Shown piece by piece: positions 1 through 64,000 of a stretch of DNA of 64,000 nucleotides; within the stretch, counting starts at the first letter, position 1; the number at the start of each line of letters is the position of its first letter. The translations under genes were made by a program, and so were the position numbers. The DNA comes from Antedon mediterranea. Lineage: Eukaryota > Animalia > Echinodermata. The notes beneath the pieces were generated by a model. It ran no database searches and was not told the origin of the DNA. It saw only the letters and a program-made list of their open reading frames with translations. The stretch lies in the NCBI RefSeq assembly GCF_964355755.1, contig NC_092672.1, positions 25,240,437 to 25,304,436 on the forward strand. Reading direction: 5' to 3'.

Positions 1-813
1 TAAAACGACGCATGCGACTAGAGTTGACTAGAGTTGACTCTGGATAACGAATTGGACAACGGTAAACTGGAAGAGTTGCAAATTACGGTGACCAACAACA
101 ACCGTATATTGTTATTGCATAAACAAGAAAAAAGAACCTATCACTGCGGTGCGGACATGAAGTATCCCATAACTTTGCACGGTGCCTTTTCCACACCGTG
201 CGCATCGGAGAAAAAGAATGGTGTTGCCACCGCCATTGCGAATATTGCCAAAACCAATTCAATCAACAAAACACTATTTGCTAGATTTGTTGGACGAGCG
301 ATGGAATCACATGCAAGCAGTGATTGGACTGCCATAATAAACATTCTTCAGATATCAGATCAAATGACGGTATTAAAAGAAAAATGTGAGTACAAACGAA
401 AACGAATCTTAAAAGATTCTCTAATGGACAAGTATCCATCAACGAGAAGTTTTATTAGTGATGTAAATAATCTACCCTCATCTAACATTGGCATTCAACA
501 ACTCGTAAGCCTATTGGAGCAGGCACGCCAAGATTTACGTGAAACAGAAACCAAATTGAGTACTTTACAAACACAATTCAATACCATGTTGATAGAATTC
601 CAAAATCACATCACCAAATCGGAAGAAAGAGAAATCAAATATCAACAAGTAATAGAAAATATGCAAAAACGAGAAACCGATATGGTTTCTACGTTTCAAG
701 ACAGTTTGCTTTCGATGGCCGATACTTTGCGTGATGAGATGCGCCAACAACTGACAAAACGAAAGCGTCTTCCTCAATGCGGCAATATTAAGAAAAAACA
801 ACGAATCCATTGA
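1..813 (+). pseudogene. Duplicate of the 3' half of the 6531-8105 gene, frameshifted by a 10-bp duplication
   Basis: Near-identical to 7303-8105, but ACTAGAGTTG is doubled at 17-36 and breaks the frame relative to the intact copy. Confidence 0.8.
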
Positions 814-1281
814 CTTTAAAAAAAAACAAAACATTGTTGTTGTTTTTGTAGTTTATTTTGTATTAGTAATTTTTTATTGTACAAATCAATGCCGTAATTG
901 TAGTAGTAGTAATAGTAGTAGTGATAATAATAATAATTAAACGTTTCATTATTTCTATTTATAATTTATTGTACAAATCAATGCAATTTTAACGTTGCGT
1001 CTACCTCAATATAATAGTAACAACGAATTCATTAAGAAAACTAAAAATTGTAGTGTAGTAATAATCAATTCAATGCCGCAACAAACATTGTAGTAATAGT
1101 AGTGATAATACAATTAAACGTTTGAAAGAAAAAAAAAATATTGTGTTTTTTCTCTCTTCCAACGCGATGACGACGACGACAGCATTTTATGTGATTGTGA
1201 GAATGTTGATGAAGAAATAAAGAGAGAGAGAGAGAGACATGGATACGGTTTGCTTAGACACCCATGGATATTGACACCGTC

Positions 1282-2071
1282 AGTCCAGTCAAAAAATCAC
1301 CCTCACCATGGTATAAGAACGTACCCTAATTAAATTTCATCCGTAGGTTCTATGTATATAGGTAATAACATTTCTTGATGGTTGCGTCTTGCAAAACTTG
1401 GGATTTTACGAGAAAATTAGACTTTTTATACCCAATTTATAACCGCCTCATGTCGTATTATTGTGTACAGCGAATGCGACGAAGCGTGACTGAAATTACG
1501 AGACGCCGTTAGCGCCCGTTGAAAAATGCATTAACAAAGCTAAAAACCTACAAAATTAATAGTTTATACAAAAATTTAAATATAGTTTACAATAAATTGT
1601 ATAATAAAATACATAAAATTATAAAGAAAACCCAATTATAAACTAAAATATTTACAGATATGTGTTTAAAAATGTACAAATCAAAATGGCCTTTCATAGA
1701 ATAAAGTGCGCCCTCACGCGTCATACTTTTATCGGACTTGTATGAATGATTATAATATACGAAACCCGATGCGGTTTGTTAGTTATTGCCTCTGCAAGAG
1801 GCAGAATATTATTATTATATTTTCACAAATATATTTCTAGTTTTTATTATGGAAAAAAAAAAGGATTGTATATATTTAAACACATTAAAACCTCCAGTCT
1901 ACCATCATGATGGATTAAGTGAAGCGCCGTATTGTATCTGCTAAACGGTAATGATCTCCTAGTTATCTGGTTAGCCTATATTCTGGACATTCTTTTTTTA
2001 ACAGCATTACTTGCGCGGATATCACAATGCATTGTTTATTCGCGATTATAGTCAATGTTAAGTTGAGTAAG
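1282..2071 (+). mobile_element. Truncated copy (left TIR plus internal part) of the 8574-9993 TIR element; another copy at ~3408-4218
   Basis: Starts AGTCCAGTCAAAAAATCACC and matches 8574-9389. Confidence 0.7.
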
Positions 2072-2599
2072 CCGCGCAATCAGTAACATGCATAACATGC
2101 CGTGCATTCATCGCGCGTTGTATAATTATTATACATGGTTTCTTAAATCCAAACACACTCTTATTCTAGAATGTTCATGTAGATACATACACCGTCTCTT
2201 TACCGATCGAGTTGATACGGTCGTGCAATCAATAAGAGGCATAACATGCCGTGCATTCATCGCGTGTTGTATACCGAGAGAACCAATTTAAAATATTGTT
2301 TACTTCGAGAAGAAGCAATACACCGTCTCTTTTTACCGATCGAGTTGATACGGTCGCGCAATCAGTAACAGGCATAACATGCCGTGCATGCATCGCGTGT
2401 TGTATATATACAATAATGTTTATAACTTTCCAGATCATACTTCTTATTCTATTCGATTACAGTTTCTAATGATAGCATCCTTCAGGAAACAGCGCGAGTC
2501 AATGTTTTCAAGCATTCAGTTCACCCAAACGGAGAGAGAACACTACCCGTTCTCTCTTCTTGTATACGATATGTTCGTAACCTTCTAGATGATACTTCT

Positions 2600-3180
2600 T
2601 ACTCTATTGGTATTACATTTTCTAATCATACTTTTGGAATGTTTCTGATTGTTCTTATAATAATTATTATACACGGTTTCTTAAAATCTAAACACATTCT
2701 AGAATGTCCATGTACATGTTACTGTATAATGTTGGAAAATTTTATGATGACGGTTAAACATATTCAATACCGAGTGGCAGAGGCACGCATTATAGGCGAG
2801 ATATATTATCTAACTTGCCGTTTAAGACAATTGCATTGGTTCGATGTATGAAATGACCCTTTAACAGTTGTATGACAAAACCATTCTTCAATACTCCCGC
2901 ACCAATGGACAATGCATGTCTCTTATTGTAAACGCTTTCAACTTGGTCATCTGTCATCATTGTTTAGAACAAAAAAGAGACAGAAAACTGGTACCCGTTT
3001 GCATTCATTGGATGTATGAAATGACCCTTTTAACAGTTTTATGAGAAAATTATTCTTCAATACACGCGCACCAAAGAGGACAGTGCGTGTCTGTTATTGT
3101 AAACGCATTCGACTTGGTCATCTGTCATCGATAATTCTTTAGAACAAAAAAGAGACAGAAAACTGGTACCCGTTTGCATT
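2600..3180 (-). pseudogene. Decayed leucine-rich-repeat-like coding sequence, locally amplified as ~180-bp repeats (also 4620-5780)
   Basis: Minus-strand reading MTKLKAFTIR..RMVLSYNC*RVISYIEPMQLS*TAS*IIYLAYN..MFN resembles LxxLxLxxNxIxxIxxxxF, with stops. Confidence 0.4.
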
Positions 3181-3329
3181 CGTTTAATCAATTCAATGCC
3201 GCAATTTGTAGTAATAGTAGTGATAATACAATTAAACGTTTGAAAGAAAAAAAAAAATATTGTGTTTTTTCTCTCTTCCAACGCGATGACGACGACGACA
3301 GAATGTTATGTGATTGTGAGAATGTTGAT

Positions 3330-3367
<38 letters not shown>

Positions 3368-5901
3368 GGATACGGTTTGCTTAGACACCCATGGATATTG
3401 AATGTTGAGTCCAGTCAAAAAATCACCCTCACCATGGTATAAGAACGTACCCTAATAAAATTTCATCCGTAGGTTCTATGTATATAGGTACGTAATAACA
3501 TTTCTTGATGGTTGCGTCTTGCAAAACTTGGGATTTTACGAGAAAATTAGACTTGTTATACCCAATTTATAACCGCCTCATGTCGTATTATTGTGTACAG
3601 CGAATGCGACGAAGCGTGACTGAAATTACGAGACGCCGTTAGCGCCCGTTGAAAAATGCATTAACAAAGCTAAAAACCTACAAAATTAATAGTTTATACA
3701 AAAATTTAAATATAGTTTACAATAAATTGTATAATAAAATACATAAAATTATAAAGAAAACCCAATTATAAACTAAAATATTTACAGATATGTGTTTAAA
3801 AATGTACAAATCAAAATGGCCTTTCATAGAATAAAGTGCGCCCTCACGCGTCATACTTTTATCGGACTTGTATGAATGATTATAATATACAAGGCATTAA
3901 TATACGAAACCCGATGCGGTTTGTTAGTTTATTGCCTCTGCAAGAGGCAGAATTTTATTATTATATTTTCACAAATGTATTTCTAGTTTTTATCATGGAA
4001 ACAAAAAAAGGATTGTATATATTTAAACACATTACAACCTCCAGTCTACCATCATGATGGATTAAGTGAAGCGCCGTATTGTATCTGCTAAAGCGTAATG
4101 ATCTCCTAGTTGTCTGGTTAGCCTATATTCTGGACATTCTTTTTTTAACAGCATTACTTGCGCGGATATCACAATGCATTGTTTATTCGCGATTATAGTC
4201 AATGTTAAGTTGAGTAAGCCGCGCAATCAGTAACATGCATAACATGCCGTGCATTCATCGCGCGTTGTATAATTATTATACATGGTTTCTTAAATCCAAA
4301 CACACTCTTATTCTAGAATGTTCATGTAGATACATACACCGTCTCTTTACCGATCGAGTTGATACGGTCGTGCAATCAATAAGAGGCATAACATGCCGTG
4401 CATTCGTCGCCTGTTGTATATATACAATAATGTTTATAACTTTCCAGATCATACTTCTTATTCTATTCGATTACAGTTTCTAATGATAGCATACTTCAGG
4501 AAACAGCGCGAGTCAATGTTTTCAAGCATTCAGTTCACCCAAACGGAGAGAGAACACTACCCGTTCCCTCTTCTTGTATACGATATGTTCGTAACCTTCT
4601 AGATGATACTTCTTACTCTATTGGTATTACAGTTTCTAATCATACTTTTGGAATGTTTCTGATTGTTCTTATAATAATTATTATACACGGTTTCTTAAAA
4701 TCTAAACACATTCTAGAATGTCCATGTACATGTTACTGTATAATGTTGGAAAATTTTATGATGACGGTTAAACATATTCAATACCGAGTGGCAGAGGCAC
4801 GCATTATAGGCGAGATATATTATCTAACTTGCCGTTTAAGACAATTGCATTGGTTCGATGTATGAAATGACCCTTTAACAGTTGTATGACAAAACCATTC
4901 TTCAATACTCCCGCACCAATGGACAATGCATGTCTCTTATTGTAAACGCTTTCAACTTGGTCATCTGTCATCATTGTTTAGAACAAAAAAGAGACAGAAA
5001 ACTGGTACCCGTTTGCATTCATTGGATGTATGAAATGACCCTTTTAACAGTTTTATGAGAAAATTATTCTTCAATACACGCGCACCAAAGAGGACAGTGC
5101 GTGGCTGTTATTGTAAACGCATTCAACTTGGTCATCTGTCATCGATAATTCTTTAGAACAAAAAAGAGACAGAAAACTGGTACCCGTTTGCATTTGGTCG
5201 ATATATGAAATGACCCTTTAACCGTTTTATGAGAAAATTATTCTTCAATACACCCAGCACAAAGGAGGACAGTGTATATCTCTTATTGTAAACGCATTCA
5301 ACTTGGTCATCATCAATCATTCGTTCGATAATTCTTTAGAACAAAAATAATAGATACTTTTGGAATGTTTTTATAATAATTATTATACACGGTTTCTTAA
5401 AATCTAAACACATTCTAGAATGTTCATTTAGATGTTACAGTATATAAAATTAGGAAATAGTAATTCATTACCTCTACCGCTCTCAATCACATGATATTCT
5501 TTTAACGAAGGAGGGTGAGTTGAAATTGGTTTAGAACTTGATACCAAGGTTCATTATACGATGGCAAACGATGCCAAAACATTTTCAATACCGATACAGT
5601 TGCCAAAGGTGCGCATTATAGGAGGCGCGTTATAATATCTAACTTGCCGTTTAAGACAATTGCATTCATTCGATGTATGAAATGATCTTTAACAATTTTA
5701 TGACAAAACTATTCTTCAATACCCACGCACCAAGGACAGTGCATGTATTTTATTGTAAACGCATTAAACTTGGTCATTTCTTATTTATATGCACATATTA
5801 TTTATTTTTGAAAAAAAAAAAAAACATAATCATTCAACAACAACAACGCTGTTATATATGTATTATCAAATACAAATGTTTTCAACTGCCTCTCGCTTGA
5901 A

Positions 5902-6305
5902 TCACATGATGTCTTGTAACGAAGGAGGGTGAGTGGAATGATTAGGTAGACTTGAGTTCAAGGTCCATATGATGCAAACGACGACGATGATGATGATTCC
6001 AAACAGCAATCCTGCAATAGACCATCTCTTTGCCGATCGTGCTGATCTGGCTGCACCCTCACCGTCACCGTAGTCGAACTTTCTCGAACTCTGTAAAAGT
6101 AAAAGAATAGAAACTAAAATAGATTAAAAAAAATTTAAAAAAAAGTGGTGATGGGATGAGGTTGTAGAGGAAATAGATTACTTACATCTACGCTGTACAC
6201 GATTCCTATAATACCGAATGGAATACAGCATAATAAAGTCACGAGTATAGCTGAAATCAGGTAATTGTTAGGTCTTCTCGCCACTATACGGGAAACAGAT
6301 TGCAT
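5902..6305 (-). CDS. CD225/dispanin (IFITM/PRRT-like) membrane protein, two exons (6305-6186, 6090-5902), 102 aa
   Basis: Exon 1 RRPNNYLISAILVTLLCCIPFGIIGIVYSVD; GTAAG...TTTTACAG phase-0 intron 6185-6091; exon 2 SSRKFDYGDGEGAARSARSAKRWSIAGLLFGIIII completes the CD225 domain. Confidence 0.88.
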
Positions 6306-6468
6306 GACAAAAGCATTCTCTTTCTCTCCAATGTACACGTACACAAATACACTCTAATCGATACTCTTATTGCATTACGAAAAACAGCAGCGTGAACAAA
6401 AAAAAAAACAAAAAAACAACGCATCATCTTCAAATGGTAGTCAACACCGCTTATTCAAGCTGGACGTT

Positions 6469-6523
6469 GATTGGCTGTTTGGGTCTTTATATACGTTAAC
6501 TCGCTCACCGTGCATTCGTCAGT
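6469..6523 (+). promoter_or_regulatory. Pol II promoter: inverted CCAAT, TATA box and TCAGT initiator
   Basis: ATTGG at 6470, TATATA at 6488, TCAGT at 6519-6523, ATG at 6531. Confidence 0.6.
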
Positions 6524-6530
6524 AGTCATC

Positions 6531-8105
6531 ATGGATCATTGCGATATGGACATGTTTTTAGAAAACCTATTAGCGTTCGATTCAACAGACGACGACATAT
6601 TAAAGACGGCAATGTTGGAATTGCAAGACCCGGTCGAACCAGTTTTCATGGAGTACCAACAAGAAGATGATATAGCATCAGAACAACAACCACACCCATC
6701 ACCACCACCACCGACGCCGCAAGAATCAACAAAGGCAAACACGATGATAAATGTTCGAGGCAGTCTCGGTAAACTAATTGCTTTCTGCGATGGATCTGAA
6801 CATACACTAACGCAATCATACGGTCGAATGATCGGATCTTTGCAAAAGGCAAAAGGACGCATGCACGAGATGCCAATGTTATTGATGTGTACGGACGGTG
6901 AAGAAGAGTACGCGGTTGTTGCAAGTGTTCTGGAATCATCGCGACTTGTCGAATCTACAATTGAAAATCAAGTCATGAGTGTACTTGGAGAAGACAATAG
7001 GAAAACAATAATGCAGCAATACGGTAGGGACAACGTGTTTATGAACGTTTCTTCACGAAATAAAAACTGTGTTGCTGACTTTGTCGGCGCCGATGTATCG
7101 ACGATGCCCGTGCCGATTTTTGACATAATAAATGGCGACGTGAAACGTATTTGTTTCTATATGGCACTCGGCTGTCTCTACAGTCCACAATGCGATGATG
7201 ATGTTGCGTCGTCGTCGTCGTCGTCGTCGCCGCCGATGAATGGCGTTCGACTTAGAACTCCAAATGGAGTTGTCTATACGGCCGCCATCATGCCGATAAC
7301 TGTAAAACGACGCATGCGACTAGAGTTGACTCTGGATAACGAATTGGACAACGGTAAACTGGAAGAGTTGCAAATTACGGTGACCAACAACAACCGTATA
7401 TTGTTATTGCATAAACAAGAAAAAAGAACCTATCACTGCGGTGCGGACATGAAGTATCCCATAACTTTGCACGGTGCCTTTTCCACACCGTGCGCATCGG
7501 AGAAAAAGAATGGTGTTGCCACCGCCATTGCGAATATTGCCAAAACCAATTCAATCAACAAAACACTATTTGCTAGATTTGTTGGACGAGCGATGGAATC
7601 ACATGCAAGCAGTGATTGGACTGCCATAATAAACATTCTTCAGATATCAGATCAAATGACGAAATTAAAAGAAAAATGTGAGTACAAACGAAAACGAATC
7701 TTAAAAGATTCTCTAATAGACAAGTATCCTTCAACAAGAGGTTTTGTTAGTGATGTAAATAATTTACCCTCATCTAACATTGGCATTCAACAACTGATAA
7801 GCCAATTGGAGCAGGCACGCCAAGATTTACGCGAAACAGAGACCAAATTGAGTACTTTACAAACACAATTCAATAACATGTTGATAGAATTCCAAAATCA
7901 CATCACCAAATCGGAAGAAAGAGAAATCAAATATCAACAAGTAATAGAAAATATGCAAAAACGAGAAACCGATATGGTTTCTACGTTTCAAGACAGTTTG
8001 CTTTCGATGGCCGATACTTTGCGTGATGAGATGCGCCAACAACTGACAAAACGAAAGCGTCTTCCTCAATGCGGCAATATTAAGAAAAAACAACGAATCC
8101 ATTGA
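6531..8105 (+). CDS. Hypothetical 524-aa nuclear protein (acidic N-terminus, C-terminal coiled coil, KRKR/KKKQR NLS)
   Basis: Long ORF; ATG directly after the TATA-Inr; heptads in LEQARQDLRETETKLSTLQTQF. Confidence 0.8.
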   Translation: MDHCDMDMFLENLLAFDSTDDDILKTAMLELQDPVEPVFMEYQQEDDIASEQQPHPSPPPPTPQESTKANTMINVRGSLGKLIAFCDGSEHTLTQSYGRMIGSLQKAKGRMHEMPMLLMCTDGEEEYAVVASVLESSRLVESTIENQVMSVLGEDNRKTIMQQYGRDNVFMNVSSRNKNCVADFVGADVSTMPVPIFDIINGDVKRICFYMALGCLYSPQCDDDVASSSSSSSPPMNGVRLRTPNGVVYTAAIMPITVKRRMRLELTLDNELDNGKLEELQITVTNNNRILLLHKQEKRTYHCGADMKYPITLHGAFSTPCASEKKNGVATAIANIAKTNSINKTLFARFVGRAMESHASSDWTAIINILQISDQMTKLKEKCEYKRKRILKDSLIDKYPSTRGFVSDVNNLPSSNIGIQQLISQLEQARQDLRETETKLSTLQTQFNNMLIEFQNHITKSEEREIKYQQVIENMQKRETDMVSTFQDSLLSMADTLRDEMRQQLTKRKRLPQCGNIKKKQRIH

Positions 8106-8573
8106 CTTTAAAAAAAAACAAACATTGTTGTTGTTTTTGTAGTAATTTTGTTGTTGTTAGTAATTTTTTATTGTACAAATCAATGCCGTAATTGTAGTAG
8201 TAGTAATAGTAGTAGTGATAATAATAATAATTAAACGTTTCATTATTTCTATTTATAATTTATTGTACAAATCAATGCAATTTTAACGTTGCGTCTACCT
8301 CAATATAATAGTAACAACGAATTCATTAAGAAAACTAAAAATTGTAGTGTAGTAATAATCAATTCAATGCCGCAATTTGTAGTAATAGTAGTGATAATAC
8401 AATTAAACGTTTGAAAGAAAAAAAAAATATTGTGTTTTTTCTCTCTTCCAACGCGATGACGACGACGACGACAGAATTTTATGTGATTGTGAGAATGTTG
8501 ATGAAGAAATAAAGAGAGAGAGAGAGAGACATGGATACGGTTTGCTTAGACACCCATGGATATTGACACCGTC

Positions 8574-9993
8574 AGTCCAGTCAAAAAATCACCCTCACCA
8601 TGGTATAAGAACGTACCCTAATTAAATTTCATCCGTAGGTTCTATGTATATAGGTAATAACATTTCTTGATGGTTGCGTCTTGCAAAACTTGGGATTTTA
8701 CGAGAAAATTAGACTTTTTATACCCAATTTATAACCGCCTCATGTCGTATTATTGTGTACAGCGAATGCGACGAAGCGTGACTGAAATTACGAGACGCCG
8801 TTAGCGCCCGTTGAAAAATGCATTAACAAAGCTAAAAACCTACAAAATTATAAGTTTATACAAAAATTTAAATATAGTTTACAATAAATTGTATAATAAA
8901 ATACATAAAATTATAAAGAAAACCCAATTATAAACTAAAATATTTACAGATATGTGTTTAAAAATGTACAAATCAAAATGGCCTTTCATAGAATAAAGTG
9001 CGCCCTCACGCGTCATACTTTTATCGGACTTATATGAATGATTATAATATACAAGGCATTAATATACGAAACCCAATGCGGTTTGTTAGTTATTGCCTCT
9101 GCAAGAGGCAGAATATTATTATTATATTTTCACAAATATATTTCTAGTTTTTATTATGGAAAAAAAAAAAGGATTGTATATATTTAAACACATTAAAACC
9201 TCCAGTCTACCATCATGATGGATTAAGTGAAGCGCCGTATTGTATCTGCTAAAGCGTAATGATCTCCTAGTTATCTGGTTAGCCTATATTCTGGACATTC
9301 TTTTTTTAACAGCATTACTTGCGCGGATATCACAATGCATTGCATATTTTGAACTATCATTCGCGATTATAATCTTAATTAGAGTAAGAACCAATTATTT
9401 AAGGATAATCCATTTCGCGTAGGCGCGCCTCCTATACGAAAGATACTACCTCAAGTAGACCTACTTTCACTTTCCAACAATTATTAAGAGCGTATCAAAG
9501 GGGCTGGTTGGCATTCGTCTGAATCAACATTTTTCATTTTCCACTTTCACCCGCCGCCACCCACCGCTGCCCACTGCCAATGGGGAGGAGGAGCCGGTTT
9601 GATCCTCTCTGAATCCGTCTGGCCTTCACATCGTACCGATGTGTGAAGTTTGAGCCAATAAACTTCATTCATGACGATTCTTTAAGTTCGAAGTCGTCTT
9701 CCAGAATTCAAAGCATTCTAAAGTTAAAGTGTTTTTCCACTAAATAAAAGAGAGTGAGAATGTTGGAGTGTGATGTAAGATTCGCGAGAAACTACATACT
9801 GTATTACCCAATTCTCCTTTTTTAAGTATTAAATACTTTCTAATAATATTAAGTCTAATTTTCTCGTAAAATCCCAAGTTTTGCAAGACGCAACCATCAA
9901 GAAATGTTATTACCTATATACATAGAACCTACGGATGAAATTTTATTAGGGTACGTTCTTATACCATGGTGAGGGTGATTTTTTGACTGGACT
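8574..9993. mobile_element. Non-autonomous DNA transposon with ~140-bp terminal inverted repeats
   Basis: 8574-8716 is the reverse complement of 9851-9993 (AGTCCAGTCAAAAAATCACC...GGTGATTTTTTGACTGGACT). No TSD evident. Confidence 0.75.
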
Positions 9994-10320
9994 AAAATAA
10001 TCCATTAATCAATAAAAATTATGCATTTTTAATTGTTGATTTTATATATGAAGATGATAATAAAATTAAAAGAAATTAAAGTGTAATCTTTATTCGTATT
10101 AATAATAATAAATAATAAATAACATTTATAAAGCGCAAGAGACTAAGGTTTCATTGTTTAAGGGTGTAAAATCTTCAAAGGCTGTTTTCTAATTGTTGAT
10201 AATCTATTGAATTCGGAAGTGCTTTGTTGAATTCGGAAGTGCTTTGTTGAAATCGGGTCATATCTTAATTGCCTTGAAAGAAATTATAAAGCAAGTTACA
10301 TTATTTTTTCGAAAGCTTAA
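9994..10320 (+). mobile_element. Internal fragment of the 17340-18486 MITE family, with a short retroelement 3' tail inserted at ~10100-10150
   Basis: Shares AAAATAATCCATTAATC...CTTAATTGCCTTGAAAGAAATTATA with 17694-18450 and 58543-58855. Confidence 0.65.
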
Positions 10321-11081
10321 AGAATGGAGATTAATATTATAATAATAATAAAAAAATATTTAATTGTGCTACATGATAGTGTACTTTCTAATTATACAAA
10401 CCTAACCCTCTAAATAATCTCTCTCAACTATTGAAAAAAAAAAAATGCATGTCCTTGACACACCTTGAACCGATGGCTGTGTGCAACGTTAAAGTCACTA
10501 GACTAAACATTTCGGTTGGCAAAACATGTTTACACAAGATACTCTATATAGCACACTCTATACTATATGTACATCATTTCTGCAGACAGAAACGTATACC
10601 GAACTTGCTATAGTTTTATAGAAAGATACCTCTTGACAGTAACACTAAATCGTAGTAACAACGAATCCATTGAGAAAACTTAAAATTATATAGTGTAGTA
10701 GTAATCAATTCAATGCAGCAATAAACATTGTAGTAATAGTACAGTAGTGACAATAAAATTAAACGTTTGAAAGAAAAAAATATATATTGTGTTTTTCTCT
10801 CTTTCAACGTGATGACGACGACAGAATGTTATGACTATAAATGTGATTGAGAATGTCGAGGGAGGAGAGAGAGAGAGAGAGAGAGTGAGAAATACATGGA
10901 TTCGTTTGTTTATACACGCATAAATACTGTATGTTGTATCGTCAGCACTATTTGTTTGCTATTGATTCTGTTATTAATAGCATTGGTCGTACATTACGCG
11001 AGAATATTAACAAAAAAAAAAAGCACCTTCCATTTACAAACCAAACACAGTAAACAAACACTAATTGTATAATAATAAACT

Positions 11082-11468
11082 ATGATTCTAGAAGTCAAAA
11101 CTATCACTATCACTTTGTTGACAATCGTATGCATAACGTTGCTACTTGTCTACGTGTCCTGTGGAAGAAATAGCGCATGCAACGAACGGTTGTGTGGCAT
11201 CAGTGGACGAATGGAGTACGATGGTGTATCGAAATATTGCGTGTGTGTAGGCGATGGCGTCTCCGGAGCCGTGTGCAAACAATCGATTCCTAAAACAACA
11301 GTAAACTGCACGACGTGTACAGCGCATAATGGCCGATGTGTATACTCTGACGCCGCAGACGGTAACTATTGCGTGTGTCCCAACGATCGTTTCGGATTCT
11401 CGTGTGAGTATCGGTACGTCGGTGGTGTATCGGCAGCGATGTTAGCGTACGTTCAGGCTTGTCTCTAA
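11082..11468 (+). CDS. Secreted or membrane-anchored protein with two EGF-like modules
   Basis: Hydrophobic N-terminus; YCVCVGDGVSGAVC and HNGRC...YCVCPNDRFGFSCE follow EGF cysteine spacing. Confidence 0.75.
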   Translation: MILEVKTITITLLTIVCITLLLVYVSCGRNSACNERLCGISGRMEYDGVSKYCVCVGDGVSGAVCKQSIPKTTVNCTTCTAHNGRCVYSDAADGNYCVCPNDRFGFSCEYRYVGGVSAAMLAYVQACL

Positions 11469-11509
11469 AAAAACAAAACAAAAAAACCACCGCACACACG
11501 CACTACACT

Positions 11510-12205
11510 ATGGGCATTAAACTGGCCTTGTTCGAATGCGCTTATCGATGGTTGCCCATTCAACCGTATTTCTACATATCTATCATACTTTTCATAACGT
11601 TCAGTCTCATCAGTTATGTCATCGTAGCGTCCAGAGCCATCGTCGGCAACGTATGTAAAGTATTGTCCGCTGTAACGAAACAAGTGGAGCGAATCATCAT
11701 CAGTCAAGCCAAGAAGAAAAGTTTACGCGTGTACATGCATCAATTCCAGGCTCTGTGGCACACCATCGACGGATGCGAAGCTTTTCAAACTTGGTATCAA
11801 GTCGTACGTTACGGATTTCACAGAACGATGGGATACGTTTTCTGTGACAAAATGCGATGGTTTTACTCGATAACGTTCACTCGTTATCTTGTCTATTATC
11901 CAATGAATCTACTCGTATGGCAACCGACGCACGGTGACTGCTCCGTCAGTTATCAGGACGATATCTGCTTTGCCTTTCATCTAAATCTAATCTTGGACGT
12001 GATTCGGCGATATCTTATCATATCCGTCGTGGTTTTGTACAATACTTGGCCTCTCGTCTCTCATTATATGGCCACATTAAAACGCATCTTTAGAACTTTG
12101 CATCGAGAAATGTGCTATCAGTTGCACAGACTTGATCCCGGCGGTCATTCTTTGACGCGCGGACGCTTTGCAAAACGAATCAAACATTTTTTTCACTTTG
12201 ATTGA
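11510..12205 (+). CDS. Hypothetical membrane protein
   Basis: ORF with hydrophobic segments (YFYISIILFITFSLISYVIV); first ATG at 11510. Confidence 0.7.
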   Translation: MGIKLALFECAYRWLPIQPYFYISIILFITFSLISYVIVASRAIVGNVCKVLSAVTKQVERIIISQAKKKSLRVYMHQFQALWHTIDGCEAFQTWYQVVRYGFHRTMGYVFCDKMRWFYSITFTRYLVYYPMNLLVWQPTHGDCSVSYQDDICFAFHLNLILDVIRRYLIISVVVLYNTWPLVSHYMATLKRIFRTLHREMCYQLHRLDPGGHSLTRGRFAKRIKHFFHFD

Positions 12206-13068
12206 TGAAATGAATGATCTTCGGCCAGAGCACTTTCAGCCACTTTGCGGTTATGCACGTGCATTCTGGCTCCAGCGCATATTGCGTAGACAGACACGAT
12301 CGCTACTAAAAACGCTGTACAACAGGTAATCAATTCTAGTGTACAATCACAGTCGTCTTCGTGTACAGTACTGGAGCAGCCTAACGACATCCATCGGTCC
12401 CAGTCCAATAGTTTGGTGGCGTTTCTGATGAGTTCCAGTCGAACACACTCTACACGCTCGACGAGCGTAGATCTAGACACTGTCATCGAGCCATACAGTC
12501 GATTCAACACAACAGAGCCACCGACGATCGAGTTTAAACTCACGTTGTGTACCCGCAACGTTTCTTCAGACAACAGCGGTGATACGTGAACGAGTATGGG
12601 CGGTGGCGCTGAATCGATATTCATTACATCATCATCATCACCACCACCACCACCACCACCGTGTACACCGAGACGCTCCAATGTAACGTTGTACACGCGT
12701 CCGACTCCTGTGAGACGCAGCGCAGACGACGAACGCGACCAGTTGTTGCATTTAAACGAAAAGTCTTGTACGTGAACGTGATCACCGATCAAAAACGACG
12801 TGCAATCATTCGCTGTCACTATGATGCCTTTACCGCACAACGGTCGCACAGTCACGTTCGATACAAACACTTCATCATAACTAATACTCTCGAGACTAGA
12901 GGAAATGCACGAGGAAACGTTTAACGCGTCGTCTGGAATAACAACGTACGTATCGTGTGCATCGTTTCTATAATTTATGTCTTTCAGGTAACCAACCTGC
13001 GACGACGTACATAATGACTTGTTTGCAATAAACAGAAATAGAATCAGAATTATTTGTTTTTTATTCAT
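12193..13068 (-). CDS. Type I membrane glycoprotein (candidate envelope protein)
   Basis: Signal peptide MNKKQIILILFLFIA, several NxS/T sequons, C-terminal TM segment LITCCTAFLVAIVSVYAICAG. Confidence 0.75.
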   Translation of the reverse strand: MNKKQIILILFLFIANKSLCTSSQVGYLKDINYRNDAHDTYVVIPDDALNVSSCISSSLESISYDEVFVSNVTVRPLCGKGIIVTANDCTSFLIGDHVHVQDFSFKCNNWSRSSSALRLTGVGRVYNVTLERLGVHGGGGGGGDDDDVMNIDSAPPPILVHVSPLLSEETLRVHNVSLNSIVGGSVVLNRLYGSMTVSRSTLVERVECVRLELIRNATKLLDWDRWMSLGCSSTVHEDDCDCTLELITCCTAFLVAIVSVYAICAGARMHVHNRKVAESALAEDHSFHQSK

Positions 13069-13916
13069 TTCGTTTCTATAACAAATTTAAAGTCGTCGAC
13101 TGCAGCCAGTTCGTCTTCGCTAAAATTACAATTTCTCAACACTAACGTCACATGCTCCTTGTCAAACACACTTGACAATTGTATCGGAGATACGTCCATA
13201 CATTCGATACACACCGTCATCGGATAAGCGCTCGGCCGCATATCATTACCAAACGTCAGCCTGTTGCACCTTACAAGTCGAACGTCTTTCAAACCTCCTC
13301 CTCCTCCTCCTCCTCCTGCACCTCCTACATTTGTCATCAACGTAGATAAAAAACTGTCGACGATCGGCACATCTATCAAAGTTAAACGTTGCAGAGATTG
13401 TATGCAGAGTACACTTTCAGCAAACGTTCTTCCCATCGTGGCACGTTGTCGTTCGCGTATTGCCGCGATCAAAATCTCGTCTGGATCGTGCTCGACTGCT
13501 TCACTCACAAAACGTACAATAGACCGCAAATCCATTTTCTGATCCTCTACGTTGTTGTGCATACGTTGCAAAATCTGAGCAATACACTTGCGTCTTCGAC
13601 TCGCGCAAGTGCATTCGTTACAATATTTCCTGTCAATACGTACTACAGTCACGACGCATTTCTGACACGAAGACACCTTGCAATTTGCGCATCTATACAT
13701 CATTTTACATGTATCGCATGCTTTTGCGCCGCAGTGTATACAATTCTGTAGCAAGAATCGAGTGCACTTTCGACAACGATCCGTTTTCTCATCACCGTAT
13801 ATCAAGTCGTTCCAAACTTTTGAAATATTCGACGTACACAGTCGGCGTGTCGGATCATCTTTTAGACAATCGCGTATACTCAGGCATACCTCTAACGGTA
13901 CCTTGATCATTGTCAT
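13065..13916 (-). CDS. F-box-like plus Cys-rich zinc-binding region plus LRR-like C-terminus
   Basis: KVPLEVCLSIRDCL...NISKVWNDLI fits an F-box; multiple CxxC; LQRLTLIDV, LKDVRLVRCNRL and LVLRNCNF are LRR-like. Confidence 0.6.
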   Translation of the reverse strand: MTMIKVPLEVCLSIRDCLKDDPTRRLCTSNISKVWNDLIYGDEKTDRCRKCTRFLLQNCIHCGAKACDTCKMMYRCANCKVSSCQKCVVTVVRIDRKYCNECTCASRRRKCIAQILQRMHNNVEDQKMDLRSIVRFVSEAVEHDPDEILIAAIRERQRATMGRTFAESVLCIQSLQRLTLIDVPIVDSFLSTLMTNVGGAGGGGGGGGLKDVRLVRCNRLTFGNDMRPSAYPMTVCIECMDVSPIQLSSVFDKEHVTLVLRNCNFSEDELAAVDDFKFVIETK

Positions 13917-14122
13917 GTCGCGTGGACGCGTTGAAAACACGTTTATAACATCAACACAACGATATCATCACTTTTACGCACACATTAAAAAAACAAACAA
14001 CAAATTAACGTTTCGATTCTTTATTATCATCATCTCAGAAACAAAAATTTAATGCTAGTACGTACTGCGCATATATAAACGAAATAAATTCATAACATTT
14101 TTTTATTTATTTATTTTTTTTT

Positions 14123-15049
14123 TCAAATCTCAATATCCCATAGAATGTTCAACAGTGCTTCACTGCAGTCTCTGAAATAATAACTCAAATGATCATGTTC
14201 TGCACTGGCCATTTTCATATCTAAGCACACGTCATAACAATCTCGGACGTCTTCGTAACTGTTTGCTGCCAACAATTTGTGTTTAAGCATACAAATGTCC
14301 GTTCTGATAGCGCTGTAGCCGCCGTCGTAAGCTTCTCTCTCTACTGATACTGACTGAGCATTGTAACTGACGAGGGCATTCTGAATAAAGTTCATCAAGT
14401 CTCCCACGTACATTGACTGTCGAAGACTTATCACTTCTCCAAACGTTGATGCCTTGTTGTACTCTGGATACTGATACACGCCTAAACATATGTTGAGCAA
14501 CGTGTCCAATTCGTAGCCTACCAAACCAAACATTTTTGTATCGTTCGGGAACATCGATCGTGCTTCCTGCAACAGTCGCACACATCTCGTCAACTTTGAC
14601 AACGAGTTGCAATTGTTCAGCTTAGCGTGAAGATTGTTCACGTACACGTACAAATCTGACATTATCGGTAACGGTTGAGTATACGGGTAGTTGTAGTCGA
14701 TATTGCAGTACTTGAACGCAGTTGATAGCCAATTTCGTATATCTTCTTTACTCATTTTCTTTCGTTCATCAATTTTTCTATGAAACATATCTTCGAAATT
14801 ATCTATAGGATATTGGACGGAATAACTATCGATTATAACGTTCCTGTTCTTCATGATCGGGTCGTAGTCGTCGAGTATACGCATGCTATCTTCACATCGC
14901 ATTTCTAGTCTACGCGACGTCGGATTTATGTTCCACTGAAGCATTATACGCTCTTTTGCATCGCCGTACGTAAGTGCATGGTCTTCGATGTACCACGTTG
15001 AATCGTTGTTAAATCTGTAAGCAAATCTATGGTCATCGTTTGACATCAT
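14123..15049 (-). CDS. Protein with an N-terminal DWNN (RBBP6-type ubiquitin-like) domain
   Basis: FAYRF...LTYGDAKERIM...LEMRCEDSMRILDDYDPIMKNRNVII parallels DWNN HYKF...ISLCDLKKQIM...DDNALIPKNSSVIV. Confidence 0.65.
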   Translation of the reverse strand: MMSNDDHRFAYRFNNDSTWYIEDHALTYGDAKERIMLQWNINPTSRRLEMRCEDSMRILDDYDPIMKNRNVIIDSYSVQYPIDNFEDMFHRKIDERKKMSKEDIRNWLSTAFKYCNIDYNYPYTQPLPIMSDLYVYVNNLHAKLNNCNSLSKLTRCVRLLQEARSMFPNDTKMFGLVGYELDTLLNICLGVYQYPEYNKASTFGEVISLRQSMYVGDLMNFIQNALVSYNAQSVSVEREAYDGGYSAIRTDICMLKHKLLAANSYEDVRDCYDVCLDMKMASAEHDHLSYYFRDCSEALLNILWDIEI

Positions 15050-15152
15050 CGTGAATGAAAATGAAAATATGGAATCGTAATCAGTTCCTTTTAACCATTA
15101 ACAAGACACATACAGAGAGAGAGAGAGAGAGAGAGAGACGCACAGCGCGACG

Positions 15153-16190
15153 ATGACAAAGGCTCTCAACTTCAACACCGATTGGTTTATTGTAGGCAAC
15201 GAGAATGCGACGGGTGGTGTTGGTGAAACACTACGAGATGAATTTAATAATACCGATTGGACGAGTTGGAAGGTGATGAAGACGGATGATGAAGCAGCAG
15301 CAGCAGCAGCAGCAACACGTCTACCCGTTCTACAACATTCAAAATCAAATAAACGAATACAGCTTAACAAAATGACGGTACAAGGCAGACGATTACTCCA
15401 ACCGCACGTACATCCCAATCAATGGATATTAATAGATGTTGACACTTTGATATGTTACCACGATGAAGACAGAACGACGTTTCTCACTACACATCGTTTA
15501 CCTGCAAGCGCGTACACGCAGCTGTCGTGTAACAATCCTGATCGGATACGCTTCGGTCATGCATCGATCGCGGCCCGGAAATGCTGGAAACAAAACACAA
15601 AGATTCCGTACGCGGCTATCCCGATTCGATACATGGATCGCGACACCACGTTCGATATACGCGATGCGAGTACACTCTTCTACAAGGTTCTCTTGACCGA
15701 CAGTCCACAATACAAATCTCCAGAATCGTATTACAGAGCGTTGGTGCAACGTGATAAACAGCCACCGTGGACTGTCGAAGTCAGACAATACATACTGAAC
15801 ATACCGCTTCCTCCTCCCGCGCCAGATATCGAATACTTCGAAGCCATCATGCGCTCAGTTGATTTCAGAACGAGCGTTAGAAACAAACGATTACCGTTAC
15901 AATCCGGTGAATCGGCCTCTTTTTTGCGCGCCGAGCCCATTGTAATAGATAAACACGGTGACAAGTTTGCTCTTCGACCGGCCGACGTCATGACGCCCAC
16001 CGCATATCGTGAATTCTACTCACAAGTTGGATGGACTAACGCGCACGACTTTGAAAAATGTATACAGTCCGTTTACAGATTCATGCATTGTCCCGTTGTC
16101 AGAAGAAATCTGTCGAACGGAGAAGTTGAATTCACGATTCTCATTCCTCTGCCGCCGCCTTCTCCTCGTTCTCCCTCCTCTGTGTCATGA
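15153..16190 (+). CDS. Hypothetical protein, 345 aa
   Basis: Long ATG-initiated ORF in a compact gene block; no recognised motif. Confidence 0.75.
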   Translation: MTKALNFNTDWFIVGNENATGGVGETLRDEFNNTDWTSWKVMKTDDEAAAAAAATRLPVLQHSKSNKRIQLNKMTVQGRRLLQPHVHPNQWILIDVDTLICYHDEDRTTFLTTHRLPASAYTQLSCNNPDRIRFGHASIAARKCWKQNTKIPYAAIPIRYMDRDTTFDIRDASTLFYKVLLTDSPQYKSPESYYRALVQRDKQPPWTVEVRQYILNIPLPPPAPDIEYFEAIMRSVDFRTSVRNKRLPLQSGESASFLRAEPIVIDKHGDKFALRPADVMTPTAYREFYSQVGWTNAHDFEKCIQSVYRFMHCPVVRRNLSNGEVEFTILIPLPPPSPRSPSSVS

Positions 16191-16244
16191 TGATGAGCAC
16201 ATGAACGTATTTCGCGCACGAAACGACACAGCAGCACAGAGACG

Positions 16245-17270
16245 ATGAAAGAGTACACTGTTTGTTCGTTGATCACAACATGTTTCGCTACGTCTATTGT
16301 AATCGACGTACTGTTACAGACAAACGTTCATCCGATAATCGATTGGCACGCCATCTTTCTACCCGTTTGCCTCTACGCCATATTCGTACACGCTGCATCG
16401 ACAACAAAACTCATATCGGCGTTTCGATTGAGCATGTGCGCGGCTGCAAACATATCGTTTCTGTCCAATATGAAATTTCTGATCGGACCGTGCGGTGTAT
16501 CCTATCGAGATCCGATGCAAGAGTGCGGTGCTCACGGAACTGATGCACGTTGTCATCGTGCCATGACGGACGCTCTTCGATGGCAAGCCGATCAACGACG
16601 TTGTCCCATGGTAGAGTTGGGGACAGCTGCCGGTTCCATTTACTACACTGTACAAATGTTGCTTGTCTATCTGCCCACCGGTATTCTGCCGGTAATGCTA
16701 CACATAACCGATCGTTCAAAAGGAAATCAAGTTCTAGACTGCTGGACGTGGTACATGTTCGTTGGACTGCCTATAGTCGTTGCCACGCTACTGGTGGACG
16801 TTCTAGCCGGAGCCGTTGTATATCCACTTTGTTCTGAGCACGTAGTGTACGCGTTCCTGTCTGCCGCCATGATGTCCAGATACTCATCGTTGGAACGCAT
16901 ATGGGAGGCGGTTTCATTGACGTCGGTGGCTATGACAATCCTGGATCTGATACGCAACGTTTTTATCTATAAACTCGGTCCATGTATGTTTGACGGTCGT
17001 GAACTGTTCAAATGTGATGAGCTCGATAGCTGCTATCAGAATCTACTCGATTTGAGCGCACACAAACTAGATTCATCAGACTGTCCGATCAACAAAGTAG
17101 GTCGACACTGGGCATTCGCTCTCATGATTTTGCATCTGATCAGATTCTTCACCATAGTCTTTATTCAATGCTTTATGCTGATGCATAAACGTCATTTTCT
17201 GAGAAAAGGCGATGCCGATGGAGAGGAGGATGATGAAGATGTTCTGTTCACTAAAGAACGGAAAGTTTGA
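16245..17270 (+). CDS. Multi-pass membrane protein with an internal two-fold duplication
   Basis: About 6 TM segments; repeated Cys loops LIGPC...C...C...RCPMVELG and KLGPC...C...C...DCPINKVG. Confidence 0.78.
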   Translation: MKEYTVCSLITTCFATSIVIDVLLQTNVHPIIDWHAIFLPVCLYAIFVHAASTTKLISAFRLSMCAAANISFLSNMKFLIGPCGVSYRDPMQECGAHGTDARCHRAMTDALRWQADQRRCPMVELGTAAGSIYYTVQMLLVYLPTGILPVMLHITDRSKGNQVLDCWTWYMFVGLPIVVATLLVDVLAGAVVYPLCSEHVVYAFLSAAMMSRYSSLERIWEAVSLTSVAMTILDLIRNVFIYKLGPCMFDGRELFKCDELDSCYQNLLDLSAHKLDSSDCPINKVGRHWAFALMILHLIRFFTIVFIQCFMLMHKRHFLRKGDADGEEDDEDVLFTKERKV

Positions 17271-17339
17271 TGATACGACAAAGGCAAATACAAAAAAAAA
17301 AATGTCTTTACATTGCGTGTTTTTTTTTTGTTTCTATTT

Positions 17340-18486
17340 GGGTCGCGTCACCACGAAGGGAGCTTTGTGTCGCAAAAGCTATATTGCTATAATTAGCTGA
17401 CGCTTTAAATGCTGGCCTTCTTGCTATTGCTGACGATACGGCCCTGTTCATCGACTAGCTAGGCTTACATACATTCAGGATTTTTTTTTTTTTTTACTCG
17501 GTGAGGGGCTGAAGAAAATGGGGTAAGTGAAAATGAGGATGAGGATGAGGATACTAAAGACTGGATGGGAGATAGACGAAGATTCTGACGGCGAGGATAG
17601 TTATTGAAAACGAAGAAGAATGTGTAAGAATTTGTATAGGCCTAATCATGATCTAAGAGTAGAAGTGAGTTATGTTAACAGATTGTGTGCTCAAAATAAT
17701 CCATTAATCAACATAATTATGCAATTTTTAATGGTTGATTTTATATATGAAGATGATAATAAAATTGAAAGAAATTAAAGTGTAATCTTTATTCGTATTC
17801 ATTTATTTTCATTTCATTTATTCCACATTTATTTAGTCATCAACTACAGTACATCATAATTACAGTACAACTGAGAACAGGGATCCTGCATAAAAAAGCT
17901 ATAGCTTCGTTTTTTTGTAGGACCCTTTTACATAAGAACAAGTATATAGAACTTAAATAAACAAAGGTGTTGTTAATCAGCATATAGTGATAAAAAGTAT
18001 TTTTTAACCTGTTTTTTTATACATTTATTTTGTTTCTTTAAGATAACCGGTTTATTACCACCATTACAAGTGAATTCTTTCCACAATTTTGGTCCATATA
18101 TGTGTATAAACTGTTGACTGCAAGTTAGTCTTGTGAAGGGAATTTCGAATTCAGTTTCTGTTCTGAGGTTATGAGTAGGCCTAATACTGTCACAGTAATT
18201 AAGAATATTTAAAATGTGATGTGGTAATTCATTGAATTCATTGTTTAAGTGTGTAAAATTTAATGTAGATCCATTAATAATGACTAATGGTATTCAAGGC
18301 GAATGTGTTGTGGATATTGAATAGAACCAAAGTACCGGTAATTGTCCACTGAACTTCAAAGGCTGTTTTCTAATTGTTGATAATCTATTGAATTCGGAAG
18401 TAATCTATTGAATTCGGGTCGTATCTTAATTGCCTTGAAAGAAATTATAATTTCAACACAAGGCTCCGTTTGTTATGACACGAGCC
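17340..18486. mobile_element. Non-autonomous TIR transposon with a 4-bp ATTT TSD (Sola-like)
   Basis: Left end GGGTCGCGTCACCACGAAGGGAGCTTTGTGT is an imperfect inverse of the right end ACACAAGGCTCCGTTTGTTATGACACGAGCC; ATTT at 17336-17339 and 18487-18490. Confidence 0.7.
17804..18235 (-). mobile_element. 5'-truncated CR1/L2-type LINE 3' end nested in the MITE
   Basis: Minus strand reads HNLRTETEFEIPFTRLTCSQQFIHIYGPKLWKE, with a 3' hairpin and an (AAATG)n tail; ATTCATT duplicated at 17797 and 18236; empty site at ~58645. Confidence 0.75.
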
Positions 18487-18606
18487 ATTTATTCTTCAGC
18501 CTTTGAATCAAATTACATGTATTATTATTATTATATATTTTTTAAAAAAAGTATGAAGATTAAAAGTTATCGTTAATGTACAGCGTCGAGTGCACATGCG
18601 TGCGTG

Positions 18607-19179
18607 ATGTTGAAGCTAAGAGGATTGATTTTCGACGTATTTATTGTTTTATTCGTTGTAAGTGTTCCATGGAATTGGTTATTATTGTACAGAGAGAGAG
18701 TGGCGGTTAATCGGGCCGAGATGACACAGCTTGTCAACAAATGTGAAAAGCAACAGAGACGAATCACAGAGAATGCTGATACGATGAATGTGTTTGTGTC
18801 GTGGTTGCGAACAAATATCTTTATAGAAGAAAGAGACGAATGTACCGAATATCACAGAAACTATGTAGTACATCCGATCCTGTCCGTTTCGCCGGTTGAA
18901 GCGTTTGCCAAGACCGTTTCTAGCTTGATAGAAATTCCTGCTCGGGCACTTGGAAAGGCAATGTCTGACTTTAACTTGAATTTCATAGGCAGAATTCCAA
19001 TTTCAATCTGGATTCCTGCCCTATTAACATGGTCTTCTATGCTCATAGCTACAGTTACGTTCGTCTATTTACTCTGTCTAAAGTACAGTCGTCCAAACAC
19101 CGTATTCGTTACTGCACTGTCCACGAAGAAATGTTGGTCGTCGCGAAACGGTAAACATCGGTTAAAAGTAAACTCGTAA
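18607..19179 (+). CDS. CLCC1: Chloride channel CLIC-like 1 (CLCC1/MCLC) homolog, minimal viral form
   Basis: SVPWNWLLLY...KC...WLR...DECTEYH...VHPILSVSPVEAF...PARALGKAMSDF matches CLCC1 SFLWNWMYLY...WFR...DPCQKYY...VNPIWLVPPTKAL...EPLKHIGKG. Confidence 0.85.
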   Translation: MLKLRGLIFDVFIVLFVVSVPWNWLLLYRERVAVNRAEMTQLVNKCEKQQRRITENADTMNVFVSWLRTNIFIEERDECTEYHRNYVVHPILSVSPVEAFAKTVSSLIEIPARALGKAMSDFNLNFIGRIPISIWIPALLTWSSMLIATVTFVYLLCLKYSRPNTVFVTALSTKKCWSSRNGKHRLKVNS

Positions 19180-19606
19180 AGCTTTGTCACTCTGAAACGT
19201 TGAATACTTTTCACACCACACCCACCACTATCAAGAAGTGTTTTGTGTATACACACACACGATATTAAAGTCTAATTTTTTTTTTTTTTATAAACTATTA
19301 TTTTACCATGCACAAATAATATAGTATTCTCTGGATAATAAGTTCTCGAGCCGTGAAGAAACGGTACAAATATGTAATGCTCGCTTTCTACACTATACCG
19401 TTTCGATTTTATCAAGAAGCGAACAATATTATTTGTATACACACACTCACACACACGTACACAAGATAGTAAACTTGTTTACTCTTCTGACTTTTTGTGT
19501 GATTGCGCCCTCTGTATATTTTTTATTATTTACCCATACACAAATGATTTTCACGGCTCCCATGATAATGAACAAGTCAGGCACCCTCAGTGTAAGCAGA
19601 TAACGT

Positions 19607-20408
19607 CAAAGAATATTATATCACAAGAATGAGAAATCCGTGATTTTCCATGTAACAGTAATTTGTCCATGTGGTAGGGGGCCGCCATAAGTGAGGATGT
19701 ATCTGGGATGTATACAACTTTTCATGATAAAAAAATGTTATCAACTAGATGCCAACATTATGTTAAATGCTATTTGGATATTTAATTGTTCGTTTTATGC
19801 AATTTATTTAGTAAAAACTGCCGTATAAACAGTTTGCTTTATCAACCGGGCGCTACGATAGCGTGACCGGGCGTGTTGGTGTTTACGCGTTTTCACGAAG
19901 GATAGTTTAATAATATTCCTATATTTAACTTGTTTCTGGTAAAACAAATACATGTTAATGACATTTAACATTTTATCCTATTAATAACATGTATTTTATA
20001 CTAATTTGTATCATAAAAACAATACTTAATTTACCGGGCGTAGAGTACTACGCGGCAATGATAAGAATAGACCGTGCTGAGTAAGGATTCGTTGATTTTT
20101 GGTGTTGCTGTGTTAGGCCTTTTTTTGTGAACGAATTTAGCATGTTAGTAAATAATTGTCTGTAAATAAAGTGAATGTACACTAGTTTTTTTAATAAATA
20201 TGTATTATAAAATATATTACAATTGCAAAATATATTATCATAATTCTATTTAATGTGACATGTATAATACGGTATCTATTAAATCAAGTCTTATTTAGTA
20301 TGTATACATCCGCCCTTATGAGGGCGGACATCACTCTCTGGAGCTCTCTGTTACAAATATCTCATGAAAAAATCGCGGAATACTCATTCTTGTGATATAT
20401 ATTCTTTG
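19607..20408. mobile_element. P-element-superfamily-like MITE, 802 bp
   Basis: TIR CAAAGAATATTATATCACAAGAATGAG / CTCATTCTTGTGATATATATTCTTTG; perfect 7-bp TSD ATAACGT at 19600-19606 and 20409-20415. Confidence 0.85.
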
Positions 20409-21372
20409 ATAACGTTTACTGAACCGCGCGGAAGATTTTTTTCGAGCGGGCGGTATCAAACAATCATTTATTTAATGTGTTTTCAATAGTTAAAAGATAA
20501 CACTTATTTTATGTAAAATATTATTACGCCCTTAATGTATTACTTTTTAGCTATATCTATTTTAAAATGTAATATTGATTATAACGTGGAATACATTTGC
20601 ACTTTGGTGCAATTGTATTCGACAATTAAAGTTTATATGTAACCGGTTTTCTGTGCATGTCTTCGAATAGAGTTTTTATCCGCATTCAGTAGTCGTCCTA
20701 AATTCTGCACACAGGATGACAGAGCCATGAACACACACACACACGCACGCGCACACGCACCCACACACAAGAAATGAATAAATAAAAAGAAACAAACGTG
20801 ATGTAACTTTTTAAAATTTTTTTATTTGTTAAAACGATTTCCGAGTTAACGACATTTAAATTCATAAACAATAAATACAGTACAATAATATATTGAAATT
20901 CTATCAATAAATAAAACATTAAACAAACTGAAATTTCAGTCAACCGTGATGCTGTATGTACATAACAATATGCACCACTAGCAGCAGATATTACAAAAGT
21001 ATGGATTCACGTACAACGAACTAGGTTAAAATCCACAAACAAATATATTATACATATGTATATTTTTCCTGCTTTATAACTAACCATTTCTGCTTTGTAC
21101 CCCAAAGCGTTTGGAAGTGTGCCTTTATAACTATGCCTTTTCATATTTGATGATTTTCTTCACCTGATGATCGGCTATGCCCGAAACATAAACTTATATA
21201 TTGAGGCAGTTTTAACTGATTTGATCTTGATTTTTTTTTCTATGTCCTGCCTATGATTTAGGTCTATAGGCCTATATATATTTAGTTAAAAATTTATACT
21301 TGTACAACTAATGATGAAAGGTATTATTTAATTAAACCAACAAAAGACAAATTATTGACAATGAAACTATTT

Positions 21373-23870
21373 TCATTTCAATACGCGCATGACAGTACCA
21401 CTAGAAAAAACCGTTATATCAAAAATGTTATTTTTGAATGGTAGAGTTGTCTCCACCATTCCTAAATTTTCGCTGCAGATAGTAAATACGTCATTGACGT
21501 AATCTTCAAAGAATAGATTTTGGAACACAATAACGCGTTTGCATCTATTCAAATACCTCATTATGGTTTGTTTGTCTTTTGTTGGCTTCATTCTGATATA
21601 CGTGAAGCCATTCCATTTTAATATATCTGCTACTTTTGCCGTGTCACTGTTATGTACAGCAGAGCACGACGAAGCTATCAGGTAGTCTATATTGCTGTTG
21701 TTGTCGTTTTCGGAATCAAAGGCGTACGTTTCCTTAAAAGGCAGAAGTGTGCTTTGCCTGTGAAAGAAAACATGACGTAAATAAAAAATAATGATTTTCG
21801 GGTTTTTGGGGAGCATTTTCCTGCATGAACAAGAATAATAGTAGGTGAACCTACCATGAAAACACGCCTCTGGTTCGTTGAGGGCGTTTACAACGACCCG
21901 TCGAATGTAACGGTTGTTGCTGTGTTGATTCTATATGAAATCAAATATATATAATATTATATTATAACAATCATATGAGCAGCGTTAAATAGTATCGTTC
22001 GCCAACAATGCATTTACTTTAATTTACCTTTGTCCACGGTTTCTTCTTCTTTCGGGTTGAACGGGTGCTCTTCCGAGGGAACTCTTACGAATGTACTATG
22101 AATAAATTATATATATGTATATATGAATCGAATAAATAAACAAAAATGTAATGTCAAGAGAAGAAAAAATACTTACGGCATTATTGGTATTCTTGTTACT
22201 GAAATTATAAAAAAAAAAAGAAGAAAAACTGGTTTTATTATACAACTAATAGTACGTGGTGCTGGTGCTAGTTTGCAACCAATTAAAACATATACAAGGC
22301 TTCTCGGAGAAGGATTTACTACTGGATGTGTTCAGGGTACACATCTGATTCGTGCCCTCTTTGAATATTTATTTATGCCAATGAGCATCAAGTTTTTCAG
22401 TATGAATCATATCTATCTAAATATCTATATTATAAGTAAGAGACAAACAAACAAACAGACAGACGTACAAACTCTCTCACTTATAATATAGATATATAAC
22501 GTTAGTATTGTATTTACCTTTAACACTATCTTTCCATTGTGAAACATTCTGAACTGATGTTCGTTGTACTAAAACCAAATTTAAAAAAAAAAAAAAGTTG
22601 ACAAACCACAATCATTGTCATTATGCGCTGCATAACACGGTAAAAAGGGTTACTAATTGGATACATGCAAACAAGCTATCACTAAATATGCTAAAAAACA
22701 ATTTTATGTTGTTTAGTAACAAATAATATAGTATGTTACCAAAAGATATTATTTTCAACAATGTTCCTATTAATCAAATAACCAACACAAAATTTCTTGG
22801 TATATTTATTGACGACAGACTTGACTGGAAAGCCCATGTTAATTACCTTTGCAAATTATTATCAAAAAAAATGTTGGCATGATGTATAAATTGAAATCAA
22901 TATTTCCTCAAAAAGTATTAAATATTTTATATTCTACTCTTATTTTATCGTACTTAAATTATTGTGTTCTTGCTTGGGGAAATGCTTCAAAATCAATTAT
23001 TACTAAAATTTTATTAATCCAGAAACGAGCTGTCAGAATTATCTCAGGGGTAATTTTTCGTGCTCACACCCAAGATCTCTTTCAAAAAAACAAAAAAATA
23101 TTAAAAATTGAGGATCTCTATAGATTTAATGTTGGTGTCATCATGTTTCAATTAACCGCCCGACACCTATAATATCCAGTAAATTCACTTAAAATAAACA
23201 ATACCACACTCACCAAACAAGACAAAAAGATTAGTATCACCTGCCATTTACTCGAACTAAAATGAATACCCTTGTATACACTGGACCTAAACTCTGGAAT
23301 TCTCTTCCTTTATCTCTTAACAAAATCTCATAACTGTGCTTTATTTAAACGTCAATTTAAACTATTATTGGTTGAAGGTTCTTTGTAAATTCTTTTATTA
23401 TTGATGTATTTGATATTTCTTAAATAATTTATATAATCTATTTTTTACTTGTTTTTTTTTTTAGTTTTAAACATGTTAAACTTATGTGTTAGAGAAAAGA
23501 TATTAGTTTAATTGTTGTTATTTTTTTTTTGGAGTTTCTAATTGTGTTATAATATTATTTCTATTTTATTTGTTTTGTTTTGAGGAGCCTATTCACAACA
23601 AGCTTTGCTTTCTTTTAGGCTCCTCCACTTTATATTTATATATTTGTAAAGTGAAATAAATAAATGAAATGAAATGAAAAGATATATTACAATATTCTTG
23701 ATAATATCGAATCATGCCCTTGTAAAACTATGGTAACATTATTTCTTCTTGATAAAACAAAAACAACAAAACTAGTGACACTATAGAAATAATATTACGT
23801 TGCTAAATCAAACAATACACATTTATGAATTACCTTCAACATCGTCAGTCCACCACGGAGTCATCCACAT
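21373..23870 (-). CDS. Putative multi-exon gene of unknown function (exons ~23870-23834, 22568-22518, 22198-22177, 22095-22028, 21930-21373)
   Basis: Canonical GT/AG sites join the first four exons in frame (MWMTPWWTDDVEVQRTSVQNVSQWKDSVKVTRIPIMPTFVRVPSEEHPFNPKEEETVDK). The junction to the 147-aa terminal ORF is not cleanly resolved. Confidence 0.5.
22640..23680 (+). mobile_element. Decayed 3' part of a CR1/L2-type LINE (end of RT, hairpin, (AAATG)n tail) inside an intron
   Basis: WIHANKLSLN, TKFLGIFIDDRLDWKAH, LYSTLILSYLNYCVLAWG, YTGPKLWNSLP; hairpin GAGGAGCCTA...TAGGCTCCTC at 23582-23625. Confidence 0.88.
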
Positions 23871-23926
23871 TGTATGTTCTTGCACTTTACACTTAGCTGT
23901 TTGCTGAGACATTATTAGTTAGTATA

Positions 23927-24006
23927 TACTGCTTCACTGAAGTGTGTGTAGGATACTGCTTCACTGAAGTGTGTGTAGGATACTGCTTCACTGAAGTGTG
24001 TGTAGG
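23927..24006. repeat. 27-bp tandem repeat x3
   Basis: TACTGCTTCACTGAAGTGTGTGTAGGA repeated in the divergent intergenic region. Confidence 0.9.
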
Positions 24007-24279
24007 CTATATATACTGCTAGCAAAGTGAATTATGTGTGTATACAATTGAATCGTTGGCATTGAACGTTTCTAAATAAAAGACTTCCTTGCGAATTGAA
24101 AAGACGATGACCTTCAAAAGTTTATGCATAATTAATAGGCATGAGTATTATCTCCTGGTAAGTTGTACACTGTCTAATCGATGTCCACCTTGGAAAATAT
24201 CAACGTATGTGATTGTGAATATATAAGAGGCAAGATTGTGTATTTTTAATGTTTAGTTAAAGTCGCGCGGTTGTTGAAA

Positions 24280-27200
24280 ATGAGTAAATCTGAGAGTACA
24301 GCCGATGATCTACTGCCATGTGAATTATGGCCGGGCAGTCGAATTACGGACGATATTGTGTTTGGTGAACCCATGCACATCATGTGCGTCGAGTTGAAAT
24401 CGTTTGAAATACCGACAAACTCGCTGCGCAATTGCTCCCCGCATACGTACATAATGATGATGGTGTTGTTGAGAAAAGCGTTACAGTTGCACTGCAACGA
24501 TGAACAGCACGCACTGGTGTGCTCTCTTATTGAACCTAGTCGCATCGTGGATGAAACGGTTCGGGGTAAGGTGTCGTGCGGTTACGTGTTCTGGTTGATC
24601 TTCCCACGACGTTTGCACAAAATGTTACAGTACGTTGTCAAGTCCATACTGTTGATAAACAACGGATACCTGCCAGCATGGGACACAACATTCTTGACAG
24701 ACGTCCGATGCGAAATGTTTTCCGACAACGATCTTGATGATGATGATGATGATGATGACGACGATGATGATGATAATGAACCGAAACGTAAAAAGACAAA
24801 ACGTAAACGAAACGATTCAGCAACGGCGACAATAAAATATGCATTTAAACATTTCGATTGCCGATTGGGTCGTGGAACGTCGCAAATGAAACGAACCAAG
24901 ATAAATAGCTATGTTCCACACGTGACAGTGCTCGGGGATTTTGAAAGAAGCATTGAAAAATATTTCTGTTTAGACATACCGAAAATCGAAGGCAATCGAT
25001 TGCCCCCGACTGTTAGAGAACAAGATACAGCAGAGGCGTGGCAAAAGCGCGCAGATCTGTTTACACCAAAGACTCTTTTTTCGTCATCTAGACGTGCAAC
25101 TCATCGACGTGAGCTGACACGTTTGATTGCAAATGAATCGAGTAATGCGCTAACTCTCGATCAGTTGATGACAATTGCCGACAAAGAATTGAATCTACCT
25201 CCGACTCTTAAACTGTCTTTGCAACAGATTGATCCGAGAGTTATAATGAACGAAGGCGATAGTCGTTGTGTAAGCTTCCAACATATGAAAGCGTGGATAT
25301 TGGAACCTCACATGTACGAGGCGAATTATTTTTTGAAAAGACACTTTCCTGCACTTGAAAGTGATACGAACATTGGTAATACAAAATTGTTTGTTCACGC
25401 TATGCGCGATGATGCAGCGCAATTGGACGAAGACAAAATTTCGGCAATCGGAAAACTGTATGTAACCAACCAGAATCAGAACGAAGTGACCATAGACTCG
25501 AGGTACGTATTTTATAATTATCATCATCATCATCATCATCATCACCACAACACAAATTGTAGTGTGCGTGTTTTACTTTTGATTTATAATTGTTTTCGTT
25601 TTGTTTTTTGTTTTTTTTTTTTCTTAATAGGCATTTATACGGTGAAAAATACACGGCAAAGAATCCGGGCATAGTGATGATGAGAAAGATTTTTCACAAC
25701 TTGCAATTGACTCCGGAAAGATACCGTGACAAGACTGTCGGCAAAATTTTCTTTGACATGTACACGCAAGTGCATATGGGAAGACACGTGCAAATGAGCG
25801 AAGTAATAACGCAATCGTATGCCGATATGTGGGATACCGAGATGAAGGGTTGGTGTATGAACGCGTCTAGACACAGTGACGGCAGTTTTGTTCCATTCGT
25901 ATACGAAGAGGAAACTGACGTGAAAATATCGATAGGTTATCGATATCTTTTGAACATGGTGGCTCTGATAGGTAATGTGGCCGGTGTGTCTAACGCTAAA
26001 GGTGAACTTTTGTATATTTTACTGTCGGCTATACGTATCGTATGCCCACACGATGCGATGGCCATGCACGCCATTCTGGTTGGACCTCCCGGTACGGGTA
26101 AAACGTCTGTGATGGTAGCCGCTAAATCTGTAATCGGTAACGCTTACTCAGACGACGTTACTTACCGAACACAGAAAGCCGTGCTCGTCGATAATGAGCG
26201 AAAGTACAAAAATTCAAAAAAAATACGCTTCATGAACGAATTTGTGCCACCGTCGTCTGGATCTAAAAGCGATAAGAATCCGTTGTCAATTGAAAGCAGT
26301 CAAGAAGCGGCAATAATGAAAGAGGAACTCGATTCCGGCTGTACGCGCACCGAACGAACCGAGAAGGTAACGGATCCGAACACGGGAACCACTCGACACG
26401 GTGTTCGAACCGTAATCAACGTTTGCGATAATGCCACCATAATGGCCATGAACGAAAAAAACTTGTGTAACTCGTTAAACGAACGAGTTGTCACTTTTGA
26501 CGTGGCACCCAGTGGTGTTGTCAACGTGCCCAAGAAAATGGAGGGATACGAGAAGGAATTGGATCGTTTAAAAATTCGAACGCAATTCGGCGCTCTGCGC
26601 CACAAAGTAATGGAACATGTACGGTTGGCAGAGTGCGGTCTGTATCCACGTCGATCGGAAGGAGATTCGTACAAAGACGATCGTATGCTACTGTTGACTT
26701 GCGATAGAATATCTGTCGAATTGGAAAGGCAAGGAGTCCGATTCGGATTCGCCACAGAAACTAGAACCATCAATAAACTCATCGACCTGGCACGTTTGTG
26801 CGCCTTTCACAATGCAGTGATTCAAGTGAACGGCTGTCCGTTACAAAGTCTGCACGCCAATACACCTCGATTACCGAACGAGAACACTTGTTGTCTCAAT
26901 TCAAGAATCATAGCCAAACATCAACGGTGGCTGATGCAACAGGACATGAAGCGACTACACGACATGGTAATGTCCGAGGCGCAGCCGGATCCTGCTGATA
27001 TTTTGTTTGCATTTTCGTTAATGTGTCCGATGCCACAGAACGAACTGATCATCGTGAGAACGATAGCGGATCAGTTGATTGATCCGTCTCATGATCCCGT
27101 TCATCGAGATGGTGAAACTTACTTTGAATTGACGTGCAGGAGCGAAGAGGCGCTTCTGTCCATTTTAGAGCGCAAAACGGGTGTTGCTCGCAAACAATGT

Positions 27201-28637
27201 AAGGAAATATTGTTGGCTATGCACAGTGGACGGAGTAAGTTGTTTCGAAAAATGGACGATAACGGACAAAAACAGCTTCTGTTCAAATGTAGCGAGGCAA
27301 CGGAAGCTCATCTTTCGTCACATGCAAACGAGTACCGTGAAATATCGGACGTGATGATGGCAGGAATGTGCAATGCAAAACAGTACAGGGGAAAACATTA
27401 CATATACGTTATGCTCAATGGAAAACTTACACAAGCCGCACGCTTCTTGTCTCATTTGCCCGTCTTCGCTCGACATATGTACTGGGGCCAGTCAAACTCT
27501 CAAGATCCCAAATCCAGCATCAATTATCTAGGATCGGTGCCGAAAAAGTTTACCAACGAAGAAAGATACTGGATAAAAATAAATTTAGATTTTCACGAGA
27601 CCCGACTGGCGTACGTTAGGAAACTCGCAATCCAATCGTGTGTGAGTGGAGACTGCGACGAAAACGGATCAATTGCGGTCGGTGTTGACGTGAAAGAGAT
27701 TGCCGACAGTTTAAGGGTGTTGAAATGCAGATCATATGACGGTAGCAGAGATAGACTACCGATGCCACCGCCGGTGATGAACAACGATCACACGTGCAGA
27801 TTGGTATTGGAAACGTCGAACGCTCGAGCCTTTATGGTACACGTTAGCGTCTTTTTGCCACAACATAGACGTTTGAAAAAAATACTCGAATTGTGCACAA
27901 AGGTTGTGCTCGAAGATAAAAACGCGTGCCGAGGTAATCGAATACGCGTTCTGGTAAATGACGAGTTCGAGGCGGATGAGCTGAGAAACGGTGTGAATTT
28001 GCTAACAAACGACTTGAGACACTTGATCAATTCTTCTTCGATCATCTCGGAAACACCACCACCGAACGTATTCTTTCACGTAAATCTGTTGACGTTGAAT
28101 TCATTGGAAGACGCGTGTAAGCATTACAAAGTGAAAGCCGGCGAATCAATGATCAAGAGTGTATTGGAAAAGTGCGTGTTTAAAAATATGACTGAACGTA
28201 AAACCATCATGTACGTGGATCGTAGTACAAGAGATGTGTTTCAGACGTTAGACATTCAGCAATTGGCCGAAAAGAACGGCGGTAGTCTACCGGTACACAA
28301 GTGTAAAAATCCGTATCTGACACAAACGCTTCGAAATCCAACAACCGAGGTAGTAGATCGTGATAGATTAAGATTCAAGTTAGAAGAACCGCAATTTCTT
28401 GAAGCCGAACCGTCGCACGTTCAACGACGAAAAGCATGGATTAGAATGTTGTCCGATGGTACGGAGATTAAACTGAGAGAACGATTTGGACACGACGTGG
28501 ACACTTATTTACGCCACATAAGACTCGTAGAAGATGCAATTATAGAAAAGGACAAACTGCACGCATTCAGACCACTGGTTTACAAGACTGGTGAAAAGAA
28601 ACTTTCACCGTGTACGTGCTCAAAACAAACGTTATGA
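24280..28637 (+). CDS. Large AAA+ (MCM-like) helicase, two exons (24280-25502, 25631-28637), ~1409 aa
   Basis: A GTACGT...TTCTTAATAG intron at 25503-25630 joins the 467- and 1015-aa ORFs in frame (DSR|HLYG). Walker A LVGPPGTGKT, Walker B-like FMNE, AIMKEELDSG, sensor-1 TIMAMN, Arg finger SLNERV. Confidence 0.78.
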
Positions 28638-29002
28638 ACTAATAATATGTAAATATGTATATATAAAAAAAAAAAAAATGATTTCATACCATACCTCCGT
28701 GCATTCATATTATGTTTATGGTCTTATATAAATTACATTGTATACGTGTGAGTTTTTTTATATATATATTTTGTGTGTGTGTGTGTTGCCAATAAAACGA
28801 ATGAAATTTAGCCGTCTCGTTCTCTGTTTTAATCATTACACATGCAAGAATACCATTGATAAACGCGCACTTTATAATGATTATGTACAGATAGTATGTT
28901 TACTGAAAGAAATAACATCGCGTAATTATTATACACTTCTCATCGAATAAAATAAAAATGTATACTACCGATTCTAGGAAAAATTTTCCGATAAAGCGCC
29001 GC

Positions 29003-29190
29003 GCTGTTATCATGATGGTCTACCTGAATGCTTAACAATGAAGCGCGCTGATTATCATGATGGTCTTCCTGAATGCTTAACAATGAAGCGCGCTGTTATC
29101 ATGATGGTCTACCTGAATGCTTAACAATGAAGCGCGCTGATTATCATGATGGTCTTCCTGAATGCTTAACAATGAAGCGCGCTGTTGTTA
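29003..29190. repeat. ~44-bp minisatellite x4
   Basis: TTATCATGATGGTCT(A/T)CCTGAATGCTTAACAATGAAGCGCGCTG repeated without spacers. Confidence 0.9.
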
Positions 29191-29264
29191 TCATTGACTT
29201 GAAGTTATATTTTCATTTAAAAAAACAAACGAAAAAAAAAAAAACATTCCTCTAAGAAAATGAT

Positions 29265-31929
29265 GAGACTCAAGAACTAACCATTCAGCTGGCTTACAAT
29301 CTATCGATACCATAACAGTATTAGTAATTTATCAAAAACTATATAGGGGCGCAATATCGGTAAATATAGAATCTAGGATTGGATTTACGACTAGGCGCGT
29401 AGAGGAAGCTTGTTCAAATTGTTAGTATACCAAAATGATTATATATCAAAACGAATTACTCTATCACACATATTCGGGATAACAATTAAAAATATTTCTT
29501 TAAAGCTTTGTGACCGGTTCCGGAGACCGGTGTATACACTGACCGACGGTGATACAGACACACGACTAGGCGCGTAGAGGCAGCTGGTTGAAATTGTTAG
29601 TATACCAAATGATTATATATCGAAACGAATGATAGAATCGATGGAGATGAAATTCATAAAATACGCTTAATATATTAAACTATAATAATAATAATAATAC
29701 ACATTAAACATATTTCTTTAAAAAATTAATTGACCCTGACTCTTTGGGACCGGTGTATACATTTACCGACGGTGTCGCTTATATCCATCATATTGCCGAG
29801 ACGGTTTTATTGAAACACTAAAGTAACTCACGATGGAATTACACCCGTTTGTGTATTTCATGATCATCATTCGAAAACCATACGCAAATTAAACAGGGTA
29901 GGAGGAAGAGGAGGCACGATATATTCAATACGAATTTAAAAGCGCGCACCACACATACACATCAGTGTAATCGACAATCATTCATCGGTTTCGTTGTTTG
30001 TTGACAAATCGCGTGTAGTTAACCTTAACTATGGTCAATAAAGAAGATGGTGAGTAAAACAAATATTAAATATATATATATATATATGTGTGTGTATCAA
30101 ATCAATTCTCGAACCCTAGCCTAATGCTACAGCGTTACATTACGAGACTCAACAACTAACCATTCAGCTGGCTTACCATCTATCGATACCATAACATTAT
30201 TAGTAATTTATCAAAAACTATATAGGGGCGCAATATCGGTAAATATAGAATCTAGGATTGGATTTATGACTAGGCGCGTAGAGGCAGCTGGTTGAAATTG
30301 TTAGTATACCAAAATGATTATATATCGAAACGAATCACTCTAACACACATATTCGGGATAACAATTAAAAATATTTCTTTAAAGCTTTGTGACCTGGTGT
30401 GTACACTGACCGACGGTGATACATGCACACGCCCTACCCGCATTTCTATTGTAATCATCGATAAAAGCAATGCAGACCGATTATAATATTGTTACAATGC
30501 AGTGTTTTAATTTGGAAATTAAATTCCGTTTCTACATAGTCGAATCTAAATTAATAAGGAGAGAAGGAGAGGGAGAGAAACCTAAATAGAATTTAAAACA
30601 TAGCATTTTGATTTTAAAATGTGATGATAGAATCGATGGAGATGAAATTTATAAAATACGCTTAATATATTAAACTATAATAATAATAATACACATTAAA
30701 CATATTTCTTAAAAAAATTAATTGACCCTGACTCTTTGGGACCGGTGTATACATTTACCGACAGTGACGCTTATTTCCATGATATTGCAGAGACGGTTTT
30801 ATTGAAACACTAAAGTAACTTACGATGGAATTACACCCGTTTGTGTGTTTCATGATCATCATTCAAAAACCATACGCAAATTAAACAGGGTAGGAGGAAG
30901 AGGAGGCACGATATATTCAATACGAATTTAAAAGCGCGCACCACACATACACATCAGTGTAATCGACAATCATTCATCGGTTTCGTTGTTTGTTGACAAA
31001 TCGCGTGTAGTTAACCTTAACTATGGTCAATAAAGAAGATGGTGAGTAAAACAAATATTAAAAAAATATATATATGTATCAAATAAATTCTCGAACCCTA
31101 GCCTAAGGCTACAGCGTTACATAACGAGACTCAAGAACTAACCATTCAGCTGGCTTACAATCTATCGATACCCTAACAGTATTAGTAATTTATCAAAAAC
31201 TATATAGGGGCGCAATATCGGTAAATATAGAATCTATAGGATTGGATTTACGACTAGGCGCGTAGAGGAAGCTTGTTCAAATTGTTAGTATACCAAAATG
31301 ATTATATATCGAAACGAATTACTCTATCACACATATTCGGGACAACAATTAAAAATATTTCTTTAAAGCTTTGTGACCGGTTCCGGTGACCGGTGTATAC
31401 ACTGACCGACGGTGATACAGACACACGACTAGGCGCGTAGAGGCAGCTGGTTGAAATTGTTAGTATACCAAATGATTATATATCGAAACGAATGATAGAA
31501 TCGATGGAGATGAAATTTATAAAATACGCTTAATATATTAAACTATAATAATAATAATAATACACATTAAACATATTTATTAAAAAAATTAATTGACCCT
31601 GACTCTTTGGGACCGGTGTATACATTTACCGACGGTGTCGCTTATTTCCATCATATTGCCGAGACGGTTTTATTGAAACACTAAAGTAACTCACGATGGA
31701 ATTACACCCGTTTGTGTATTTCATGATCATCATTCGAAAACCATACGCAAATTAAACAGGGTAGGAGGAAGAGGAGGCACGATATATTCAATACGAATTT
31801 AAAAGCGCGCACCACACATACACATCAGTGTAATCGACAATCATTCATCGGTTTCGTTGTTTGTTGACAAATCGCGTGTAGTTAACCTTAACTATGGTCA
31901 ATAAAGAAGATGGTGAGTAAAACAAATAT

Positions 31930-31976
<47 letters not shown>

Positions 31977-34934
31977 CAAATCAATTCTCGAACCCTAGCC
32001 TAATGCTACAGCGTTACATTACGAGACTCAAGAACTAACCATTCAGCTGGCTTACAATCTATCGATACCATAACATTATTAGTAATTTATCAAAAACTAT
32101 ATAGGGGCTTAATATCGGTAAATATAGAATCTAGGATTGGATTTACGACTGGGCGCGTAGAGGCAGCAGGTTCAAATTGTTAGTATACCAAAATGATTAT
32201 TAATCGAAACGAATCACTCTATCACACATATTCGGGATAACAATTAAAAATATTTCTTTAAAGCTTTGTGACCTGGTGCGTACACTGACAGACGGTGATA
32301 CATGCACACGCCCTACCCGCATTTCTATTGTAGTCATCGATAAAAGCAAAGCAGACCGATTATAATATTGTTACAATGCAGTGTTTTAATTTGGAATCTA
32401 AATTCCGTTTCTACATAGTCGAATCCAAATTAATAAGGAGAGAAGGAGAGGGAGAGAGAGAGAGAAACCTAGATAGAATTTAAAACATAGCATTTTGATT
32501 TTAAAATATGATGATAGAATCGATGGAGATGAAATTTATAAAATACGCTTATATTAAACTATAATAATAATAATACACATTAAACATATTTCTAAAAAAA
32601 AAGTAATTGATCCTGACTCTTTGGGACCAGTGTATACATTTACCGACAGTGACGCTTATTTCCATCATATTGCAGAGACGGTTTTATTGAAACACTAAAG
32701 TAACTCACGATGGAATTACACCCGTTTGTGTGTTTCATGATCATCATTCGAAAACCATACGCAAATTAAGCAGTGTAGGAGGAAGAGGAGGCACGATATA
32801 TTCAATACGAATTTAAAAGCGCGCACCACACATACACATCAGTGTAATCGACAATCATTCATCGGTTTCGTTGTTTGTTGACAAATCGCGTGTAGTTAAC
32901 CTTAACTATGGTCAATAAAGAAGATGGTGAGTAAAAAAATATTAAAAATATATATATATATGTATCAAATCAATTCTCGAACCCTAGCCTAATGCTACAG
33001 CGTTACATTACGAGACTCAACAACTATATAGGGGCGCAATATCGGTAAATATAGAATCTATAGGATTGGATTTACGACTAGGCGCGTAGAGGCAGCTGGT
33101 TGAAATTGTTAGTATACCAAAATGATTATATATATCGAAACGAATTACTCTAACACACATATTCGGAATAACAATTAAAAATATTTCTTTAAAGCTTTGT
33201 GACCTGGTGCGTACACTGACCGACGGTGATACATGCACACGCCCTACCCTTATTTCTATTGTCATCATCGATAAAAGCAATGCAGACCGATTATAATATT
33301 GTTACAATGCAGTGTTTTAATTTGGAATCTAAATTCCGTTTCTACATAGTCGAATCCAAATTAATAAGCAGAGAAGGAGAGGGGCAGAGAGAGAGAGAGA
33401 GAAACCTAGATAGAATTTAAAACATAGCATTTTGATTTTAAAATATGATTATAGAATCGATGGAGATGAAATTTATAAAATACGCTTATATTAAACTATA
33501 ATAATAATAATACACATTAAACATATTTCTAAAAAAAAAGTAATTGACCCTGACTCTTTGGGACCGGTGTATACATTAACCGACAGTGACGCTTATTTCC
33601 ATCATATTGCAGAGACGGTTTTATTGAAACACTAAAGTAACTAACGATGGAATTACACCCGTTTGTGTATTTCATGATCATCATTCAAAAACCATACGCA
33701 AATTAAGCCGGGTAGGAGGAAGAGGAGGCACGATATATTCAATACGAATTTTAAAAGCGCGCACCACACATACACATCAGTGTAATCGACAATCATTCAT
33801 CGGTTTAGTTGTTTGTTGACAAATCGCGTGTAGTTAACCTTAACTATGGTCAATAAAGAAGATGGTGAGTAAAACAAATATTAAATATATATATATATAT
33901 GTATCAAATCAATTCTCGAACCCTAGCCTAATGCTACAGCGTTACATTACGAGACTCAAGAACTAACCATTCAGCTGGCTTACAATCTATCGATACCCTA
34001 ACAGTATTAGTAATTTATCAAAAACTATAATAGGGGCGCAATATCGGTAAATCTAGGATTGGATTTATGACTAGGCGCGTAGAGGCAGCTGGTTGAAATT
34101 ATTAGTATACCAAAATGATTATATATCGAAACGAATTACTCTAACACACATATTCGGAATAACAATTAAACATATTTCTTTAAAGCTTTGTGACCTGGTG
34201 TGTACACTGACCGACGGTTATACAGACACACGCCCTACCCTTATTTCTATTGTAATCATCGATAAAAGCAATGCAGACCGATTATAATATTGTTACAATG
34301 CAGTGTTTTAATTTGGAAATTAAATTCCGTTTCTACATAGTCGAATCCAAATTAATAAGGAGAGAAGGAGAGGGAGAGAAGATTCCGTTTCTACATAGTC
34401 GAATCCAAATTAATAAGGAGAGAAGGAGAGAGAGAGAGAGAGAGAGAGAAACCTAGATAGAATTTAAAACATAGCATTTTGATTTTAAAATGTGATGGTA
34501 GAATCGATGGAGATGAAATTTATAAAATACGCTTAATATATTAAACTATAATAATAATAATAATACACATTAAACATATTTCTTTAAAAAATTAATTGAC
34601 CCTGACTCTTTGGGACCGGTGTATACATTTACCGACAGTGACGCTTATTTCCATCATATTGCCGAGACGGTTTTATTGTAACACTAAAGTAACTCACGAT
34701 GGAATTACACCCGTTTGTGTATTTCATGATCATCATTCGAAAACCATACGCAAATTAAACAGGGTAGGAGGAAGAGGAGGCACGATATATTCAATACGAA
34801 TTTAAAAGCGCGCACCACACATACACATCAGTGTAATCGACAATCATTCATCGGTTTCGTTGTTTGTTGACAAATCGCGTGTAGTTAACCTTAACTATGG
34901 TCAATAAAGAAGATGGTGAGTAAAACAAATATTA

Positions 34935-34969
<35 letters not shown>

Positions 34970-35910
34970 CAAATCAATTCTCGCACCCTAGCCTAATGCT
35001 ACAGCGTTACATTACGAGACTCAAGAACTAACCATTCAGCTGGCTTACAATCTATCGATACCATAACATTATTAGTAATTTATCAAAAACTATATAGGGG
35101 GCGCAATATCGGTAAATATAGAATCTAGGATTGGATTTACGACTAGGCGCGTAGAGGCAGCTTGTTCAAATTGTTAGTATACCAAAATGATTATATATCA
35201 AAACGAATTACTCTAACACACATATTCGGGATAACAATTAAAAATATTTCTTTAAAGCTTTGTGACCTGGTGTGTACACTGACCGGCGGTGATACATACA
35301 CACGCCCTACCCTTATTTCTATTGTCATCATCGATAAAAGAAAAGCAGACCGATTATAATATTGTTACAATGCAGTGTTTTAATTTGGAAATTAAATTCC
35401 GTTTCTACATAGTCGAATCTAAATTAATAAGGAGAGAAGGAGAGGGAGAGGGAGAGAGAGAGAGAGAGAGAGAGAAACCCAAATAGAATTTAAAACATAG
35501 CATTTTGATTTTAAAATATGATGATAGAATCAATGGAGATTAAATTTATAAAATACGCTTATATTAAACTATAATAATAATAATACACATTAAACATATT
35601 TCTTAAAAAAAAGTAATTGACCCTGACTCTTTGGGACCGGTGTATACATTTACCGACAGTGACGCTTATTTCCATCATATTGCCGAGACGGTTTTATTGT
35701 AACACTAAAGTAACTAACGATGGAATTACACCCGTTTGTGTGTTTCATGATCATCATTCGAAAACCATACGCAAATTAAGCCGGGTAGGAGGAAGAGAAG
35801 GCACGATATATTCAATACGAATTTTAAAGCGCGCACCACACATACACATCAGTATAATCGACAATCATTCATCGGTTTCGTTGTTTGTTGACAACGCGTG
35901 TAGTTAACCT
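29265..35910. repeat. Tandem array of seven ~0.9-1.1-kb units in two structural variants
   Basis: The unit start GAGACTCAA(G/C)AACTA recurs at ~29265, 30143, 31126, 32023, 33012, 33951 and 35015. Units 1 and 3 share a deletion and CCGGTTCCGG. Confidence 0.93.
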
Positions 35911-36002
35911 TCATCGCAAAGTATAAAAATCGACCAGTATGGAGTTTTAGTTTCAAACTTTAATTGGAAGTTGTAGTGAATTCTTGTAGCAATAAAGTAA
36001 TC

Positions 36003-36677
36003 ATGAACGTCAGCCAGTCAGAAGATGAGTTTTATTTCGGCTTTCATTCACACACCGTATGCAGACCGGAAGATAACATGAAATGCGTTCGTGTACATCT
36101 GCTACATAGACTGATAGCAGACACTATTTTAAAACAATGTAGGAAAACATATTTATTCGATTCTCTATATAAGTTACGCGATGTGATCACTGAAGTAGAC
36201 CACATTAGATGTGCAGCGTACGGTGATTTGGAGTTGTCATTCCAAATAGGAGTTCACACAAACATCGACGACACAGCGAGAAGTCCTCTGTGTTACTGGC
36301 CAAAGTTTCTACTCGAAATGCGTGAATGGATACACATTGCGACTGGTCATTTTTACAATATGGTAACTTTGACAAGAGCGGAGGATTCAGCGGAATGCTA
36401 TCTTAATGATGTACAAAGGAGCAAAATAAGTCCTGTATGCATTATGTCTCTGGGACCTACTAGAATCTGTAGATTCGAACACCGCACCAACAAAAACATT
36501 AAACCTGTGAACATAAAAATGGAGCACGGTTCGATGCTGGTAATAAATTCTGAAACAATCAACGAATGGTCAAGAACTGTACCAAAGATAGATGGAATAG
36601 GAAGCACCAGCATATTGACATTTATGAACATTGAAAGGTATAGCAATATCAATATTACAACAAACAATGTATTGTAG
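36003..36677 (+). CDS. AlkB/ALKBH2-like 2OG-Fe(II) fold protein, catalytic residues lost
   Basis: AYGD...WPKFLLEMREWI..ATGHFYN...SPVCIMSLGPTR.CRF...MEHGSMLVIN...EWSRTVPK...ILTF aligns to ALKBH2/3. HxD reads YLN, the distal H reads R, and RxNLTFR reads SILTFM. TATAAAA at 35922. Confidence 0.78.
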   Translation: MNVSQSEDEFYFGFHSHTVCRPEDNMKCVRVHLLHRLIADTILKQCRKTYLFDSLYKLRDVITEVDHIRCAAYGDLELSFQIGVHTNIDDTARSPLCYWPKFLLEMREWIHIATGHFYNMVTLTRAEDSAECYLNDVQRSKISPVCIMSLGPTRICRFEHRTNKNIKPVNIKMEHGSMLVINSETINEWSRTVPKIDGIGSTSILTFMNIERYSNINITTNNVL

Positions 36678-37043
36678 TATTGAATTCTTGGAGCGGTAAC
36701 GTTAAATCGTGAACGTCAGCCAGTCAGTAGAAGACACACACACACACATCCCGTATGCAGAGCAGAACGAAACATGAACATATATCTGCTACATAGACAG
36801 ATAGCAGACATTATTTTAATACAAATTCTAGAAAACTAGTATTTGGACGTTTATGAACATTAATTAATTTATTAATGCATCATGTAACAATTTGAATTAC
36901 CTTTATTTTATTACAAAATACTAATAAATTTTTCGAGTGTAAAACAATCAAGCATAGATTCTCTTTATTACTCTCAGTGTTTTATGTGTTTGAATAATGC
37001 AGTCCTGATCCTGATATAGCAGTAACACGCATCCGTATGCAAA

Positions 37044-37500
37044 GATTACTTCGACCTCAATGGCAGTGTGCGTCAATGTTTAAGCATTCAGTTTACACAC
37101 AAGACAGAACATACATCCCCTTATACAAAATATTATGTTCATAACCTTCTAGATCATTCCTTATACTTCTCACTCAATCGTCAATTCATTATCTCTTTAT
37201 CAATTCATTATCTTTTTATCGACAACATCGCGTTACAGAACTTCTATAATAAAACTAAAATATACCCATTAAGAAACACAGTAGGCCTAGTATAATTATT
37301 GTCTGTCACGCGGCGTATAACGCAGGTATATTATTTGTCAATAGAGGGCGAACTACTTATTGTATTCGTTATCAGGACTACAAAATACTAAACACGCCGT
37401 TTAAATTATAATAATATCAATTTCATTATCCCTTCATCGATAACAAATACTTTGTCTTCTATTAATATACCGTTTAGTATAACTTCGAATACACTTTTGT
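37044..37500. repeat. Dispersed duplication, second copy at ~43204-43640
   Basis: GATTACTTCGACCTCAATG...TTTAAGCATTCAGTTTACACAC is shared; related to 2490-2600. Confidence 0.75.
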
Positions 37501-38029
37501 TTGTTTTTTTTTAATTAAGGTTCATTATCGAATAAATCGTGTTAGTGAACAACTATAACTAAAAGAATGTATACCGTTTAGTTTACAAAGTGACACGTTA
37601 TGGTCAATTTTTTTTTTCGAGAACATTGTGTTAGGGATAATAAAAGAAAATATGGCTCGTGTCACCACAAAAGGAGCCTTGTGTTGAAATTAAATTTTTT
37701 TTAATTATTATTTTAATATTAATCTCACAATCACAAATTAAACCCTTTTGCTCTCTTTTTTTTTTTTTGGACAAGACTGCTCGCCGGGCTTTATGAAAAT
37801 TATTTTATCATTAGCAGGTTTGACAATAGGAATTGTCTGTAAGTATATATCTTCACCGAAAATTGTAGGCGCTATTAATCGCGTGCTAACAAACACCATA
37901 CGTAAAAAAAGTACTAAAGTTAAATGGATGATGATGTTTCAATTTCTACACTGTCCTGTTCCAAATTGCCAATGCTTAATAATAACTAAATTGAACACCG
38001 AGTTTTGAATTGTGTGCGTGTGTGTTTAT

Positions 38030-40510
38030 TCACCGACGTCTTATGATTGAACCGGCTACAAGAACACTTCTGTCCTTGTCGGAGAGAAAGTGATTTTCTG
38101 TGTATTCATTGGTAAGATCGGCCCTCAAGTAAAACACCATCTTTTTCTGTATAACGGGCGTCCGATGGGGATCGGCAATGATACTTTCGATGAAATCTTT
38201 TGGGAAAAAAGGCCTCATATCGTCCGGGCTGACGATACAGAACCGTATTTTCTCCTCGCCATCACCACCACTGTCATCGTTTATCAATACTATATTGTCA
38301 TCAAACGGTCGAGGTAGATGACAAGGAAACGATCTCGGTGACGCAAGTTCTCCGTCATCGTTATCGTCGTCCTTGTGATCGAGTGCAAGTTGACAAAGTA
38401 CGTGAACGCTATCTTCAGGGGAATGAATAGGGCCACGAACAAAGTCTGATTTCTTATGACATAAAAGCAAAACGTTTGCACATTGAATGAATCGCGCAAA
38501 ACATGGCGATGTATGATTCCATTTAACCACTCCAGCATTGTCGACAGTGACAACGTTCTGGTAATAGGATGTACATTCTCCGTGTTTGGGTTGTGGAGGT
38601 TGCCGATTACCTTCATTCGCGTCTATAACGTCATACGAGGCCAAGATAAGAGGATATGCCGAGAGACGAGTTACGTAGCGTTCGTTCTGTCGGCAAACCA
38701 CGTTGGCTTGAACGCCTTCGAATATCGATGCGTGCATGAAAGGTATACTGTGTCTAATGTGCTGAGTGACGCGGATAGACTCTTCGTACGCGTCATACGC
38801 TGGTTGAAGAGAAGCCATTTCGAGGCGTTGTTCTTGTAGGGGCGTGAGACCGATCACGGATGATCTGATGCGTACCGTCACCGGATCAAAGTCAAACCAC
38901 ATCAGTCTACCCAGGTGTGATGTGCAGTTGGCGAGAGCAAACATAAGCTGGGCGTCGTTTTTTACTTCGGGAACGGCGAACGAGAATGTTATGGCCGGAT
39001 AGGCAATTGCAAACAGTCGAAGCGCCTCGTTTTGATCGCATCTTTGTTGTAAGGAAGCGTAACCGTCGTGTTCCGGAACAGGAAATTTCGGAATCCAAGT
39101 TTGCAGGTACTTGACAAAACGTTTTCTTCGTTTGCCGTCAACGCGTCGCTCAAAATTCGTAAGAAACCTGTCGATTCCTTCGATGCGTTTCTGTGTGATT
39201 CGTCTGCGTTTTTTCGGATACAAAGGAGCGATGGATTTGATGAGTTCGAAACTGCTCAAGAAGGAAGAAGCTTGTCGAAGCACGTCCAGGCACAGACATT
39301 GAATCGTCGTTTCAAAATCCTCAAACAGTAACAATCTTTTTCCGATTTCTTTGTAGAGAGTAGCGCGTAATTTTGGAAGATTGAACAAAACTGTTTCAAG
39401 ATCGATGTAGACACCGTTCATAACTGCGTAGTTCTCTAGACCCATCTTCTCAGCTTCTAACGCGAACGTCGTGCGTTCTCTTTTCTTGGCGACTTCATTC
39501 AACGCTCTGCGTAGGATTTCTTCTTCTTCAACAGCAGCAGCAGCAGCAGCAGCACGCGCTTCGTTCAAATAACACTGCATCTTTACTGCTTCAAAAGTGA
39601 ACGGGGTACGTCTACCACGCGCAAACGTGGCCGTTTCCCACAACAGAACGCTGGCCAGAATCAATTCGTCTTGTACTGGCGGACGATGATACTCTCTCGC
39701 CTTTGCAACGACATTCGATGGAGATTTTGAATGCCAGTTGTGTTGATTGATTCCATGCGATCGCATATGAAACCAAAACTGTTTCGATTGCGTCAGTATG
39801 TGATCTGATGCCGATGTTCTCTCGCATATGTTCGAGAGCAGCCGTCGTAGCGCGTGCACATTTTTGGTAGACGCGGTGAACAGCTCAAATGAGAGTGCCA
39901 ATAGAGCTACGTTCGGATCGCTTGTCATCGACGTGAACAGCTTCAACATTCGAGGCGTGTGCATAAAGTCTTCTTCTTCTGATGATGATGGTGGTGGTGG
40001 TGGTGGTGGTGATGGTGGTGGTGGTGTAATATGCGTGATGAGTCGACGTTTGTTTTTAGTTTTCACATTGGGACGGTGGTGGTGAAGATGATGATTGATG
40101 ATTCTCGAAATTGTCGGATATGATCTGTTTACCCTACAGCCGTTAATCACAAGAACATCGGTTCTCTTCTCGTACGTCATATCGGTATCGGTGAACTTAC
40201 CGACATGCGTTGGCCATTCGGATATCTGCGCCATCGACAGATTCGAAGCTAAATTTAGCGTCGGTCTCATTGCGACTCCTCGCTCACGCAACGGATGCGG
40301 ATTATAGTCTCCGAACACAACACCGTTCCAGCTTGGCTTTGTTATCATTTCGATTTCCAATGTGTCCGGTGTAACGTCGAGTGTAGGCAACGGTGGACTC
40401 CATTCATCACTAGGGGAGAAACGTTCCAGTATTATCCATTTACGTTCAACGATCAGTGCCGCGTACAATTTCTTTGAATTTGTGTCTTGCCATCTGTAAA
40501 TCGCCGACAT
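38030..40510 (-). CDS. Hypothetical 826-aa protein with basic NLS-like stretches
   Basis: Long intact ORF with poly-P and poly-A tracts and PKKRRR; no recognised family. Confidence 0.8.
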   Translation of the reverse strand: MSAIYRWQDTNSKKLYAALIVERKWIILERFSPSDEWSPPLPTLDVTPDTLEIEMITKPSWNGVVFGDYNPHPLRERGVAMRPTLNLASNLSMAQISEWPTHVGKFTDTDMTYEKRTDVLVINGCRVNRSYPTISRIINHHLHHHRPNVKTKNKRRLITHITPPPPSPPPPPPPSSSEEEDFMHTPRMLKLFTSMTSDPNVALLALSFELFTASTKNVHALRRLLSNICERTSASDHILTQSKQFWFHMRSHGINQHNWHSKSPSNVVAKAREYHRPPVQDELILASVLLWETATFARGRRTPFTFEAVKMQCYLNEARAAAAAAAVEEEEILRRALNEVAKKRERTTFALEAEKMGLENYAVMNGVYIDLETVLFNLPKLRATLYKEIGKRLLLFEDFETTIQCLCLDVLRQASSFLSSFELIKSIAPLYPKKRRRITQKRIEGIDRFLTNFERRVDGKRRKRFVKYLQTWIPKFPVPEHDGYASLQQRCDQNEALRLFAIAYPAITFSFAVPEVKNDAQLMFALANCTSHLGRLMWFDFDPVTVRIRSSVIGLTPLQEQRLEMASLQPAYDAYEESIRVTQHIRHSIPFMHASIFEGVQANVVCRQNERYVTRLSAYPLILASYDVIDANEGNRQPPQPKHGECTSYYQNVVTVDNAGVVKWNHTSPCFARFIQCANVLLLCHKKSDFVRGPIHSPEDSVHVLCQLALDHKDDDNDDGELASPRSFPCHLPRPFDDNIVLINDDSGGDGEEKIRFCIVSPDDMRPFFPKDFIESIIADPHRTPVIQKKMVFYLRADLTNEYTENHFLSDKDRSVLVAGSIIRRR

Positions 40511-40522
40511 TGTGCTGCTGCT

Positions 40523-42163
40523 ATGGCTGAATTTCTACCCCTGTACAAGACGCAAATAACAACGAGAAAGTATGAAAGTTTACCGGCTGTAAACGGCAAG
40601 TACGGCGCTATTCGAATTCAAGAAAGTGGGAAACATGGCAAAGTGAAGACAGCTAAAGAAAACGTGCACGTTGTGATAAAGACATTGTATGATTTCACGG
40701 CCAGCCACACGTCTACGCTCGAGCATGAAGACGTGAACTTGTCGGGAAACAAGGAAGTTTTGGTTCTTGCACACTTAAAACAAACGGACGCGGCTCGAAT
40801 GTGTACGCCTCGTCTGCTCGAAGTTTCTTATCGGCGTAACATCGCAATATCAATCACAATGAGAAACGAAGGATGTAATCTGTACAGGCTACGCTATTGT
40901 TACAAGCTTCTGCCTTGCGTGAAAACGCTTTCGTTACATGTTTGCAAAGCGTTGACGTTTCTCGAAAACGCAGGTGTGGTTCACAACGACATAACAATCG
41001 AGAACGTGGCGTATAGTCGATTAGATAATCGATTTCGTATAATAGACTTTGGTTCTGCCGAGTTTACAAAGCACGGTGCAAGCACGTTTGGCGTTTCTGT
41101 GAAAGAGAGACATGGCCATCGGTGTTTGGGTATCGTTCGAACCGGTTCCATGGCGTCAAAGTACTTGCCACCGGGAAGTCGACTACGCTTTTCCGACACC
41201 GAACCAAACTATTCGTGCGTCAGGAGTGAGGAGAAACTGACAAGGATACCTTTCAGGGACATAAGTCATGTGATGTCAGACAGACGAGTGAAGATGTTGC
41301 GTCGAAATTCGGACGTTTACAGCGCCTCGATGAGTGTGGCTTTAATGTTTTATGATGACAACAATCGGAATAAGTTTGAGACGCAAAGCGACTATTGTGA
41401 TTTAAAAAAGGACAAATTTGCGTACAACAATTTGATTAAGGTGTGTAGACATTCGGTAGAACTACGTGGTCCGATGAACGAACGTGATCTCCAGTTTTGG
41501 TACACGCACGTGAATCCGGATAGATCACTGACCGACGCATTTTCACTGTCGCATTGTTCCAGCAGCAAGAAATACAATTCATACATCGATAGATTCAGTC
41601 CGTTCTTGGGAGTCGAGTTTACGGACGCTTTAAAAGAATGTTTGAACCCTGTACCGGAACGTCGATGTGTATCGAAACTAGAAAAGGCGGCTTCGAAACA
41701 ACACGACTCAACTGTATTGTTTGGCGGTAAACAGTTTTCGTTGAAACGCGTTGAAGATAGATTGGTGTATCTAGTACACGAACATGACATTTCGATTGGA
41801 GACATCAAATTTGGCAACGAAAGCCCGAATCGAAACGTTGTGGTGGTGGAACATATGCACATCATGTCAAACGATCGGAAACTGATCATGTCGTTTCTCA
41901 TGTCGGCTCTCAGACTGAGTCAATATATTGCAACTACAGTAGAATTCTGCGTGTTCAGCGACGAGGACATTAAACATTTGTCGAATTCATTCGGCACCAA
42001 CGCTAAATTAAAATTACACGATGGAATACGCCGAATGTATGTGAAAGTCAACGACGACGTACCGCTCATAGTAAGCGTCGAAAAATCCAGATCCGAATAT
42101 AATACGGTGGTGGTGGCCGATGATGAAGAAGAGGTTTCATCTGCGAAACGACCATGTAGATGA
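40523..42163 (+). CDS. Viral Ser/Thr protein kinase with a C-terminal GNAT-like domain
   Basis: NGKYGAI, VVIK, NKEV, VVHNDITIENV, IIDFGSAE, SDVYS, LNPVPERR. Confidence 0.85.
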   Translation: MAEFLPLYKTQITTRKYESLPAVNGKYGAIRIQESGKHGKVKTAKENVHVVIKTLYDFTASHTSTLEHEDVNLSGNKEVLVLAHLKQTDAARMCTPRLLEVSYRRNIAISITMRNEGCNLYRLRYCYKLLPCVKTLSLHVCKALTFLENAGVVHNDITIENVAYSRLDNRFRIIDFGSAEFTKHGASTFGVSVKERHGHRCLGIVRTGSMASKYLPPGSRLRFSDTEPNYSCVRSEEKLTRIPFRDISHVMSDRRVKMLRRNSDVYSASMSVALMFYDDNNRNKFETQSDYCDLKKDKFAYNNLIKVCRHSVELRGPMNERDLQFWYTHVNPDRSLTDAFSLSHCSSSKKYNSYIDRFSPFLGVEFTDALKECLNPVPERRCVSKLEKAASKQHDSTVLFGGKQFSLKRVEDRLVYLVHEHDISIGDIKFGNESPNRNVVVVEHMHIMSNDRKLIMSFLMSALRLSQYIATTVEFCVFSDEDIKHLSNSFGTNAKLKLHDGIRRMYVKVNDDVPLIVSVEKSRSEYNTVVVADDEEEVSSAKRPCR

Positions 42164-42188
42164 TTTTTGGTTTTTTTTTTAAATAAAT

Positions 42189-42229
<41 letters not shown>

Positions 42230-43892
42230 ATTGCACAGAAAATGGATTGAACTTCTGTATACATAATTTCATGTATACTTTTTACGTAACAGTATAGCCA
42301 TTAAAATGTTTTTTTCACTCCTAATTTAAAACCGACGGTTTTCCGACGGCATTTTTGTGCGACTTGTTTTATATATTTTTTTTTACTTACTTACATTAAT
42401 TTATTGAATATTGTTGTGTGTTATGATATGGACTTTGTTCTGAAATAAAACGTGAATTGATTGAATTCAATTTTATAAATTATAGATATAGGGTGCAATA
42501 CTTTGTTGTCACTGAATCATGGGCATTAGTTTTGTTTACATTGTATTTTATATAGGTAAAGTAAAAATCAATAAAAGTATTACGCAATTAACAAATCTTC
42601 TCTCATTTGTTTCTAAATAGAAAGTCCGTTACTATAAACTCGAATAAACTTTGTGTTATGAAAAACTCATATTCAAGACCTCCCTCTCAAGGACAGTGCC
42701 CATTTATTGTTAAAGCATTCAACATGTGATAGTACGCATAGCGTTCAGTCGATAATGTTTTAGAAAAATAAAAGCTTTACATCGACGCCAATGACAGCGC
42801 GCGTCAATATTTAAACATTCAGTTTACAACAAAGAGAGAACTGAAGAGGCATAACATGTCGTGCATTCGTCGCATGTTGTATAATGATGAGTAAATCAAT
42901 TAAAATCTTTTTTTTTTACTTCGGTAAGAAGTCAAAGCATTTGATTGTTTAACTTTTCAATGGGTATTCGTTCGATGTACATAATACATTGGGACATTAA
43001 AAATTTATGAAAAACTCATCTTCAAGACTTTCTTCACCAAGGGCAGTACACGTTTATACTCTCTAAGCTTTCCAAAAATATGTAACTTGCTTTATATTTC
43101 TTTCAAGGCAATTAAGATATGACCCGATTTCAACAAATCACTTCCGAATTCAATAGATTACTTTCGAATTCAATAGATTATCAACAATTAGAAAACAGCC
43201 TTTGATTACTTCGACCTCAATGACAGTGTGCATCAATGTTTAAGCATTCAGTTTACACACACACAAGAGAGAACATACATCCTGTTATACAAAATATGTT
43301 TATAATCTTCTAGATCTTTCCTTATACTTCTCACTCAATATTATCAATTCATTATCCCTTTATCAATTCATTATCCCTTTATCGACAACATCGCGTTACA
43401 GAACATCACGCCGTCTTCTATAATAAAAGAATATTATACCCGTTTAAAAAAAAACAGTATATTGTCTGTCACGATATAATAATAATAGTCATATTATCTG
43501 TCAATAGAGGGCGCAATACTTATTTTCTTCGTTATCAGGACTACAATATTAGTACTATACGCCGTTTAATTCAGTATCCCTTTATCGAGAACAAACACGC
43601 CGTCTTCTACGTTTAGTATAACTTCGAATACACTTTTAATTCTGTATACTGTTTAGTTTACAAAATACACACTTTATTATCAATTTATTATTCCTTTATT
43701 GAGAACATCGTGTTAGAGAAAAACACGCCATCATTTATATTAAAAGCATACATACCCGTCTAGATTACCAAATGCACTTTATTGTTATCGAATAGATCGT
43801 ACTATAGATTCTGTTAATTTCTTTTATTATTGATTAATGATTGTTAGCAAGAAACAAAAAAACAAAAATAAAAACAAAAAACAGCACAGATT

Positions 43893-45305
43893 TTATAAGA
43901 TAGAATTATTGTATTCATCAACATCACATGTATCTAAATGATCAACTAACTGAACATGTTCTATGATATTAAACTCTTTCAGAAAACGAGGACATTGTAA
44001 TAATTCATCCAAATTACCGTCTTCTACAGCTGCATAATCATCATCATCACAAACTAATTCAAGAATATCGGGAGTATTAGAAGAAGGTAAGTAAGATTGT
44101 TGAAGTGACGCATACGTCTCTTGATATTGACCAATTATTTCATCAAGTCTGTTATTGTGTTTAGTCAATTCAATTCGCATGTCTTTCCCAAATCTGTTGC
44201 CAAACTAAGAACAGCAGTATCGATTTCTTTTTTTCGTTTCTCTTTTTCCATCCGCTCAAGTTCAGAAATAAGGCAATGATTCTTGAAAACTTTGTTTTCA
44301 GATACTTTCAATTGTTGTTTCAACTGCACAACGTGTGCTTCTCTTTGTTCAGAGTACTTTTGCCAGCGAGTGTTCATAACAATTATCTCTTTTAATTGCC
44401 TACATAAATCTGTATTTTCACGACTTAAATTTCGAACCTGTTCTTGCAACGTTTTACATTCATCTTCGAACTTTGATTCTGAATGTAAAATTCTAGCGTG
44501 AGCAAAACACATATTTCTTTCCTGTACCCATACCTTCTCTCTTTGCGCATATGCTTTTAGTTCATTTGTTATCTTCTTTTTCTCTTCAACAAACTGTTCA
44601 GTATTTGATTTTAATGTTCTTATTTCGGAGCTCAACGTGTCACGAACAGCGTCATCATTGTTACGCTGTAAAAAATAATCTCGTAGCTGACATTTTAACT
44701 TACTAATTACTACATCTTTCTCGTCGTCTGAGGATCTCATTTTAGTTAAAACAACAATGAGTTCGTTCTCTTTCCGTTTCAACTGTACACACAGCTTACT
44801 AACTTCTTTCTCAAGAACAGAAATGGTTTCTTTTGCTTCGGCAACCTGAACATTAAAAAAAAATAATAATAAATCACACACTCACACCACTATGATAATT
44901 TTAACGAATTCATGACAAATATTCTCACACTTAGTTTCGTCTTACCTCTTCGGAGCTAAACTTCTCGTCAAGCAATCTTTTATATCGTATAGCGTCATTC
45001 AACAAGCTTATTAAAATCGGTTTATCGTGACCAGGCTCGAATATTTCATGTTCTTTCAAATCAACTGATGAGTCCAAGTTGTGTTTGTGTAAGCGCCATT
45101 GTAGATGTTCAATACATAATTTATAGTTTTTTACCGTCTTCTCTAAGTGGTTCAACGATTTATCACGGTCTTTCAACAACTGTTCTAGAAGGTGTATACA
45201 TTTTACACTTTTCTTCAACGAAGCGTTTTCGTCCTGTAACAAATCATCTGACTTAGGCATAACCTTCTCTGCGGTCGTTTTCACCAGATCATTGGATGAA
45301 ATCAT
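43893..45305 (-). pseudogene. TNIP2/ABIN-2-like gene: spliced (intron 44945-44846), frameshifted near 44180
   Basis: A phase-0 GTAAG...CAG intron joins SSEE|VAEAK. The EABR-like MNTRWQKYSEQREAHVVQL lies upstream of the shift; the C-terminal LQCPRFLKEF...LVDHLDTC zinc finger is in another frame. Confidence 0.7.
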
Positions 45306-45437
45306 TCTGCACCTACACTCGTGTTTGACTTGCTTATGAATGAAGGAGAATACATTCAGTTGTTTCTATATTACAAGTTGTATGTCGAGTAAAAATTCAT
45401 ATCAAATCTACCGAAGAAAATACCGGCGCAAGAGAAA

Positions 45438-45800
45438 TTAAATTAATCTATAACGGTATATTTGATCGATTAAATTGTTGCTATCTTTTATTTCCGACAA
45501 TAGAACTTCGAACCAGGCGTTGACATTAGAGCAACTTTCCAGAAAATCAGCATTTTGATGACACCATTCTATGAACAGTACCTCTTTATCGATAACAATG
45601 TTGTCAAAGAAACGTTCTATATTCTCTCTATCCGGAGCCATCAAACATAGATCATGTTCGATCTGAGAAGGATGCTCGTGAATACATCCGTTGCATCCGT
45701 TTCTAATCATCGTATTCAAAATATCAGAGAATTGTTTAAAATATATCGATTTCAGATTTTCCACAACAGTGTTCATTTCTTTTGCGATCGAATCCTCCAT
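45438..45800 (-). CDS. Small protein with a CxxC...HPSQxxH.LC metal-binding motif
   Basis: GCNGCIHEHPSQIEHDLCL; TATA-like sequence at ~45832-45842. Confidence 0.65.
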   Translation of the reverse strand: MEDSIAKEMNTVVENLKSIYFKQFSDILNTMIRNGCNGCIHEHPSQIEHDLCLMAPDRENIERFFDNIVIDKEVLFIEWCHQNADFLESCSNVNAWFEVLLSEIKDSNNLIDQIYRYRLI

Positions 45801-45899
45801 CGTGTGTGGTGAATCTGAATTTACAAATTGCTATAATATATACTCTTCGGGCCACACACACACACACACACACACACCCGCTCGCGCACACAGACAGAA

Positions 45900-47132
45900 A
45901 TGAATAAAATAGTGCATACAGGCGCGATGGAATGTTATGAAAGACGATTGGCCACGTATGAGTTTTGGATTGCGGGACACGTGATATCGCCTACATCGTT
46001 AGCAATGTCGGGCTTCTTTTATACGGGGCAAGACGACCGAGTAGAATGTTACCGTTGTCACGGTAAACTTTCGAGATGGAACGCCGGAGCAGATGCCGAT
46101 ACAGAGCACAAGAAACACTTCCCGTTGTGCAAACTGATGTCATGTGGTAACAGCAGTCCTTTAATCGGCAGTAAAACACATTTGGTCGACTCAAACTCGC
46201 ATATGGTCAGATTGTCGACTTTTAAAAACTGGCCATTTGGACACATCGTATCGGCGTGCACTTTAGCAAAGTCTGGATTTTATTACAGGTCATGCTGTGA
46301 CGTAGTCGAATGCTTCTCTTGCAACGGTTTACTTGAGCGATGGAAAAGAGGAGTGAATGTCGACGAAGAGCATAGAAAACATTTTCCGTTGTGTAAGTTC
46401 ATGTTATCCACCGCGGCCACCGTGGCGACCCCCACCACCACCACCACCAATAGGCAACGGGCAATGCATCCACAATACGCTCTTTTGAATGTTCGAAAAA
46501 TGACGTTTACTACAGTATGGGCTACCGATCATACGCCGAACGGAATAGCCGAGGCCGGATTCTTTGCAATCAATCGGGACCAGGCAATGTGTTTCCATTG
46601 CGGCGGTGGACTGAAAGACTGGCAATTAGACGATAATCCTTGGATCGAGCATGCAAAGTGGTTTCCGTTCTGCAATTGGTTGAGAATCGAAAAAGGTTTT
46701 CCTTTCATCGAGACGGCTCTTATTTCGTCAAAAAGTCCGTTTGATATTGCAATGCGCTCTGAAATCGTTGTGAAAGTTTTAGAAATGGGTTTTGACATGC
46801 AACATGTATCGACTACTGTAAACGATCACGTGAAGAGAACCGGTGGAAACTTTACGTCTAGCCTTGAGCTTCTGAACGCTGTCACGATTCCAGTGAACGA
46901 TAAACCAACAGTGGTAGAAGAGGAAAAAGTGGAGGAAGAAGAAGATTTGCAATCTGTTGTGCGCGATTTACGCGAAAAAAAAACATGTAAGATATGCATG
47001 GACGCTGACGTTTGTGTTCTTTTCATTCCATGTTCGCATTTGGTCGCCTGCTGGTCGTGTTCAAACAGTTTGCTGTTGTGTCCGATTTGTCGAGGTAAAA
47101 TAGATAAACGTCAGAAAGCCATTCTCTCTTAA
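45900..47132 (+). CDS. iap: Inhibitor of apoptosis (3 BIR, UBA-like, RING)
   Basis: Three BIRs (RLATY..GFFY..C..C..W..H..C), VLEMGF UBA-like, C-terminal RING CKICMDADVCVLFIPCSHLVAC..CPICR. Confidence 0.97.
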   Translation: MNKIVHTGAMECYERRLATYEFWIAGHVISPTSLAMSGFFYTGQDDRVECYRCHGKLSRWNAGADADTEHKKHFPLCKLMSCGNSSPLIGSKTHLVDSNSHMVRLSTFKNWPFGHIVSACTLAKSGFYYRSCCDVVECFSCNGLLERWKRGVNVDEEHRKHFPLCKFMLSTAATVATPTTTTTNRQRAMHPQYALLNVRKMTFTTVWATDHTPNGIAEAGFFAINRDQAMCFHCGGGLKDWQLDDNPWIEHAKWFPFCNWLRIEKGFPFIETALISSKSPFDIAMRSEIVVKVLEMGFDMQHVSTTVNDHVKRTGGNFTSSLELLNAVTIPVNDKPTVVEEEKVEEEEDLQSVVRDLREKKTCKICMDADVCVLFIPCSHLVACWSCSNSLLLCPICRGKIDKRQKAILS

Positions 47133-47158
47133 TCATTCGATTGACGCACACGACGGCA

Positions 47159-48823
47159 ATGCACGGTCAAAAGAAGATTTTATCGTTTGGCAAATTGGAT
47201 AATACAATCGATCCGTTGGTGACTGTGAACAGCCGAGGTTCTTTTGGCGTTGTCCATTCGATAGAGTCTGGTTTAGTTGAAAAATTACATTGTGGCAATC
47301 AGAATAGCAGCGATGCACGAGTACGTTTAACATTCAACAAGGAAACTTTCATTTTAGCTTACGCAAACTACTTTGACAGATTGAAACGGTACACGCCGCA
47401 GATATGTCAGGCAGTCGTCGATTCAGGAGTGACTCAATGTTTGCGCATGACAAACGAAGGTTTTGACTTGTTTACAATACGGATGACAATGCAAATGTTG
47501 CCGTGCGTGCTTACACTTTATCGACATGTTGGCGAGGGGCTTGCTTTTCTGGACAAGATAGGAGTCGCACATAACGACATAACCATCAGGAATGTGACGT
47601 ACAACAGACGGCAGGGCCGATTCAAGTTTATTGATTTTGGTTCGGCCGAAGTACATCGTCGAAAAATGATCGAATTTGAATCGAGCAAAAAGGTCGGCTT
47701 ATTTGGAGGTGTTGGATGCGTTCACGGAGAATCGATAGCCTCCGCGTACATACCATCGGACATGCCGATCTACACAATGGACGTTGACACTGGATTCGGA
47801 GGAGTGCGCAGCGTAGAAAGACTAGTGTCCATAGGGTATCGAGATATCAGTCACGTGATGACAGACAGAGTGGTGAAACTGCTGAATAGTGAATCGGACG
47901 TGTTTTCTGCCGCAATGACCGTGGTGACGGCCACAATGTACAACGAATGCCAACAATTTGATGAGGTGCAATACACAGACATGAAAAGACTTGGAGACAC
48001 TGGGCAAAAGTCGAAGATATTACACACTCTTGTCGGCCTCTGCAGACAATTTGTGAAGATAAGAGGTGGTATGACAAAATTCGAAACGGCTTACTGGTAC
48101 ACGTACGTAAACTCTGACATGAACATATGTAAGGCTCTGGAATGCCAGCCGTCCGATGAACTGCCTATACTGGATCGATATCGAAGTGTTCTCGGTGAAC
48201 GTTTTATCGATCGGCTTGTTGACAATTTAAATCCAATACCGGAGAACAGAAAGTCGTTTCTAGTGTTGAAGAACGACGTTCAATCACAGCGCACCAACAT
48301 CGAATCTATGGACATGTTATCGGTGAAGATGGTTGCGCAGAATGTCGTTCATTTGTTTTACAGAGACTTTCAAACGCTAGTTGGAGATGTGGTGTTTCAA
48401 GAAAGTGGCGCAAACATAACAGTTGATCATATGAACCTGTTGATTGACAACGCAGACGGCACGTTAGCGGTCGTGTTTGTTCGATCAGCATTGAATCTGT
48501 ATCGAAAACCTTCGTCATCGTCGTCGTCGTCATCGTCGTCGTCGGTAGAGTTTAGAGTTTACAACGACAGAGAACGTCGATTCTTGGTGTCATTGTTTCC
48601 AACGCATCGACAAACGACAGACGGTCATTTAGTTGTCGAGATTGAAAAGGATTCGTCAATCATTCTTCCTCTTGGAGTGAAGCAGCAAACGGTCACCGAT
48701 AGGGTTTTCAAAGAGATGTTAGGAAACAAAATAAAATCGATACACACGCCTATACGAGAAAACTCATGGTGCACGTCCAAGTCGAATCTACGTGTAAAAC
48801 AGCTGCCATCAATTTCTTCCTAG
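47159..48823 (+). CDS. Second viral Ser/Thr kinase (paralog of 40523-42163) with a GNAT-like C-terminus
   Basis: SRGSFGVV, VEK, NKET, AHNDITIRNV, FIDFGSAE, RDISHVMTDR, SDVFS, LNPIPENR. Confidence 0.85.
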   Translation: MHGQKKILSFGKLDNTIDPLVTVNSRGSFGVVHSIESGLVEKLHCGNQNSSDARVRLTFNKETFILAYANYFDRLKRYTPQICQAVVDSGVTQCLRMTNEGFDLFTIRMTMQMLPCVLTLYRHVGEGLAFLDKIGVAHNDITIRNVTYNRRQGRFKFIDFGSAEVHRRKMIEFESSKKVGLFGGVGCVHGESIASAYIPSDMPIYTMDVDTGFGGVRSVERLVSIGYRDISHVMTDRVVKLLNSESDVFSAAMTVVTATMYNECQQFDEVQYTDMKRLGDTGQKSKILHTLVGLCRQFVKIRGGMTKFETAYWYTYVNSDMNICKALECQPSDELPILDRYRSVLGERFIDRLVDNLNPIPENRKSFLVLKNDVQSQRTNIESMDMLSVKMVAQNVVHLFYRDFQTLVGDVVFQESGANITVDHMNLLIDNADGTLAVVFVRSALNLYRKPSSSSSSSSSSSVEFRVYNDRERRFLVSLFPTHRQTTDGHLVVEIEKDSSIILPLGVKQQTVTDRVFKEMLGNKIKSIHTPIRENSWCTSKSNLRVKQLPSISS

Positions 48824-49545
48824 TGAACGTGGTGTCGTCGCAGAACATTGCTCATCGATACGCGTACGACAAACGTGAAAAGACACATTCCATACACATG
48901 CGAGGAACCAAATTACAAGACGACATGGTAGAATTTCAATCGCCGTTATGTCGAGGATCCACCGCCTTGTCGTTTGCATCCACCGGCTCGACAAACATTA
49001 CGACGAGAGGAAATTTCAACGTACGAACAAAAACGTCATTGAATTATCAATTTCATCAGACACTGTTATGGGGAAAGTTCAAGAGCGTTCCGATGCACAC
49101 GTCTACAAATAACCTGAATCACGCGGGAAGAATTTATGGAATTCGAGACAATCCATCGGTTGTTGTGGAACGCCTCAAGTTGAACGAATCTCAGTCGGTG
49201 GACAGTAACGATCGTTTCCCATCCATCAAGTTTACAATCTCAAACGATCGCAAGGACGGAGGAGACGGACGCAATCGAAAGTTTCAACTGTTTTCACCGT
49301 CACTCCGTTGCAACACGCAATTTCAAACGGTCGATTCACTCAAACGTACCGGCCGCATATTTCTCGATACAATTCTAAGACACATCAACGATTTCGATTC
49401 AGTTGACTGTCGACTGTCTATGGAACATGAACTGCAGTACGGTAAACCGTTGACTGATCAGAAACTGTTGCAAATCAATGTAGCATTCCATTACATGTGC
49501 CGTAAACGATCTGGCAGCAAACGAAAACGCTATCAATTGAAATGA
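48766..49545 (+). CDS. Divergent TATA-box-binding protein (TBP)-like
   Basis: FFLVNVVSS (TBP LQNIVST), STALSFASTGSTNIT (TALIFSSGKMVCTG), DRFPSIKFTI...KFQLF (ELFPGLIYRM..VLLIF); C-terminal NLS. Confidence 0.6.
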   Translation: MVHVQVESTCKTAAINFFLVNVVSSQNIAHRYAYDKREKTHSIHMRGTKLQDDMVEFQSPLCRGSTALSFASTGSTNITTRGNFNVRTKTSLNYQFHQTLLWGKFKSVPMHTSTNNLNHAGRIYGIRDNPSVVVERLKLNESQSVDSNDRFPSIKFTISNDRKDGGDGRNRKFQLFSPSLRCNTQFQTVDSLKRTGRIFLDTILRHINDFDSVDCRLSMEHELQYGKPLTDQKLLQINVAFHYMCRKRSGSKRKRYQLK

Positions 49546-49977
49546 CTCAAGCCGTTGTTGTTGTTGTTGGTGGTGGTGGTGGTGGTGGTGGTGGTGGTGG
49601 AAAATGTGTCATGAACGACGTATTCATTATACAACTCGGATCATCGCTACTCTACAAGAGAAGAATGCAAAAACAAAATAAAAACAAAAAAATCATATGA
49701 TGATATTTATGATGAAGTAGAAAAAAAAAATTAGGAAAAAAAATGAACTTGGAAGCATGTATTCAGATGCCAGTGCATGACCTGTATCGTGTATTGGAAC
49801 AACTTCACCAAAAAACTGACGTAAACAAACAATTAGTTTGTAGAGTAGAAGAGATTTTAGCAGAATACAAACACGAAAAACATTTACTTTCAACATTTAC
49901 GAAAATGTGTATAAGAAATAAATAATAAATGTTTATGTAATACAGTGTTTTTTTGTTTGTTTGTTGTTGTGTGTATT

Positions 49978-51114
49978 ATGGAATTGTTAAAGACAGTGTG
50001 TGTGTTGAGACTCGGACTTCCATCACCTGCCGTGCACGTTTCTTGGTCGAAACTTTTGACTGTAGACGATGATGACAAAAAAACTGAACGTTTATGGATG
50101 GCTAGATTAGACGATTTTACACAATTTATGGATCTATTTCGTACGCTAGACTCGATGCACGATTGGCGAATGTTCGTTGGATCGTACACTATAGACACTG
50201 TTGCAACGTTTCAATGGTACTTTGATGGTAAACGTTACGGTTCGGACAATCCTTACTTTGAGCTTCTCATGAGAATATTCCGACACTTGTGTTTATCGTA
50301 CAATCAGGGCTCGCAAGCGTCTGATTGTGCGCGCATTCTGGAGACGTGTCTCGATCAATTGTACGTAGGAGGTGATATACAAACGGGTAATCGGCCGAAA
50401 TTTCTTAAAGCTCGAGTCAACGAACCGATTCGATGGTTAAACGCTGACTTTCTTACAGCCGTTTTCTCGTTGCAAACGATGAACGACATGTTTGTAGATC
50501 TTGCCAATCGATCTCGAGACTTGGTTTTTCTTGGTCAAGAGAATGAGGAGGAGGAGGAGGAGGAGGATGACGGTAACGGGACTGTATTAGATTTCGAATT
50601 GGCCGACACTGACGTTCGAGCGTTCATTTCAGACGTGTCGTTGAATAGGCGCAATCCGTTACGAAATTGGTATCAGTATCGTCAGTACATCGATACAGTA
50701 TTCTCGCAGTTTGTATGTCCGTTACGATTACTCACAGAAGTGAATGATCGCAGCACGGCGTTCACGTCAAGTGCCGACATATTTCAACCGAGTGTATGGA
50801 AACGATTAGGTGCCATTGGAATCACGTTGCCTCCGTGCGTAACCGAATCAACCGTGTTACACGAACCGGACAGAGCAAGCACCGAGAGTGTGTTTTCTCT
50901 ATTTTTGGGCCGGCACAACGAATGTGATGATAATGATGATTTGTGTATTGACGAGAACAAAATCAAACGAGACAGACTTAGACGTTGTCTGCGTACCGGC
51001 GATGAAGTCGTGAACCCACCATCGTTTATTGGCCGACGTAGACTGTTGGACAATGTTACACTCGGTGTAGAAGACATGGACGCAAGTTACTCGTGTAATT
51101 GCAATGTATTGTGA
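49978..51114 (+). CDS. Hypothetical protein with an acidic tract
   Basis: Long ORF; AATAAA directly after the stop (51116). Confidence 0.75.
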   Translation: MELLKTVCVLRLGLPSPAVHVSWSKLLTVDDDDKKTERLWMARLDDFTQFMDLFRTLDSMHDWRMFVGSYTIDTVATFQWYFDGKRYGSDNPYFELLMRIFRHLCLSYNQGSQASDCARILETCLDQLYVGGDIQTGNRPKFLKARVNEPIRWLNADFLTAVFSLQTMNDMFVDLANRSRDLVFLGQENEEEEEEEDDGNGTVLDFELADTDVRAFISDVSLNRRNPLRNWYQYRQYIDTVFSQFVCPLRLLTEVNDRSTAFTSSADIFQPSVWKRLGAIGITLPPCVTESTVLHEPDRASTESVFSLFLGRHNECDDNDDLCIDENKIKRDRLRRCLRTGDEVVNPPSFIGRRRLLDNVTLGVEDMDASYSCNCNVL

Positions 51115-51184
51115 GAATAAAAAACCACAAAGAAAAAAAACAAACAAGTTGTTTATTTATTATTGAATTTTATTTATTTTTTTT
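51115..51184. terminator. Shared polyadenylation region of convergent genes
   Basis: AATAAA on + and several TTTATT (AATAAA on -) within 70 bp between the two stop codons. Confidence 0.6.
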
Positions 51185-53428
51185 TCAAGCGCAGAAAGCA
51201 TGTGCCCGTTTACAAAGGGCATCGTGACAGCGTACAATAAACAGTATTCTTTTATCTTCTTCTTGCACGCTGCTAAAAACGTGCTCGTTCTTTCTAACCT
51301 GACGTTCTTCTTGGCTCGTTGTGCATACAACTTTAGCGCAACAGTCCACATTTGTTGTCTGCTGCTGCTGCTCATATGTTTTCGCGCGAGAGAGATGCAA
51401 TGGAACGTTTGCAATCATAGCGTACATCTTATCCATTCGTTCTTGTATACTTATGATATTGTTGTTGTAAGAAGAAGAAACGAGAACGCCCAGCACGGAA
51501 TCTGTATCAATGCGACAACGTTTTCTTAGACCTCTTAGTAGATCGGTTGCGCCCACTGTCGAATTGCAACAGGCAGCAGCCAACGGATGATACGCCACTC
51601 CGTTATGTCGGATGTAGTAGGGCACTTGTCGATACAGTCCAAAGGCGATGCACATTTGCTTGTACGCGGCAGAGCTAGTCTCTTTCTTGGACACTCTACG
51701 CATCATTAGCTCGTCTACTTGCTGCGAGTCTTTCAGTTTACAGACAAGTGTTTGCATGATGTCGATGCACGTATCTATGGCCGCGTTGCAATCGCGTTCC
51801 TTCAGAGCAGTTTCAACAAAGTTTTTATCCAGTTCTGTAAGTAATGGTTCAACGTCACATTTTAAGGTGAACATGCCAGTGGTGCTGATGTTCCCGTCGG
51901 CGTGCAAACACGCGTACCTTTTCTTCTTGTTGGTCAATAACAATCGACAGAGTGTCTCTCTGTGTACAAATTTCTGCCAGCTATCACCGCCGCCGCCGCC
52001 GCCGCCGCCTATAACCTGCGCAAATCTTTCTTCCAAACGTTTTCTGCTGCTGCCACAATCATCAGCTAGTTTCACAAACAATGAATCCGTGTCTCCGTAC
52101 AGAACGTGAGCTCCGTTATCTTCGGCGCATTTCTTTAGACGACAAAGTTGCTGTCTGCATTTCGAGGTCACGTAGTTGTACAGTTGAACACTGCCGGTAA
52201 TTACTAGACACCCTATGCATTCGTTGGCGGCTCGTTTGTAGGCAGTCGCGTGCTGCGGATGAGCATCTCGCCCCAACACCAGTCTCTTCATGATAGACGG
52301 CAAAAGACCTTCGCGTACGTTCCGATCGACAAAAGAACCGTCCTCACACATTGTTGAATAGTCTACATTCTTGTCTACTATAAAGCGTGGATAGTAGGAT
52401 TTGAAATCGTACACTTCTACGTGTTCGTGAATATCGGGTACAGTTTCCAGTACAAGACCACCTTTAACGTCTCGCGTCGATTTTCTACGACGAGTGTTTG
52501 GGAAAACAGTTTGTCGACGTATAGCCTCGCGGCAAAGCAGGGATGAGAGCACCTGCGTTCTCGATGCGTTCGGGAACACTCCGACGAGTCTAGACACGTT
52601 CATCAGTGTATCAATCAATTTTTTCGATTCTACCTGTTTGCAATATTCTGGCAAAAGAGACGCGTCGTCTTGCATGGCCCCGTCCGATACGCTGGCCATC
52701 AACTCGAAACAGGATCGTCTACCAACGTACTCGTACAGGGAGTTTGGATCACAACATAACGTGCGCGCATCGTTCGTGGTGTCTAGACAAATGGGCATGC
52801 TATCGATCGGCACGTTCAATGTCTTACATCGTGCTCGTATGCTCGCTCTCACCCATTCTCCGTGATAGACGAGCACGTCAACTGAATCGAAAGATTTTAT
52901 GATTCCAAGCAGTATGCTTCGTTCATTGTCGTCTGTTGTTGCTGCTTGTACAACACTCGTACCGTCGTAAGACAGTGCCGCAATGATTCGTCCGTATACG
53001 TTCAATCTAATGATCAAGTAGAGAACGGACAGTTTTACAGGATGTATTTTTTCGCATTCAAAGTGCACTTGCTCATCATAGTGTACGTTCGAAACGAATC
53101 CATGCTCATTCAACGAGTATCGATGCCATGCACATCCGTGTACACCGACTGCACACTGAGCGTCCAGATCGTCGTCGACAGATGGAAGATTGCCGAAAGC
53201 GTTTATCATTCTCTTTCTGTTGTTTGATACAACTTTTCTGTATTTTCGATTCGATGCTACGTATTTGTCACCTCTGCTCATTACACAGTCACCGCACACG
53301 TCATCTTCAACGTATTCGACGAATTCAACATTGCTTGTCTGCAGCGACAAACGTCGTCCGATCGGGTCTGTACAACGAATTGTCAGTTTTTTCTGGCAGT
53401 ATTTCACTCGTGTAAAGTAGGCATGCAT
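51185..53428 (-). CDS. polB: Family B DNA polymerase, delta-like, compact (747 aa), exonuclease degenerate
   Basis: KGGLVLE...YDFKSYYP, REGLLPSIM, YKRAANECIG, VLYGDTDSLFV, LLLTNKKKRYA. Confidence 0.93.
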   Translation of the reverse strand: MHAYFTRVKYCQKKLTIRCTDPIGRRLSLQTSNVEFVEYVEDDVCGDCVMSRGDKYVASNRKYRKVVSNNRKRMINAFGNLPSVDDDLDAQCAVGVHGCAWHRYSLNEHGFVSNVHYDEQVHFECEKIHPVKLSVLYLIIRLNVYGRIIAALSYDGTSVVQAATTDDNERSILLGIIKSFDSVDVLVYHGEWVRASIRARCKTLNVPIDSMPICLDTTNDARTLCCDPNSLYEYVGRRSCFELMASVSDGAMQDDASLLPEYCKQVESKKLIDTLMNVSRLVGVFPNASRTQVLSSLLCREAIRRQTVFPNTRRRKSTRDVKGGLVLETVPDIHEHVEVYDFKSYYPRFIVDKNVDYSTMCEDGSFVDRNVREGLLPSIMKRLVLGRDAHPQHATAYKRAANECIGCLVITGSVQLYNYVTSKCRQQLCRLKKCAEDNGAHVLYGDTDSLFVKLADDCGSSRKRLEERFAQVIGGGGGGGGDSWQKFVHRETLCRLLLTNKKKRYACLHADGNISTTGMFTLKCDVEPLLTELDKNFVETALKERDCNAAIDTCIDIMQTLVCKLKDSQQVDELMMRRVSKKETSSAAYKQMCIAFGLYRQVPYYIRHNGVAYHPLAAACCNSTVGATDLLRGLRKRCRIDTDSVLGVLVSSSYNNNIISIQERMDKMYAMIANVPLHLSRAKTYEQQQQTTNVDCCAKVVCTTSQEERQVRKNEHVFSSVQEEDKRILFIVRCHDALCKRAHAFCA

Positions 53429-53431
53429 GTT

Positions 53432-54241
53432 TTAGTGCACGGGACGTAGAAAGAGTTTCTTACAAAGACCGTGCTGGGTTGCGGCCACCTGATTGCTTTT
53501 AATTGTTCCGTTGGCAAGAGTCAACATGGACATTAAATCGTGTTTTGTTGAATACGAATGAAACACTTTACAGAGTGACTGAATAAACTTATACTGACGG
53601 TCCAGGGTCGAATACGTAATGGATACGTCACAGCCTCTCGGCAACGATTGAGGCTGCACGACAATTGTTTCGTCTACTTGACAAGCTTGTATGAAAAAGA
53701 GTTTAGGTTTTCCGTTCAACGTTTCACATTTTTCGAAACAGTCGACGATTTCAGTGACATTGACAGTACCGTGAGTGAGAATGCACACGGCAATGCAATC
53801 TAGTCTAGAGTGATCGTATTCACTTAGACGTGTGAGCAACGTCTTCGTTTCTATGGACGTCAGATTGTGATTAACAGACAGTTGGAAGCCGAGATAATTG
53901 AAGACATTTTCAAGCGCTGCACAATCATCATCATCATCATCATCATCATCATAATTGTTGATGATTACTGTGAAACCGCGCGGATTTGAAGTCATCTTGT
54001 ACTCGTTCAATCCGCCATCATGGATAGAATCGATAAATGCATTGTACGCAAAACTACCTCGTGTTTCGATGTCGATCAACAATCGTTCACGAGCGTTCGT
54101 GTTAGATAAAATTGCATCCATCTTCTTGGTCGAATACACGCCTTTCTGTACCAATTTCTCCATTACTTCTCTAATGCTGTTTATGTTACGAATAAAATAG
54201 AGACGATTTTGACGCAATTTTTTCTTGTCTGATCTGTTCAT
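53432..54241 (-). CDS. CARD-containing caspase homolog with deleted substrate-binding loops
   Basis: CARD-like LRQNR...LLIDIETRGSFAYNAFIDS; YKMTSNPRG..IINN, CILTHG, GKPKLFFIQACQ, FIQSLC, LCKKLFL. Confidence 0.9.
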   Translation of the reverse strand: MNRSDKKKLRQNRLYFIRNINSIREVMEKLVQKGVYSTKKMDAILSNTNARERLLIDIETRGSFAYNAFIDSIHDGGLNEYKMTSNPRGFTVIINNYDDDDDDDDDCAALENVFNYLGFQLSVNHNLTSIETKTLLTRLSEYDHSRLDCIAVCILTHGTVNVTEIVDCFEKCETLNGKPKLFFIQACQVDETIVVQPQSLPRGCDVSITYSTLDRQYKFIQSLCKVFHSYSTKHDLMSMLTLANGTIKSNQVAATQHGLCKKLFLRPVH

Positions 54242-54302
54242 TTTATTTAGTAATTTAACCACAAGTCGTCAGAGTGCAATCTGAACGTCAATCATTATTA
54301 GT

Positions 54303-55340
54303 ATGCCTTTTTATGTGAATTATGGAATTATGTTTGCGCTCAGTTTGAAATCGCCACACGTTCCAACAAAGGCGCATTTGATAGCTTCCGATTTCAGCGG
54401 TACGTCGAGAACGATCACTAGCACTGCATCATTTCATCAAAGCCAACAGGATACGTATGAATTCGAACTTTGGTTTCGAACGTGCTCGCCTAAAGAGATT
54501 CGACGAATTGCCATCGCGTTAGAGCTTCGAGACGGTAGGCATAACTTTGGCGCACGTGTGTACAATTTCTGTGAAAACCAACGGTTGTACGATGACGGAG
54601 TTTCCATTGTTTTGACAGTGATAGAAGCGGAACGACGCCATCGCACTCGTCTTGTTGTCGACGAAGATCAACTACTCGCTTCACGTTCGGACATGGTGAA
54701 AACACAGACTTGTATGTTTCCGTTATGGAAAATGACTGCGCTGTGTTGTAACGAAAAAGAACGAGACGATTTCTTCCAGTACAACAAGTTTCTGGACAAC
54801 AAGCTGGCAATCGATTCGACAGTTTCTCCGAGTAGTAATAGAGAGCACAGACTGTTGCGATTGATACGCTTGATTCCATCGTTGATGCTTGTGCGCCGGG
54901 ACGTTCGTCTTTTGTTAAGCGTTGGAATACTGTTGGATGCAGCCGAATACAGTGGATTTTGCGAAACGTTCCAGAGATGGCGTCCGTGCGTGGACGTTTC
55001 AAACGATGAATACAATGTCGGTCTGTACGATCCGCAACAAAACCTAGTGTTCACGGGCGATAATCACCGACAGCGCGTGGGCGTAGAAGGAATCGTTCAT
55101 TGGAAGACAAGAGAATGCGTACTATGGAACGGAAAAGCAGTGCCGCCTGAAATCAAGGAAGCGTGCACGAGAGAAGCTTCCACGATGTTTCCACTGTCCA
55201 TACCTCCGTTTGTCAAGTTCCATGAATGCATCGTGGACGATGTGCATTACTTTGACGTATTTTCTTACAGTGACGTTTGTGTACGACGAGCCGCGTCCTC
55301 CTTGACAACGATGGGAACAATCAGAACGGTGAACCGTTGA
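54303..55340 (+). CDS. Hypothetical protein, 345 aa
   Basis: Long ATG-initiated ORF in a gene block. Confidence 0.72.
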   Translation: MPFYVNYGIMFALSLKSPHVPTKAHLIASDFSGTSRTITSTASFHQSQQDTYEFELWFRTCSPKEIRRIAIALELRDGRHNFGARVYNFCENQRLYDDGVSIVLTVIEAERRHRTRLVVDEDQLLASRSDMVKTQTCMFPLWKMTALCCNEKERDDFFQYNKFLDNKLAIDSTVSPSSNREHRLLRLIRLIPSLMLVRRDVRLLLSVGILLDAAEYSGFCETFQRWRPCVDVSNDEYNVGLYDPQQNLVFTGDNHRQRVGVEGIVHWKTRECVLWNGKAVPPEIKEACTREASTMFPLSIPPFVKFHECIVDDVHYFDVFSYSDVCVRRAASSLTTMGTIRTVNR

Positions 55341-55984
55341 TATTCATCAGAGAGATTCTTGGCAATTATTTTGTGATTGATTTCGGTGGTTAGTTTGTTT
55401 TTGTTTAAGTTGAACAATTGCAACTGTCGAATCATTTGACACAGCGAACCGGTCACTCCATTTTCGACGACAATGGTGACAAATTTGTGGCAATTTAGAT
55501 TGTATTCATTTGTCAGTTGCTTTTTGAGTTTATTATCGAGGAAATTGAACGTTTCTTCGACCAACAGGCGGAACCAGAAAGCAACGCCGTAGTAACTTGA
55601 CAGTCCGTTGATTGTACGTTCGTTCCTCAATTCGGTTATGGGCACGTTCACAACGCTGGCGTACATTTCGACCAACTGCTCGATGGGCGATGGATCCTCT
55701 TGCAAATCTCGAACGTGTGCATCGGTTTCAAGTCGATTTTGAAGTTCGTCTCGTTCGTCGCTAACACTTTCCAGTTGACTTTTCAACTGTCGGTTGACGT
55801 TCGATAGCCTCGCGTTCTCATCGCTGGTCAATCTAAAACTGTTAATCAGCTTAGCGTACCTCTCACTCAACTCTGTAAATCGTGAATCTGTTAAAGTAGT
55901 ATCATTATCATTATCATCATCATCATCATCATTGTCGTCGTCAGAAATAGGCAATCGCAGTAAGGGTATACGCAGTGTGGACAT
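55265..55984 (-). CDS. Hypothetical coiled-coil protein
   Basis: ATG at 55984 (MSTLRIP), acidic tract, heptads in LSNVNRQLKSQLESVSDERDELQNRL. Confidence 0.7.
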   Translation of the reverse strand: MSTLRIPLLRLPISDDDNDDDDDDNDNDTTLTDSRFTELSERYAKLINSFRLTSDENARLSNVNRQLKSQLESVSDERDELQNRLETDAHVRDLQEDPSPIEQLVEMYASVVNVPITELRNERTINGLSSYYGVAFWFRLLVEETFNFLDNKLKKQLTNEYNLNCHKFVTIVVENGVTGSLCQMIRQLQLFNLNKNKLTTEINHKIIAKNLSDEYQRFTVLIVPIVVKEDAARRTQTSL

Positions 55985-56018
55985 TTCTAAAGTGTGTGTG
56001 TGCGCCTGTGTGTTTGTG

Positions 56019-56369
56019 ATGAATCGATGTACGCAAATGGATGTTTGCAGATTCTTTTCGGAAAAGTACAGAGTAGATGACTTTGTAGAGAACGATGTGA
56101 ACGGAGTCGTGTCTATGGCCACCGATCGATACGTTAAGAGTGTTGACAGTCTATGCGCTTCTTTGAAGAACTTGAAATGTCAGCGAAATGCAACAGTTAA
56201 AGTTACATCACCAGCACCACCATCATCATCATCATCATCGTTGAATGTTGATCATCTTGCATCACCACCGCCACTGGCTGAGATGCAGATACCGTATTGG
56301 TTCGATGAACTGGAGCGTTCGATGAAAGGAAAACGAACGTGGTTCAGTGTCAACTATCGCATTATGTAA
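56019..56369 (+). CDS. Small hypothetical protein
   Basis: ATG at 56019, divergent from 55984, filling the gap to the protease 3' end. Confidence 0.5.
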   Translation: MNRCTQMDVCRFFSEKYRVDDFVENDVNGVVSMATDRYVKSVDSLCASLKNLKCQRNATVKVTSPAPPSSSSSSLNVDHLASPPPLAEMQIPYWFDELERSMKGKRTWFSVNYRIM

Positions 56370-57202
56370 TTCTGATGAGTAGCTTGCCAATAATTGAATC
56401 CGTCGTCTTTGAACGCAAACGATGCATCCACTGTCTGTGATGGTGGTGGTGGTGGTGGTGGAGGTGGGGCTAGCAGTTGTTTGCCCAACATTTCTGTAAG
56501 TTTCTCGAGACTGTTTATACGTTTTTCAAATTCATCGTCTGTGGTGGTGGCTGCTGCTGCTGCGGCGGCGGCGGCGGTGGGTTTAAGTTTTTTCTCTGGC
56601 GGTTCATTCGTTTCGTGTTTACGTTTTCTATTACCATGATCGTTCATTGTATTATTTTTGATTCGTTGTTCGACTGTTTTGAAGTAATCGTTGCAGACGT
56701 TAATCGTATTCTCGTTGTTTTTTGTCAACAATCGCTTGTGAATGTCTAGTATTTCGCTCAATGATGTAGCGTTTGTAACGTTCACTTGATCTTCCATTTT
56801 TGGAAAACGGCGCTTGAGCAAATCACCCAATTCGGTCTTGTTTGCCATGTTCAAGGTGGCATCATCGATGAGATCATTGGCGGCCTTAAACGAGGCGGCA
56901 ACGTCAATACCAGGATCCGTGTCCCATCGATCCGTCACCGCTTTAAAGTCTTTCATTTGCTTATTGTATTCAGGTCCGAGTCTTCCCTCCATCGTTTCTC
57001 TCAAACGGAGTATAAAGTCACCGAATTGTTCACGCAAGAGATCCACCTCTTCCTTGATTTCTTGTTTGTCTTTTACGCTGCTCTCTTCCTTGTCTTTCAA
57101 CAGCGAGAGTAGAGCATCGAGTTTTTCCGGTGGTAACGTGTTCGCCATATCTTTCACTACTTCCAATTCCGCCAGCAAATTTTCTTCCTTCTTCACAGAC
57201 AT
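56354..57202 (-). CDS. Predicted nested, in-frame scaffold gene (UL26.5-like), 282 aa
   Basis: In-frame ATG at 57202 just after the protease domain; TATAAA on the minus strand at 57244-57239. Confidence 0.55.
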   Translation of the reverse strand: MSVKKEENLLAELEVVKDMANTLPPEKLDALLSLLKDKEESSVKDKQEIKEEVDLLREQFGDFILRLRETMEGRLGPEYNKQMKDFKAVTDRWDTDPGIDVAASFKAANDLIDDATLNMANKTELGDLLKRRFPKMEDQVNVTNATSLSEILDIHKRLLTKNNENTINVCNDYFKTVEQRIKNNTMNDHGNRKRKHETNEPPEKKLKPTAAAAAAAAATTTDDEFEKRINSLEKLTEMLGKQLLAPPPPPPPPPSQTVDASFAFKDDGFNYWQATHQNYIMR

Positions 57203-57697
57203 TGCACCTTCTTTTTCCTCTTTTACTTTGCGACGACGTTTATATCCGAATCTTTTTTCTGCTGTACGTCTGGCGCTGCGCTCGTCACTACAGAACACGG
57301 CCACTGTACCTTTTCGTTGACCAGTCTCCACGAGAGAAACTTCAACGCATTTAGTGTGATCGGCGCGTCTGTAGCTGAGTGACAGACAGTTTAGATGCTG
57401 TGAGAATGGACTGCGTAAAAACGGTTTATTCGTGATCTCTATAAGAACGGCCACTGCACCTGTTCCTTCTTCGTGTGCGTCTGGATGTGTATTGTCTCGC
57501 CACCAATCTAGAACCGTACCGATGCCTCCCGATGAATGTATTCCAACACCGTTCTTACGTGCTTTCACGTGTTTCCATCGAACCGGCAATCCGATGAGTT
57601 TCCATCGATCTATCACGTCAGGCGTTACATCATATTCTTTGTCAACGACCACCGCTGTCACTTCTGTCACCACGTATCCGACAACGAAACGTTTCAT
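56354..57697 (-). CDS. Capsid maturation protease (assemblin/HK97 prohead protease fold) fused to scaffold
   Basis: GLPVRWKH (His), IGTVLDWW, LNCLSLSY (Ser), VEVSLVETGQRKGT (oxyanion G-x-R-x-G-T); helical C-terminal half ends TVDA|SFAF. Confidence 0.88.
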   Translation of the reverse strand: MKRFVVGYVVTEVTAVVVDKEYDVTPDVIDRWKLIGLPVRWKHVKARKNGVGIHSSGGIGTVLDWWRDNTHPDAHEEGTGAVAVLIEITNKPFLRSPFSQHLNCLSLSYRRADHTKCVEVSLVETGQRKGTVAVFCSDERSARRTAEKRFGYKRRRKVKEEKEGAMSVKKEENLLAELEVVKDMANTLPPEKLDALLSLLKDKEESSVKDKQEIKEEVDLLREQFGDFILRLRETMEGRLGPEYNKQMKDFKAVTDRWDTDPGIDVAASFKAANDLIDDATLNMANKTELGDLLKRRFPKMEDQVNVTNATSLSEILDIHKRLLTKNNENTINVCNDYFKTVEQRIKNNTMNDHGNRKRKHETNEPPEKKLKPTAAAAAAAAATTTDDEFEKRINSLEKLTEMLGKQLLAPPPPPPPPPSQTVDASFAFKDDGFNYWQATHQNYIMR

Positions 57698-58232
57698 ACC
57701 ACAATCGGTTCTTCTTTTTAGTATTTCTCTTCTTCTTATTCTTCTTCTTCTTCTTCTCCTTGCTCTTAATGTAGCGCATCGCTAAGGTGTATCTTTCTGT
57801 TTTCAAATGTGCCAAATCTGTTTTATCATCTTCCTCTATTATAACGTTTTGAACGGTTAACGTTTTCTCTTTCAGATCGACGACAGCTTCCATGTCGAAA
57901 GACATGCACAACAGTTGAACGGTGAACCAGTCTATGTGTTTGACGTCCATAAACACCGCCACGTCATCATCGATCACGACCGATGAACAAAACGGAGCTG
58001 TGCGTTTTGCCACCAATGCTATGCTCGGATGTGTTTTGTTACCAAACGATTGATGATCGTAGGGTATACCCAGCTTTGCTATTGCACAGTCGCATTGACT
58101 TTCACAAGAGAATCGTACCACACCTACAAGACGAGAACAGTCGATGCAACAATGCGTGCCATCTGGACACGATGCAAGTAGAATTCTCAAATCAAGACTC
58201 GATATATTACTTTGCATAACGTTCACTCTCAT
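57642..58232 (-). CDS. Hypothetical protein with a basic C-terminus
   Basis: ATG at 58232, Cys cluster, Lys-rich tail; overlaps the protease start. Confidence 0.6.
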   Translation of the reverse strand: MRVNVMQSNISSLDLRILLASCPDGTHCCIDCSRLVGVVRFSCESQCDCAIAKLGIPYDHQSFGNKTHPSIALVAKRTAPFCSSVVIDDDVAVFMDVKHIDWFTVQLLCMSFDMEAVVDLKEKTLTVQNVIIEEDDKTDLAHLKTERYTLAMRYIKSKEKKKKKNKKKRNTKKKNRLWYETFRCRIRGDRSDSGGR

Positions 58233-58429
58233 CGTTTTTGTTTTTGTTTTTGCAAATTTTCTGAATCTCGTAAATATGAATTCTCTAGTGTACAATAAAA
58301 GTACAACAATTTTAGTGTTGTCAAGACTCGACTTTGCATAACGTTTACCAAGATATTATTATCTCGAAGAAAGAAAATAAAATAAAAATAAAAATCACAA
58401 ACAAACGTTTGACTTTCCTAATAATATAT

Positions 58430-58857
58430 GGGTCGCCTTGTGTCGCAAAAGCTATATTGCTATAATTAGCTTTGAAAGTTGGAATAGTCAATCTAATCAC
58501 GATCTAGAGTAGAAGTGAGTTATGTTAACAGGTTGTGTGCTCAAAATAATCCATTAATCAACATAATTATGCATTTTTAATTGTTGATTTTATATATGAA
58601 GATGATAATAAAATTGAAAGAAATTAAAGTGTAATCTTTATTCGTATTCATTGTTCAAGTGTGTAAAATTTAATGTAGATCCATTAATAAAAACTAATGG
58701 TATCCAAGGAGAATGTGTTGTGGATGGATATTGAATAGAACCACTGAACTTCAAAGGCTGTTTTCTAATTGTTGACAATCTATCGGAAGTAATCTATAAG
58801 ATAAGATAATTTTTAAGATAATCATATCTTAATTGCCTTGAAAGAAATTATAAAGCC
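58430..58857 (+). mobile_element. Internally deleted copy of the 17340-18486 MITE family; further pieces at 37654-37690 and inverted at 43075-43203
   Basis: GGGTCG..TTGTGTCGCAAAAGCTATATTGCTATAATTAGC and AGAGTAGAAGTGAGTTATGTTAACAG are shared. Confidence 0.75.
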
Positions 58858-58921
58858 ATTTATTTCATATTTCTTTTATTTCTAAAACTTAATTCGTGAA
58901 TAAGATTAATGACACAAATAT

Positions 58922-61900
58922 TTAAGATATGATTTTTGGAGTAAACGACGACGGTAGTTGAGCTTCATGATTATCCGATATCTTATTCTCTGTGGCGAGT
59001 TTAGCAATAAACAAATCAACATCTTCGGTGACATCTTCAGACGTGTCCGAGTACCAGTTTACTAGACCGAGCTCGTACGGTTTGTTGTTGGCGTTAGTTC
59101 TCGAGCAATTTATACTCATATCCTTTTGTTTGTACAATTTCTTCACAGAGTCCTTTAATCGATCTAAATCCTGTTGGCACGTTACGGCAACATGATGTCC
59201 AGTTTTTGCATTGAACACGTCGTCATCATAATCGTCAACGTCTCCCTCGAAATTTGCTTGAACAAGTTTCATTCTAATCACGTTCAACGCGTCCGCATTG
59301 TGAATGGTGACACGACACGTGGGACATTCAACTCGGTTGGCTCTCGTGTCTTTGGCACGATTTCGTATCATCTCTCGAATGCAGGACATGTGAAATATGT
59401 GCGCACCGTTCCAATCGACTGTGCTGCATGCTGTAAAGTCTCCTCCGCTTGCAATTGTAGCACAAGGCAAAGCTTCGAGAGAACGACATCCAAATTCGTA
59501 CATGCATATGGCACAGGTTTCACGCTGTAATTCCACAACTTCTTTCGCGTACGACGAGGAGTTATCGTCAGATTCGTTGTATTCCATGGTAATTGATAGC
59601 CGACCGGACGGTGGTATATCTACAATTGCTTGTCTGTCGGATGGTGTTTCGTAGGCATCCGACTCGTTCACCTCGACAACTCTTCGGAAAGGATCGAAAC
59701 GAGAGTACTTTCGTTTCGCATACAGTCTGTTGAGTTGACCGGATTGATTAGAGTTGAAGAATTTGAAGACATCGGCAAATATGGCCACAACAGCTTTTCG
59801 ACGTTCATCTTCTTTGTCGAGTCGTGCAACGTTTTGCAATTGACCAAAGCAGTATTTGAAGGTGGCTCGTTGACCGGCGTCACTGAGTCGAAACTTTGTT
59901 CTTGTAAAATTCACTATATTGTTCATGGCGATGGCGGCGGTGGCTTGATCAAATTGTGAGTGTTTGTCCATGACACCGTCAACGATGTTTTTAATCTCTT
60001 TGAACGCGTCCAGTCTATGCACACGGATTTCGGTCGGTTTCAGGAGCACTAAACTATGAGACTCGTTATCGTCATCATCGTCGTCGTCGTTGCCACGACC
60101 TCTACGCAATTCGCAATAACGATGGTCTTCTTTTTCATCATCATCCTTGTCTTCTTCTTCTTCTTCTTCATCGCTGTTGTTGTGAACGGCATCGGTGGTG
60201 GCTTTCAGTCGTTCTGTAACGTTTCGAATTGCAATCTCACCTTCGGGGTCCAATTGACGACTTGATAATCTAACTGCGTTCAGCATTTGACGTCTGGCGC
60301 TGCTCTGTAATGCCTCGCCGTCGTATGCCAACGTTTTGTTGGTTAAGCTGCTCATGTCCACTCCGTCGTTATTCTCAACCGTATGATTGAAATCGGTCTC
60401 GTTCATTCGCATTAGTTTCACCATCGGATTCTCGTCCACTGTTTTGTTCATGTTCAATATAAAGTTTGTGTCCGTTCTGTTCTCGTCGATTCTTCTTCGA
60501 CTGATGGTTGTAGACGTGGCCATGATTGAGTTGTACCGATCTTCATCAACGATAAATTGTTTGGCCTCTTGCATCGTTTCTAAACGCCATTGTTTCTGAG
60601 CACGGCACGCCTCGTCCAATACTTTCATTTTATTCCACATTTTCAATTCGTTTTCGATGATGTTCAATCGAAACAGATTTTCAATGTGTATCTCACAGAA
60701 TTCTTTTGATCGTTTCACGAAATCCGGATGAATTTCACCGGCTGATAAATCTTCCAGAAAGGGATACTGTGCAAGTACTGCATGTTCGTTCACCAGCTCG
60801 TACCGTCTACTCGTGTCGGACGTGTCAATGTCGGTGGCTAATTTGATGTCGGCCGTCGTGTAAAGGTGTTCACGTTCCATGTGCTTGGTACGATTGTAGT
60901 CGTTTTTGAATCTATGATTGCACTTTCTGAGCCGACAACGCAGACGTAACATGACGAGCAGTTGTGAATCTTCGTCTACGCCGGCTGCAATCACCGTTCG
61001 ACGCTCGGGCGGTTGATCTTCTGCGCAAATTTCTTTCTCGAAAATTTCGGCACCGATTCTTACCAGCCGTGCTGATCTCTGATACCAGTCGTATTCTCTC
61101 AGATATCTCATGATACCACCACCACCACCACCACCACCACCACCGATTCCTAAACGTTTTAGCACCGTTCGAGTCAATGTACTGAATTTCATGTTACCGT
61201 GCCCTTGATCTTCGAGCACCGAGTCTATTGTGGACATGAGGTTGTCGGAAATGAGAACAATGGCCTTTGGTTCGCTCTTGAAAATATGACATTTCATTGT
61301 GCAGCACAACCGCGCCAACATCAACACCGTCATCTGATTCATTCGAGCACTGGCCAGAGGAAACGCTTTGCCGTTCTTGACCATGTACTCGTTGAGCATA
61401 CGCCAGTATTGTTTGGCCATTCGAGTGGACGCGATGGCCACCGATTCAACACGGCCGAAAGCGGCTGCTGAACTGAATTTGTCTAAAGAACTTGGATCGT
61501 GTCCGACGTCCGATAGTTTTCCTCTCAGATTGGCCGCTTTCATCTTTGCTGTCGATCGTAGCGTGTACACGGTGTATCGCTGCTGATGTTCAGATACCAG
61601 TTTGAATAACGTGTCTGCGATTCCAGCACCAATTGGGCGATTTTTCGCCACACTCACCATTTGACTAATTGTGATACAGTCTTTTTCCAGCACGTGATCG
61701 AGTGAACGTATAAATTCGCGCATCGGCATCATTGTCTCCTCTTTAACTTTATCTTCTAGAATTGGCAATTCGGCTCTCTGATCGTTGCCAACTCGGTACA
61801 CTTTCAAATGTTTGTCGCTGATGGATGGATAACACGGTCCGTATCCACCGATAGACGGTCGCGCGACATCACCGTATCGTAATCGTGACGATTTCACGGC

Positions 61901-61951
61901 CAACGGATAGCCCGTCGCCTGTGTGAGATATCTTTTGTGTCCACCTGACAT
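58922..61951 (-). CDS. Large C2H2 zinc finger plus RING-H2 protein (putative E3 ligase), ~1009 aa
   Basis: CRLRKCNHRFKNDYNRTKHMEREH; CAICMYEF...LPC...HIFHMSCIREM...CPTCR; acidic central tract. Confidence 0.85.
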   Translation of the reverse strand: MSGGHKRYLTQATGYPLAVKSSRLRYGDVARPSIGGYGPCYPSISDKHLKVYRVGNDQRAELPILEDKVKEETMMPMREFIRSLDHVLEKDCITISQMVSVAKNRPIGAGIADTLFKLVSEHQQRYTVYTLRSTAKMKAANLRGKLSDVGHDPSSLDKFSSAAAFGRVESVAIASTRMAKQYWRMLNEYMVKNGKAFPLASARMNQMTVLMLARLCCTMKCHIFKSEPKAIVLISDNLMSTIDSVLEDQGHGNMKFSTLTRTVLKRLGIGGGGGGGGGGIMRYLREYDWYQRSARLVRIGAEIFEKEICAEDQPPERRTVIAAGVDEDSQLLVMLRLRCRLRKCNHRFKNDYNRTKHMEREHLYTTADIKLATDIDTSDTSRRYELVNEHAVLAQYPFLEDLSAGEIHPDFVKRSKEFCEIHIENLFRLNIIENELKMWNKMKVLDEACRAQKQWRLETMQEAKQFIVDEDRYNSIMATSTTISRRRIDENRTDTNFILNMNKTVDENPMVKLMRMNETDFNHTVENNDGVDMSSLTNKTLAYDGEALQSSARRQMLNAVRLSSRQLDPEGEIAIRNVTERLKATTDAVHNNSDEEEEEEDKDDDEKEDHRYCELRRGRGNDDDDDDDNESHSLVLLKPTEIRVHRLDAFKEIKNIVDGVMDKHSQFDQATAAIAMNNIVNFTRTKFRLSDAGQRATFKYCFGQLQNVARLDKEDERRKAVVAIFADVFKFFNSNQSGQLNRLYAKRKYSRFDPFRRVVEVNESDAYETPSDRQAIVDIPPSGRLSITMEYNESDDNSSSYAKEVVELQRETCAICMYEFGCRSLEALPCATIASGGDFTACSTVDWNGAHIFHMSCIREMIRNRAKDTRANRVECPTCRVTIHNADALNVIRMKLVQANFEGDVDDYDDDVFNAKTGHHVAVTCQQDLDRLKDSVKKLYKQKDMSINCSRTNANNKPYELGLVNWYSDTSEDVTEDVDLFIAKLATENKISDNHEAQLPSSFTPKIIS

Positions 61952-62009
61952 TTTTTTTTTGTAATGTTTTTGTTTGTTTTTTTTTTTAAAAGACAAATAC
62001 ACTTAAATA

Positions 62010-62756
62010 CTATCGTCGAGTCATGTTTCTGTGCGTTCTTCCTCCTCCTCCTCCTCCTCCTCCTCCTCTTCCGGTAGAACGTCTCTCGTCCGACACGTTA
62101 AGAAGACTCGAGTATTCGTAATCGTTTTCATCATCCATCGCTGTAGAATTTTTTGAATGCACGGTACTGGTGGAGCGCCAATGATGATAAACGCCGTATA
62201 TCATATGGCATACAGACGCTACGACGGTGAGTATGAGTAGAACGCGGTCGGTGGTTGGCGTGAATGAAGAGCTGCAGAAAGGTTCGTTCATGTATTGCGT
62301 TGTCAAGTAACAGTACGGTATACTGTACGCCAAAAGGCCAAGCAATACGGCAGCGATAACTGGTACGGTGTGCAGCACCATGCGTTCCCATACGGCCGGT
62401 TGTTTGTATCTGATCAAATGTTTCTCCAACGTGAAACGAGTCATGAGATAAAGAAAGTTTACGATGATCGTAAACACATCTGCTCCAACGGCGTACAAAA
62501 GTGGACGACTGACAAACACAAAATCAATCTGACCTGGATGTCGTTCAACTCGTTCACTTTCGTTCACAAGAAATATGGCAGAAATCAACACGCCCAACAT
62601 GTAAAACAGTTTCTGAAGATGCAACACAAAATGATCGTGCCATGCTCGTATACCTTTCAGAGAGTATACCTCATGCATGGCATCGGTCAAAACGCTTGGA
62701 ATCTCGGCCAATGTATTTCCAAACGAACGAAGGCTAATTTCGTCTCCGTACCCCAT
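62010..62756 (-). CDS. Four-pass membrane protein
   Basis: Four hydrophobic segments; acidic tail with a YSSL (YxxL) motif. Confidence 0.75.
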   Translation of the reverse strand: MGYGDEISLRSFGNTLAEIPSVLTDAMHEVYSLKGIRAWHDHFVLHLQKLFYMLGVLISAIFLVNESERVERHPGQIDFVFVSRPLLYAVGADVFTIIVNFLYLMTRFTLEKHLIRYKQPAVWERMVLHTVPVIAAVLLGLLAYSIPYCYLTTQYMNEPFCSSSFTPTTDRVLLILTVVASVCHMIYGVYHHWRSTSTVHSKNSTAMDDENDYEYSSLLNVSDERRSTGRGGGGGGGGGRTHRNMTRR

Positions 62757-62919
62757 CGTTTGATCTATTTCTTCTCTATAATTAACATGGAATAAAAAAA
62801 CAAAAACAAAACACTAATGGTTTCCAACAAACGCACGCACGCACACACAAATTCTATTTATTTTTTTTTATTTTTTTTTATTATAAATGTACAACGCATG
62901 AAAAATAAAAGCATAAAGC

Positions 62920-63295
62920 ATGTTAAGTAATCGGCGTGTAAGGATAAGCAGAGGCGCTGGTCGCTCGTATACTGTTGACGGTAAGAAACTGATTTCGGTA
63001 ACAAAACAGATTTGCAACAGACTGTACGTTGACAAACGATGGAAAATAAAGCGAGCGCGTCACATTGGGTCAGCTTCGCTTTCCAGTGAGAATGCCATGG
63101 AAGTCGGTCGTCAGATGGACGCTCAAGTTTGTTGCATGGCCAACGAGGAAGTGAATAAAGAGTTGCAAAAGTTAGACTTGGAGTTTATGAAGGCGCAGTG
63201 TGCTGTCACCAACGCCACCGTAGATAACGATGGTGATGCGTCTGTGGCAATCATAGATCTTGTGATGCAGAATCGTACGAGTGGAGATGCGGTGG
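62920..63295 (+). pseudogene. PD-(D/E)xK-type nuclease N-terminal part, apparently cut at the element boundary
   Basis: RSYTVDGKKLISVTKQI, EVGRQMD, AIIDLVM; composition switches to AT-rich where the (D/E)xK motif is expected. Confidence 0.5.
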
Positions 63296-64000
63296 TAAAA
63301 TGGCATTCAAAAACTTGCATATTTACTGTAATTACGTTTTATGTTTCACATTTAACTGTTTTTTTTTTATGTAGGAGAGCGTATTTACTCTTTTCCAATA
63401 TTTACTGAAGAGTTTTGTAATTCATTTAAAGAAGAAATAGAACATTTTGAAAACACAGATTTACCAAAAGGAAGACCAAATACAATGAACAATTATGGTG
63501 TAAGTGTGGCTACCGTAAATGCCCTGCTTTGCATAAACTAATCAAAAACCCCACCTCATATATTAACTCCCCTACCCCATAGAACATCATTTGGTATAAA
63601 TGCCCCTCATGAACATGACATGACTTCCATGATCTACAATTGACCAAGCATTGTGATTTTTACTGTATTTTATCACTTCTTGATATTGATTTTGTTTTTA
63701 AAAAATGTATTTGATTTCTTTGTTATGTAGAAGGATTGAAAATAAATAAAAATAAAATAAAAGCCACTACTATTAGTAAACCTGCTTAAAATTCTCAAAA
63801 TGTATTTTGTTGTAGGTATTAATGAATGAATTGGGATTTGATGACTACTTCATCACACCTTTACGTCAGAATTACATAACTCCACTTGCTAGGCTCTTGT
63901 ATCCAGACTGTGGTGGAGACTTGTTAGACTCTCACAAAGCTTTTGTTGTAAAGTACAAGATTGGAGAAGATTTGGATCTTAACTATCATTATGATAATGC
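63296..64000. other. Probable host non-coding or repeat DNA
   Basis: AT-rich, no long ORF, (AATAA)n tract at 63740-63762. Confidence 0.5.

Follow-up and report, generated by a model that had tools for sequence, protein, structure and literature searches.

The question raised by this locus is what kind of virus left some 63 kb of densely packed genes in the 64-kb stretch of DNA analysed here (hereafter, the window), where they run directly into the exons of an animal gene. The preliminary description saw in it a largely intact endogenous virus that mixes herpesvirus and mirusvirus traits. Our analysis leads to a partly different reading, namely, that the window probably contains the right-hand portion of a large virus of herpes type, a deep branch of Duplodnaviria, inserted into an animal gene within one of its introns. 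The element is likely a deep-branching herpes-type duplodnavirus that belongs among the known endogenous herpes-like elements and for which no specific mirusvirus trait was demonstrated. The compactness of the gene blocks is borne out by coding fractions of 0.97 (11079-17270) and 0.87 (38001-63400), and intactness holds for single genes, with the polymerase, AAA+ and protease genes all full length compared with their homologs, but can hardly be claimed for the whole virus, the right end of which is cut and the capsid, terminase and portal genes of which were not recognised in the window.

The placement in the HK97 realm comes from the gene at 56354-57697 (minus strand), for which profile, alignment and predicted fold jointly indicate a maturation protease of assemblin type, joined to a helical scaffold part. 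The Herpes_ORF28 profile matches it with E 6e-07, below the curated cut-off (31 of 40 bits), and also matches 5 of the 8 rows of the protease alignment, in all of which His43 is invariant, with the His and Ser positions conserved; sequence searches against PDB sequences gave no match. The predicted model of the protease domain (57218-57697; pLDDT 75.9, pTM 0.77) aligns with herpesvirus proteases at Z 10.9, 9.9 and 8.3 (rmsd 3.0-3.6, 105-130 aligned residues), the best match, to herpesvirus assemblins, reaching rmsd 3.0 over 125 residues, compared with Z 6.0 for T4 gp21 and at most 5.3 for unrelated folds. Among the matches listed for PDB folds, 30 of 30 are herpes proteases, and in BFVD, allo-, ortho- and malacoherpes proteases come out on top, with phage proteases below. 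The single-sequence model of the whole protease-scaffold is of low confidence (pLDDT 39.7). The predicted domain structure thus argues that the element has the assemblin-fold capsid maturation protease expected of Duplodnaviria. Its identity to herpesvirus assemblins is 14-27%, equally distant from all three herpes families, and the public data contain at least eight relatives. Two of the eight matches of the protease search, P0036 and P0038, were rejected as spurious, being fungal and mycoplasmal repeat proteins.

Tailed phages and mirusviruses also have assemblin-type folds, and realm membership depends on this one protein, since the window yielded no recognisable capsid, terminase, portal, triplex or integrase gene. 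Of 11 ORFs compared with 26 HK97 capsids, none scored above shuffles; the only Walker A motif in the six frames of the window, relevant to terminase, lies inside the AAA+ gene; and neither Pfam nor PHROG matched a portal. In the related, partly syntenic 19-kb locus L001, which has four genes in common with the window, two of them in the same order, the ORF at 10976-14344 (1123 aa), which follows the protease two genes downstream, scored 22.9 over 18 columns against the same 26 capsids (shuffle maximum 20.5). This ORF had no library match, and the ESM Atlas returned no usable match, which speaks neither for novelty nor for absence.

The replication genes present another facet of the element. 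The family B DNA polymerase (PolB) predicted earlier is confirmed at 51185-53428 (minus strand; 747 aa; Pfam E 1.7e-19); its exonuclease carboxylates are absent, which suggests a proofreading-dead enzyme. No named herpes PolB occurs among its 24 matches or among the best 60 PDB rows, and it is no closer to herpes polymerases than to others. In the trees (88 rows with FastTree, a subset of 32 under LG+G4, allo- and malacoherpes PolBs being absent), it does not group with orthoherpes polymerases, as a member of Orthoherpesviridae would; the AU test against three herpes-clade PolBs, two of which adjoin glycoprotein B, gave p 0.022 and has moderate weight, given LG+G4 and a long branch. The AAA+ ATPase, a likely helicase (24280-28637, plus strand; 1409 codons), is one gene split by an in-frame GT-AG intron (25503-25630), as is shown by intron-less homologs, 1375-1479 aa long, which match both of its exons. 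Its Walker A motif is present, and by the profiles it may be akin either to MCM (probability 89 over 53 columns) or to SF3 (81 over 28). The homologs of PolB and of the protease come from different contigs; scans of IMG/VR with PolB, AAA+, protease and the L001 capsid candidate, and of metagenomes with the AAA+ alignment, recovered no relative. It is in this replication module, a short, apparently proofreading-dead PolB combined with an MCM/SF3-like ATPase, that the oddity of the element seems to lie, such a polymerase being unusual in a large DNA virus. With PolB and protease both outside the sampled families, the reading as an HK97-realm large DNA virus without named close relatives stands.

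Could the element be an animal-infecting mirusvirus, or at least nearer to mirusviruses than to herpesviruses? We consider this unlikely. In the available descriptions, Mirusviricota resemble the element as eukaryotic duplodnaviruses with a maturation protease, spliceosomal introns and, possibly, an MCM-like gene (PMC10132985, PMC12768974, PMC10827195); the protease, a TATA-binding protein (TBP) and a 'DNA replication licensing factor' are listed in PMC10132985 and introns in PMC12768974. The slight lean of the AAA+ gene towards MCM points the same way, and the fold libraries may contain few mirusvirus proteases. However, the ORF called TBP-like in the preliminary description (48766-49545, plus strand) did not bear out that identity: it had no match in Pfam, NCBIfam or PDB sequences, reached a score of 14.4 with a profile of 33 archaeal TBPs, within the shuffle range (mean 13.7, maximum 20.2; low power with a single divergent query), and gave p 0.87-0.92 in the internal-repeat test; PDB rows at E 0.5 were discarded as chance matches. 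The proposed herpes-mirus mixture is therefore unproven. Furthermore, RNA polymerase, histone and heliorhodopsin were not matched among the 39 ORFs; the mirusvirus PolB is described as a sister of the herpes one, close to Pol delta (PMC10132985), a group outside which the PolB here falls in the trees; and CLCC1, IAP and caspase are traits of animal viruses, whereas mirusvirus hosts are reported as mainly unicellular, in accounts whose host survey excluded Metazoa (PMC10132985, PMC12768974, PMC10827195).

There is also little probability, in our estimation, that the element belongs to an already reported group, as a divergent allo- or malacoherpesvirus or a member of the endogenous herpes lineages of starfish and ribbon worms. 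The likenesses are considerable. As far as the sources describe them, Alloherpesviridae and Teratorn-like elements (PMC5601938, PMC10175614) share with it chromosomal integration of a large virus, open frames, an ORF28-type protease and, in some members, CLCC1; Malacoherpesviridae and the amphioxus and Capitella elements (PMC5552708) share BIR, RING and CLCC1 genes and a likely invertebrate host, and the assemblin fold matched the abalone herpesvirus. The expected CLCC1 homolog is present, short, at 18607-19179 (plus strand; 190 aa; Pfam MCLC E 4.7e-16); viral CLCC1 is reported only from allo- and malacoherpesviruses (PMC12639132). The gene here would be a further capture of the nuclear-egress factor. 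The inhibitor of apoptosis (IAP; 45900-47132, plus strand) is likewise confirmed, with three BIR domains (Pfam E 4.5e-48), a UBA-like region and a RING (3.9e-12); BIR-domain genes are a malacoherpesvirus trait (PMC5552708), though not one exclusive to that family among viruses. Beyond the IAP, the 1009-aa product of 58922-61951 (minus strand) has a weak C-terminal RING, below the cut-off (Pfam E 9e-4).

Against such a placement, the reported elements were detected by evident likeness to herpes PolBs (E from 1e-98 to 1e-172 in PMC5552708, Table 2), whereas the PolB here has no named herpes polymerase among its 24 matches or the best 60 PDB rows, and the protease is no closer to any one of the three families than to the others. 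Unlike Teratorn, the window has neither a piggyBac transposase nor a clean terminus; unlike the Alloherpesviridae and Teratorn-like elements generally, it encodes a short, seemingly proofreading-dead PolB that is not recognisably herpes-like, and of the 13 core genes, only the protease was recognised, weakly. From Malacoherpesviridae it differs in the lack of close PolB similarity and a protease only 14% identical to the abalone protein. The starfish and ribbon-worm regions (10.1101/2025.04.19.649669), compared by their description, are likewise deep-branching herpes-like DNA in invertebrate chromosomes, but were placed by a herpes-like PolB between Ortho- and Malacoherpesviridae.

At about 63,296 we observe in the assembly what is probably the virus-host junction, new here and in agreement with the end coordinate assigned earlier (63295). 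CpG o/e is 1.27-1.49 to its left and 0.24 in the exons to its right, CpG and GC falling at 63,300. The junction and the remainder of a host intron (63296-63374) are followed by two internal exons of an OGFOD2-like gene (63375-63499 and 63816 to the end of the window at 64000, plus strand; Pfam E 4e-16 and 4e-08) with in-frame splice sites; they begin mid-domain, the 5' exons lying outside the window. The element is thus physically joined to host sequence at the level of the assembly, as an endogenous viral element should be; of the earlier claim, integration in an animal genome stands to this extent, replication was probably nuclear, and the host is likely an invertebrate. The junction cuts a viral ORF, so a clean transposase reaction at the right end is unlikely; the virus probably entered by imprecise repair, or its end was trimmed by a later deletion. 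No transposase or integrase matched among 39 long and 69 short window ORFs; the left end lies outside the window, which contains no telomeric repeat arrays.

Several CpG-poor insertions break up the gene blocks. One, flanked by imperfect inverted repeats (17340-18486; TIR search; CpG o/e 0.37), recurs in pieces at 9994-10323, 43060-43205 and 58493-58862 (self-BLAST) and contains a CpG-poor scrap that we take to be LINE-like; another is a decayed fragment (22700-23670, plus strand; CpG o/e 0.50, GC 0.26), presumably LINE-like as well. The host transposable elements noted earlier are present as CpG-poor, putatively LINE-like scraps and TIR-bounded repeats, Pfam giving no match. Host repeats and tandem duplications would have accumulated after insertion while the frames stayed open, which points to a young insertion or to continued selection.

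Near-identical DNA was found under three organism labels (A, B, C). The copies in B and C lack 982 nt of the low-GC coiled-coil gene(s) at 43893-45365 (joint 44167-45150). In both B samples, the depth of the element contig is of the same order as that of a homolog, about 90% alike, of the gene at 44.2-45.2 kb, and a repeat from inside the window is about tenfold deeper than the element contigs, depth being a weak measure in both comparisons. The second organism A sample (X9) contains shallow, scattered near-identical pieces only, and shallow pieces occur in X8 too; the X9 pieces fit a polymorphic insertion, but also infection. In X5 and X6, PolB cover was low or missing; these were set aside because the filter drops records.

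These data bear on whether the sequence represents a virus genome, free or episomal, that had taken up repeats of the host and that the assembly wrongly linked to a host gene, which we regard as quite improbable. The junction is known from the assembly alone, near-identical DNA under three labels could mean a circulating virus, the viral genes are without CpG decay, and the pieces in X8 and X9 are shallow; conversely, a normal acceptor and exons in frame remain at the junction, the gene blocks are broken up by several CpG-poor insertions, and the depths scale with the probable host homolog in two samples. That host genes and repeats merely resemble a virus is largely refuted and most improbable: IAP, caspase, CLCC1, CD225 and kinases do have cellular homologs, but the tight packing, with hardly any introns and a coding density of 87-97%, the assemblin fold, the non-cellular homologs and the sharp compositional break to the true host gene speak against it, nor are these single-copy genes of the host.

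Returning to an integrated herpes-type virus, one may tentatively go further, although we hold this extension to be rather doubtful: the element might represent a third eukaryotic branch of Duplodnaviria, outside Herpesvirales and Mirusviricota and infecting animals, that would combine a herpes-type kit for capsid maturation and nuclear egress with a replication module peculiar to it (a polymerase of 750 residues that lacks proofreading, and an MCM-like helicase of 1,400 residues), and would be so young or active that several related hosts carry it almost unaltered in their genomes. On the main reading, without this extension, the integrated herpes-type virus would copy its DNA in the nucleus by the proofreading-dead PolB and MCM/SF3-like helicase, use the host spliceosome and Pol II, mature an HK97-type capsid with the protease-scaffold, leave the nucleus via its own CLCC1, and dampen signalling and the death of the cell by means of genes it has captured (IAP, CARD-caspase, CD225, coiled-coil). 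To our knowledge, few invertebrate herpesviruses are known, and no intermediate between the mirusviruses of protists and the herpesviruses of animals has been described; a lineage with a protease equidistant from the herpes families, a seemingly independently acquired polymerase and helicase, and at least eight relatives would widen the sample available to fill this gap. An insertion that is located in a conserved host gene and common to several organism labels can be dated and genotyped.

Among the other genes, the kinases claimed earlier are confirmed as two protein kinases, at 40523-42163 (Pfam E 8.6e-08) and 47159-48823 (Pfam; BLAST), both on the plus strand, which are paralogs, 34% alike. 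A CARD-caspase (53432-54241, minus strand; Pfam E 9e-21 and 1e-09) matched PDB caspases, and the CD225 (IFITM/dispanin-like) gene at 5902-6305 (minus strand; Pfam E 6e-11 and 3e-07) has two exons. Its intron (6185-6091) and that of the coiled-coil gene(s) (44945-44846, minus strand; family search, EABR-like motif) are proposed from in-frame GT-AG signals, so that the spliceosomal introns comprise these two and the homology-backed one in the AAA+ gene. TATA boxes precede 8 of 30 gene starts versus 4.2 expected (p 0.039), a suggestive excess for a search window picked after viewing the data; the supposed AATAAA signals are not enriched (10 of 29 gene ends versus 9.2 expected, p 0.45).

The left part of the window begins with a tandem copy (1-2040, plus strand; self-BLAST), 97% identical to 7303-9348, that contains the 3' half of a 524-aa gene (6531-8105, plus strand; family searches, Pfam and PHROG among them, without match) and shows six synonymous and seven non-synonymous codon differences. 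Across copies, indels inside ORFs net to multiples of three (five coding events, among 12 of 72 indel rows and one joint). Seven compact genes fill 11082-17270; the last, 16245-17270, has a homolog in L001 (BLAST E 6e-17), and its product has, by eye, several membrane spans, the membrane protein pair having no match in PDB. An AT-rich unit of about 1 kb, in about seven copies (28950-35900), is CpG-rich as in the viral genes (CpG o/e 1.41). A weak AlkB-like oxygenase (36003-36677, plus strand; Pfam E 1e-3, below cut-off; PHROG E 0.008) follows, and an 826-aa gene (38030-40510, minus strand) is weakly common to L001 (BLAST E 2e-05 and 3e-06), its ESM Atlas search, without usable match, indicating neither novelty nor absence. 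The last viral-type ORF (62920-63295, plus strand; CpG o/e 1.27; family searches without match) ends at the composition change; it looks nuclease-like by eye, and its alignment with a nuclease-like ORF of L001 was rejected as not significant (E 0.04). Directly upstream of the protease, both here and in L001, lies a Cys-bearing gene (57642-58232, minus strand; BLAST E 9e-15; alignment); its presumed resemblance to the herpes nuclear-egress protein UL31 was dropped when the PDB search gave no match.

The realm membership of the element rests on one protein, the putative assemblin-type protease-scaffold encoded at 56354-57697 on the minus strand, and no herpes family is assigned. Two homolog searches recovered one homolog at 70% and then eight matches, of which six were kept at 38-68%, seven being kept overall. 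His43 is the same in all rows of an eight-row alignment, in which V-S-x-x-x-x-G-x-R and S-L-S are also conserved, and in the full-length rows these motifs are followed by a helical region that ends in a conserved A-S/N-Y-W tail; we take motifs and tail to resemble the catalytic, oxyanion and maturation-site motifs of assemblins. With the predicted fold of the protease domain (pLDDT 75.9) as query, every match among the 30 listed from the PDB is a herpes protease, and BFVD placed frog, otter, eel, bat, elephant, abalone and sturgeon herpesviruses on top, with phage prohead proteases next. In a wide fold search, three herpes proteases led with Z scores of 10.9, 9.9 and 8.3; T4 gp21 followed at 6.0, and none of the others exceeded 5.3. 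Because identity is 14-27% to every herpes family compared, none is favoured for the protease.

The family B DNA polymerase (PolB; 51185-53428, minus strand) has 24 matches, which comprise one close relative (47%, full length) and partial homologs at 24-32%; compared with 23 other family B polymerases, the window PolB and this relative lack the exonuclease acidic residues in all three motifs and retain both polymerase aspartate motifs. No herpes polymerase is present among the best 60 of 95 PDB matches, and the best of 75 IMG/VR loci reaches 27% over 250 residues. In trees from a set that left out allo-, malaco- and mirusvirus polymerases, the pair sits on a long branch that falls neither with the baculoviruses nor in the herpes/delta/giant-virus group; forcing it together with three polymerases of the herpes clade is rejected (p 0.022), the model being simple and the branch long. 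Single-residue runs of at least six (poly-G, -D, -A, -P, -S, -E), arising from triplet repeats, number 18 in 14 of 25 ORFs across 12193-62756, against none in the PolB relative, none in three AAA+ homologs and three in five protease homologs; slippage, whether due to a polymerase that cannot proofread or to the host, could account for them.

The AAA+ gene (24280-28637, plus strand) contains a GT-AG intron of 128 nt that keeps the frame, for 1409 codons in all, and its homologs form three clusters of 1375-1479 aa, whose alignments take in both 24280-25485 and 25635-28631. Profile comparison leans slightly, and not decisively, towards MCM (probability 89) over SF3 (81). A literature search of incomplete coverage found no described lineage that combines such a polymerase with this likely helicase.

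The window holds 85 stop-to-stop frames of at least 100 aa, reduced to about 30 plausible genes, which sit in GC-richer blocks (GC 0.41-0.48) separated by AT-rich repeats, with coding densities of 0.97 for 11079-17270 and 0.87 for 38001-63400. Among 39 ORFs, Pfam bore out PolB, CLCC1, an IAP with three BIR and two kinases, and added a CARD-caspase that the preliminary description had overlooked; matches to the alloherpes ORF28 domain, to RING and AlkB-like domains and to an EABR motif are weaker, under the cut-off. The caspase (53432-54241, minus strand) keeps its His-Gly and Gln-Ala-Cys motifs, and its substrate-binding arginines, at the positions we assume for them, seem absent, so that it may be a decoy. 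A gap scan of 69 short frames added two OGFOD2-like exons and a two-exon IFITM/dispanin-like (CD225) gene with a short intron (5902-6305, minus strand; CpG observed/expected 0.98) within a duplicated 7.3-kb unit; the gene may be a viral capture or a host gene. The TBP-like ORF that had also been proposed gained no support in five tests, of low power on so divergent a sequence; AATAAA signals occur at chance level, and TATA boxes show no more than mild enrichment. Searches of the window turned up neither a recognisable terminase-type Walker A motif nor a recognisable capsid, portal or integrase gene.

In the light of its introns and of the lack of an RNA polymerase in the window, the element would replicate in the nucleus and be transcribed by host machinery, much as an endogenous herpesvirus would. 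Its capsid would be matured by the protease-scaffold, captured genes could suppress cell death, and viral CLCC1 might aid nuclear egress, by analogy with PMC12639132. Endogenous herpes-like elements are described from fish (PMC5601938, PMC10175614), amphioxus and Capitella (PMC5552708), and starfish and ribbon worm (10.1101/2025.04.19.649669); mirusvirus traits are taken from PMC10132985, PMC12768974 and PMC10827195, and realm hallmarks from PMC4405056.

At the probable virus-host junction in the assembly, the final viral ORF is truncated at 63,296, from where an intron remnant is followed by two in-frame exons of an OGFOD2-like host gene that start mid-domain; integration looks imprecise at this right-hand end. 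CpG observed/expected is 1.3-1.5 over viral genes and tandem arrays alike and 0.24 from 63,296 onward, and the open frames together with the undecayed CpG argue for an element that is young or still under selection. The blocks are interrupted by CpG-poor scraps (0.37, 0.50) and by a repeat with imperfect inverted ends, presumably LINE- and MITE-like. The AT-rich tandem arrays at 28950-35900 and 830-5800 are CpG-rich, as the viral genes are, and for this reason may be of viral origin and not satellite DNA of the host.

A partly syntenic 19-kb locus, L001, with a gene block of about 57% GC, has four genes in common with the window. In both, a Cys-bearing gene directly precedes the protease; the window copy (57642-58232, minus strand) has a conserved Cys-Cys-Cys-His pattern, which we consider reminiscent of herpes UL31, and a PDB search with it gave no match. 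Two genes beyond the protease, L001 encodes an ORF of 1123 aa (10976-14344, plus strand) that has no counterpart in the window; its size and position suggest a candidate major capsid protein, while it has no library match and a marginal HK97 score. The gene block also includes a BTB-BACK-Kelch gene (2629-4413, minus strand). The first 2.5 kb of L001 are lower in GC and are perhaps another host junction.

Near-identical DNA occurs under three organism labels: 46001-55900 is present in nine runs from four studies, the best four possibly being the window's own source. Among 32 of 169 pieces compared with 44101-59300, the long ones from organism B contigs diverge by about 1.4-2.8%; the coding indels among 12 of 72 indel rows are net multiples of three, and organisms B and C have a 982-nt gap in common. 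The low-GC, intron-bearing coiled-coil gene (43893-45365, minus strand) has a homolog in the same runs that is about 90% alike, the match ending at the splice donor; 12 of the 18 differences listed for one exon fall at third codon positions. This gene looks like a recent DNA-level capture, part of which was afterwards lost from organisms B and C. The homolog's depth (45-55 in sample X5, 167-233 in X6) is of the same order as that of the element blocks in organism B (50 and 33 in X5; about 240 and 130 in X6), depth being no measure of copy number and both samples coming from one study. Contigs of X5, X6 and X9 (organism A label) match both ends of 47608-48889 and 51930-53124 with unlike or unknown letters between, and these two joints suggest that organism B and X9 may carry another element, more divergent but with its genes in the same order.

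What the first reader, a model, noticed from the sequence alone, without database searches (positions are those of the whole stretch)
18607..19179. Viral CLCC1 homolog suggests nuclear egress
Seen: a 190-aa core with two hydrophobic segments and the paired cysteines of CLCC1. Known: CLCC1 homologs are encoded by fish and mollusc herpesviruses, and host CLCC1 has been implicated in nuclear-envelope fusion during herpesvirus egress. Inference: capsids assembled in the nucleus and budded through the nuclear envelope.
Basis: partly seen in the sequence, partly recalled or inferred. Interest (0 to 1): 0.72.

Follow-up and report, generated by a model that had tools for sequence, protein, structure and literature searches.

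The report
Minimal viral CLCC1 captured from crinoid
A herpes-like virus that likely sits in a marine invertebrate's genome carries a cut-down copy of the animal membrane protein CLCC1, whose closest named cellular relative is from a feather star, and this copy likely helps virus capsids fuse their way out of the nucleus.

Summary
The homolog is real. ORF 18607-19179 (190 aa) hits Pfam MCLC at E 2.9e-16. It keeps the residues matching human S224, C254, D277, C279 and the four prolines, and its model matches OsHV-1 ORF57.

It differs from the known viral CLCC1s in two ways. (1) It lacks the signal peptide, luminal N-terminal domain and TM1, leaving about the two-pass domain CLCC1 shares with yeast Brl1/Brr6. 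Two unnamed homologs start at the same Met. (2) These three group with crinoid (Anneissia) CLCC1 (41% identity, 98/89 support), apart from eel and catfish herpesvirus CLCC1s. This points to a fourth host-to-virus capture; the mollusc-virus copies were not in my trees.

The gene lies among herpes-like genes broken up by host repeats, so the virus is likely integrated. It is not a host retrocopy.

Nuclear egress is inferred, not shown. No capsid, terminase, portal or egress-complex gene was found in the window, and CLCC1 also serves pore assembly and lipid flux. Verdict: new variant of a known kind, interest 0.6.

The parts
18607..19179 (+). Viral CLCC1 (MCLC) homolog, 190 aa, single open frame, TM2-FD-AH-TM3 core plus basic tail
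   Evidence: Pfam E 2.9e-16; AF2 pLDDT 84.9, helices 2-55, 59-71, 78-87, 90-93, 96-129, 132-160; Foldseek to OsHV-1 ORF57 E 8e-5, prob 1.0
18622..18687 (+). First hydrophobic helix (residues 6-27), equivalent to CLCC1 TM2; S19 matches human S224; likely a signal-anchor, N-terminus in the cytosol
   Evidence: topology inferred from the host topology in PMC12639132 and K3/R5 before the helix
18688..18891 (+). Predicted luminal fist/knuckle domain (residues 28-95) with C46, D77, C79, Y82, P90 and knuckle helix 59-71
   Evidence: column conservation; knuckle hydrophobic moment 0.53 against a family median of 0.52, 3 aromatics against a median of 4
18892..18993 (+). Long amphipathic helix (residues 96-129) with P96 and P111, followed by P131
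   Evidence: moment 0.47 over residues 96-110; these prolines are 90% or more conserved
19000..19077 (+). Second hydrophobic helix (residues 132-157), equivalent to TM3
19078..19176 (+). Basic, low-confidence tail (8 K/R, no D/E in 33 aa); also basic in P0001 and P0002
18532..18537 (+). TATA-like hexamer 75 nt before the ATG (weak: AT-rich DNA)
19264..19269 (+). ATTAAA poly(A)-like signal 85 nt after the stop (weak)
17797..18235 (-). High-copy host repeat inserted upstream, inside a further repeat (about 17394-18445); its likeness to a LINE 3' end is recalled, Pfam found nothing
   Evidence: contigs of X1, X5, X7 skip it; depth up to 6295; related pieces elsewhere in the window
19599..20407 (.). 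High-copy MITE-like insert with terminal inverted repeats, downstream of the gene
   Evidence: skipped by contigs of X5 and X9; depth up to 25,000; inverted ends
24280..28637 (+). Large AAA+ helicase-like gene in two coding parts, separated near 25.5-25.6 kb by an intron-like GT-AG stretch; relatives P0157 and P0158 are single ORFs
51185..53428 (-). Family B DNA polymerase, 747 aa
   Evidence: Pfam E 1.6e-19; PDB hits
56354..57697 (-). Capsid maturation protease-like domain with a long C-terminal extension (scaffold-like; inferred)
   Evidence: Pfam Herpes_ORF28 E 1.5e-7, 31.4 bits, below the cut-off of 40; Atlas HK97 prohead protease cluster at 0.93, rank 10

Best explanation
The ORF is a two-helix core of animal CLCC1 that lies among herpes-like genes, was likely captured from a crinoid-like host, and is predicted to act as a virus-supplied membrane-fusion helper that would let capsids leave the nucleus. 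Steps: (1) Shown: CLCC1 homology, key residues, fold, TM1 absent from the open frame. (2) Inferred from trees: capture from the crinoid lineage, separate from the fish-virus captures, with a new start codon just before TM2 in the ancestor of the three short proteins. (3) Inferred: TM2 works as a signal-anchor, so the fist domain and amphipathic helix still face the ER/perinuclear lumen and the basic tail faces the cytosol. (4) Inferred from published work on host CLCC1: it oligomerises into rings, bends the outer nuclear membrane and reaches the facing membrane with its knuckle helix. (5) Inferred by analogy with HSV-1: this fuses perinuclear enveloped capsids with the outer nuclear membrane.
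For: MCLC hit. Residues whose mutation blocked rescue of HSV-1 egress in human CLCC1 (S224, C254, C279, D277) are S19, C46, C79, D77 here; the lost W209 position is not among them. The protein starts about 3 residues before W209, matching the start of the Brl1/Brr6-like domain, CLCC1 204-378. The model's only 4 BFVD matches at E<=0.001 include OsHV-1 ORF57. Sister to Anneissia CLCC1: SH-aLRT 99; 98/89. One clade with eel and catfish vCLCC1 is rejected, p-AU 0.0012. Frame kept: 9 differences in contigs of 4 runs, 5 synonymous and 4 not, pN/pS 0.23, p 0.033; all 10 listed indel rows lie outside the ORF. GC3 0.435 is like that of the viral ORFs (0.44-0.48), against 0.235 for a repeat-derived ORF.
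Against: No capsid, terminase, portal or egress-complex gene was identified in the window, so Herpesvirales membership rests on a sub-threshold protease hit. Mollusc-virus CLCC1s were not identified among my tree rows. The host is inferred from one crinoid sequence, and the two trees disagree on whether crinoid plus virus groups with sea star and urchins. The Cys spacing is the longest in the family and the W260-equivalent is T. The N-terminal domain that dimerises host CLCC1 is absent. This virus has intron-like DNA, so a 5' exon cannot be excluded. The selection signal is weak and ignores transition bias. CLCC1 has roles other than egress.
Confidence: 0.55

Rival explanations
1. The protein is a viral CLCC1 core used for something other than capsid egress. 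It would co-assemble with host CLCC1 rings as a modulator or dominant-negative and so change pore assembly, ER lipid flux or ER stress.
For: Host CLCC1 governs pore assembly and neutral-lipid flux. D277R is dominant-negative, so altered subunits can affect the wild type. The protein lacks the dimerising N-terminal domain. The window also holds an IAP, a CARD-caspase and a CD225-like gene. Dai et al. allow that vCLCC1s could have distinct functions.
Against: All tested fusion-critical residues are kept, and the knuckle helix has a typical hydrophobic moment. Repeated capture by herpes-like viruses fits a need they share.
Confidence: 0.22
2. The ORF is the last exon of an ordinary three-pass vCLCC1; the TM1 exon lies upstream or was displaced by repeats.
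For: The element has intron-like DNA. Repeats fill about 17394-18445. 138 of 146 homologs have a hydrophobic segment before TM2. P0001 and P0002 are gene calls that would also miss an exon.
Against: Three proteins 51-59% identical start at the same Met where the crinoid protein has Ser. The AGs near the start have pyrimidine fractions of 0.45-0.55, against 0.9 at the helicase acceptor. tblastn of the host TM1 region on 16000-18700 gave only one weak hydrophobic match (E 0.002), inside the neighbouring ORF. The -3 base stays a purine in the variant copies.
Confidence: 0.1
3. The virus is a nuclear Duplodnaviria lineage outside Herpesvirales that leaves the nucleus another way, so the herpes analogy fails even though the gene is active.
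For: The PolB is only 747 aa, while Dai et al. kept allo- and malacoherpesvirus polymerases over 1000 aa. The helicase has just 2 relatives, both unnamed. Most ORFs have no family. The protease score is below the cut-off, and the Atlas hits are phage-like.
Against: The best Pfam match of the protease is a herpesvirus family. All 15 vCLCC1 rows in Dai et al.'s table are Herpesvirales.
Confidence: 0.09
4. The ORF is a host retrocopy or decayed passenger that happens to lie among viral genes.
For: The window holds many host repeats; the frame has no intron, as a retrocopy would.
Against: It is 41% identical to the nearest named cellular CLCC1 but 59% and 51% to two equally short proteins. The frame is intact in all covering contigs, with an excess of synonymous differences, and GC3 is virus-like.
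Confidence: 0.04

Closest known systems
Viral CLCC1 homologs of Allo- and Malacoherpesviridae (OsHV-1 ORF57, IcHV-1 ORF16A, AngHV-1 ORF112; Dai et al., PMC12639132)
   Same: Host-derived CLCC1 core in a herpes-like genome; TM2-FD-AH-TM3 with conserved Ser, Cys pair, Asp and prolines; Foldseek match to ORF57 (TM 0.53, 21% identity).
   Different: 190 aa against 278-334 aa. No TM1, whereas the published core is TM1-TM2-FD-AH-TM3. Nearest named cell protein is crinoid. Does not group with ORF16A and ORF112 (p-AU 0.0012). Likely integrated in a host genome.
Anneissia japonica (crinoid) CLCC1, XP_033109258.1 (P0003)
   Same: Best cellular match: 171 bits against 102 or less for the next; 41% over 150 aa; starred sister in both trees.
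   Different: The host protein is 637 aa with signal peptide, luminal N-terminal domain, TM1 and a long acidic tail.
MFH domain of CLCC1 (204-378) and yeast Brl1/Brr6 (Mathiowetz et al., PMC13061601; author name recalled)
   Same: TM - luminal knuckle - amphipathic helix - TM layout; the viral protein starts almost where that domain starts.
   Different: One Cys pair and an extra knuckle helix, as in CLCC1, against two pairs in Brl1/Brr6. It descends from animal CLCC1, so the two-pass layout would be convergent. No direct comparison with Brl1/Brr6 was run.
Endogenous herpesvirus elements such as Teratorn of medaka (recalled; seen only as a term in search listings)
   Same: Long intact herpes-like ORFs in animal DNA with host repeats between the genes.
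   Different: No transposase was identified in this window; the host is likely an invertebrate.

Membership tests
MCLC/CLCC1 (PF05934) | Profile hit above the curated cut-off | tested here: met
   59.8 bits against 25
MCLC/CLCC1 (PF05934) | Conserved TM2 Ser, Cys pair, Asp and Tyr near the second Cys, four prolines | tested here: met
   S19, C46, D77, C79, Y82, P90, P96, P111, P131; Cys spacing 33 is atypical
MCLC/CLCC1 (PF05934) | Disulfide between the two luminal cysteines | not tested
   Model coordinates were not in the script's data folder, so the distance was not measured
Published vCLCC1 core (TM1-TM2-FD-AH-TM3) | TM1 hairpin before TM2 | tested here: not met
   The open stretch starts at 18577, only 10 codons before the Met; no TM1-like exon found upstream; a distant exon is not excluded
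Published vCLCC1 clades | Common descent with alloherpesvirus vCLCC1s | tested here: not met
   p-AU 0.0012; the group was named after the trees were seen; LG+G4 model
Published vCLCC1 clades | Common descent with malacoherpesvirus vCLCC1s | tested here: inconclusive
   ORF57 was not identified among the tree rows; 21% identity in the structure alignment against 41% to crinoid CLCC1
MFH domain (CLCC1/Brl1/Brr6) | Long TM helix entering the lumen, knuckle, perpendicular amphipathic helix, second TM | tested here: met
   Helix order in the AF2 model and hydrophobic moments; predicted only
MFH domain (CLCC1/Brl1/Brr6) | Ring oligomer and membrane fusion activity | not testable with these tools
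Herpesvirales (the surrounding virus) | HK97/herpes-type capsid maturation protease | tested here: inconclusive
   Herpes_ORF28 E 1.5e-7 but 31.4 bits, below 40; Atlas HK97 protease 0.93; single-sequence model unusable, pLDDT 42.7
Herpesvirales (the surrounding virus) | Terminase ATPase, major capsid protein, portal, triplex | tested here: inconclusive
   None identified by Pfam (33 ORFs) or PHROGs (21 window ORFs); divergent forms or genes outside the window would be missed; no genome held
Herpesvirales (the surrounding virus) | Family B DNA polymerase | tested here: met
   short (747 aa) and not diagnostic; no tree was built
Orthoherpesvirus nuclear egress | UL31/UL34 egress complex | tested here: inconclusive
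   No hit; no homolog is known outside Orthoherpesviridae, so absence says little

The most novel reading that the evidence does not exclude
An undescribed lineage of herpes-like viruses of crinoids captured host CLCC1, a fourth independent capture and the first from an echinoderm. It trimmed the protein to the bare two-pass fusion domain, arriving at the yeast Brl1/Brr6 layout, and uses it as a self-sufficient nuclear-envelope fusogen.
Probability: 0.4. Interest if true: 0.8.

Novelty: new variant of a known kind. Interest (0 to 1): 0.6.

Why it matters
Whether CLCC1 is itself the fusogen of the two nuclear membranes, and which parts suffice, is an open question in both papers read. A natural 190-aa version holding only the shared domain offers a direct test that TM1 and the N-terminal domain are dispensable. 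A further independent capture, from another animal phylum, would strengthen the case that herpes-like viruses repeatedly need this activity. It also points to herpes-like viruses in crinoids, which my searches did not find in print (subscription journals are not covered).

Tried and rejected
No own genome is held. No related loci in IMG/VR (CLCC1, PolB, helicase twice) or JGI metagenomes. The 'longer' word search found nothing, although the profile search found 346 proteins at E<=0.001. No PDB sequence match. The structure search of 48,161 chains gave only generic helical hairpins, best Z 7.0. The protease model was unusable; its PDB hits to TET2 (E 0.04) were taken as chance. The Atlas did not answer for the CLCC1 ORF and gave no usable hit for the 826-aa ORF. 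No RNA holder was listed, which says nothing on expression. Contig depths were not used as copy numbers. Earlier-findings look-ups gave nothing relevant. One paper on malacoherpesvirus proteins was not held. Tree rows left out: 14 of 151 for partial cover; the careful tree used 53 of those 137 homologs, chosen by hand after seeing the first tree, and its bootstrap had not settled. A chloride-channel role was not favoured, because both papers doubt it.

Full report
Observation. The ORF at 18607-19179 (+) encodes 190 aa with two hydrophobic segments and cysteines at 46, 79, 157 and 176. It hits Pfam MCLC at E 2.9e-16, 59.8 bits against a cut-off of 25, over profile positions 214-349 of 549. In an alignment with 136 homologs, S19, W24, C46, C79, Y82, P90, V94, P96, P111 and P131 are at least 90% conserved, and D77 is Asp in 118 of 136. 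The AF2 model (pLDDT 84.9) has helices 2-55, 59-71, 78-87, 90-93, 96-129 and 132-160. Foldseek on viral models gives 4 matches at E<=0.001; the only named one is OsHV-1 ORF57 (TM 0.53, 21% identity). One oddity: the Cys spacing of 33 is the longest among 133 rows.

What is missing. Cellular and published viral CLCC1 cores are TM1-TM2-FD-AH-TM3 (PMC12639132). Here the open stretch begins only 10 codons before the Met, and the Met aligns about 3 residues before human W209. Of 146 homologs with TM2 covered, 138 have a hydrophobic segment upstream, 6 begin within 12 residues of this Met and 2 have none. Two of the six, P0001 (193 aa, 59%) and P0002 (197 aa, 51%), are the closest relatives and start at the same Met, where the crinoid protein has Ser; the other four were not examined further. 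No TM1 exon was found in 16000-18700, and the nearby AGs lack a pyrimidine tract. A TATA-like box lies 75 nt upstream and ATTAAA 85 nt downstream (weak). The start coincides with that of the domain CLCC1 shares with yeast Brl1/Brr6, residues 204-378, described as TM-amphipathic helix-TM (PMC13061601). A distant 5' exon is not excluded without RNA.

Origin. A profile of the three short proteins found 346 proteins at E<=0.001, of which the best 150 were returned. After P0001, the best is P0003 at 171 bits (next 102), the CLCC1 of the crinoid Anneissia japonica; then comes Acanthaster. I looked up names for 20 of the 149 others: they include Diadema, several fishes, AngHV-1 ORF112 and IcHV-1 ORF16A. 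In a quick tree of 138 rows (14 dropped for partial cover), the three short proteins form a clade (99) sister to P0003 (99), inside a weaker group with sea star and urchin (91). In a careful tree of 54 hand-picked rows the values are 100/99 and 98/89, but this group sits with unnamed P0044, apart from sea star and urchin. Both fish-virus proteins fall among fish-like rows, and forcing them with the short clade is rejected (p-AU 0.0012; the group was named after the trees were seen). Mollusc-virus CLCC1s were not identified among the rows, so independence from that capture rests on identities (41% against 21%) and the crinoid sister group. Dai et al.'s table lists 15 vCLCC1 rows (7 malaco-, 8 alloherpesvirus), none from an echinoderm virus, and Anneissia once, as cellular.

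Surroundings. The window holds a family B polymerase, a large AAA+ helicase-like gene, a protease domain like Herpes_ORF28 (E 1.5e-7, below the cut-off) and HK97 prohead proteases, two kinases, an IAP and a CARD-caspase. About 53% of it is covered by the 29 ORF stretches counted. The helicase has two relatives, both unnamed single ORFs; here it is split near 25.5-25.6 kb by a GT-AG stretch with a strong pyrimidine tract, which points to nuclear transcription. High-copy repeats lie between genes: 17797-18235 and a MITE-like element at 19599-20407, both skipped by contigs in other runs. Thirteen runs from 6 studies hold part of 16245-19179; 9 share at least 0.38 of the words, under three organism labels. 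The likeliest reading is an integrated virus shared by related animals. One run may be the window's own source. No terminase, capsid, portal or egress-complex gene was identified, and no genome was available to look further. That P0001 and P0002 are viral is inferred; their contigs were not seen.

Constraint. Contigs of 4 runs (3 studies) differ at 9 positions in the ORF: 5 synonymous and 4 not, pN/pS 0.23, p 0.033 without correcting for transitions. All 10 listed indel rows lie in the flanks. GC3 (0.435) is like that of the viral ORFs. This is modest evidence of constraint and argues against a dead retrocopy.

Mechanism. With TM1 gone, TM2 would act as a signal-anchor, keeping the fist domain and amphipathic helix in the lumen and the basic tail in the cytosol (inference; charges). 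Human residues needed to rescue HSV-1 egress (S224, C254, C279, D277) are all kept. The knuckle helix needed for bleb rescue has a typical hydrophobic moment (0.53 against a median of 0.52), though the W260 position is Thr. Published models have CLCC1 forming rings that bend one membrane and engage the other. By analogy, the viral protein would supply this fusion step for perinuclear capsids (0.55). Rivals: a modulator of host CLCC1, pores or lipid flux (0.22); the last exon of a three-pass protein (0.10); a non-herpes nuclear virus with another exit (0.09); a passenger (0.04). Oligomerisation could not be modelled.

Papers. PMC12639132: abstract and outline, passages, section 17 whole, part 1 of 2 of the Discussion, supplement searches. 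PMC13061601: passages, section 14 whole, and a search of 12 of 18 supplementary files with no hit; its supplementary discussion of the MFH domain was not seen and may mention viral forms. PMC12768974: two passages. All others: search listings only. Searches for a crinoid or echinoderm herpesvirus or further vCLCC1s found none; subscription journals are not covered. The labels LINE-like, Teratorn and the polymerase motif comparison are recalled.

Verdict. It works like a vCLCC1 and belongs to the MCLC family, but it fails the TM1 feature of the published core and is not in the fish-virus clades. New variant of a known kind; interest 0.6.

Noticed in passing
window 18871-18920, runs X5 and X8: A second 1051-nt contig matches at 84% (42 of 50 letters), and its upstream letters read as CLCC1-like. 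Its depth is about 1/16 and 1/12 of the main copy. It may be a second viral lineage or the host gene.
   Followed up: no
window about 25500-25630: Intron-like GT-AG stretch with a pyrimidine-rich acceptor in the helicase gene; P0157 and P0158 are single ORFs there. Suggests intron gain and use of the host spliceosome.
   Followed up: partly
window 5905-6353 (-): CD225/IFITM-like gene in two pieces, both above the Pfam cut-off; likely spliced; viral or host origin unknown.
   Followed up: no
window 45900-47132 (+) and 53432-54241 (-): A three-BIR, RING IAP and a CARD-caspase in the same element. The caspase active site was not checked.
   Followed up: no
window 51185-53428 (-): PolB of only 747 aa; motif B and the exonuclease motifs look unusual against recalled motifs; best PDB hits are archaeal polymerases.
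   Followed up: partly
window 29150-36000: Seven tandem copies of a unit of about 1 kb.
   Followed up: no
window 1-10000: 7.3-kb and 2-kb duplications; ORF 157-813 repeats the C-terminal part of ORF 6531-8105.
   Followed up: no
window 12200-21800, run X5: Contigs over several viral genes including CLCC1 have depth about 460-600, but about 20 at the helicase start. This may be an amplified sub-segment; depth is not a copy number.
   Followed up: no
window 36003-36677, 40523-42163, 47159-48823: AlkB-like 2OG-Fe(II) oxygenase (weak) and two divergent protein kinases.
   Followed up: no
window 16245-17270 (+), 11510-12205 (+), 62010-62756 (-): Multi-pass membrane ORFs without a convincing family; the 341-aa one is the nearest intact gene upstream of the CLCC1 homolog.
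   Followed up: no
P0092, P0150, P0141, P0022: Unnamed homologs that begin at or inside TM2; probably fragments, but they could be other TM1-less forms.
   Followed up: no

What the first reader, a model, noticed from the sequence alone, without database searches (positions are those of the whole stretch)
24280..28637. Two ORFs form one spliced ~1409-aa MCM-like helicase
Seen: a 128-nt GT-AG intron containing a (CAT)n microsatellite fuses the ORFs in frame. Motif order GPPGTGKT / FMNE / MKEELDSG plus hairpin / TIMAMN / SLNER follows the MCM-clade AAA+ pattern, with long unassigned N- and C-terminal regions. Known: orthoherpesviruses use SF1/SF2 helicases and NCLDVs use SF3 D5. Inference: a different replicative helicase, possibly with fused primase or origin-binding domains.
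Basis: partly seen in the sequence, partly recalled or inferred. Interest (0 to 1): 0.72.

Follow-up and report, generated by a model that had tools for sequence, protein, structure and literature searches.

The report
MCM-like ring motor in herpesviruses
A herpes-like virus carries a likely intron-split gene whose protein family is predicted to fold like the MCM ring helicase that cells use to copy DNA, and like Allo56, a core fish-herpesvirus protein of unknown function, so these viruses likely own a second DNA motor besides their known helicase.

Summary
The gene model holds. A 128-nt GT..AG segment (25503-25630) joins the two ORFs into 1409 codons; 16 of 20 relatives are single proteins of 1350-1735 aa, and other isolates hold 94 or 96 nt there, so its length ignores the frame. 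The splice itself was not observed. The ATPase motifs are real and nearly invariant. A confident model of a relative (pLDDT 79, pTM 0.81) matches MCM best (Z 14-17, 250-290 residues with the lid), the MoxR ATPase RavA about equally (15.1), and SF3 helicases far less (about 9); a winged helix follows. It lacks MCM's helix-2 hairpin, so it is MCM-like, not an MCM. New here: the best whole-length viral matches are alloherpesvirus proteins, including Allo56, a core gene of unknown function. Alloherpesviruses also keep a UL5-like helicase and primase, so this is more likely a second, ring-shaped DNA motor (origin opening, fork or recombination work) than a replacement. A fused active primase is unsupported. 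No paper found names such a protein in a eukaryotic virus; one key paper was unavailable.

The parts
24280..25502 (+). Exon 1 (407 codons + 2 nt): N-terminal alpha/beta domain, acidic/basic tract, helical region
25503..25630 (+). Inferred GT-AG intron, 128 nt, 25% GC, with (CAT)n at 25520-25544 and a T-rich acceptor; 94 and 96 nt in other isolates
25631..28637 (+). Exon 2: AAA+ module, lid, winged helix, middle and C-terminal domains, stop
24355..24660 (+). N-terminal strand-helix-strand-strand-helix domain, fold unassigned; no primase catalytic residues in this protein
   Evidence: model of P0018 residues 19-121 mapped by alignment; profile test uninformative
24735..24810 (+). Asp-rich tract followed by a Lys/Arg cluster, likely nuclear localisation signal (inferred)
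   Evidence: sequence
26082..26105 (+). Walker A GPPGTGKT
   Evidence: G and K in 25 of 27 rows
26229..26240 (+). Walker B FMNE; catalytic Glu
   Evidence: Glu in 27 of 27 rows; the position before it varies (N 11, E 9, S 3, P 3, G 1)
26316..26423 (+). MKEELDSG helix and pre-sensor-1 beta-hairpin with a conserved Arg (26355), predicted pore loop
   Evidence: K 27 of 27, D 26 of 27, R 26 of 27; hairpin E614-622/E628-636 in the model
26451..26453 (+). Sensor 1 Asn
   Evidence: 27 of 27 rows
26484..26486 (+). Arginine finger (SLNER)
   Evidence: 26 of 27 rows
26574..27023 (+). Pre-sensor-II insert helices and MCM-type lid, with sensor-2-like Arg at 26763
   Evidence: Arg in 27 of 27 rows; aligned to MCM lids
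27024..27329 (+). Winged-helix domain
   Evidence: the one confident part of the model of this window's exon 2; about 49 of the 50 listed matches fall on residues 449-581, led by helix-turn-helix and winged-helix domains, top Z 8.1
27330..28634 (+). Middle region and conserved C-terminal domain, unassigned
   Evidence: conserved in relatives; no fold assigned
24220..24225 (+). TATA-like box 60 nt before the ATG (consensus match only)
28791..28796 (+). AATAAA 154 nt behind the stop, candidate polyadenylation signal (consensus match only)

Best explanation
The two ORFs are likely exons of one 1409-aa protein that is predicted to carry an MCM-like (clade 7) AAA+ motor plus a winged helix, likely belongs to the Allo56 family of herpesvirus core proteins, and would act as an ATP-driven ring that threads DNA during viral genome replication alongside the separate UL5-type helicase-primase. 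Steps: (1) one gene, shown by homology, splice inferred; (2) intact ATPase site with trans-acting Arg finger and sensor 2, shown by conservation, implying an oligomer (established AAA+ mechanism, recalled); (3) MCM-type fold with lid, predicted on a relative; (4) DNA as substrate, inferred from the winged helix, the conserved basic pore hairpin and gene position of allo56 next to the polymerase; (5) role in opening the origin, driving forks or moving recombination junctions, inferred.
For: Single-chain relatives: 16 of 20 hits are 1350-1735 aa. Segment length varies out of frame between isolates. Purifying selection: 13 of 15 differences in exon 2 up to 26600 are synonymous in run X6, against 0.22 expected. 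Motif conservation. Model of P0018 from 28 rows: pLDDT 78.9, pTM 0.81. Against 48,161 representative chains, 10 of the first 11 rows are MCMs (Z 14.0-16.9, 251-287 residues, rmsd 3.5-4.1 apart from one at 7.2), then chelatase 12.3, MoxR 11.7, ComM 11.1, Cch 10.2, BrxL 9.9; SF3 helicases score 9.0 (SV40 T antigen, 134 residues) and 8.7-8.8 (SaPI). All 50 rows of the second look are MCMs. Best viral matches are whole-length: ranid herpesvirus 2 ORF111 (E 6e-17, TM 0.55/0.45), two unnamed entries, and lake sturgeon herpesvirus Allo56 (E 1.3e-8); Allo56 was also rank 6 for the window's own poor model (E 0.011). Allo56 is listed as unknown in function and lies back-to-back with the polymerase gene in two alloherpesviruses (PMC12567609). 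The window is herpes-like.
Against: The good model is of P0018, a relative that has lost Walker A and the Arg finger and links to this protein at E 9e-5 pairwise and through the alignment; the model of this window's own ATPase failed (pLDDT under 50). RavA, which remodels proteins, scores Z 15.1, level with several MCMs. Walker A-to-B spacing (46; family 44-54) is D5-like (median 44), not MCM-like (60), and Asn-to-Arg spacing is 11 against 25 in MCM. Foldseek E-values put ASFV PrimPol (SF3) first in the PDB, though at TM 0.15 and rmsd above 30, and many weaker viral hits are SF3 proteins. Profile comparison barely separates MCM (82-87%) from D5-like (72-79%), far below the MCM-MoxR control of 98.75%. 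The Allo56 match has 10-11% identity, and the named Allo56 row has TM 0.21; whether Allo56 keeps its catalytic residues was not seen.
Confidence: 0.62

Rival explanations
1. It is the sole replicative helicase of this virus and replaces the UL5-type enzyme.
For: MCM is the replicative helicase of archaea and eukaryotes (PMC4889955); no UL5-like gene was recognised among 34 ORFs of the window.
Against: The window is only part of a genome and no whole genome is held. Alloherpesviruses carry Allo56 and a Pif1/UL5-like helicase with a primase partner; UL5 is reported in all three families.
Confidence: 0.12
2. It is a clade-7 AAA+ ATPase that remodels proteins or complexes (RavA/MoxR or chelatase type), for example in capsid or replisome assembly, and does not translocate on DNA.
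For: RavA Z 15.1 over 286 residues, chelatase 12.3, MoxR 11.7; MCM's helix-2 hairpin is missing.
Against: MCMs fill 10 of the first 11 rows; the profile score for MoxR (55%) is below MCM (82%); a winged helix follows the lid as in MCM and Cch (architecture and recall).
Confidence: 0.14
3. It is a highly derived SF3, D5-like primase-helicase with a dead N-terminal primase domain.
For: D5-like motif spacing; C-terminal winged helix is also typical of D5; distant relatives keep an acidic residue on the first N-terminal strand and 5 rows show G-H on the third; ASFV PrimPol ranks first by Foldseek E-value.
Against: SF3 structures align only 134-222 residues at Z 8.7-9.0 against 250-290 at Z 14-17 for MCM; the lid with an invariant sensor-2-like Arg aligns with MCM.
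Confidence: 0.08
4. The segment is not spliced: two separate proteins, or a broken gene in this isolate.
For: ORF1 is open through the segment and ORF2 has its own ATG three bases after the ORF1 stop.
Against: Homology in exon 2 starts before that ATG; relatives are single chains; lengths of 128, 94 and 96 nt in different isolates; both exons under purifying selection (exon 1 7 of 13 synonymous, exon 2 13 of 15).
Confidence: 0.04

Closest known systems
MCM helicase (SF6, AAA+ clade 7; archaeal MCM, MCM2-7, MCM8/9)
   Same: AAA+ core plus pre-sensor-II insert and lid superpose over 250-290 residues (Z 14-17); pre-sensor-1 hairpin with a conserved basic residue; sensor 1, Arg finger, sensor 2; C-terminal winged helix.
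   Different: No helix-2 hairpin (Walker A-B spacing 46 vs 60); Walker B reads N-E, not D-E; sensor-1 to Arg finger 11 vs 25 residues; about 460 N-terminal residues are largely helical with a small alpha/beta domain, no OB fold or zinc finger recognised; about 430 extra C-terminal residues; 10-13% identity.
Allo56 (IcHV-1 ORF56 family), core protein of Alloherpesviridae
   Same: Whole-length structural match of the family model to ranid herpesvirus 2 ORF111 (recalled as its Allo56 orthologue) and to lake sturgeon herpesvirus Allo56; similar size (1219-1320 aa).
   Different: No sequence-level match was found; Allo56 is described as of unknown function; here the gene is not next to the polymerase gene seen in the window (about 22.5 kb away) and has an intron.
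OsHV-1 ORF47 (Malacoherpesviridae)
   Same: 1412 aa, unknown function, conserved in abalone and amphioxus viruses; weak P-loop helicase hit of 74% in a published table (PMC11565193 supplement).
   Different: Homology not tested: no named ORF47 sequence appeared. A lead only.
Mobile-element MCM-like motors: SCCmec Cch, ComM, BrxL, DUF3987
   Same: Clade-7-like AAA+ motors outside cellular replisomes (Z 9.9-11.1); Cch and DUF3987 also end in a winged helix.
   Different: Lower scores than MCM; bacterial elements and phages rather than an animal virus.
SF3 helicases (poxvirus D5, ASFV C962R, SV40 T antigen, SaPI Rep)
   Same: Short Walker A-B spacing, pre-sensor-1 hairpin, winged helix behind the motor in D5-like members.
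   Different: No MCM-type lid; Z about 9.

Membership tests
AAA+ ATPases | Walker A, Walker B Glu, sensor 1, Arg finger on an alpha/beta/alpha core | tested here: met
   fold (model of a relative)
AAA+ clade 7 (pre-sensor-II insert: MCM, MoxR, chelatase, ComM) | Long helical insert before sensor 2 and displaced lid | tested here: met
   helices 687-738 and 748-772 of the model align with MCM, RavA, BchI, MoxR over 250-290 residues; sensor-2-like Arg 27 of 27
AAA+ clade 7 / MCM | Pre-sensor-1 beta-hairpin with a basic residue | tested here: met
   strands 614-622 and 628-636; Arg in 26 of 27 rows
MCM (SF6) | Helix-2 insert hairpin between Walker A and B | tested here: not met
   spacing 46 (family 44-54) against 59-61 in 42 of 49 MCMs measured; no hairpin there in the model
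MCM (SF6) | Walker B with D-E | tested here: not met
   N-E here; no row has Asp before the Glu
MCM (SF6) | N-terminal helical, zinc-finger and OB-fold domains | tested here: inconclusive
   the N-terminal part could not be folded and searched alone; structural rows span 436-843 only; profile test lacks power
MCM (SF6) | C-terminal winged helix | tested here: met
   (Z up to 8.1, a common fold)
MCM (SF6) | Hexameric ring and DNA unwinding | not testable with these tools
   needs biochemistry
SF3 helicases | Short Walker A-B linker without helix-2 insert | tested here: met
   46 vs median 44 in 9 of 25 D5-like proteins measured
SF3 helicases | Absence of the AAA+ lid and sensor 2 | tested here: not met
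   a lid with an invariant Arg is present and superposes on MCM
Allo56 family | Whole-length structural similarity to Allo56 proteins | tested here: met
   (E 6e-17 to 1e-8; 1227-1443 columns for three rows); TM 0.55 for the best row, 0.21 for the row named Allo56
Allo56 family | Sequence homology and reciprocal best match | not tested
   no named Allo56 sequence was available to the tools used
AEP primase | DxD, His and Asp catalytic motifs on an RRM-like palm | tested here: not met
   the candidate strands read CVELK and GYVFW in this protein; the fold relationship itself is inconclusive
Spliceosomal intron | GT-AG ends, pyrimidine tract, frame-restoring removal | tested here: met
Spliceosomal intron | Junction in mature RNA | not testable with these tools
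   only assembled contigs were served

The most novel reading that the evidence does not exclude
Allo56, its relatives in invertebrate herpes-like viruses (this gene, probably OsHV-1 ORF47) and Teratorn ORF56 form one ancient family of MCM-like SF6 ring helicases, the first in eukaryotic viruses: fish, frog and mollusc herpesviruses replicate with two motors, a ring helicase that opens origins or leads the fork plus the UL5-type helicase-primase, and orthoherpesviruses lost the ring.
Probability: 0.45. Interest if true: 0.88.

Novelty: new variant of a known kind. Interest (0 to 1): 0.76.

Why it matters
A global survey found SF6 helicases in phages and archaeal viruses but not in eukaryotic viruses (PMC4889955, section read). 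Allo56 is one of five alloherpesvirus core genes still called unknown (PMC12567609, 2025), and the passages read of a 2026 structure-based annotation of a salmonid herpesvirus do not mention it or MCM. Assigning it an MCM-like motor gives a direct test (Walker A and Arg-finger loss-of-function, ATPase and unwinding assays), may explain how these viruses replicate without a recognised UL8, UL42 or ICP8, bears on the ancestral herpesvirus replisome, and points to a virus-specific drug target in aquaculture pathogens.

Tried and rejected
No whole genome is held, so other helicases of this virus could not be sought. RNA: no RNA holder listed; 8 of 11 runs were laid, all contigs, and none showed the joined form; this is no evidence either way. 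Complex prediction of three copies of exon-2 residues 55-305: no answer, score 0.00, alignment not used. First fold (4 rows) failed outside the winged helix, and its viral search was noise apart from the Allo56 lead. Pfam, NCBIfam, PHROGs and PDB sequence searches gave only P-loop-level hits; one relative had a weak MCM hit at E 0.083. No relatives in viral or metagenome contig scans or among phages (3 weak hits, E 1-7). Word-index protein searches found only 3 relatives. Atlas: ATPase region nearest unnamed phage clusters (0.94-0.95), PF27228 and BrxL (0.89); exon 1 gave only weak transposase-like leads below the recognition mark. Profile comparisons of the N- and C-terminal parts with archaeal PriS (30 of 30) and MCM N-domains (30 of 30) gave 0.08-3.6%, but the same test also missed the separate primase-like ORF (0.4%), so it has no power. 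The DUF3987 control failed (2 of 5 sequences, wrong anchor) and the chelatase set was empty; MoxR used 21 of 30, D5-like 25 of 30, DUF927 11 of 12. No OB-fold or primase row appeared in the structural lists, which one domain filled. Earlier-finding look-ups were empty. The 171-nt skip in run X8 has no GT-AG ends and lies between 7-nt repeats: rejected as an intron.
Full report
Observation. ORF1 (24280-25674) and ORF2 (25677-28637) are in different frames. Removing 25503-25630 (GTACGT..TAATAG, 128 nt, 25% GC, 52% T) gives 1223 + 3007 nt = 1409 codons plus stop. The (CAT)n run is at 25520-25544. ORF1 is open through the segment, so the case for splicing rests on other evidence. First, P0001 (1375 aa) matches exon 1 at 40% and exon 2 at 51%, and the match to exon 2 starts before the ATG at 25677. 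Second, 16 of the 20 relatives found among 1.84 billion representatives are single chains of 1350-1735 aa. Third, three of eight runs laid bridge the segment with one contig, and by my subtraction from the piece tables it is 94 nt in X5 and X6 (one study) and 96 nt in X8: remainders 2, 1 and 0 on division by three, as expected of an intron. Fourth, run X6 differs from the window mostly at synonymous sites: 13 of 15 in exon 2 up to 26600 and 7 of 13 in the part of exon 1 laid, against about 0.22 expected (7 of the exon-1 differences lie on a deeper contig that may be another copy). The junction is inferred, not seen.

Setting. The window is herpes-like: a Herpes_ORF28 protease domain, a family B polymerase, a CLCC1 homologue, a BIR-RING protein and a caspase. 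CLCC1 homologues occur in allo- and malacoherpesviruses (PMC12639132, passages). An aquatic, probably invertebrate host is my inference. No whole genome is held.

Motifs. In 27 aligned rows the Walker B Glu, the Lys of MKEELDSG, the sensor-1 Asn and a downstream Arg (exon-2 residue 378) are invariant; the hairpin Arg and the Arg finger are in 26, Walker A Gly-Lys in 25 (some rows are near-duplicates). Sequence searches alone cannot place the family: Pfam, NCBIfam, PHROGs and PDB give P-loop hits only, and profile comparison gives MCM 82-87%, D5-like 72-79%, MoxR 55%, DUF927 3%, against 98.75% for the MCM-MoxR control. Motif spacing is SF3-like: Walker A to B 46 residues (family 44-54), against medians of 60 in MCM (42 of 49 measured), 58 in MoxR (13 of 21) and 44 in D5-like proteins (9 of 25).

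Fold. The model of this window's exon 2 from four rows was poor (pLDDT 37.5) except residues 465-566, a winged helix (Z up to 8.1, a common fold). I then folded P0018, a 1056-aa relative short enough to cover the N-terminal part, motor, lid and C-terminal domain, with 28 rows: pLDDT 78.9, pTM 0.81. P0018 has a degenerate ATPase site and lacks the winged helix, so transfer to the window's protein goes through the alignment (model 436-834 corresponds to exon-2 residues 54-464). Against 48,161 representative chains, 10 of the first 11 rows are MCMs (Z 14.0-16.9, 251-287 residues), with RavA fifth at 15.1, then chelatase 12.3, MoxR 11.7, ComM 11.1, Cch 10.2, BrxL 9.9; SV40 T antigen scores 9.0 and SaPI helicases 8.7-8.8. 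All 50 rows shown of the second look are MCMs. Foldseek's E-value ranking put ASFV PrimPol first, but at TM 0.15 and rmsd over 30, while MCM rows had probability 1.00 and rmsd 7-14. The motor is therefore clade 7 with MCM nearest, but it lacks the helix-2 hairpin and the D-E Walker B, so I do not file it as an MCM.

Identity. Among predicted viral structures, four hits stand apart: ranid herpesvirus 2 ORF111 (E 6e-17, 1443 columns, TM 0.55/0.45), two unnamed entries (E 2e-15, 7e-11) and lake sturgeon herpesvirus Allo56 (E 1.3e-8, TM 0.21); the next is E 6e-6 and most others are SF3, DUF927 or primase-helicase proteins with TM under 0.2 by query. That ORF111 is the Allo56 orthologue is recalled, not shown by a call. 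Allo56 is one of twelve alloherpesvirus core genes, described as of unknown function, and lies back-to-back with the polymerase gene in two genomes (PMC12567609, passages; also PMC9740441, PMC12031113, PMC9503944, PMC5601938, passages). OsHV-1 ORF47 (1412 aa, unknown, conserved in abalone, amphioxus and annelid viruses; PMC2994540, PMC5994699, PMC5552708, passages; weak helicase II hit of 74% in a supplement table of PMC11565193) is a candidate mollusc orthologue that I could not test.

Mechanism. Shown: one conserved protein with a complete AAA+ site. Predicted: MCM-type motor and lid, winged helix. Inferred: the trans-acting Arg finger and sensor 2 imply an oligomer, most likely a hexameric ring (recalled AAA+ mechanism); the basic pre-sensor-1 hairpin would line the pore and pull DNA; the winged helix would bind duplex DNA or an origin. 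Alloherpesviruses also encode a Pif1/UL5-like helicase and a primase, and no UL8, UL42 or ICP8 homologue was found in a salmonid virus (PMC13030845, abstract and passages); UL5 is reported for all three families (PMC4889955, section 14 read). So the best reading is a second motor that opens origins, leads forks or moves recombination junctions (0.62), not a replacement (0.12). A protein-remodelling ATPase (0.14), a derived SF3 enzyme (0.08) and no splicing (0.04) remain. The N-terminal alpha/beta domain lacks primase catalytic residues in this protein; its fold is unassigned.

Novelty. PMC4889955 states that SF6 helicases were not found in eukaryotic viruses. Ten literature searches listed no paper whose title or read passages assign an MCM-like or AAA+ function to Allo56 or ORF47; one search matched 4,613 papers of which 30 were listed and 83 of which 40, so the search is not exhaustive. 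PMC12583693 (passages) and PMC11092209 (term search, no hits) added nothing. The supplements of PMC13030845 could not be read and a 2018 Virology analysis of malacoherpesvirus proteins was not held; either could hold an earlier assignment. Verdict: real gene, new variant of a known kind, interest 0.76.

Noticed in passing
window 56354-57697 (-): Herpes_ORF28 domain (E 7.5e-7, under the cut-off) followed by a coiled region: likely capsid maturation protease and scaffold; the main marker that the window is a herpesvirus.
   Followed up: partly
window 51185-53428 (-): Family B polymerase of only 747 aa with intact polymerase motifs by eye and a degenerate-looking N-terminal part; short for a herpesvirus replicase, so perhaps spliced or a second polymerase.
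   Followed up: no
window 38030-40510 (-): 826-aa ORF with a WFDFD motif at residue 538 and later Cys/His residues: candidate UL52-type primase; no family hit.
   Followed up: partly
window 18607-19179, 45900-47132, 53432-54241, 40523-42163, 47159-48823, 36003-36677, 58922-61951: CLCC1/MCLC homologue, BIR-RING apoptosis inhibitor, CARD-caspase, two related kinases, weak 2OG-Fe(II) oxygenase and weak RING hits. CLCC1 homologues are reported in allo- and malacoherpesviruses.
   Followed up: partly
window 23926-24006 and 29000-29186; 28638-36002: 27-bp and 45-bp tandem arrays flank the gene, and 7.3 kb downstream hold no ATG ORF of 100 aa: candidate origin or regulatory region.
   Followed up: no
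window 6185-6114 (-): A second intron-like segment, 72 nt, GTAAGT donor and T-rich acceptor.
   Followed up: no
window 25122-25312 in runs X5 and X6: A 190-bp piece of exon 1 lies on contigs several times deeper than the rest of the gene, with unrelated flanks: possibly a copy inserted elsewhere, such as a host repeat.
   Followed up: no
window 26975-27147 (run X8); 25275 (run X2): In-frame 171-nt skip between 7-nt direct repeats in X8; in X2 a minor contig runs from 25275 into intron sequence. Deletion variants or artefacts.
   Followed up: partly
P0018; P0023/P0024; P0039, P0043, P0044: P0018 has lost Walker A, the Arg finger and the winged-helix region yet folds well: a possible inactive paralogue. 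Other cluster members are split or end early at other positions, which may be further introns or frame breaks.
   Followed up: partly
P0015: One relative lies on a 1.34-Mb contig, suggesting a copy integrated in a host chromosome.
   Followed up: no

Follow-up and report, generated by a model that had tools for sequence, protein, structure and literature searches.

The window that we analysed is a stretch of 64,000 nucleotides (64 kb) from the echinoderm Antedon mediterranea, in which 63 kb of a probably viral element meet a host-type gene (Table 1). Among the genes of the element is one for a DNA polymerase of family B (PolB) in which the residues of the polymerase site are kept and those of the proofreading exonuclease site are largely replaced.

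Table 1. Features of the window; positions count from its first nucleotide.
Feature	Position	Strand	Basis and remarks
CLCC1/MCLC homolog	18604..19179	+	E 2.8e-16
Large AAA+ ATPase gene, probable helicase	24271..28637	+	Two frames, GT-AG intron ~25504-25631
Two related, divergent protein kinases	40487-42163 and 47141-48823	+	Pfam
IAP (3 BIR, RING)	45900..47132	+	Pfam
Family B DNA polymerase, intact frame	51185..53428	-	747 aa; Pfam DNA_pol_B 70.5 bits; model pTM 0.77
PolB: clade-specific C-terminal domain	51188..51361	-	C696, C734, C739 invariant in 4/4 full-length members
PolB: motif C	52073..52114	-	Both aspartates, D446 and D448; 115-row alignment
PolB: short fingers and motif B	52193..52306	-	R387, K398, N402, G406 kept; Tyr to I405; 10-residue loop
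PolB: motif A	52373..52423	-	Catalytic D341 and steric-gate Y346 retained
PolB: Exo III helix	52604..52663	-	Tyr262 kept, Asp to V266; multiple alignment
PolB: Exo II, shortened loop	52820..52891	-	V193 at Asp column in multiple alignments; E191 in alternative register
PolB: Exo I strand	52991..53032	-	Asp and Glu replaced (I139, R141); multiple and profile alignments
CARD-caspase-like ORF	53432..54262	-	Pfam; stop 3 bases ahead of PolB start
Probable capsid maturation protease-scaffold	56354..57697	-	Pfam Herpes_ORF28, E 7.5e-7, 29 bits, below cut-off 40; no PDB match
1026-aa protein, C-terminal RING-like finger	58922-62002	-	Pfam
Approximate right element/host junction	63300..63376	.	CpG o/e drops from ~1.4 to 0.15
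Two consecutive exons of host-type OGFOD2	63377..63998	+	Profile positions 47-90 and 91-123

At its right end the element abuts an intron of the host-type OGFOD2 gene. The collapse in CpG together with the OGFOD2 exons at ~63.3 kb indicates that element and animal DNA are linked here, be it by a true insertion or by a chimeric assembly. An ORF at 62920-63408, presumably nuclease-like as judged by eye, reaches into the junction and appears to be cut there. Towards the other end, positions 1-10000 contain duplications spaced 7292 bases and ~2.1 kb apart (the end of ORF 6471-8105 recurs as ORF 34-813), and a CD225/IFITM-like two-exon gene lies within the element at 5905-6353 (- strand). Two scraps at 17976-18293 and 22843-23169, without a Pfam match, are what we take by eye to be ends of LINE reverse transcriptases; CpG is lower at 22-24 kb, around one of them.

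Several neighbours of the polymerase gene are of types known from viruses. CLCC1 homologs and BIR proteins have been described in allo- or malacoherpesviruses (PMC12639132, PMC5552708; here and below, sources are cited for their accessible passages), and the protease-like, IAP and CLCC1 genes together resemble the gene setting of these viruses. Herpes_ORF28, the weakly matched family behind the protease assignment, is the alloherpesvirus ORF28 family. These virus-type neighbours make a herpes-like nature likely, and the element is probably an endogenous animal virus of this kind. A first reading of the DNA, made from the sequence only, had spoken of a virus larger than 60 kb; there is support for the viral setting, the object itself being an endogenous copy that is attached to a host gene and continues leftwards out of the window. 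None of the 32 large ORFs of the 64-kb window was recognised as a major capsid protein (HK97), terminase, portal or triplex protein, and Pfam revealed neither RNA polymerase subunits of its own nor a mirusvirus capsid module in this part of a longer element.

An SF1 (UL5-like) helicase found no match in the window, where the large AAA+ gene is present instead. Its product of ~1400 aa has two homologs among 6290 candidates (single proteins of 1375 and 1479 aa), and its GT-AG intron points to nuclear transcription. The tools matched nothing in this gene beyond the Walker A stretch; its motif spacing we take, by eye and with no tool support, to be MCM/SF6-like. An 826-aa ORF at 38030-40510 (- strand) with a DxD motif has no match in Pfam, PDB or Atlas, and was presumed primase-like (an AEP reading) in the same way. 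All such readings (MCM-like helicase, AEP primase, PD-(D/E)xK nuclease, zinc ribbon) are our own assumptions, made by eye from known motifs with no tool support. SF6 helicases have not been found in eukaryotic viruses, according to the accessible part of one source (PMC4889955). P0008, distantly homologous to the PolB, and P0194, distantly homologous to the AAA+ protein, each stem from a 39,758-base Logan contig; this is probably the same contig, and the PolB/AAA+ pair therefore likely travels together. Directly after the AAA+ gene, at 29100-36000, a ~1-kb repeat occurs in seven tandem copies, possibly an origin or homologous-repeat region, and an AlkB-like 2OG-Fe(II) domain was weakly matched at 35964-36677 (+ strand).

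The 747 residues of the PolB are arranged as N-terminal, exonuclease-fold, palm, fingers and thumb domains, followed by a C-terminal Cys domain, and Pfam matches DNA_pol_B in the ORF and no exonuclease family. All the motifs quoted in the sequence-only reading are present in this frame: the altered Exo I (LSVLYLIIRL, residues 133-142), Exo II (VLVYHGEWV, 185-193) and Exo III (EYCKQV, 261-266), the altered motif B (KRAANECIG, 398-406), and the intact motifs DFKSYYP (341-347) and YGDTDS (444-449). Motifs A, B and C with their catalytic Asp, Lys and Asn mark the protein as a family B polymerase. In an alignment of 115 rows, consisting of six family rows and 109 other PolBs chosen by length from the search hits, D341, Y346, R387, K398, N402, G406, D446, D448, K502 and K503 are kept; D341, Y346, R387, K398, N402, D446, D448 and K503 are conserved in all five family rows that cover them.

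Codon-position GC and CpG of the PolB gene match those of the adjacent element genes. One contig of sequencing run X1 spans the entire gene gap-free, with three differing letters over 4.2 kb and none at motif residues; X1 is possibly the source of the window, so this agreement argues only against an assembly slip. Run X6 covers the flanks deeply and leaves most of the PolB gene uncovered at 85% likeness, a gap that may stem from a variant without PolB, a diverged PolB or a hole in the filter and that carries no evidential weight. Near-identical DNA was found in nine runs from four studies under three organism codes, with no RNA run listed among the nine. Assembly error and decay of a single copy were rejected, given the X1 contig and homologs that share the eroded site.

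A two-metal exonuclease site requires several carboxylates. In the 109 comparison PolBs the acid is conserved in 106 (Exo I Asp), 103 (Exo I Glu), 102 (Exo II Asp) and 99 (Exo III Asp); 97 of them keep all four acids, five keep three and none has lost all, and the seven that retain just one are microbial or phage-like PolBs, so that exonuclease loss by itself is not unique. The window PolB carries I139, R141, V193 and V266 (or a gap) in these four columns, and a profile-profile alignment concurs for Exo I and Exo II. Next to V266 stands E267, which is Lys or Arg in the homologs P0001 and P0157. The sequence-only reading had all three exonuclease motifs missing; the replacement of the four acids agrees with this, whereas the Exo III tyrosine Y262 is kept and the register of Exo II is insecure. 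E191 falls on the Exo II Asp in the phmmer alignment with a solved archaeal PolB and in a three-row alignment, and pairwise register tests (n=102), too noisy for Exo II and Exo III, placed V193 there in 9 cases, E191 in 8 and a gap in 59. As to conserved acids that would speak for a working site, those of Exo I and Exo III are absent, and E191 stands at Exo II in one register.

A replacement for the lost activity was sought, as had been proposed, in the rest of the window. Its 1142 six-frame segments (63 kb of element) include one PolB-like segment and no second PolB, and DEDD-type exonucleases gave no Pfam, PHROG or NCBIfam match among 32, 21 and 21 ORFs, nor in 12 of 52 further short segments, searches that divergent nucleases could escape. 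With the PolB and DEDD profile searches empty, a second PolB or a split exonuclease within the window was rejected.

The structure model obtained from a six-row alignment was poor (pTM 0.39), and fold searches with it, which had UL8 proteins among their matches, were not relied on. With the 115-row alignment the model reached pTM 0.77 and a mean pLDDT of 72; confidence extends to the exonuclease core, the palm, the fingers and most of the thumb but leaves out residues 679-729. Its fold matches whole PolBs over ~550-580 residues (best Z 17.9, rmsd 5.8, 579 aligned), with E. coli Pol II (17.9), archaeal PolB (17.6) and yeast Pol alpha (17.1) tied and with HSV-1 Pol (15.4) and a UL8-sized chain of the HSV helicase-primase (9.4) lower. 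For residues 133-272 the matches are folds of stand-alone DEDD exonucleases (Z 8.4-8.9, rmsd ~3). Modelling of the exonuclease site, another suggestion of the first reading, thus yields a DEDD-like fold that appears to be retained with its metal ligands lost, in a model that leans on canonical rows.

A word search gave three matches from 6690 candidates, among them one close homolog, P0001, with 47% identity over the full length. The full HMMER search added the family members P0004, P0005, P0006 and P0008, among the best 150 of 647 matches. In the P0004 cluster are five crinoid proteins, from Anneissia japonica, that bear Pol delta-like or Pol II-like annotations, and several crinoid copies carry the annotation 'partial'. 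P0005 and P0158, from two sources, are 267-aa family members that end just past the exonuclease domain, either because they are truncated or, possibly, because they represent exon 1 of a gene that is spliced. When PolB and AAA+ queries were run as locus scans against collections of viral sequences, metagenomes and genomes, no related locus was recovered. In two quick trees, neither of which includes named Pol alpha or Pol zeta rows, the family forms one side of a branch (SH-aLRT 99 and 87) and has a long branch; the second tree lacks 6 of 28 chosen rows, missed by the motif pattern. By sequence, human Pol delta is the best PDB match of P0006 (E 5.6e-12) and the second for the family profile, above Pol alpha, but both trees put the family outside the delta-like rows and do not confirm this lean. 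The C-terminal domain has no Pfam or PDB match, and its three-Cys pattern occurs in no other stored protein; it is likely a zinc site.

The eroded exonuclease site is shared by the family. In P0001 and P0005, as in the window PolB, both acids of Exo I are gone and no exonuclease acid is kept at all; in P0006 and P0008 (22-28% identity) the Exo I Asp is the sole acid kept in the alignment. No member has the Exo I Glu or the Exo III Asp, and the window's subclade has neither Exo I acid. Judged by these alignments, the loss is clade-wide and not the decay of one copy, and being common to the clade it is older than this insertion. The first proposal, a proofreading-deficient polymerase, finds good support in the alignment, the model and the conservation throughout the clade. 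The exonuclease might still edit through a rearranged site with E191 and other acids: E191 is retained in the columns of the window PolB, P0001, P0157, P0005 and P0006, it may occupy the Exo II site, which counts against a replicase without proofreading, and Y262 and, in P0006 and P0008, the Exo I Asp are retained as well. We consider such editing very improbable given the acids lost throughout the family and its subclade; moreover, E242 is the sole position of residues 125-285 that is acidic in all five homologs checked.

The polymerase domain has been kept more strictly. Identity to P0001 is 62% in palm and fingers (141/226) and 42% in the exonuclease domain (63/149), and the catalytic and dNTP-binding residues are retained across 22-50% overall identity, with conservation peaking in palm and fingers. 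This argues against a silent scaffold of the kind of poxvirus F12 and herpes UL8, and against decay of the gene in the endogenous copy, as do the intact frame and a loss of exonuclease residues that predates the insertion. Such an end would suit a copy joined to host DNA, the partial crinoid annotations and the UL8 proteins among the matches of the poor model, and we regard it as improbable. UL8 and F12 resemble the window PolB as compact viral PolB derivatives without exonuclease residues (UL8 has a similar ~750 aa); unlike them, it retains motifs A, B and C and the polymerase catalytic residues.

The fingers and the nucleotide pocket are altered as well. From the conserved Arg to the conserved Lys the fingers loop measures 10 residues, the shortest of the set and as short as the first reading had it; the median is 26 and the minimum 11 in the 107 of 109 comparison rows with both residues aligned. 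Motif B is less altered than that reading implied, with K398, N402 and G406 kept and Ile in a column that is otherwise Tyr (101/109) or Phe (6/109). Family-wide this residue is Ile or Val and the loops have 10-13 residues. Motif B is recognisable in 174 of the stored proteins; 10 of these have Ile or Val here, eight of them family members. The residue preceding the steric gate is Tyr (Y345), a position occupied by Leu in 55, Met in 36 and Tyr in 8 of the 109 comparison rows. By motif order, Y345 would be equivalent to L415 of RB69, and R399, E403 and I405 to L561, S565 and Y567. In RB69, L415A or G reduces base selectivity several hundred-fold, and a triple mutant at L561, S565 and Y567 served to capture mismatches, substitution there relaxing selectivity (PMC3799440). 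P0006 and P0008 have Ala at the L415-equivalent position. Since pocket residues at these selectivity positions are changed, low fidelity of the window PolB is plausible by analogy with the RB69 mutants. An exonuclease-deficient HSV-1 polymerase recovered fidelity via a second change, so compensation is possible (PMC5075021).

How does this enzyme compare with known systems? It shares the PolB fold with the Pol of Herpesvirales (HSV-1 UL30; allo- and malacoherpesvirus Pol), but has 747 aa against >1000, has lost the proofreading acids and the motif B Tyr, has short fingers and a C-terminal Cys domain of its own, and lies near an AAA+ gene instead of a recognised SF1 helicase. Herpesvirales-related regions of starfish and ribbon-worm genomes are likewise embedded in invertebrate genomes and encode DNA polymerases of divergent branches; the accessible text on these regions does not mention exonuclease loss (bioRxiv 10.1101/2025.04.19.649669). 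Close relatives of the window PolB, for their part, lie in a crinoid genome. Archaeal and bacterial B2/G2 PolBs also have a non-conserved Exo I, but their motif C has a single Asp and their Exo III is missing entirely (PMC7544198), whereas the window PolB has both Asp and the Exo III helix with its Tyr. The literature searched, with most subscription papers outside its scope, describes neither the clade itself nor, for any large eukaryotic DNA virus, a PolB that is naturally exonuclease-dead and intact as a polymerase.

A functional parallel could be Pol alpha and Pol zeta, which combine an active polymerase with an inactivated exonuclease domain and C-terminal Cys motifs (PMC7544198). The window PolB is half their size, its Cys domain has no Pfam or PDB match, it lacks the motif B Tyr and normal fingers, and Pol delta outscores Pol alpha; if active, it would work like Pol alpha or zeta by analogy, which does not imply membership there. 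These cellular exo-dead, polymerase-active PolBs are accessory enzymes (PMC7544198), and the window PolB might be one too: a primer extender like Pol alpha for a separate proofreading replicase (viral, or the host Pol delta), or a lesion-bypass enzyme like Pol zeta or E. coli Pol II. It could then stand to herpes UL8 as an active forerunner or an active analogue. The compact size, short fingers, pocket changes and Cys domain fit such a role, as do the tie of Pol II, archaeal PolB and Pol alpha as top structural matches and the AlkB-like repair gene. We nevertheless consider it rather unlikely, with no second PolB across 63 kb of element, a UL8 fold match below those of active PolBs, and no UL8-like protein found in an alloherpesvirus in the accessible account (PMC13030845).

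To the reading that we favour we give an even chance: the PolB would be active, extend primers and serve as replicase to an animal DNA virus that is undescribed and likely herpes-like and that would have no proofreading activity itself. Polymerisation would proceed by two metals at D341, D446 and D448, ribonucleotides would still be excluded through Y346, and the exonuclease fold would persist as a structural spacer. The AAA+ protein could act as helicase partner in the nucleus. Altered pocket residues would lower base selectivity, and the resulting errors might be limited by host mismatch repair or by in-trans proofreading by host polymerases, or be tolerated. The single PolB among the 1142 segments and the likely AAA+ linkage point to a sole replicase, which we think is as probable as its opposite: the element is unseen past the left edge and shows no recognised major capsid protein, terminase or portal gene in 64 kb, and a second, proofreading PolB may therefore lie there. 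Against the replicase also stand an alloherpesvirus polymerase model with a proofreading domain (PMC13030845) and a low-proofreading Marek's disease virus mutant described as 'suicidal' in culture unless populations were large (PMC9671156).

The window PolB and its distant relatives all lack key exonuclease residues, and thus an undescribed, likely herpes-related group of viruses likely copies its DNA without proofreading. By the accepted view, large DNA viruses depend on polymerase proofreading, and herpesvirus mutants made in the laboratory that have little of this activity are unstable. This rule would be put to a direct test by a clade whose polymerase has stayed exonuclease-dead through long evolutionary time. 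Tentatively, and with some doubt on our part, one might picture a herpes-like lineage of echinoderms and other animals with a genome well over 60 kb, copied by a sole proofreading-dead, selectivity-relaxed PolB with an MCM-like AAA+ helicase, leaving error correction to the host nucleus and possibly representing the active relative from which UL8 arose. If the sole replicase is true, nature would have provided an exception to the rule that ties proofreading to genome size; if the enzyme is accessory, viruses would have in it their counterpart of Pol alpha or zeta, and it might link an active PolB to the inactive UL8 of herpesviruses. The element itself points to a group of endogenous DNA viruses of animals that has been sampled poorly.

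Follow-up and report, generated by a model that had tools for sequence, protein, structure and literature searches.

The locus analysed here raises the question of whether a long ORF within a 64,000 nt stretch of DNA (the window, meaning that whole stretch) encodes a herpesvirus-type capsid maturation protease fused to its scaffold, and whether its phage-like active-site motif marks it as intermediate between the maturation systems of phages and herpesviruses, as an earlier note on the sequence had proposed. We consider it quite probable that the ORF belongs to a divergent herpes-like virus, probably one infecting animals, and encodes its capsid maturation protease fused to the scaffold, with a nested gene for the scaffold and a matching cleavage scheme. 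The "phage-like" Glu has already been described in fish herpesviruses; the gene therefore follows an established design, here in an unfamiliar lineage, and is no missing link between phages and herpesviruses.

The fusion ORF (Table 1) matches the Pfam family Herpes_ORF28 with an E-value of 7.5e-7 and 29.1 bits, below the 40-bit cut-off. EVSLV, GQRKGT, TATAAA, V-D-A/S and the internal VAA/S (the slash marks the predicted scissile bond) all lie in the ORF where the earlier note had placed them. The TATAAA starts at 57244, 42 nt ahead of the in-frame ATG at 57202 that encodes Met166, close to the 40 nt announced; V-D-A/S (aa 423–426) stands 22 aa from the C terminus and is followed by F427, F429 and N-Y-W, and the second VAA/S is indeed internal (aa 266–269). 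An RKRK basic patch is a candidate nuclear localisation signal by analogy with pUL26.5. When the fusion protein was shuffled, [VL]xAS occurred at least twice in 2.3% of the shuffles and once within the last 35 aa in 1.6%, while a TATAAA with the first ATG in frame 30–50 nt later was found in 4.1% of shuffled controls anywhere and in 1.1% within codons 120–200. Since these single-sequence chance levels are 1–4%, a comparison with relatives was needed. At the 3' end, the gene is overlapped by a convergent 116 aa ORF (window 56019–56369, plus strand), and no AATAAA is present within 250 nt past the protease-scaffold stop.

Table 1. Features of the protease-scaffold locus, in window coordinates
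Feature	Residues	Position	Strand	Remark
Protease-scaffold fusion ORF		56354..57697	(-)	447 aa, 50.8 kDa
Protease domain	aa 1-154	57236..57697	(-)	predicted assemblin-type beta-barrel
Putative catalytic histidine	His43	57569..57571	(-)	invariant 14/14
Putative nucleophile in L-S-L-S	Ser106	57380..57382	(-)	invariant 14/14
EVSLV	aa 119-123	57329..57343	(-)	Glu119, inferred third triad residue
GQRKGT	aa 126-131	57305..57322	(-)	inferred oxyanion loop, Arg128 kept
TATAAA	codons Tyr152-Lys153	57239..57244	(-)	candidate internal promoter
Predicted nested scaffold ORF	from Met166	56354..57202	(-)	282 aa, 32.1 kDa, mostly helical (low-confidence model)
Internal V-A-A/S-F	aa 266-270	56891..56902	(-)	candidate cleavage site inside scaffold
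RKRK basic patch	aa 357-360	56618..56629	(-)	candidate nuclear localisation signal
V-D-A/S	aa 423-426	56420..56431	(-)	predicted maturation site, A425 invariant 14/14
Aromatic C-terminal tail (N-Y-W)		56357..56419	(-)	predicted major-capsid-protein anchor
Upstream neighbour gene		57642..58232	(-)	slight overlap, conserved, 22% identity with the gene immediately preceding the L001 homologue

Homology searches returned 21 homologues of full length, whose names are all uninformative. In a tree of the 22 protease domains, unrooted by phage or herpes references, the window protein groups with nine others at a support of 90/95, which falls below the starred level. Eleven further homologues fall outside this clade and all match Pfam PF25720, three of them above its 40-bit cut-off; we call these 11 proteins the sister clade, ten of which group weakly (83/93) while P0025 is unplaced. 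The remaining protein, P0027 (E 0.32), is a weak match that stands apart on a long branch; its own protease-scaffold has a YK pair, a Met at +15 and H-x-A-S repeats. Fragments (P0005, P0006, P0018, P0033, P0034 and P0037), the 4542 aa weak match P0007 and cluster near-duplicates were left out of all counts. Besides the window, the analysis covered the DNA of one homologue locus, L001, which has four genes in common with the window. Directly after its protease, L001 carries ORFs of 308 and 1130 aa (L001:7284-11621), which from their size and position are likely the triplex and major capsid proteins. Neither has a meaningful Pfam or NCBIfam match, and for the 1130 aa ORF no PDB match was found and the Atlas neighbours are generic capsid-like only (0.90). 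Scans of viral contigs and a first metagenome scan gave no relatives, and the literature searched, with most subscription journals outside the search, gave no description of this clade, of the YK-TATA spacing or of a release-site loss.

The active site was assigned from conservation and spacing. H43, S106, S121, G126, R128 and A425 are unchanged in all 14 aligned proteins, Ser106 and the third triad residue are 13 residues apart in 21/21 scored proteins (P0027 outside the count), and Arg128, preceded by Gln127, stands nine residues past Glu119. Catalysis is thus likely to be carried out by His43-Ser106-Glu119 together with Arg128, with Gln in the oxyanion loop in place of the first Arg of the orthoherpes RR pair. 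Orthoherpesviruses have HVALC at the position of EVSLV. The earlier note had taken EVSLV for the HK97 form; the E-[IV]-S likeness holds, whereas the sequences are not identical, as HK97 gp4 reads EISVC-TFPAN, with no Arg and no G-x-R loop. Glu at the third position is a known state of fish herpesviruses: the AciHV-3 protease has H173/S226/E240/R249, with E240 and R249 matching Glu119 and Arg128 by spacing, and a figure legend in the same paper describes the triad as "H, S, E/H ... conserved across the order Herpesvirales" (PMC12031113); Teratorn ORF48 has the motif ECSLV, the legend of Fig. 4 reading "His-Ser-His/Glu" (PMC5601938). For comparison, the PrV protease is described with His128 and Arg136/Arg137 (PMC4498786), the Arg pair corresponding to Gln127-Arg128 by spacing. 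Within the family the third position is Glu in 20 proteins, Asp in one (P0010, DVSLV) and His in one (P0003, HVSLV), the last two being sisters nested among the Glu proteins of the window's clade (support 97/98). P0003, encoded at L001:5827-7260, may represent an independent origin of the Ser-His-His triad. Since Glu is both known from fish herpesviruses and readily changed, it is no marker of a phage-herpes intermediate.

The earlier note had also called for a structure prediction to be set against assemblin and HK97 gp4. The AF2 model of the protease domain (28 aligned rows) has a pLDDT of 91.2 and a pTM of 0.88, and an assemblin fold was obtained: it aligns with the proteases of VZV (Z 12.9, rmsd 2.6, 126 aligned), HCMV (Z 11.6, rmsd 3.0, 129 aligned) and KSHV (Z 9.4, rmsd 2.5, 105 aligned), and among the 48,161 solved chains compared these three proteases only reach a Z of at least 8. 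The comparison with T4 gp21 gives Z 6.3 (rmsd 3.5, 107 aligned), a tie with an unrelated MCE domain. Foldseek against the PDB places herpes proteases in all top ranks (best E 2.9e-7), and in the viral library the named matches in ranks 1–18 are ortho-, allo- and malacoherpesvirus proteases, with the highest TM-score (0.71) for lake sturgeon herpesvirus; an abalone herpesvirus protein is also among the fold matches. Thus, the domain is predicted to be a herpes-type, assemblin-fold maturation protease. PDB sequence searches with the domain or its profiles gave no protease among their matches. A full-length model built on a two-sequence alignment (pLDDT 43, generic coiled-coil matches only) had been rejected in favour of the domain model. 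The alignments with assemblins stop at assemblin residues 171–194, so that the domain lacks an equivalent of the assemblin C-terminal helices; in the PrV protease, such helices build the activating dimer (PMC4498786).

These data bear directly on the proposal that the gene stands, in evolution, between the prohead proteases of phages and the assemblins of herpesviruses, with its Glu motif as the mark of this position. The Glu shared with HK97 gp4, a barrel as short as those of phage proteases and the presence of S78 and S77 prohead proteases among the ESM Atlas neighbours (0.92–0.93) speak for it. We nevertheless hold it to be very unlikely, because Glu is already recorded inside Herpesvirales (AciHV-3 and Teratorn, in the passages cited above), His and Asp are nested within the Glu family, and structural similarity favours assemblins over T4 gp21. 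The profile comparison with HK97 gp4, which lacks the G-x-R loop, found nothing (probability 0.5%). Pfam and PHROG scans of the domain gave no HK97-type (S78) match, and tblastn of 50,697 phage records returned a single match, at E 5.

The second component of the design is the nested scaffold gene. The Tyr-Lys pair is present in 21/22 family proteins, and a Met follows 10–16 codons past it in 20/22, against a chance of about 0.2 per sequence, the range having been picked after the data were seen and the homologues being related to one another. The stretch between YK and Met is itself only 8% identical between homologues. In L001 the YK codons again read TAT AAA and are followed 36 nt downstream by an ATG in frame; the codons spell TAT AAA in both loci with DNA, for which codon usage gives a chance of about 0.24 each. 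A spacing of 42 nt is plausible, since a TATA precedes the ATG by 31–81 nt in five other window ORFs. Another TATAAA, which the earlier note did not mention, lies at 56519 in the window and is followed by an in-frame ATG after 28 nt, and L001 has a second pair as well (aa 336); as these pairs lie at unrelated places, such motifs also arise by chance. The nested protease/scaffold design is published for PrV (PMC4498786) and for the alloherpesviruses SalHV-1 and AngHV-1 (PMC13030845, PMC3203048), and in OsHV-1 the nested scaffold has long-read and peptide support, the full-length fusion being expressed about 10-fold less than the nested scaffold transcript (10.1101/2024.05.03.592320). The nested gene design is known across Herpesvirales. 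Here, protease codons spell a TATA box from which the scaffold is probably expressed on its own as well; no RNA run is among the sequencing runs on record that carry the stretch.

Because TAT AAA rests on two loci, YK could also be kept for protein reasons, and the fusion would then have a maturation site and no internal promoter, its free scaffold arising from cleavage only. The Tyr could pack on the barrel, and herpes release sites carry a Tyr at P4, as in the PrV site YLQA-T (PMC4498786). We give this reading little credence, since the spacing between the F-G motif and YK varies, the distance from YK to the Met is kept across the poorly conserved linker, and nested transcripts have been shown in OsHV-1 (in the text cited above). 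Returning to the nested gene, we regard it and the C-terminal maturation site as well supported by the YK-Met spacing and by the presence of the site in every family protein. Together with the L001 DNA and the predicted fold, this supports the earlier suggestion that a protease of herpes type is fused to a scaffold for which a nested gene exists.

For the maturation site, the last match to [VI]-x-A/[SGCA] was taken with its distance left free, and it lies 9–42 residues from the C terminus in 22/22 proteins, with Ser (15), Gly (5), Cys (1) or Ala (1) at P1'. The pattern fits a maturation site ahead of an aromatic anchor, with A425/S426 as the predicted cut, and the tail, which may bind the major capsid protein, is N-[YF]-W in 10/10 of the window's clade and mostly L-F-D-[LI] in the sister clade. 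The internal motif is [VI]xA/SF in 10/10 of the window's clade and [VI]DA/AF in 11/11 of the sister clade; A/[SA]F is found inside the scaffold in 21/22 proteins, in alignment columns that differ between the two clades. A UL26-type release site precedes the scaffold start (PMC4498786). When the YK-Met linker was scored, A/[SKH] was present in all 11 sister-clade proteins (A/S in eight), and a release site between protease and scaffold start was found in 0/10 of the window's clade; in the window protein the internal VAA/S lies 100 residues downstream of Met166. The simplest account of these patterns is a loss of the release site in the window's clade, with the internal site used in its place. 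The internal A/SF also starts a predicted helix, and its role may be structural.

From these elements a maturation scheme can be proposed. A long message would give the fusion, and the scaffold from Met166 would come from a shorter message, likely the more abundant of the two, driven by the TATA box at Tyr152-Lys153; both products would bind the major capsid protein via the aromatic tail and build the procapsid, and the protease would then cut V-D-A/S and free the scaffold from the shell. With no release site before Met166 in the window's clade, self-release is most likely to occur at the internal VAA/S, a step to which we give slightly better than even chances. Such a cut would yield a 30.6 kDa protease and would split free scaffold into pieces of 11.9 and 17.5 kDa.

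The surroundings of the gene were considered next to its design. The window encodes a family B DNA polymerase, two kinases, an IAP, a CARD-caspase, a chloride-channel-like gene and a P-loop protein, in gene clusters of GC 0.42–0.48 that alternate with AT-rich, repeat-rich DNA of GC 0.29–0.36 and tandem duplications. IAP-like and chloride-channel genes occur alongside in amphioxus and oyster herpesviruses, as described in PMC2994540; with the cluster and repeat layout, this gene content suggests an animal host and possibly integration. The polymerase (window 51185–53428, minus strand) is short, at 747 aa, with an exonuclease part that looks degenerate or spliced, and its best sequence matches among solved structures are not herpesvirus polymerases. 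The 986 aa P-loop protein (25677–28637, plus strand) has GPPGTGKT followed by FMNEF and weak AAA matches only, and is possibly an AAA+/SF3-like replicative helicase. The IAP is intronless with three BIRs, UBA and RING (45900–47132, plus strand), and the CARD-caspase lies nearby (53432–54241, minus strand); with this pair, a single element would encode an inhibitor of apoptosis together with a caspase or decoy. The kinases (40523–42163 and 47159–48823, both plus strand) are paralogous and divergent, with a common C-terminal extension. A 2-kb duplication (26–2034 and 7318–9342, 97% identity) copies the 3' part of the gene at 6531–8105, and 29265–35911 is a degenerate satellite of 1–2 kb units, with AT-rich host-like DNA between the gene clusters. 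Among the 33 window proteins scanned, no other alloherpesvirus Pfam family was found; nor, in this partial genome window, were RNA polymerase subunits or a small-tower capsid protein, the features given for Mirusviricota in PMC10132985.

This layout, with no homologues in the window of the putative L001 capsid genes, would also fit an endogenous remnant in decay, with no present role in the assembly of capsids, as would a low-depth contig from run X8 that lacks one base near the start codon and may be an error. The ORF is intact with every motif present, and the stretch occurs in sequencing runs of five studies. Run X5 (record 3) further contains a second, 6.5-kb contig with a related protease (EISLV, corresponding to window 57297–57413), in which seven of the eight listed differences across the active-site motif are synonymous, as are 4/6 in the variant protease domain; the sample could contain another related virus, or another copy, from which the contig derives. 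Decay is in our view somewhat unlikely, and as it concerns present activity it is compatible with the preferred explanation of the design.

What is new in this virus-like gene is the lineage, the absent release site, the short barrel and a natural Glu/Asp/His series. A bolder proposal, which we hold only tentatively and regard as rather unlikely, is that an undescribed animal herpes-like lineage rewired maturation: the release site would have been lost, a minimal 154-residue barrel would be freed by a cut inside the scaffold, helices 166–268 would stay on the enzyme as a substitute for the assemblin dimer helices, and the Glu to His change would have occurred independently of orthoherpesviruses (P0003, with its Asp sister). 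If this were true, the "unique" Ser-His-His triad could arise more than once. The data extend the pan-herpesvirus nested protease-scaffold design to a further, unassigned lineage and offer a simple gene-finding signature, Tyr-Lys codons spelling TATA with a Met some 13 codons downstream. The natural Glu, Asp and His variants of this family make direct tests of the third triad residue possible, and the presence of a release site in one clade and its absence from the sister does the same for the release step.

Among known systems, the phage prohead proteases (HK97 gp4, S78; T4 gp21, S77) belong to the same ancient fold family and have E-[IV]-S; they differ in the weaker T4 gp21 match (Z 6.3), in T-F-P-A-N of HK97 gp4 where T-G-Q-R stands here, and in having no eukaryotic nested promoter. 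The malacoherpesvirus OsHV-1 resembles the window in ORF107, a protease with a nested scaffold like the nested ORF predicted here, and in ORF57, which matches a chloride channel, a gene type common to both; unlike the 447 aa protein, ORF107 has 689 aa, and no sequence-level similarity was detected. With UL26/UL26.5 of HSV-1 and PrV and UL80/80.5 of HCMV (MEROPS S21), the gene shares the predicted barrel, a predicted 3'-coterminal nested scaffold, a candidate A/S maturation site near the C terminus and the G-x-R-x-G-T loop. Unlike S21 assemblins, it has Glu119 for the second His, one Arg (Gln127-Arg128) in place of two, and a predicted barrel that ends before the C-terminal helices; unlike UL26, it has a conserved A/SF inside the scaffold and lacks a release site in the stretch from the protease to the start of the scaffold. 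The earlier view that UL26/UL26.5 is reproduced is supported for the fusion, the nested ORF and the C-terminal site and fails for the release-site position, as VAA/S lies downstream of the scaffold start. The alloherpesviruses (IcHV-1 ORF28 family, PF25720) include AciHV-3 AFA98, SalHV-1 ORF24, AngHV-1 ORF57/57.5 and Teratorn ORF48. The window protein differs from them in a PF25720 score of 29 against 40 bits and in having no sequence-level match to a named virus, and is like them in its His-Ser-Glu triad, the single Arg nine residues past Glu, the protease fused to scaffold, the Pfam match itself and the best TM-score, 0.71 to lake sturgeon herpesvirus.
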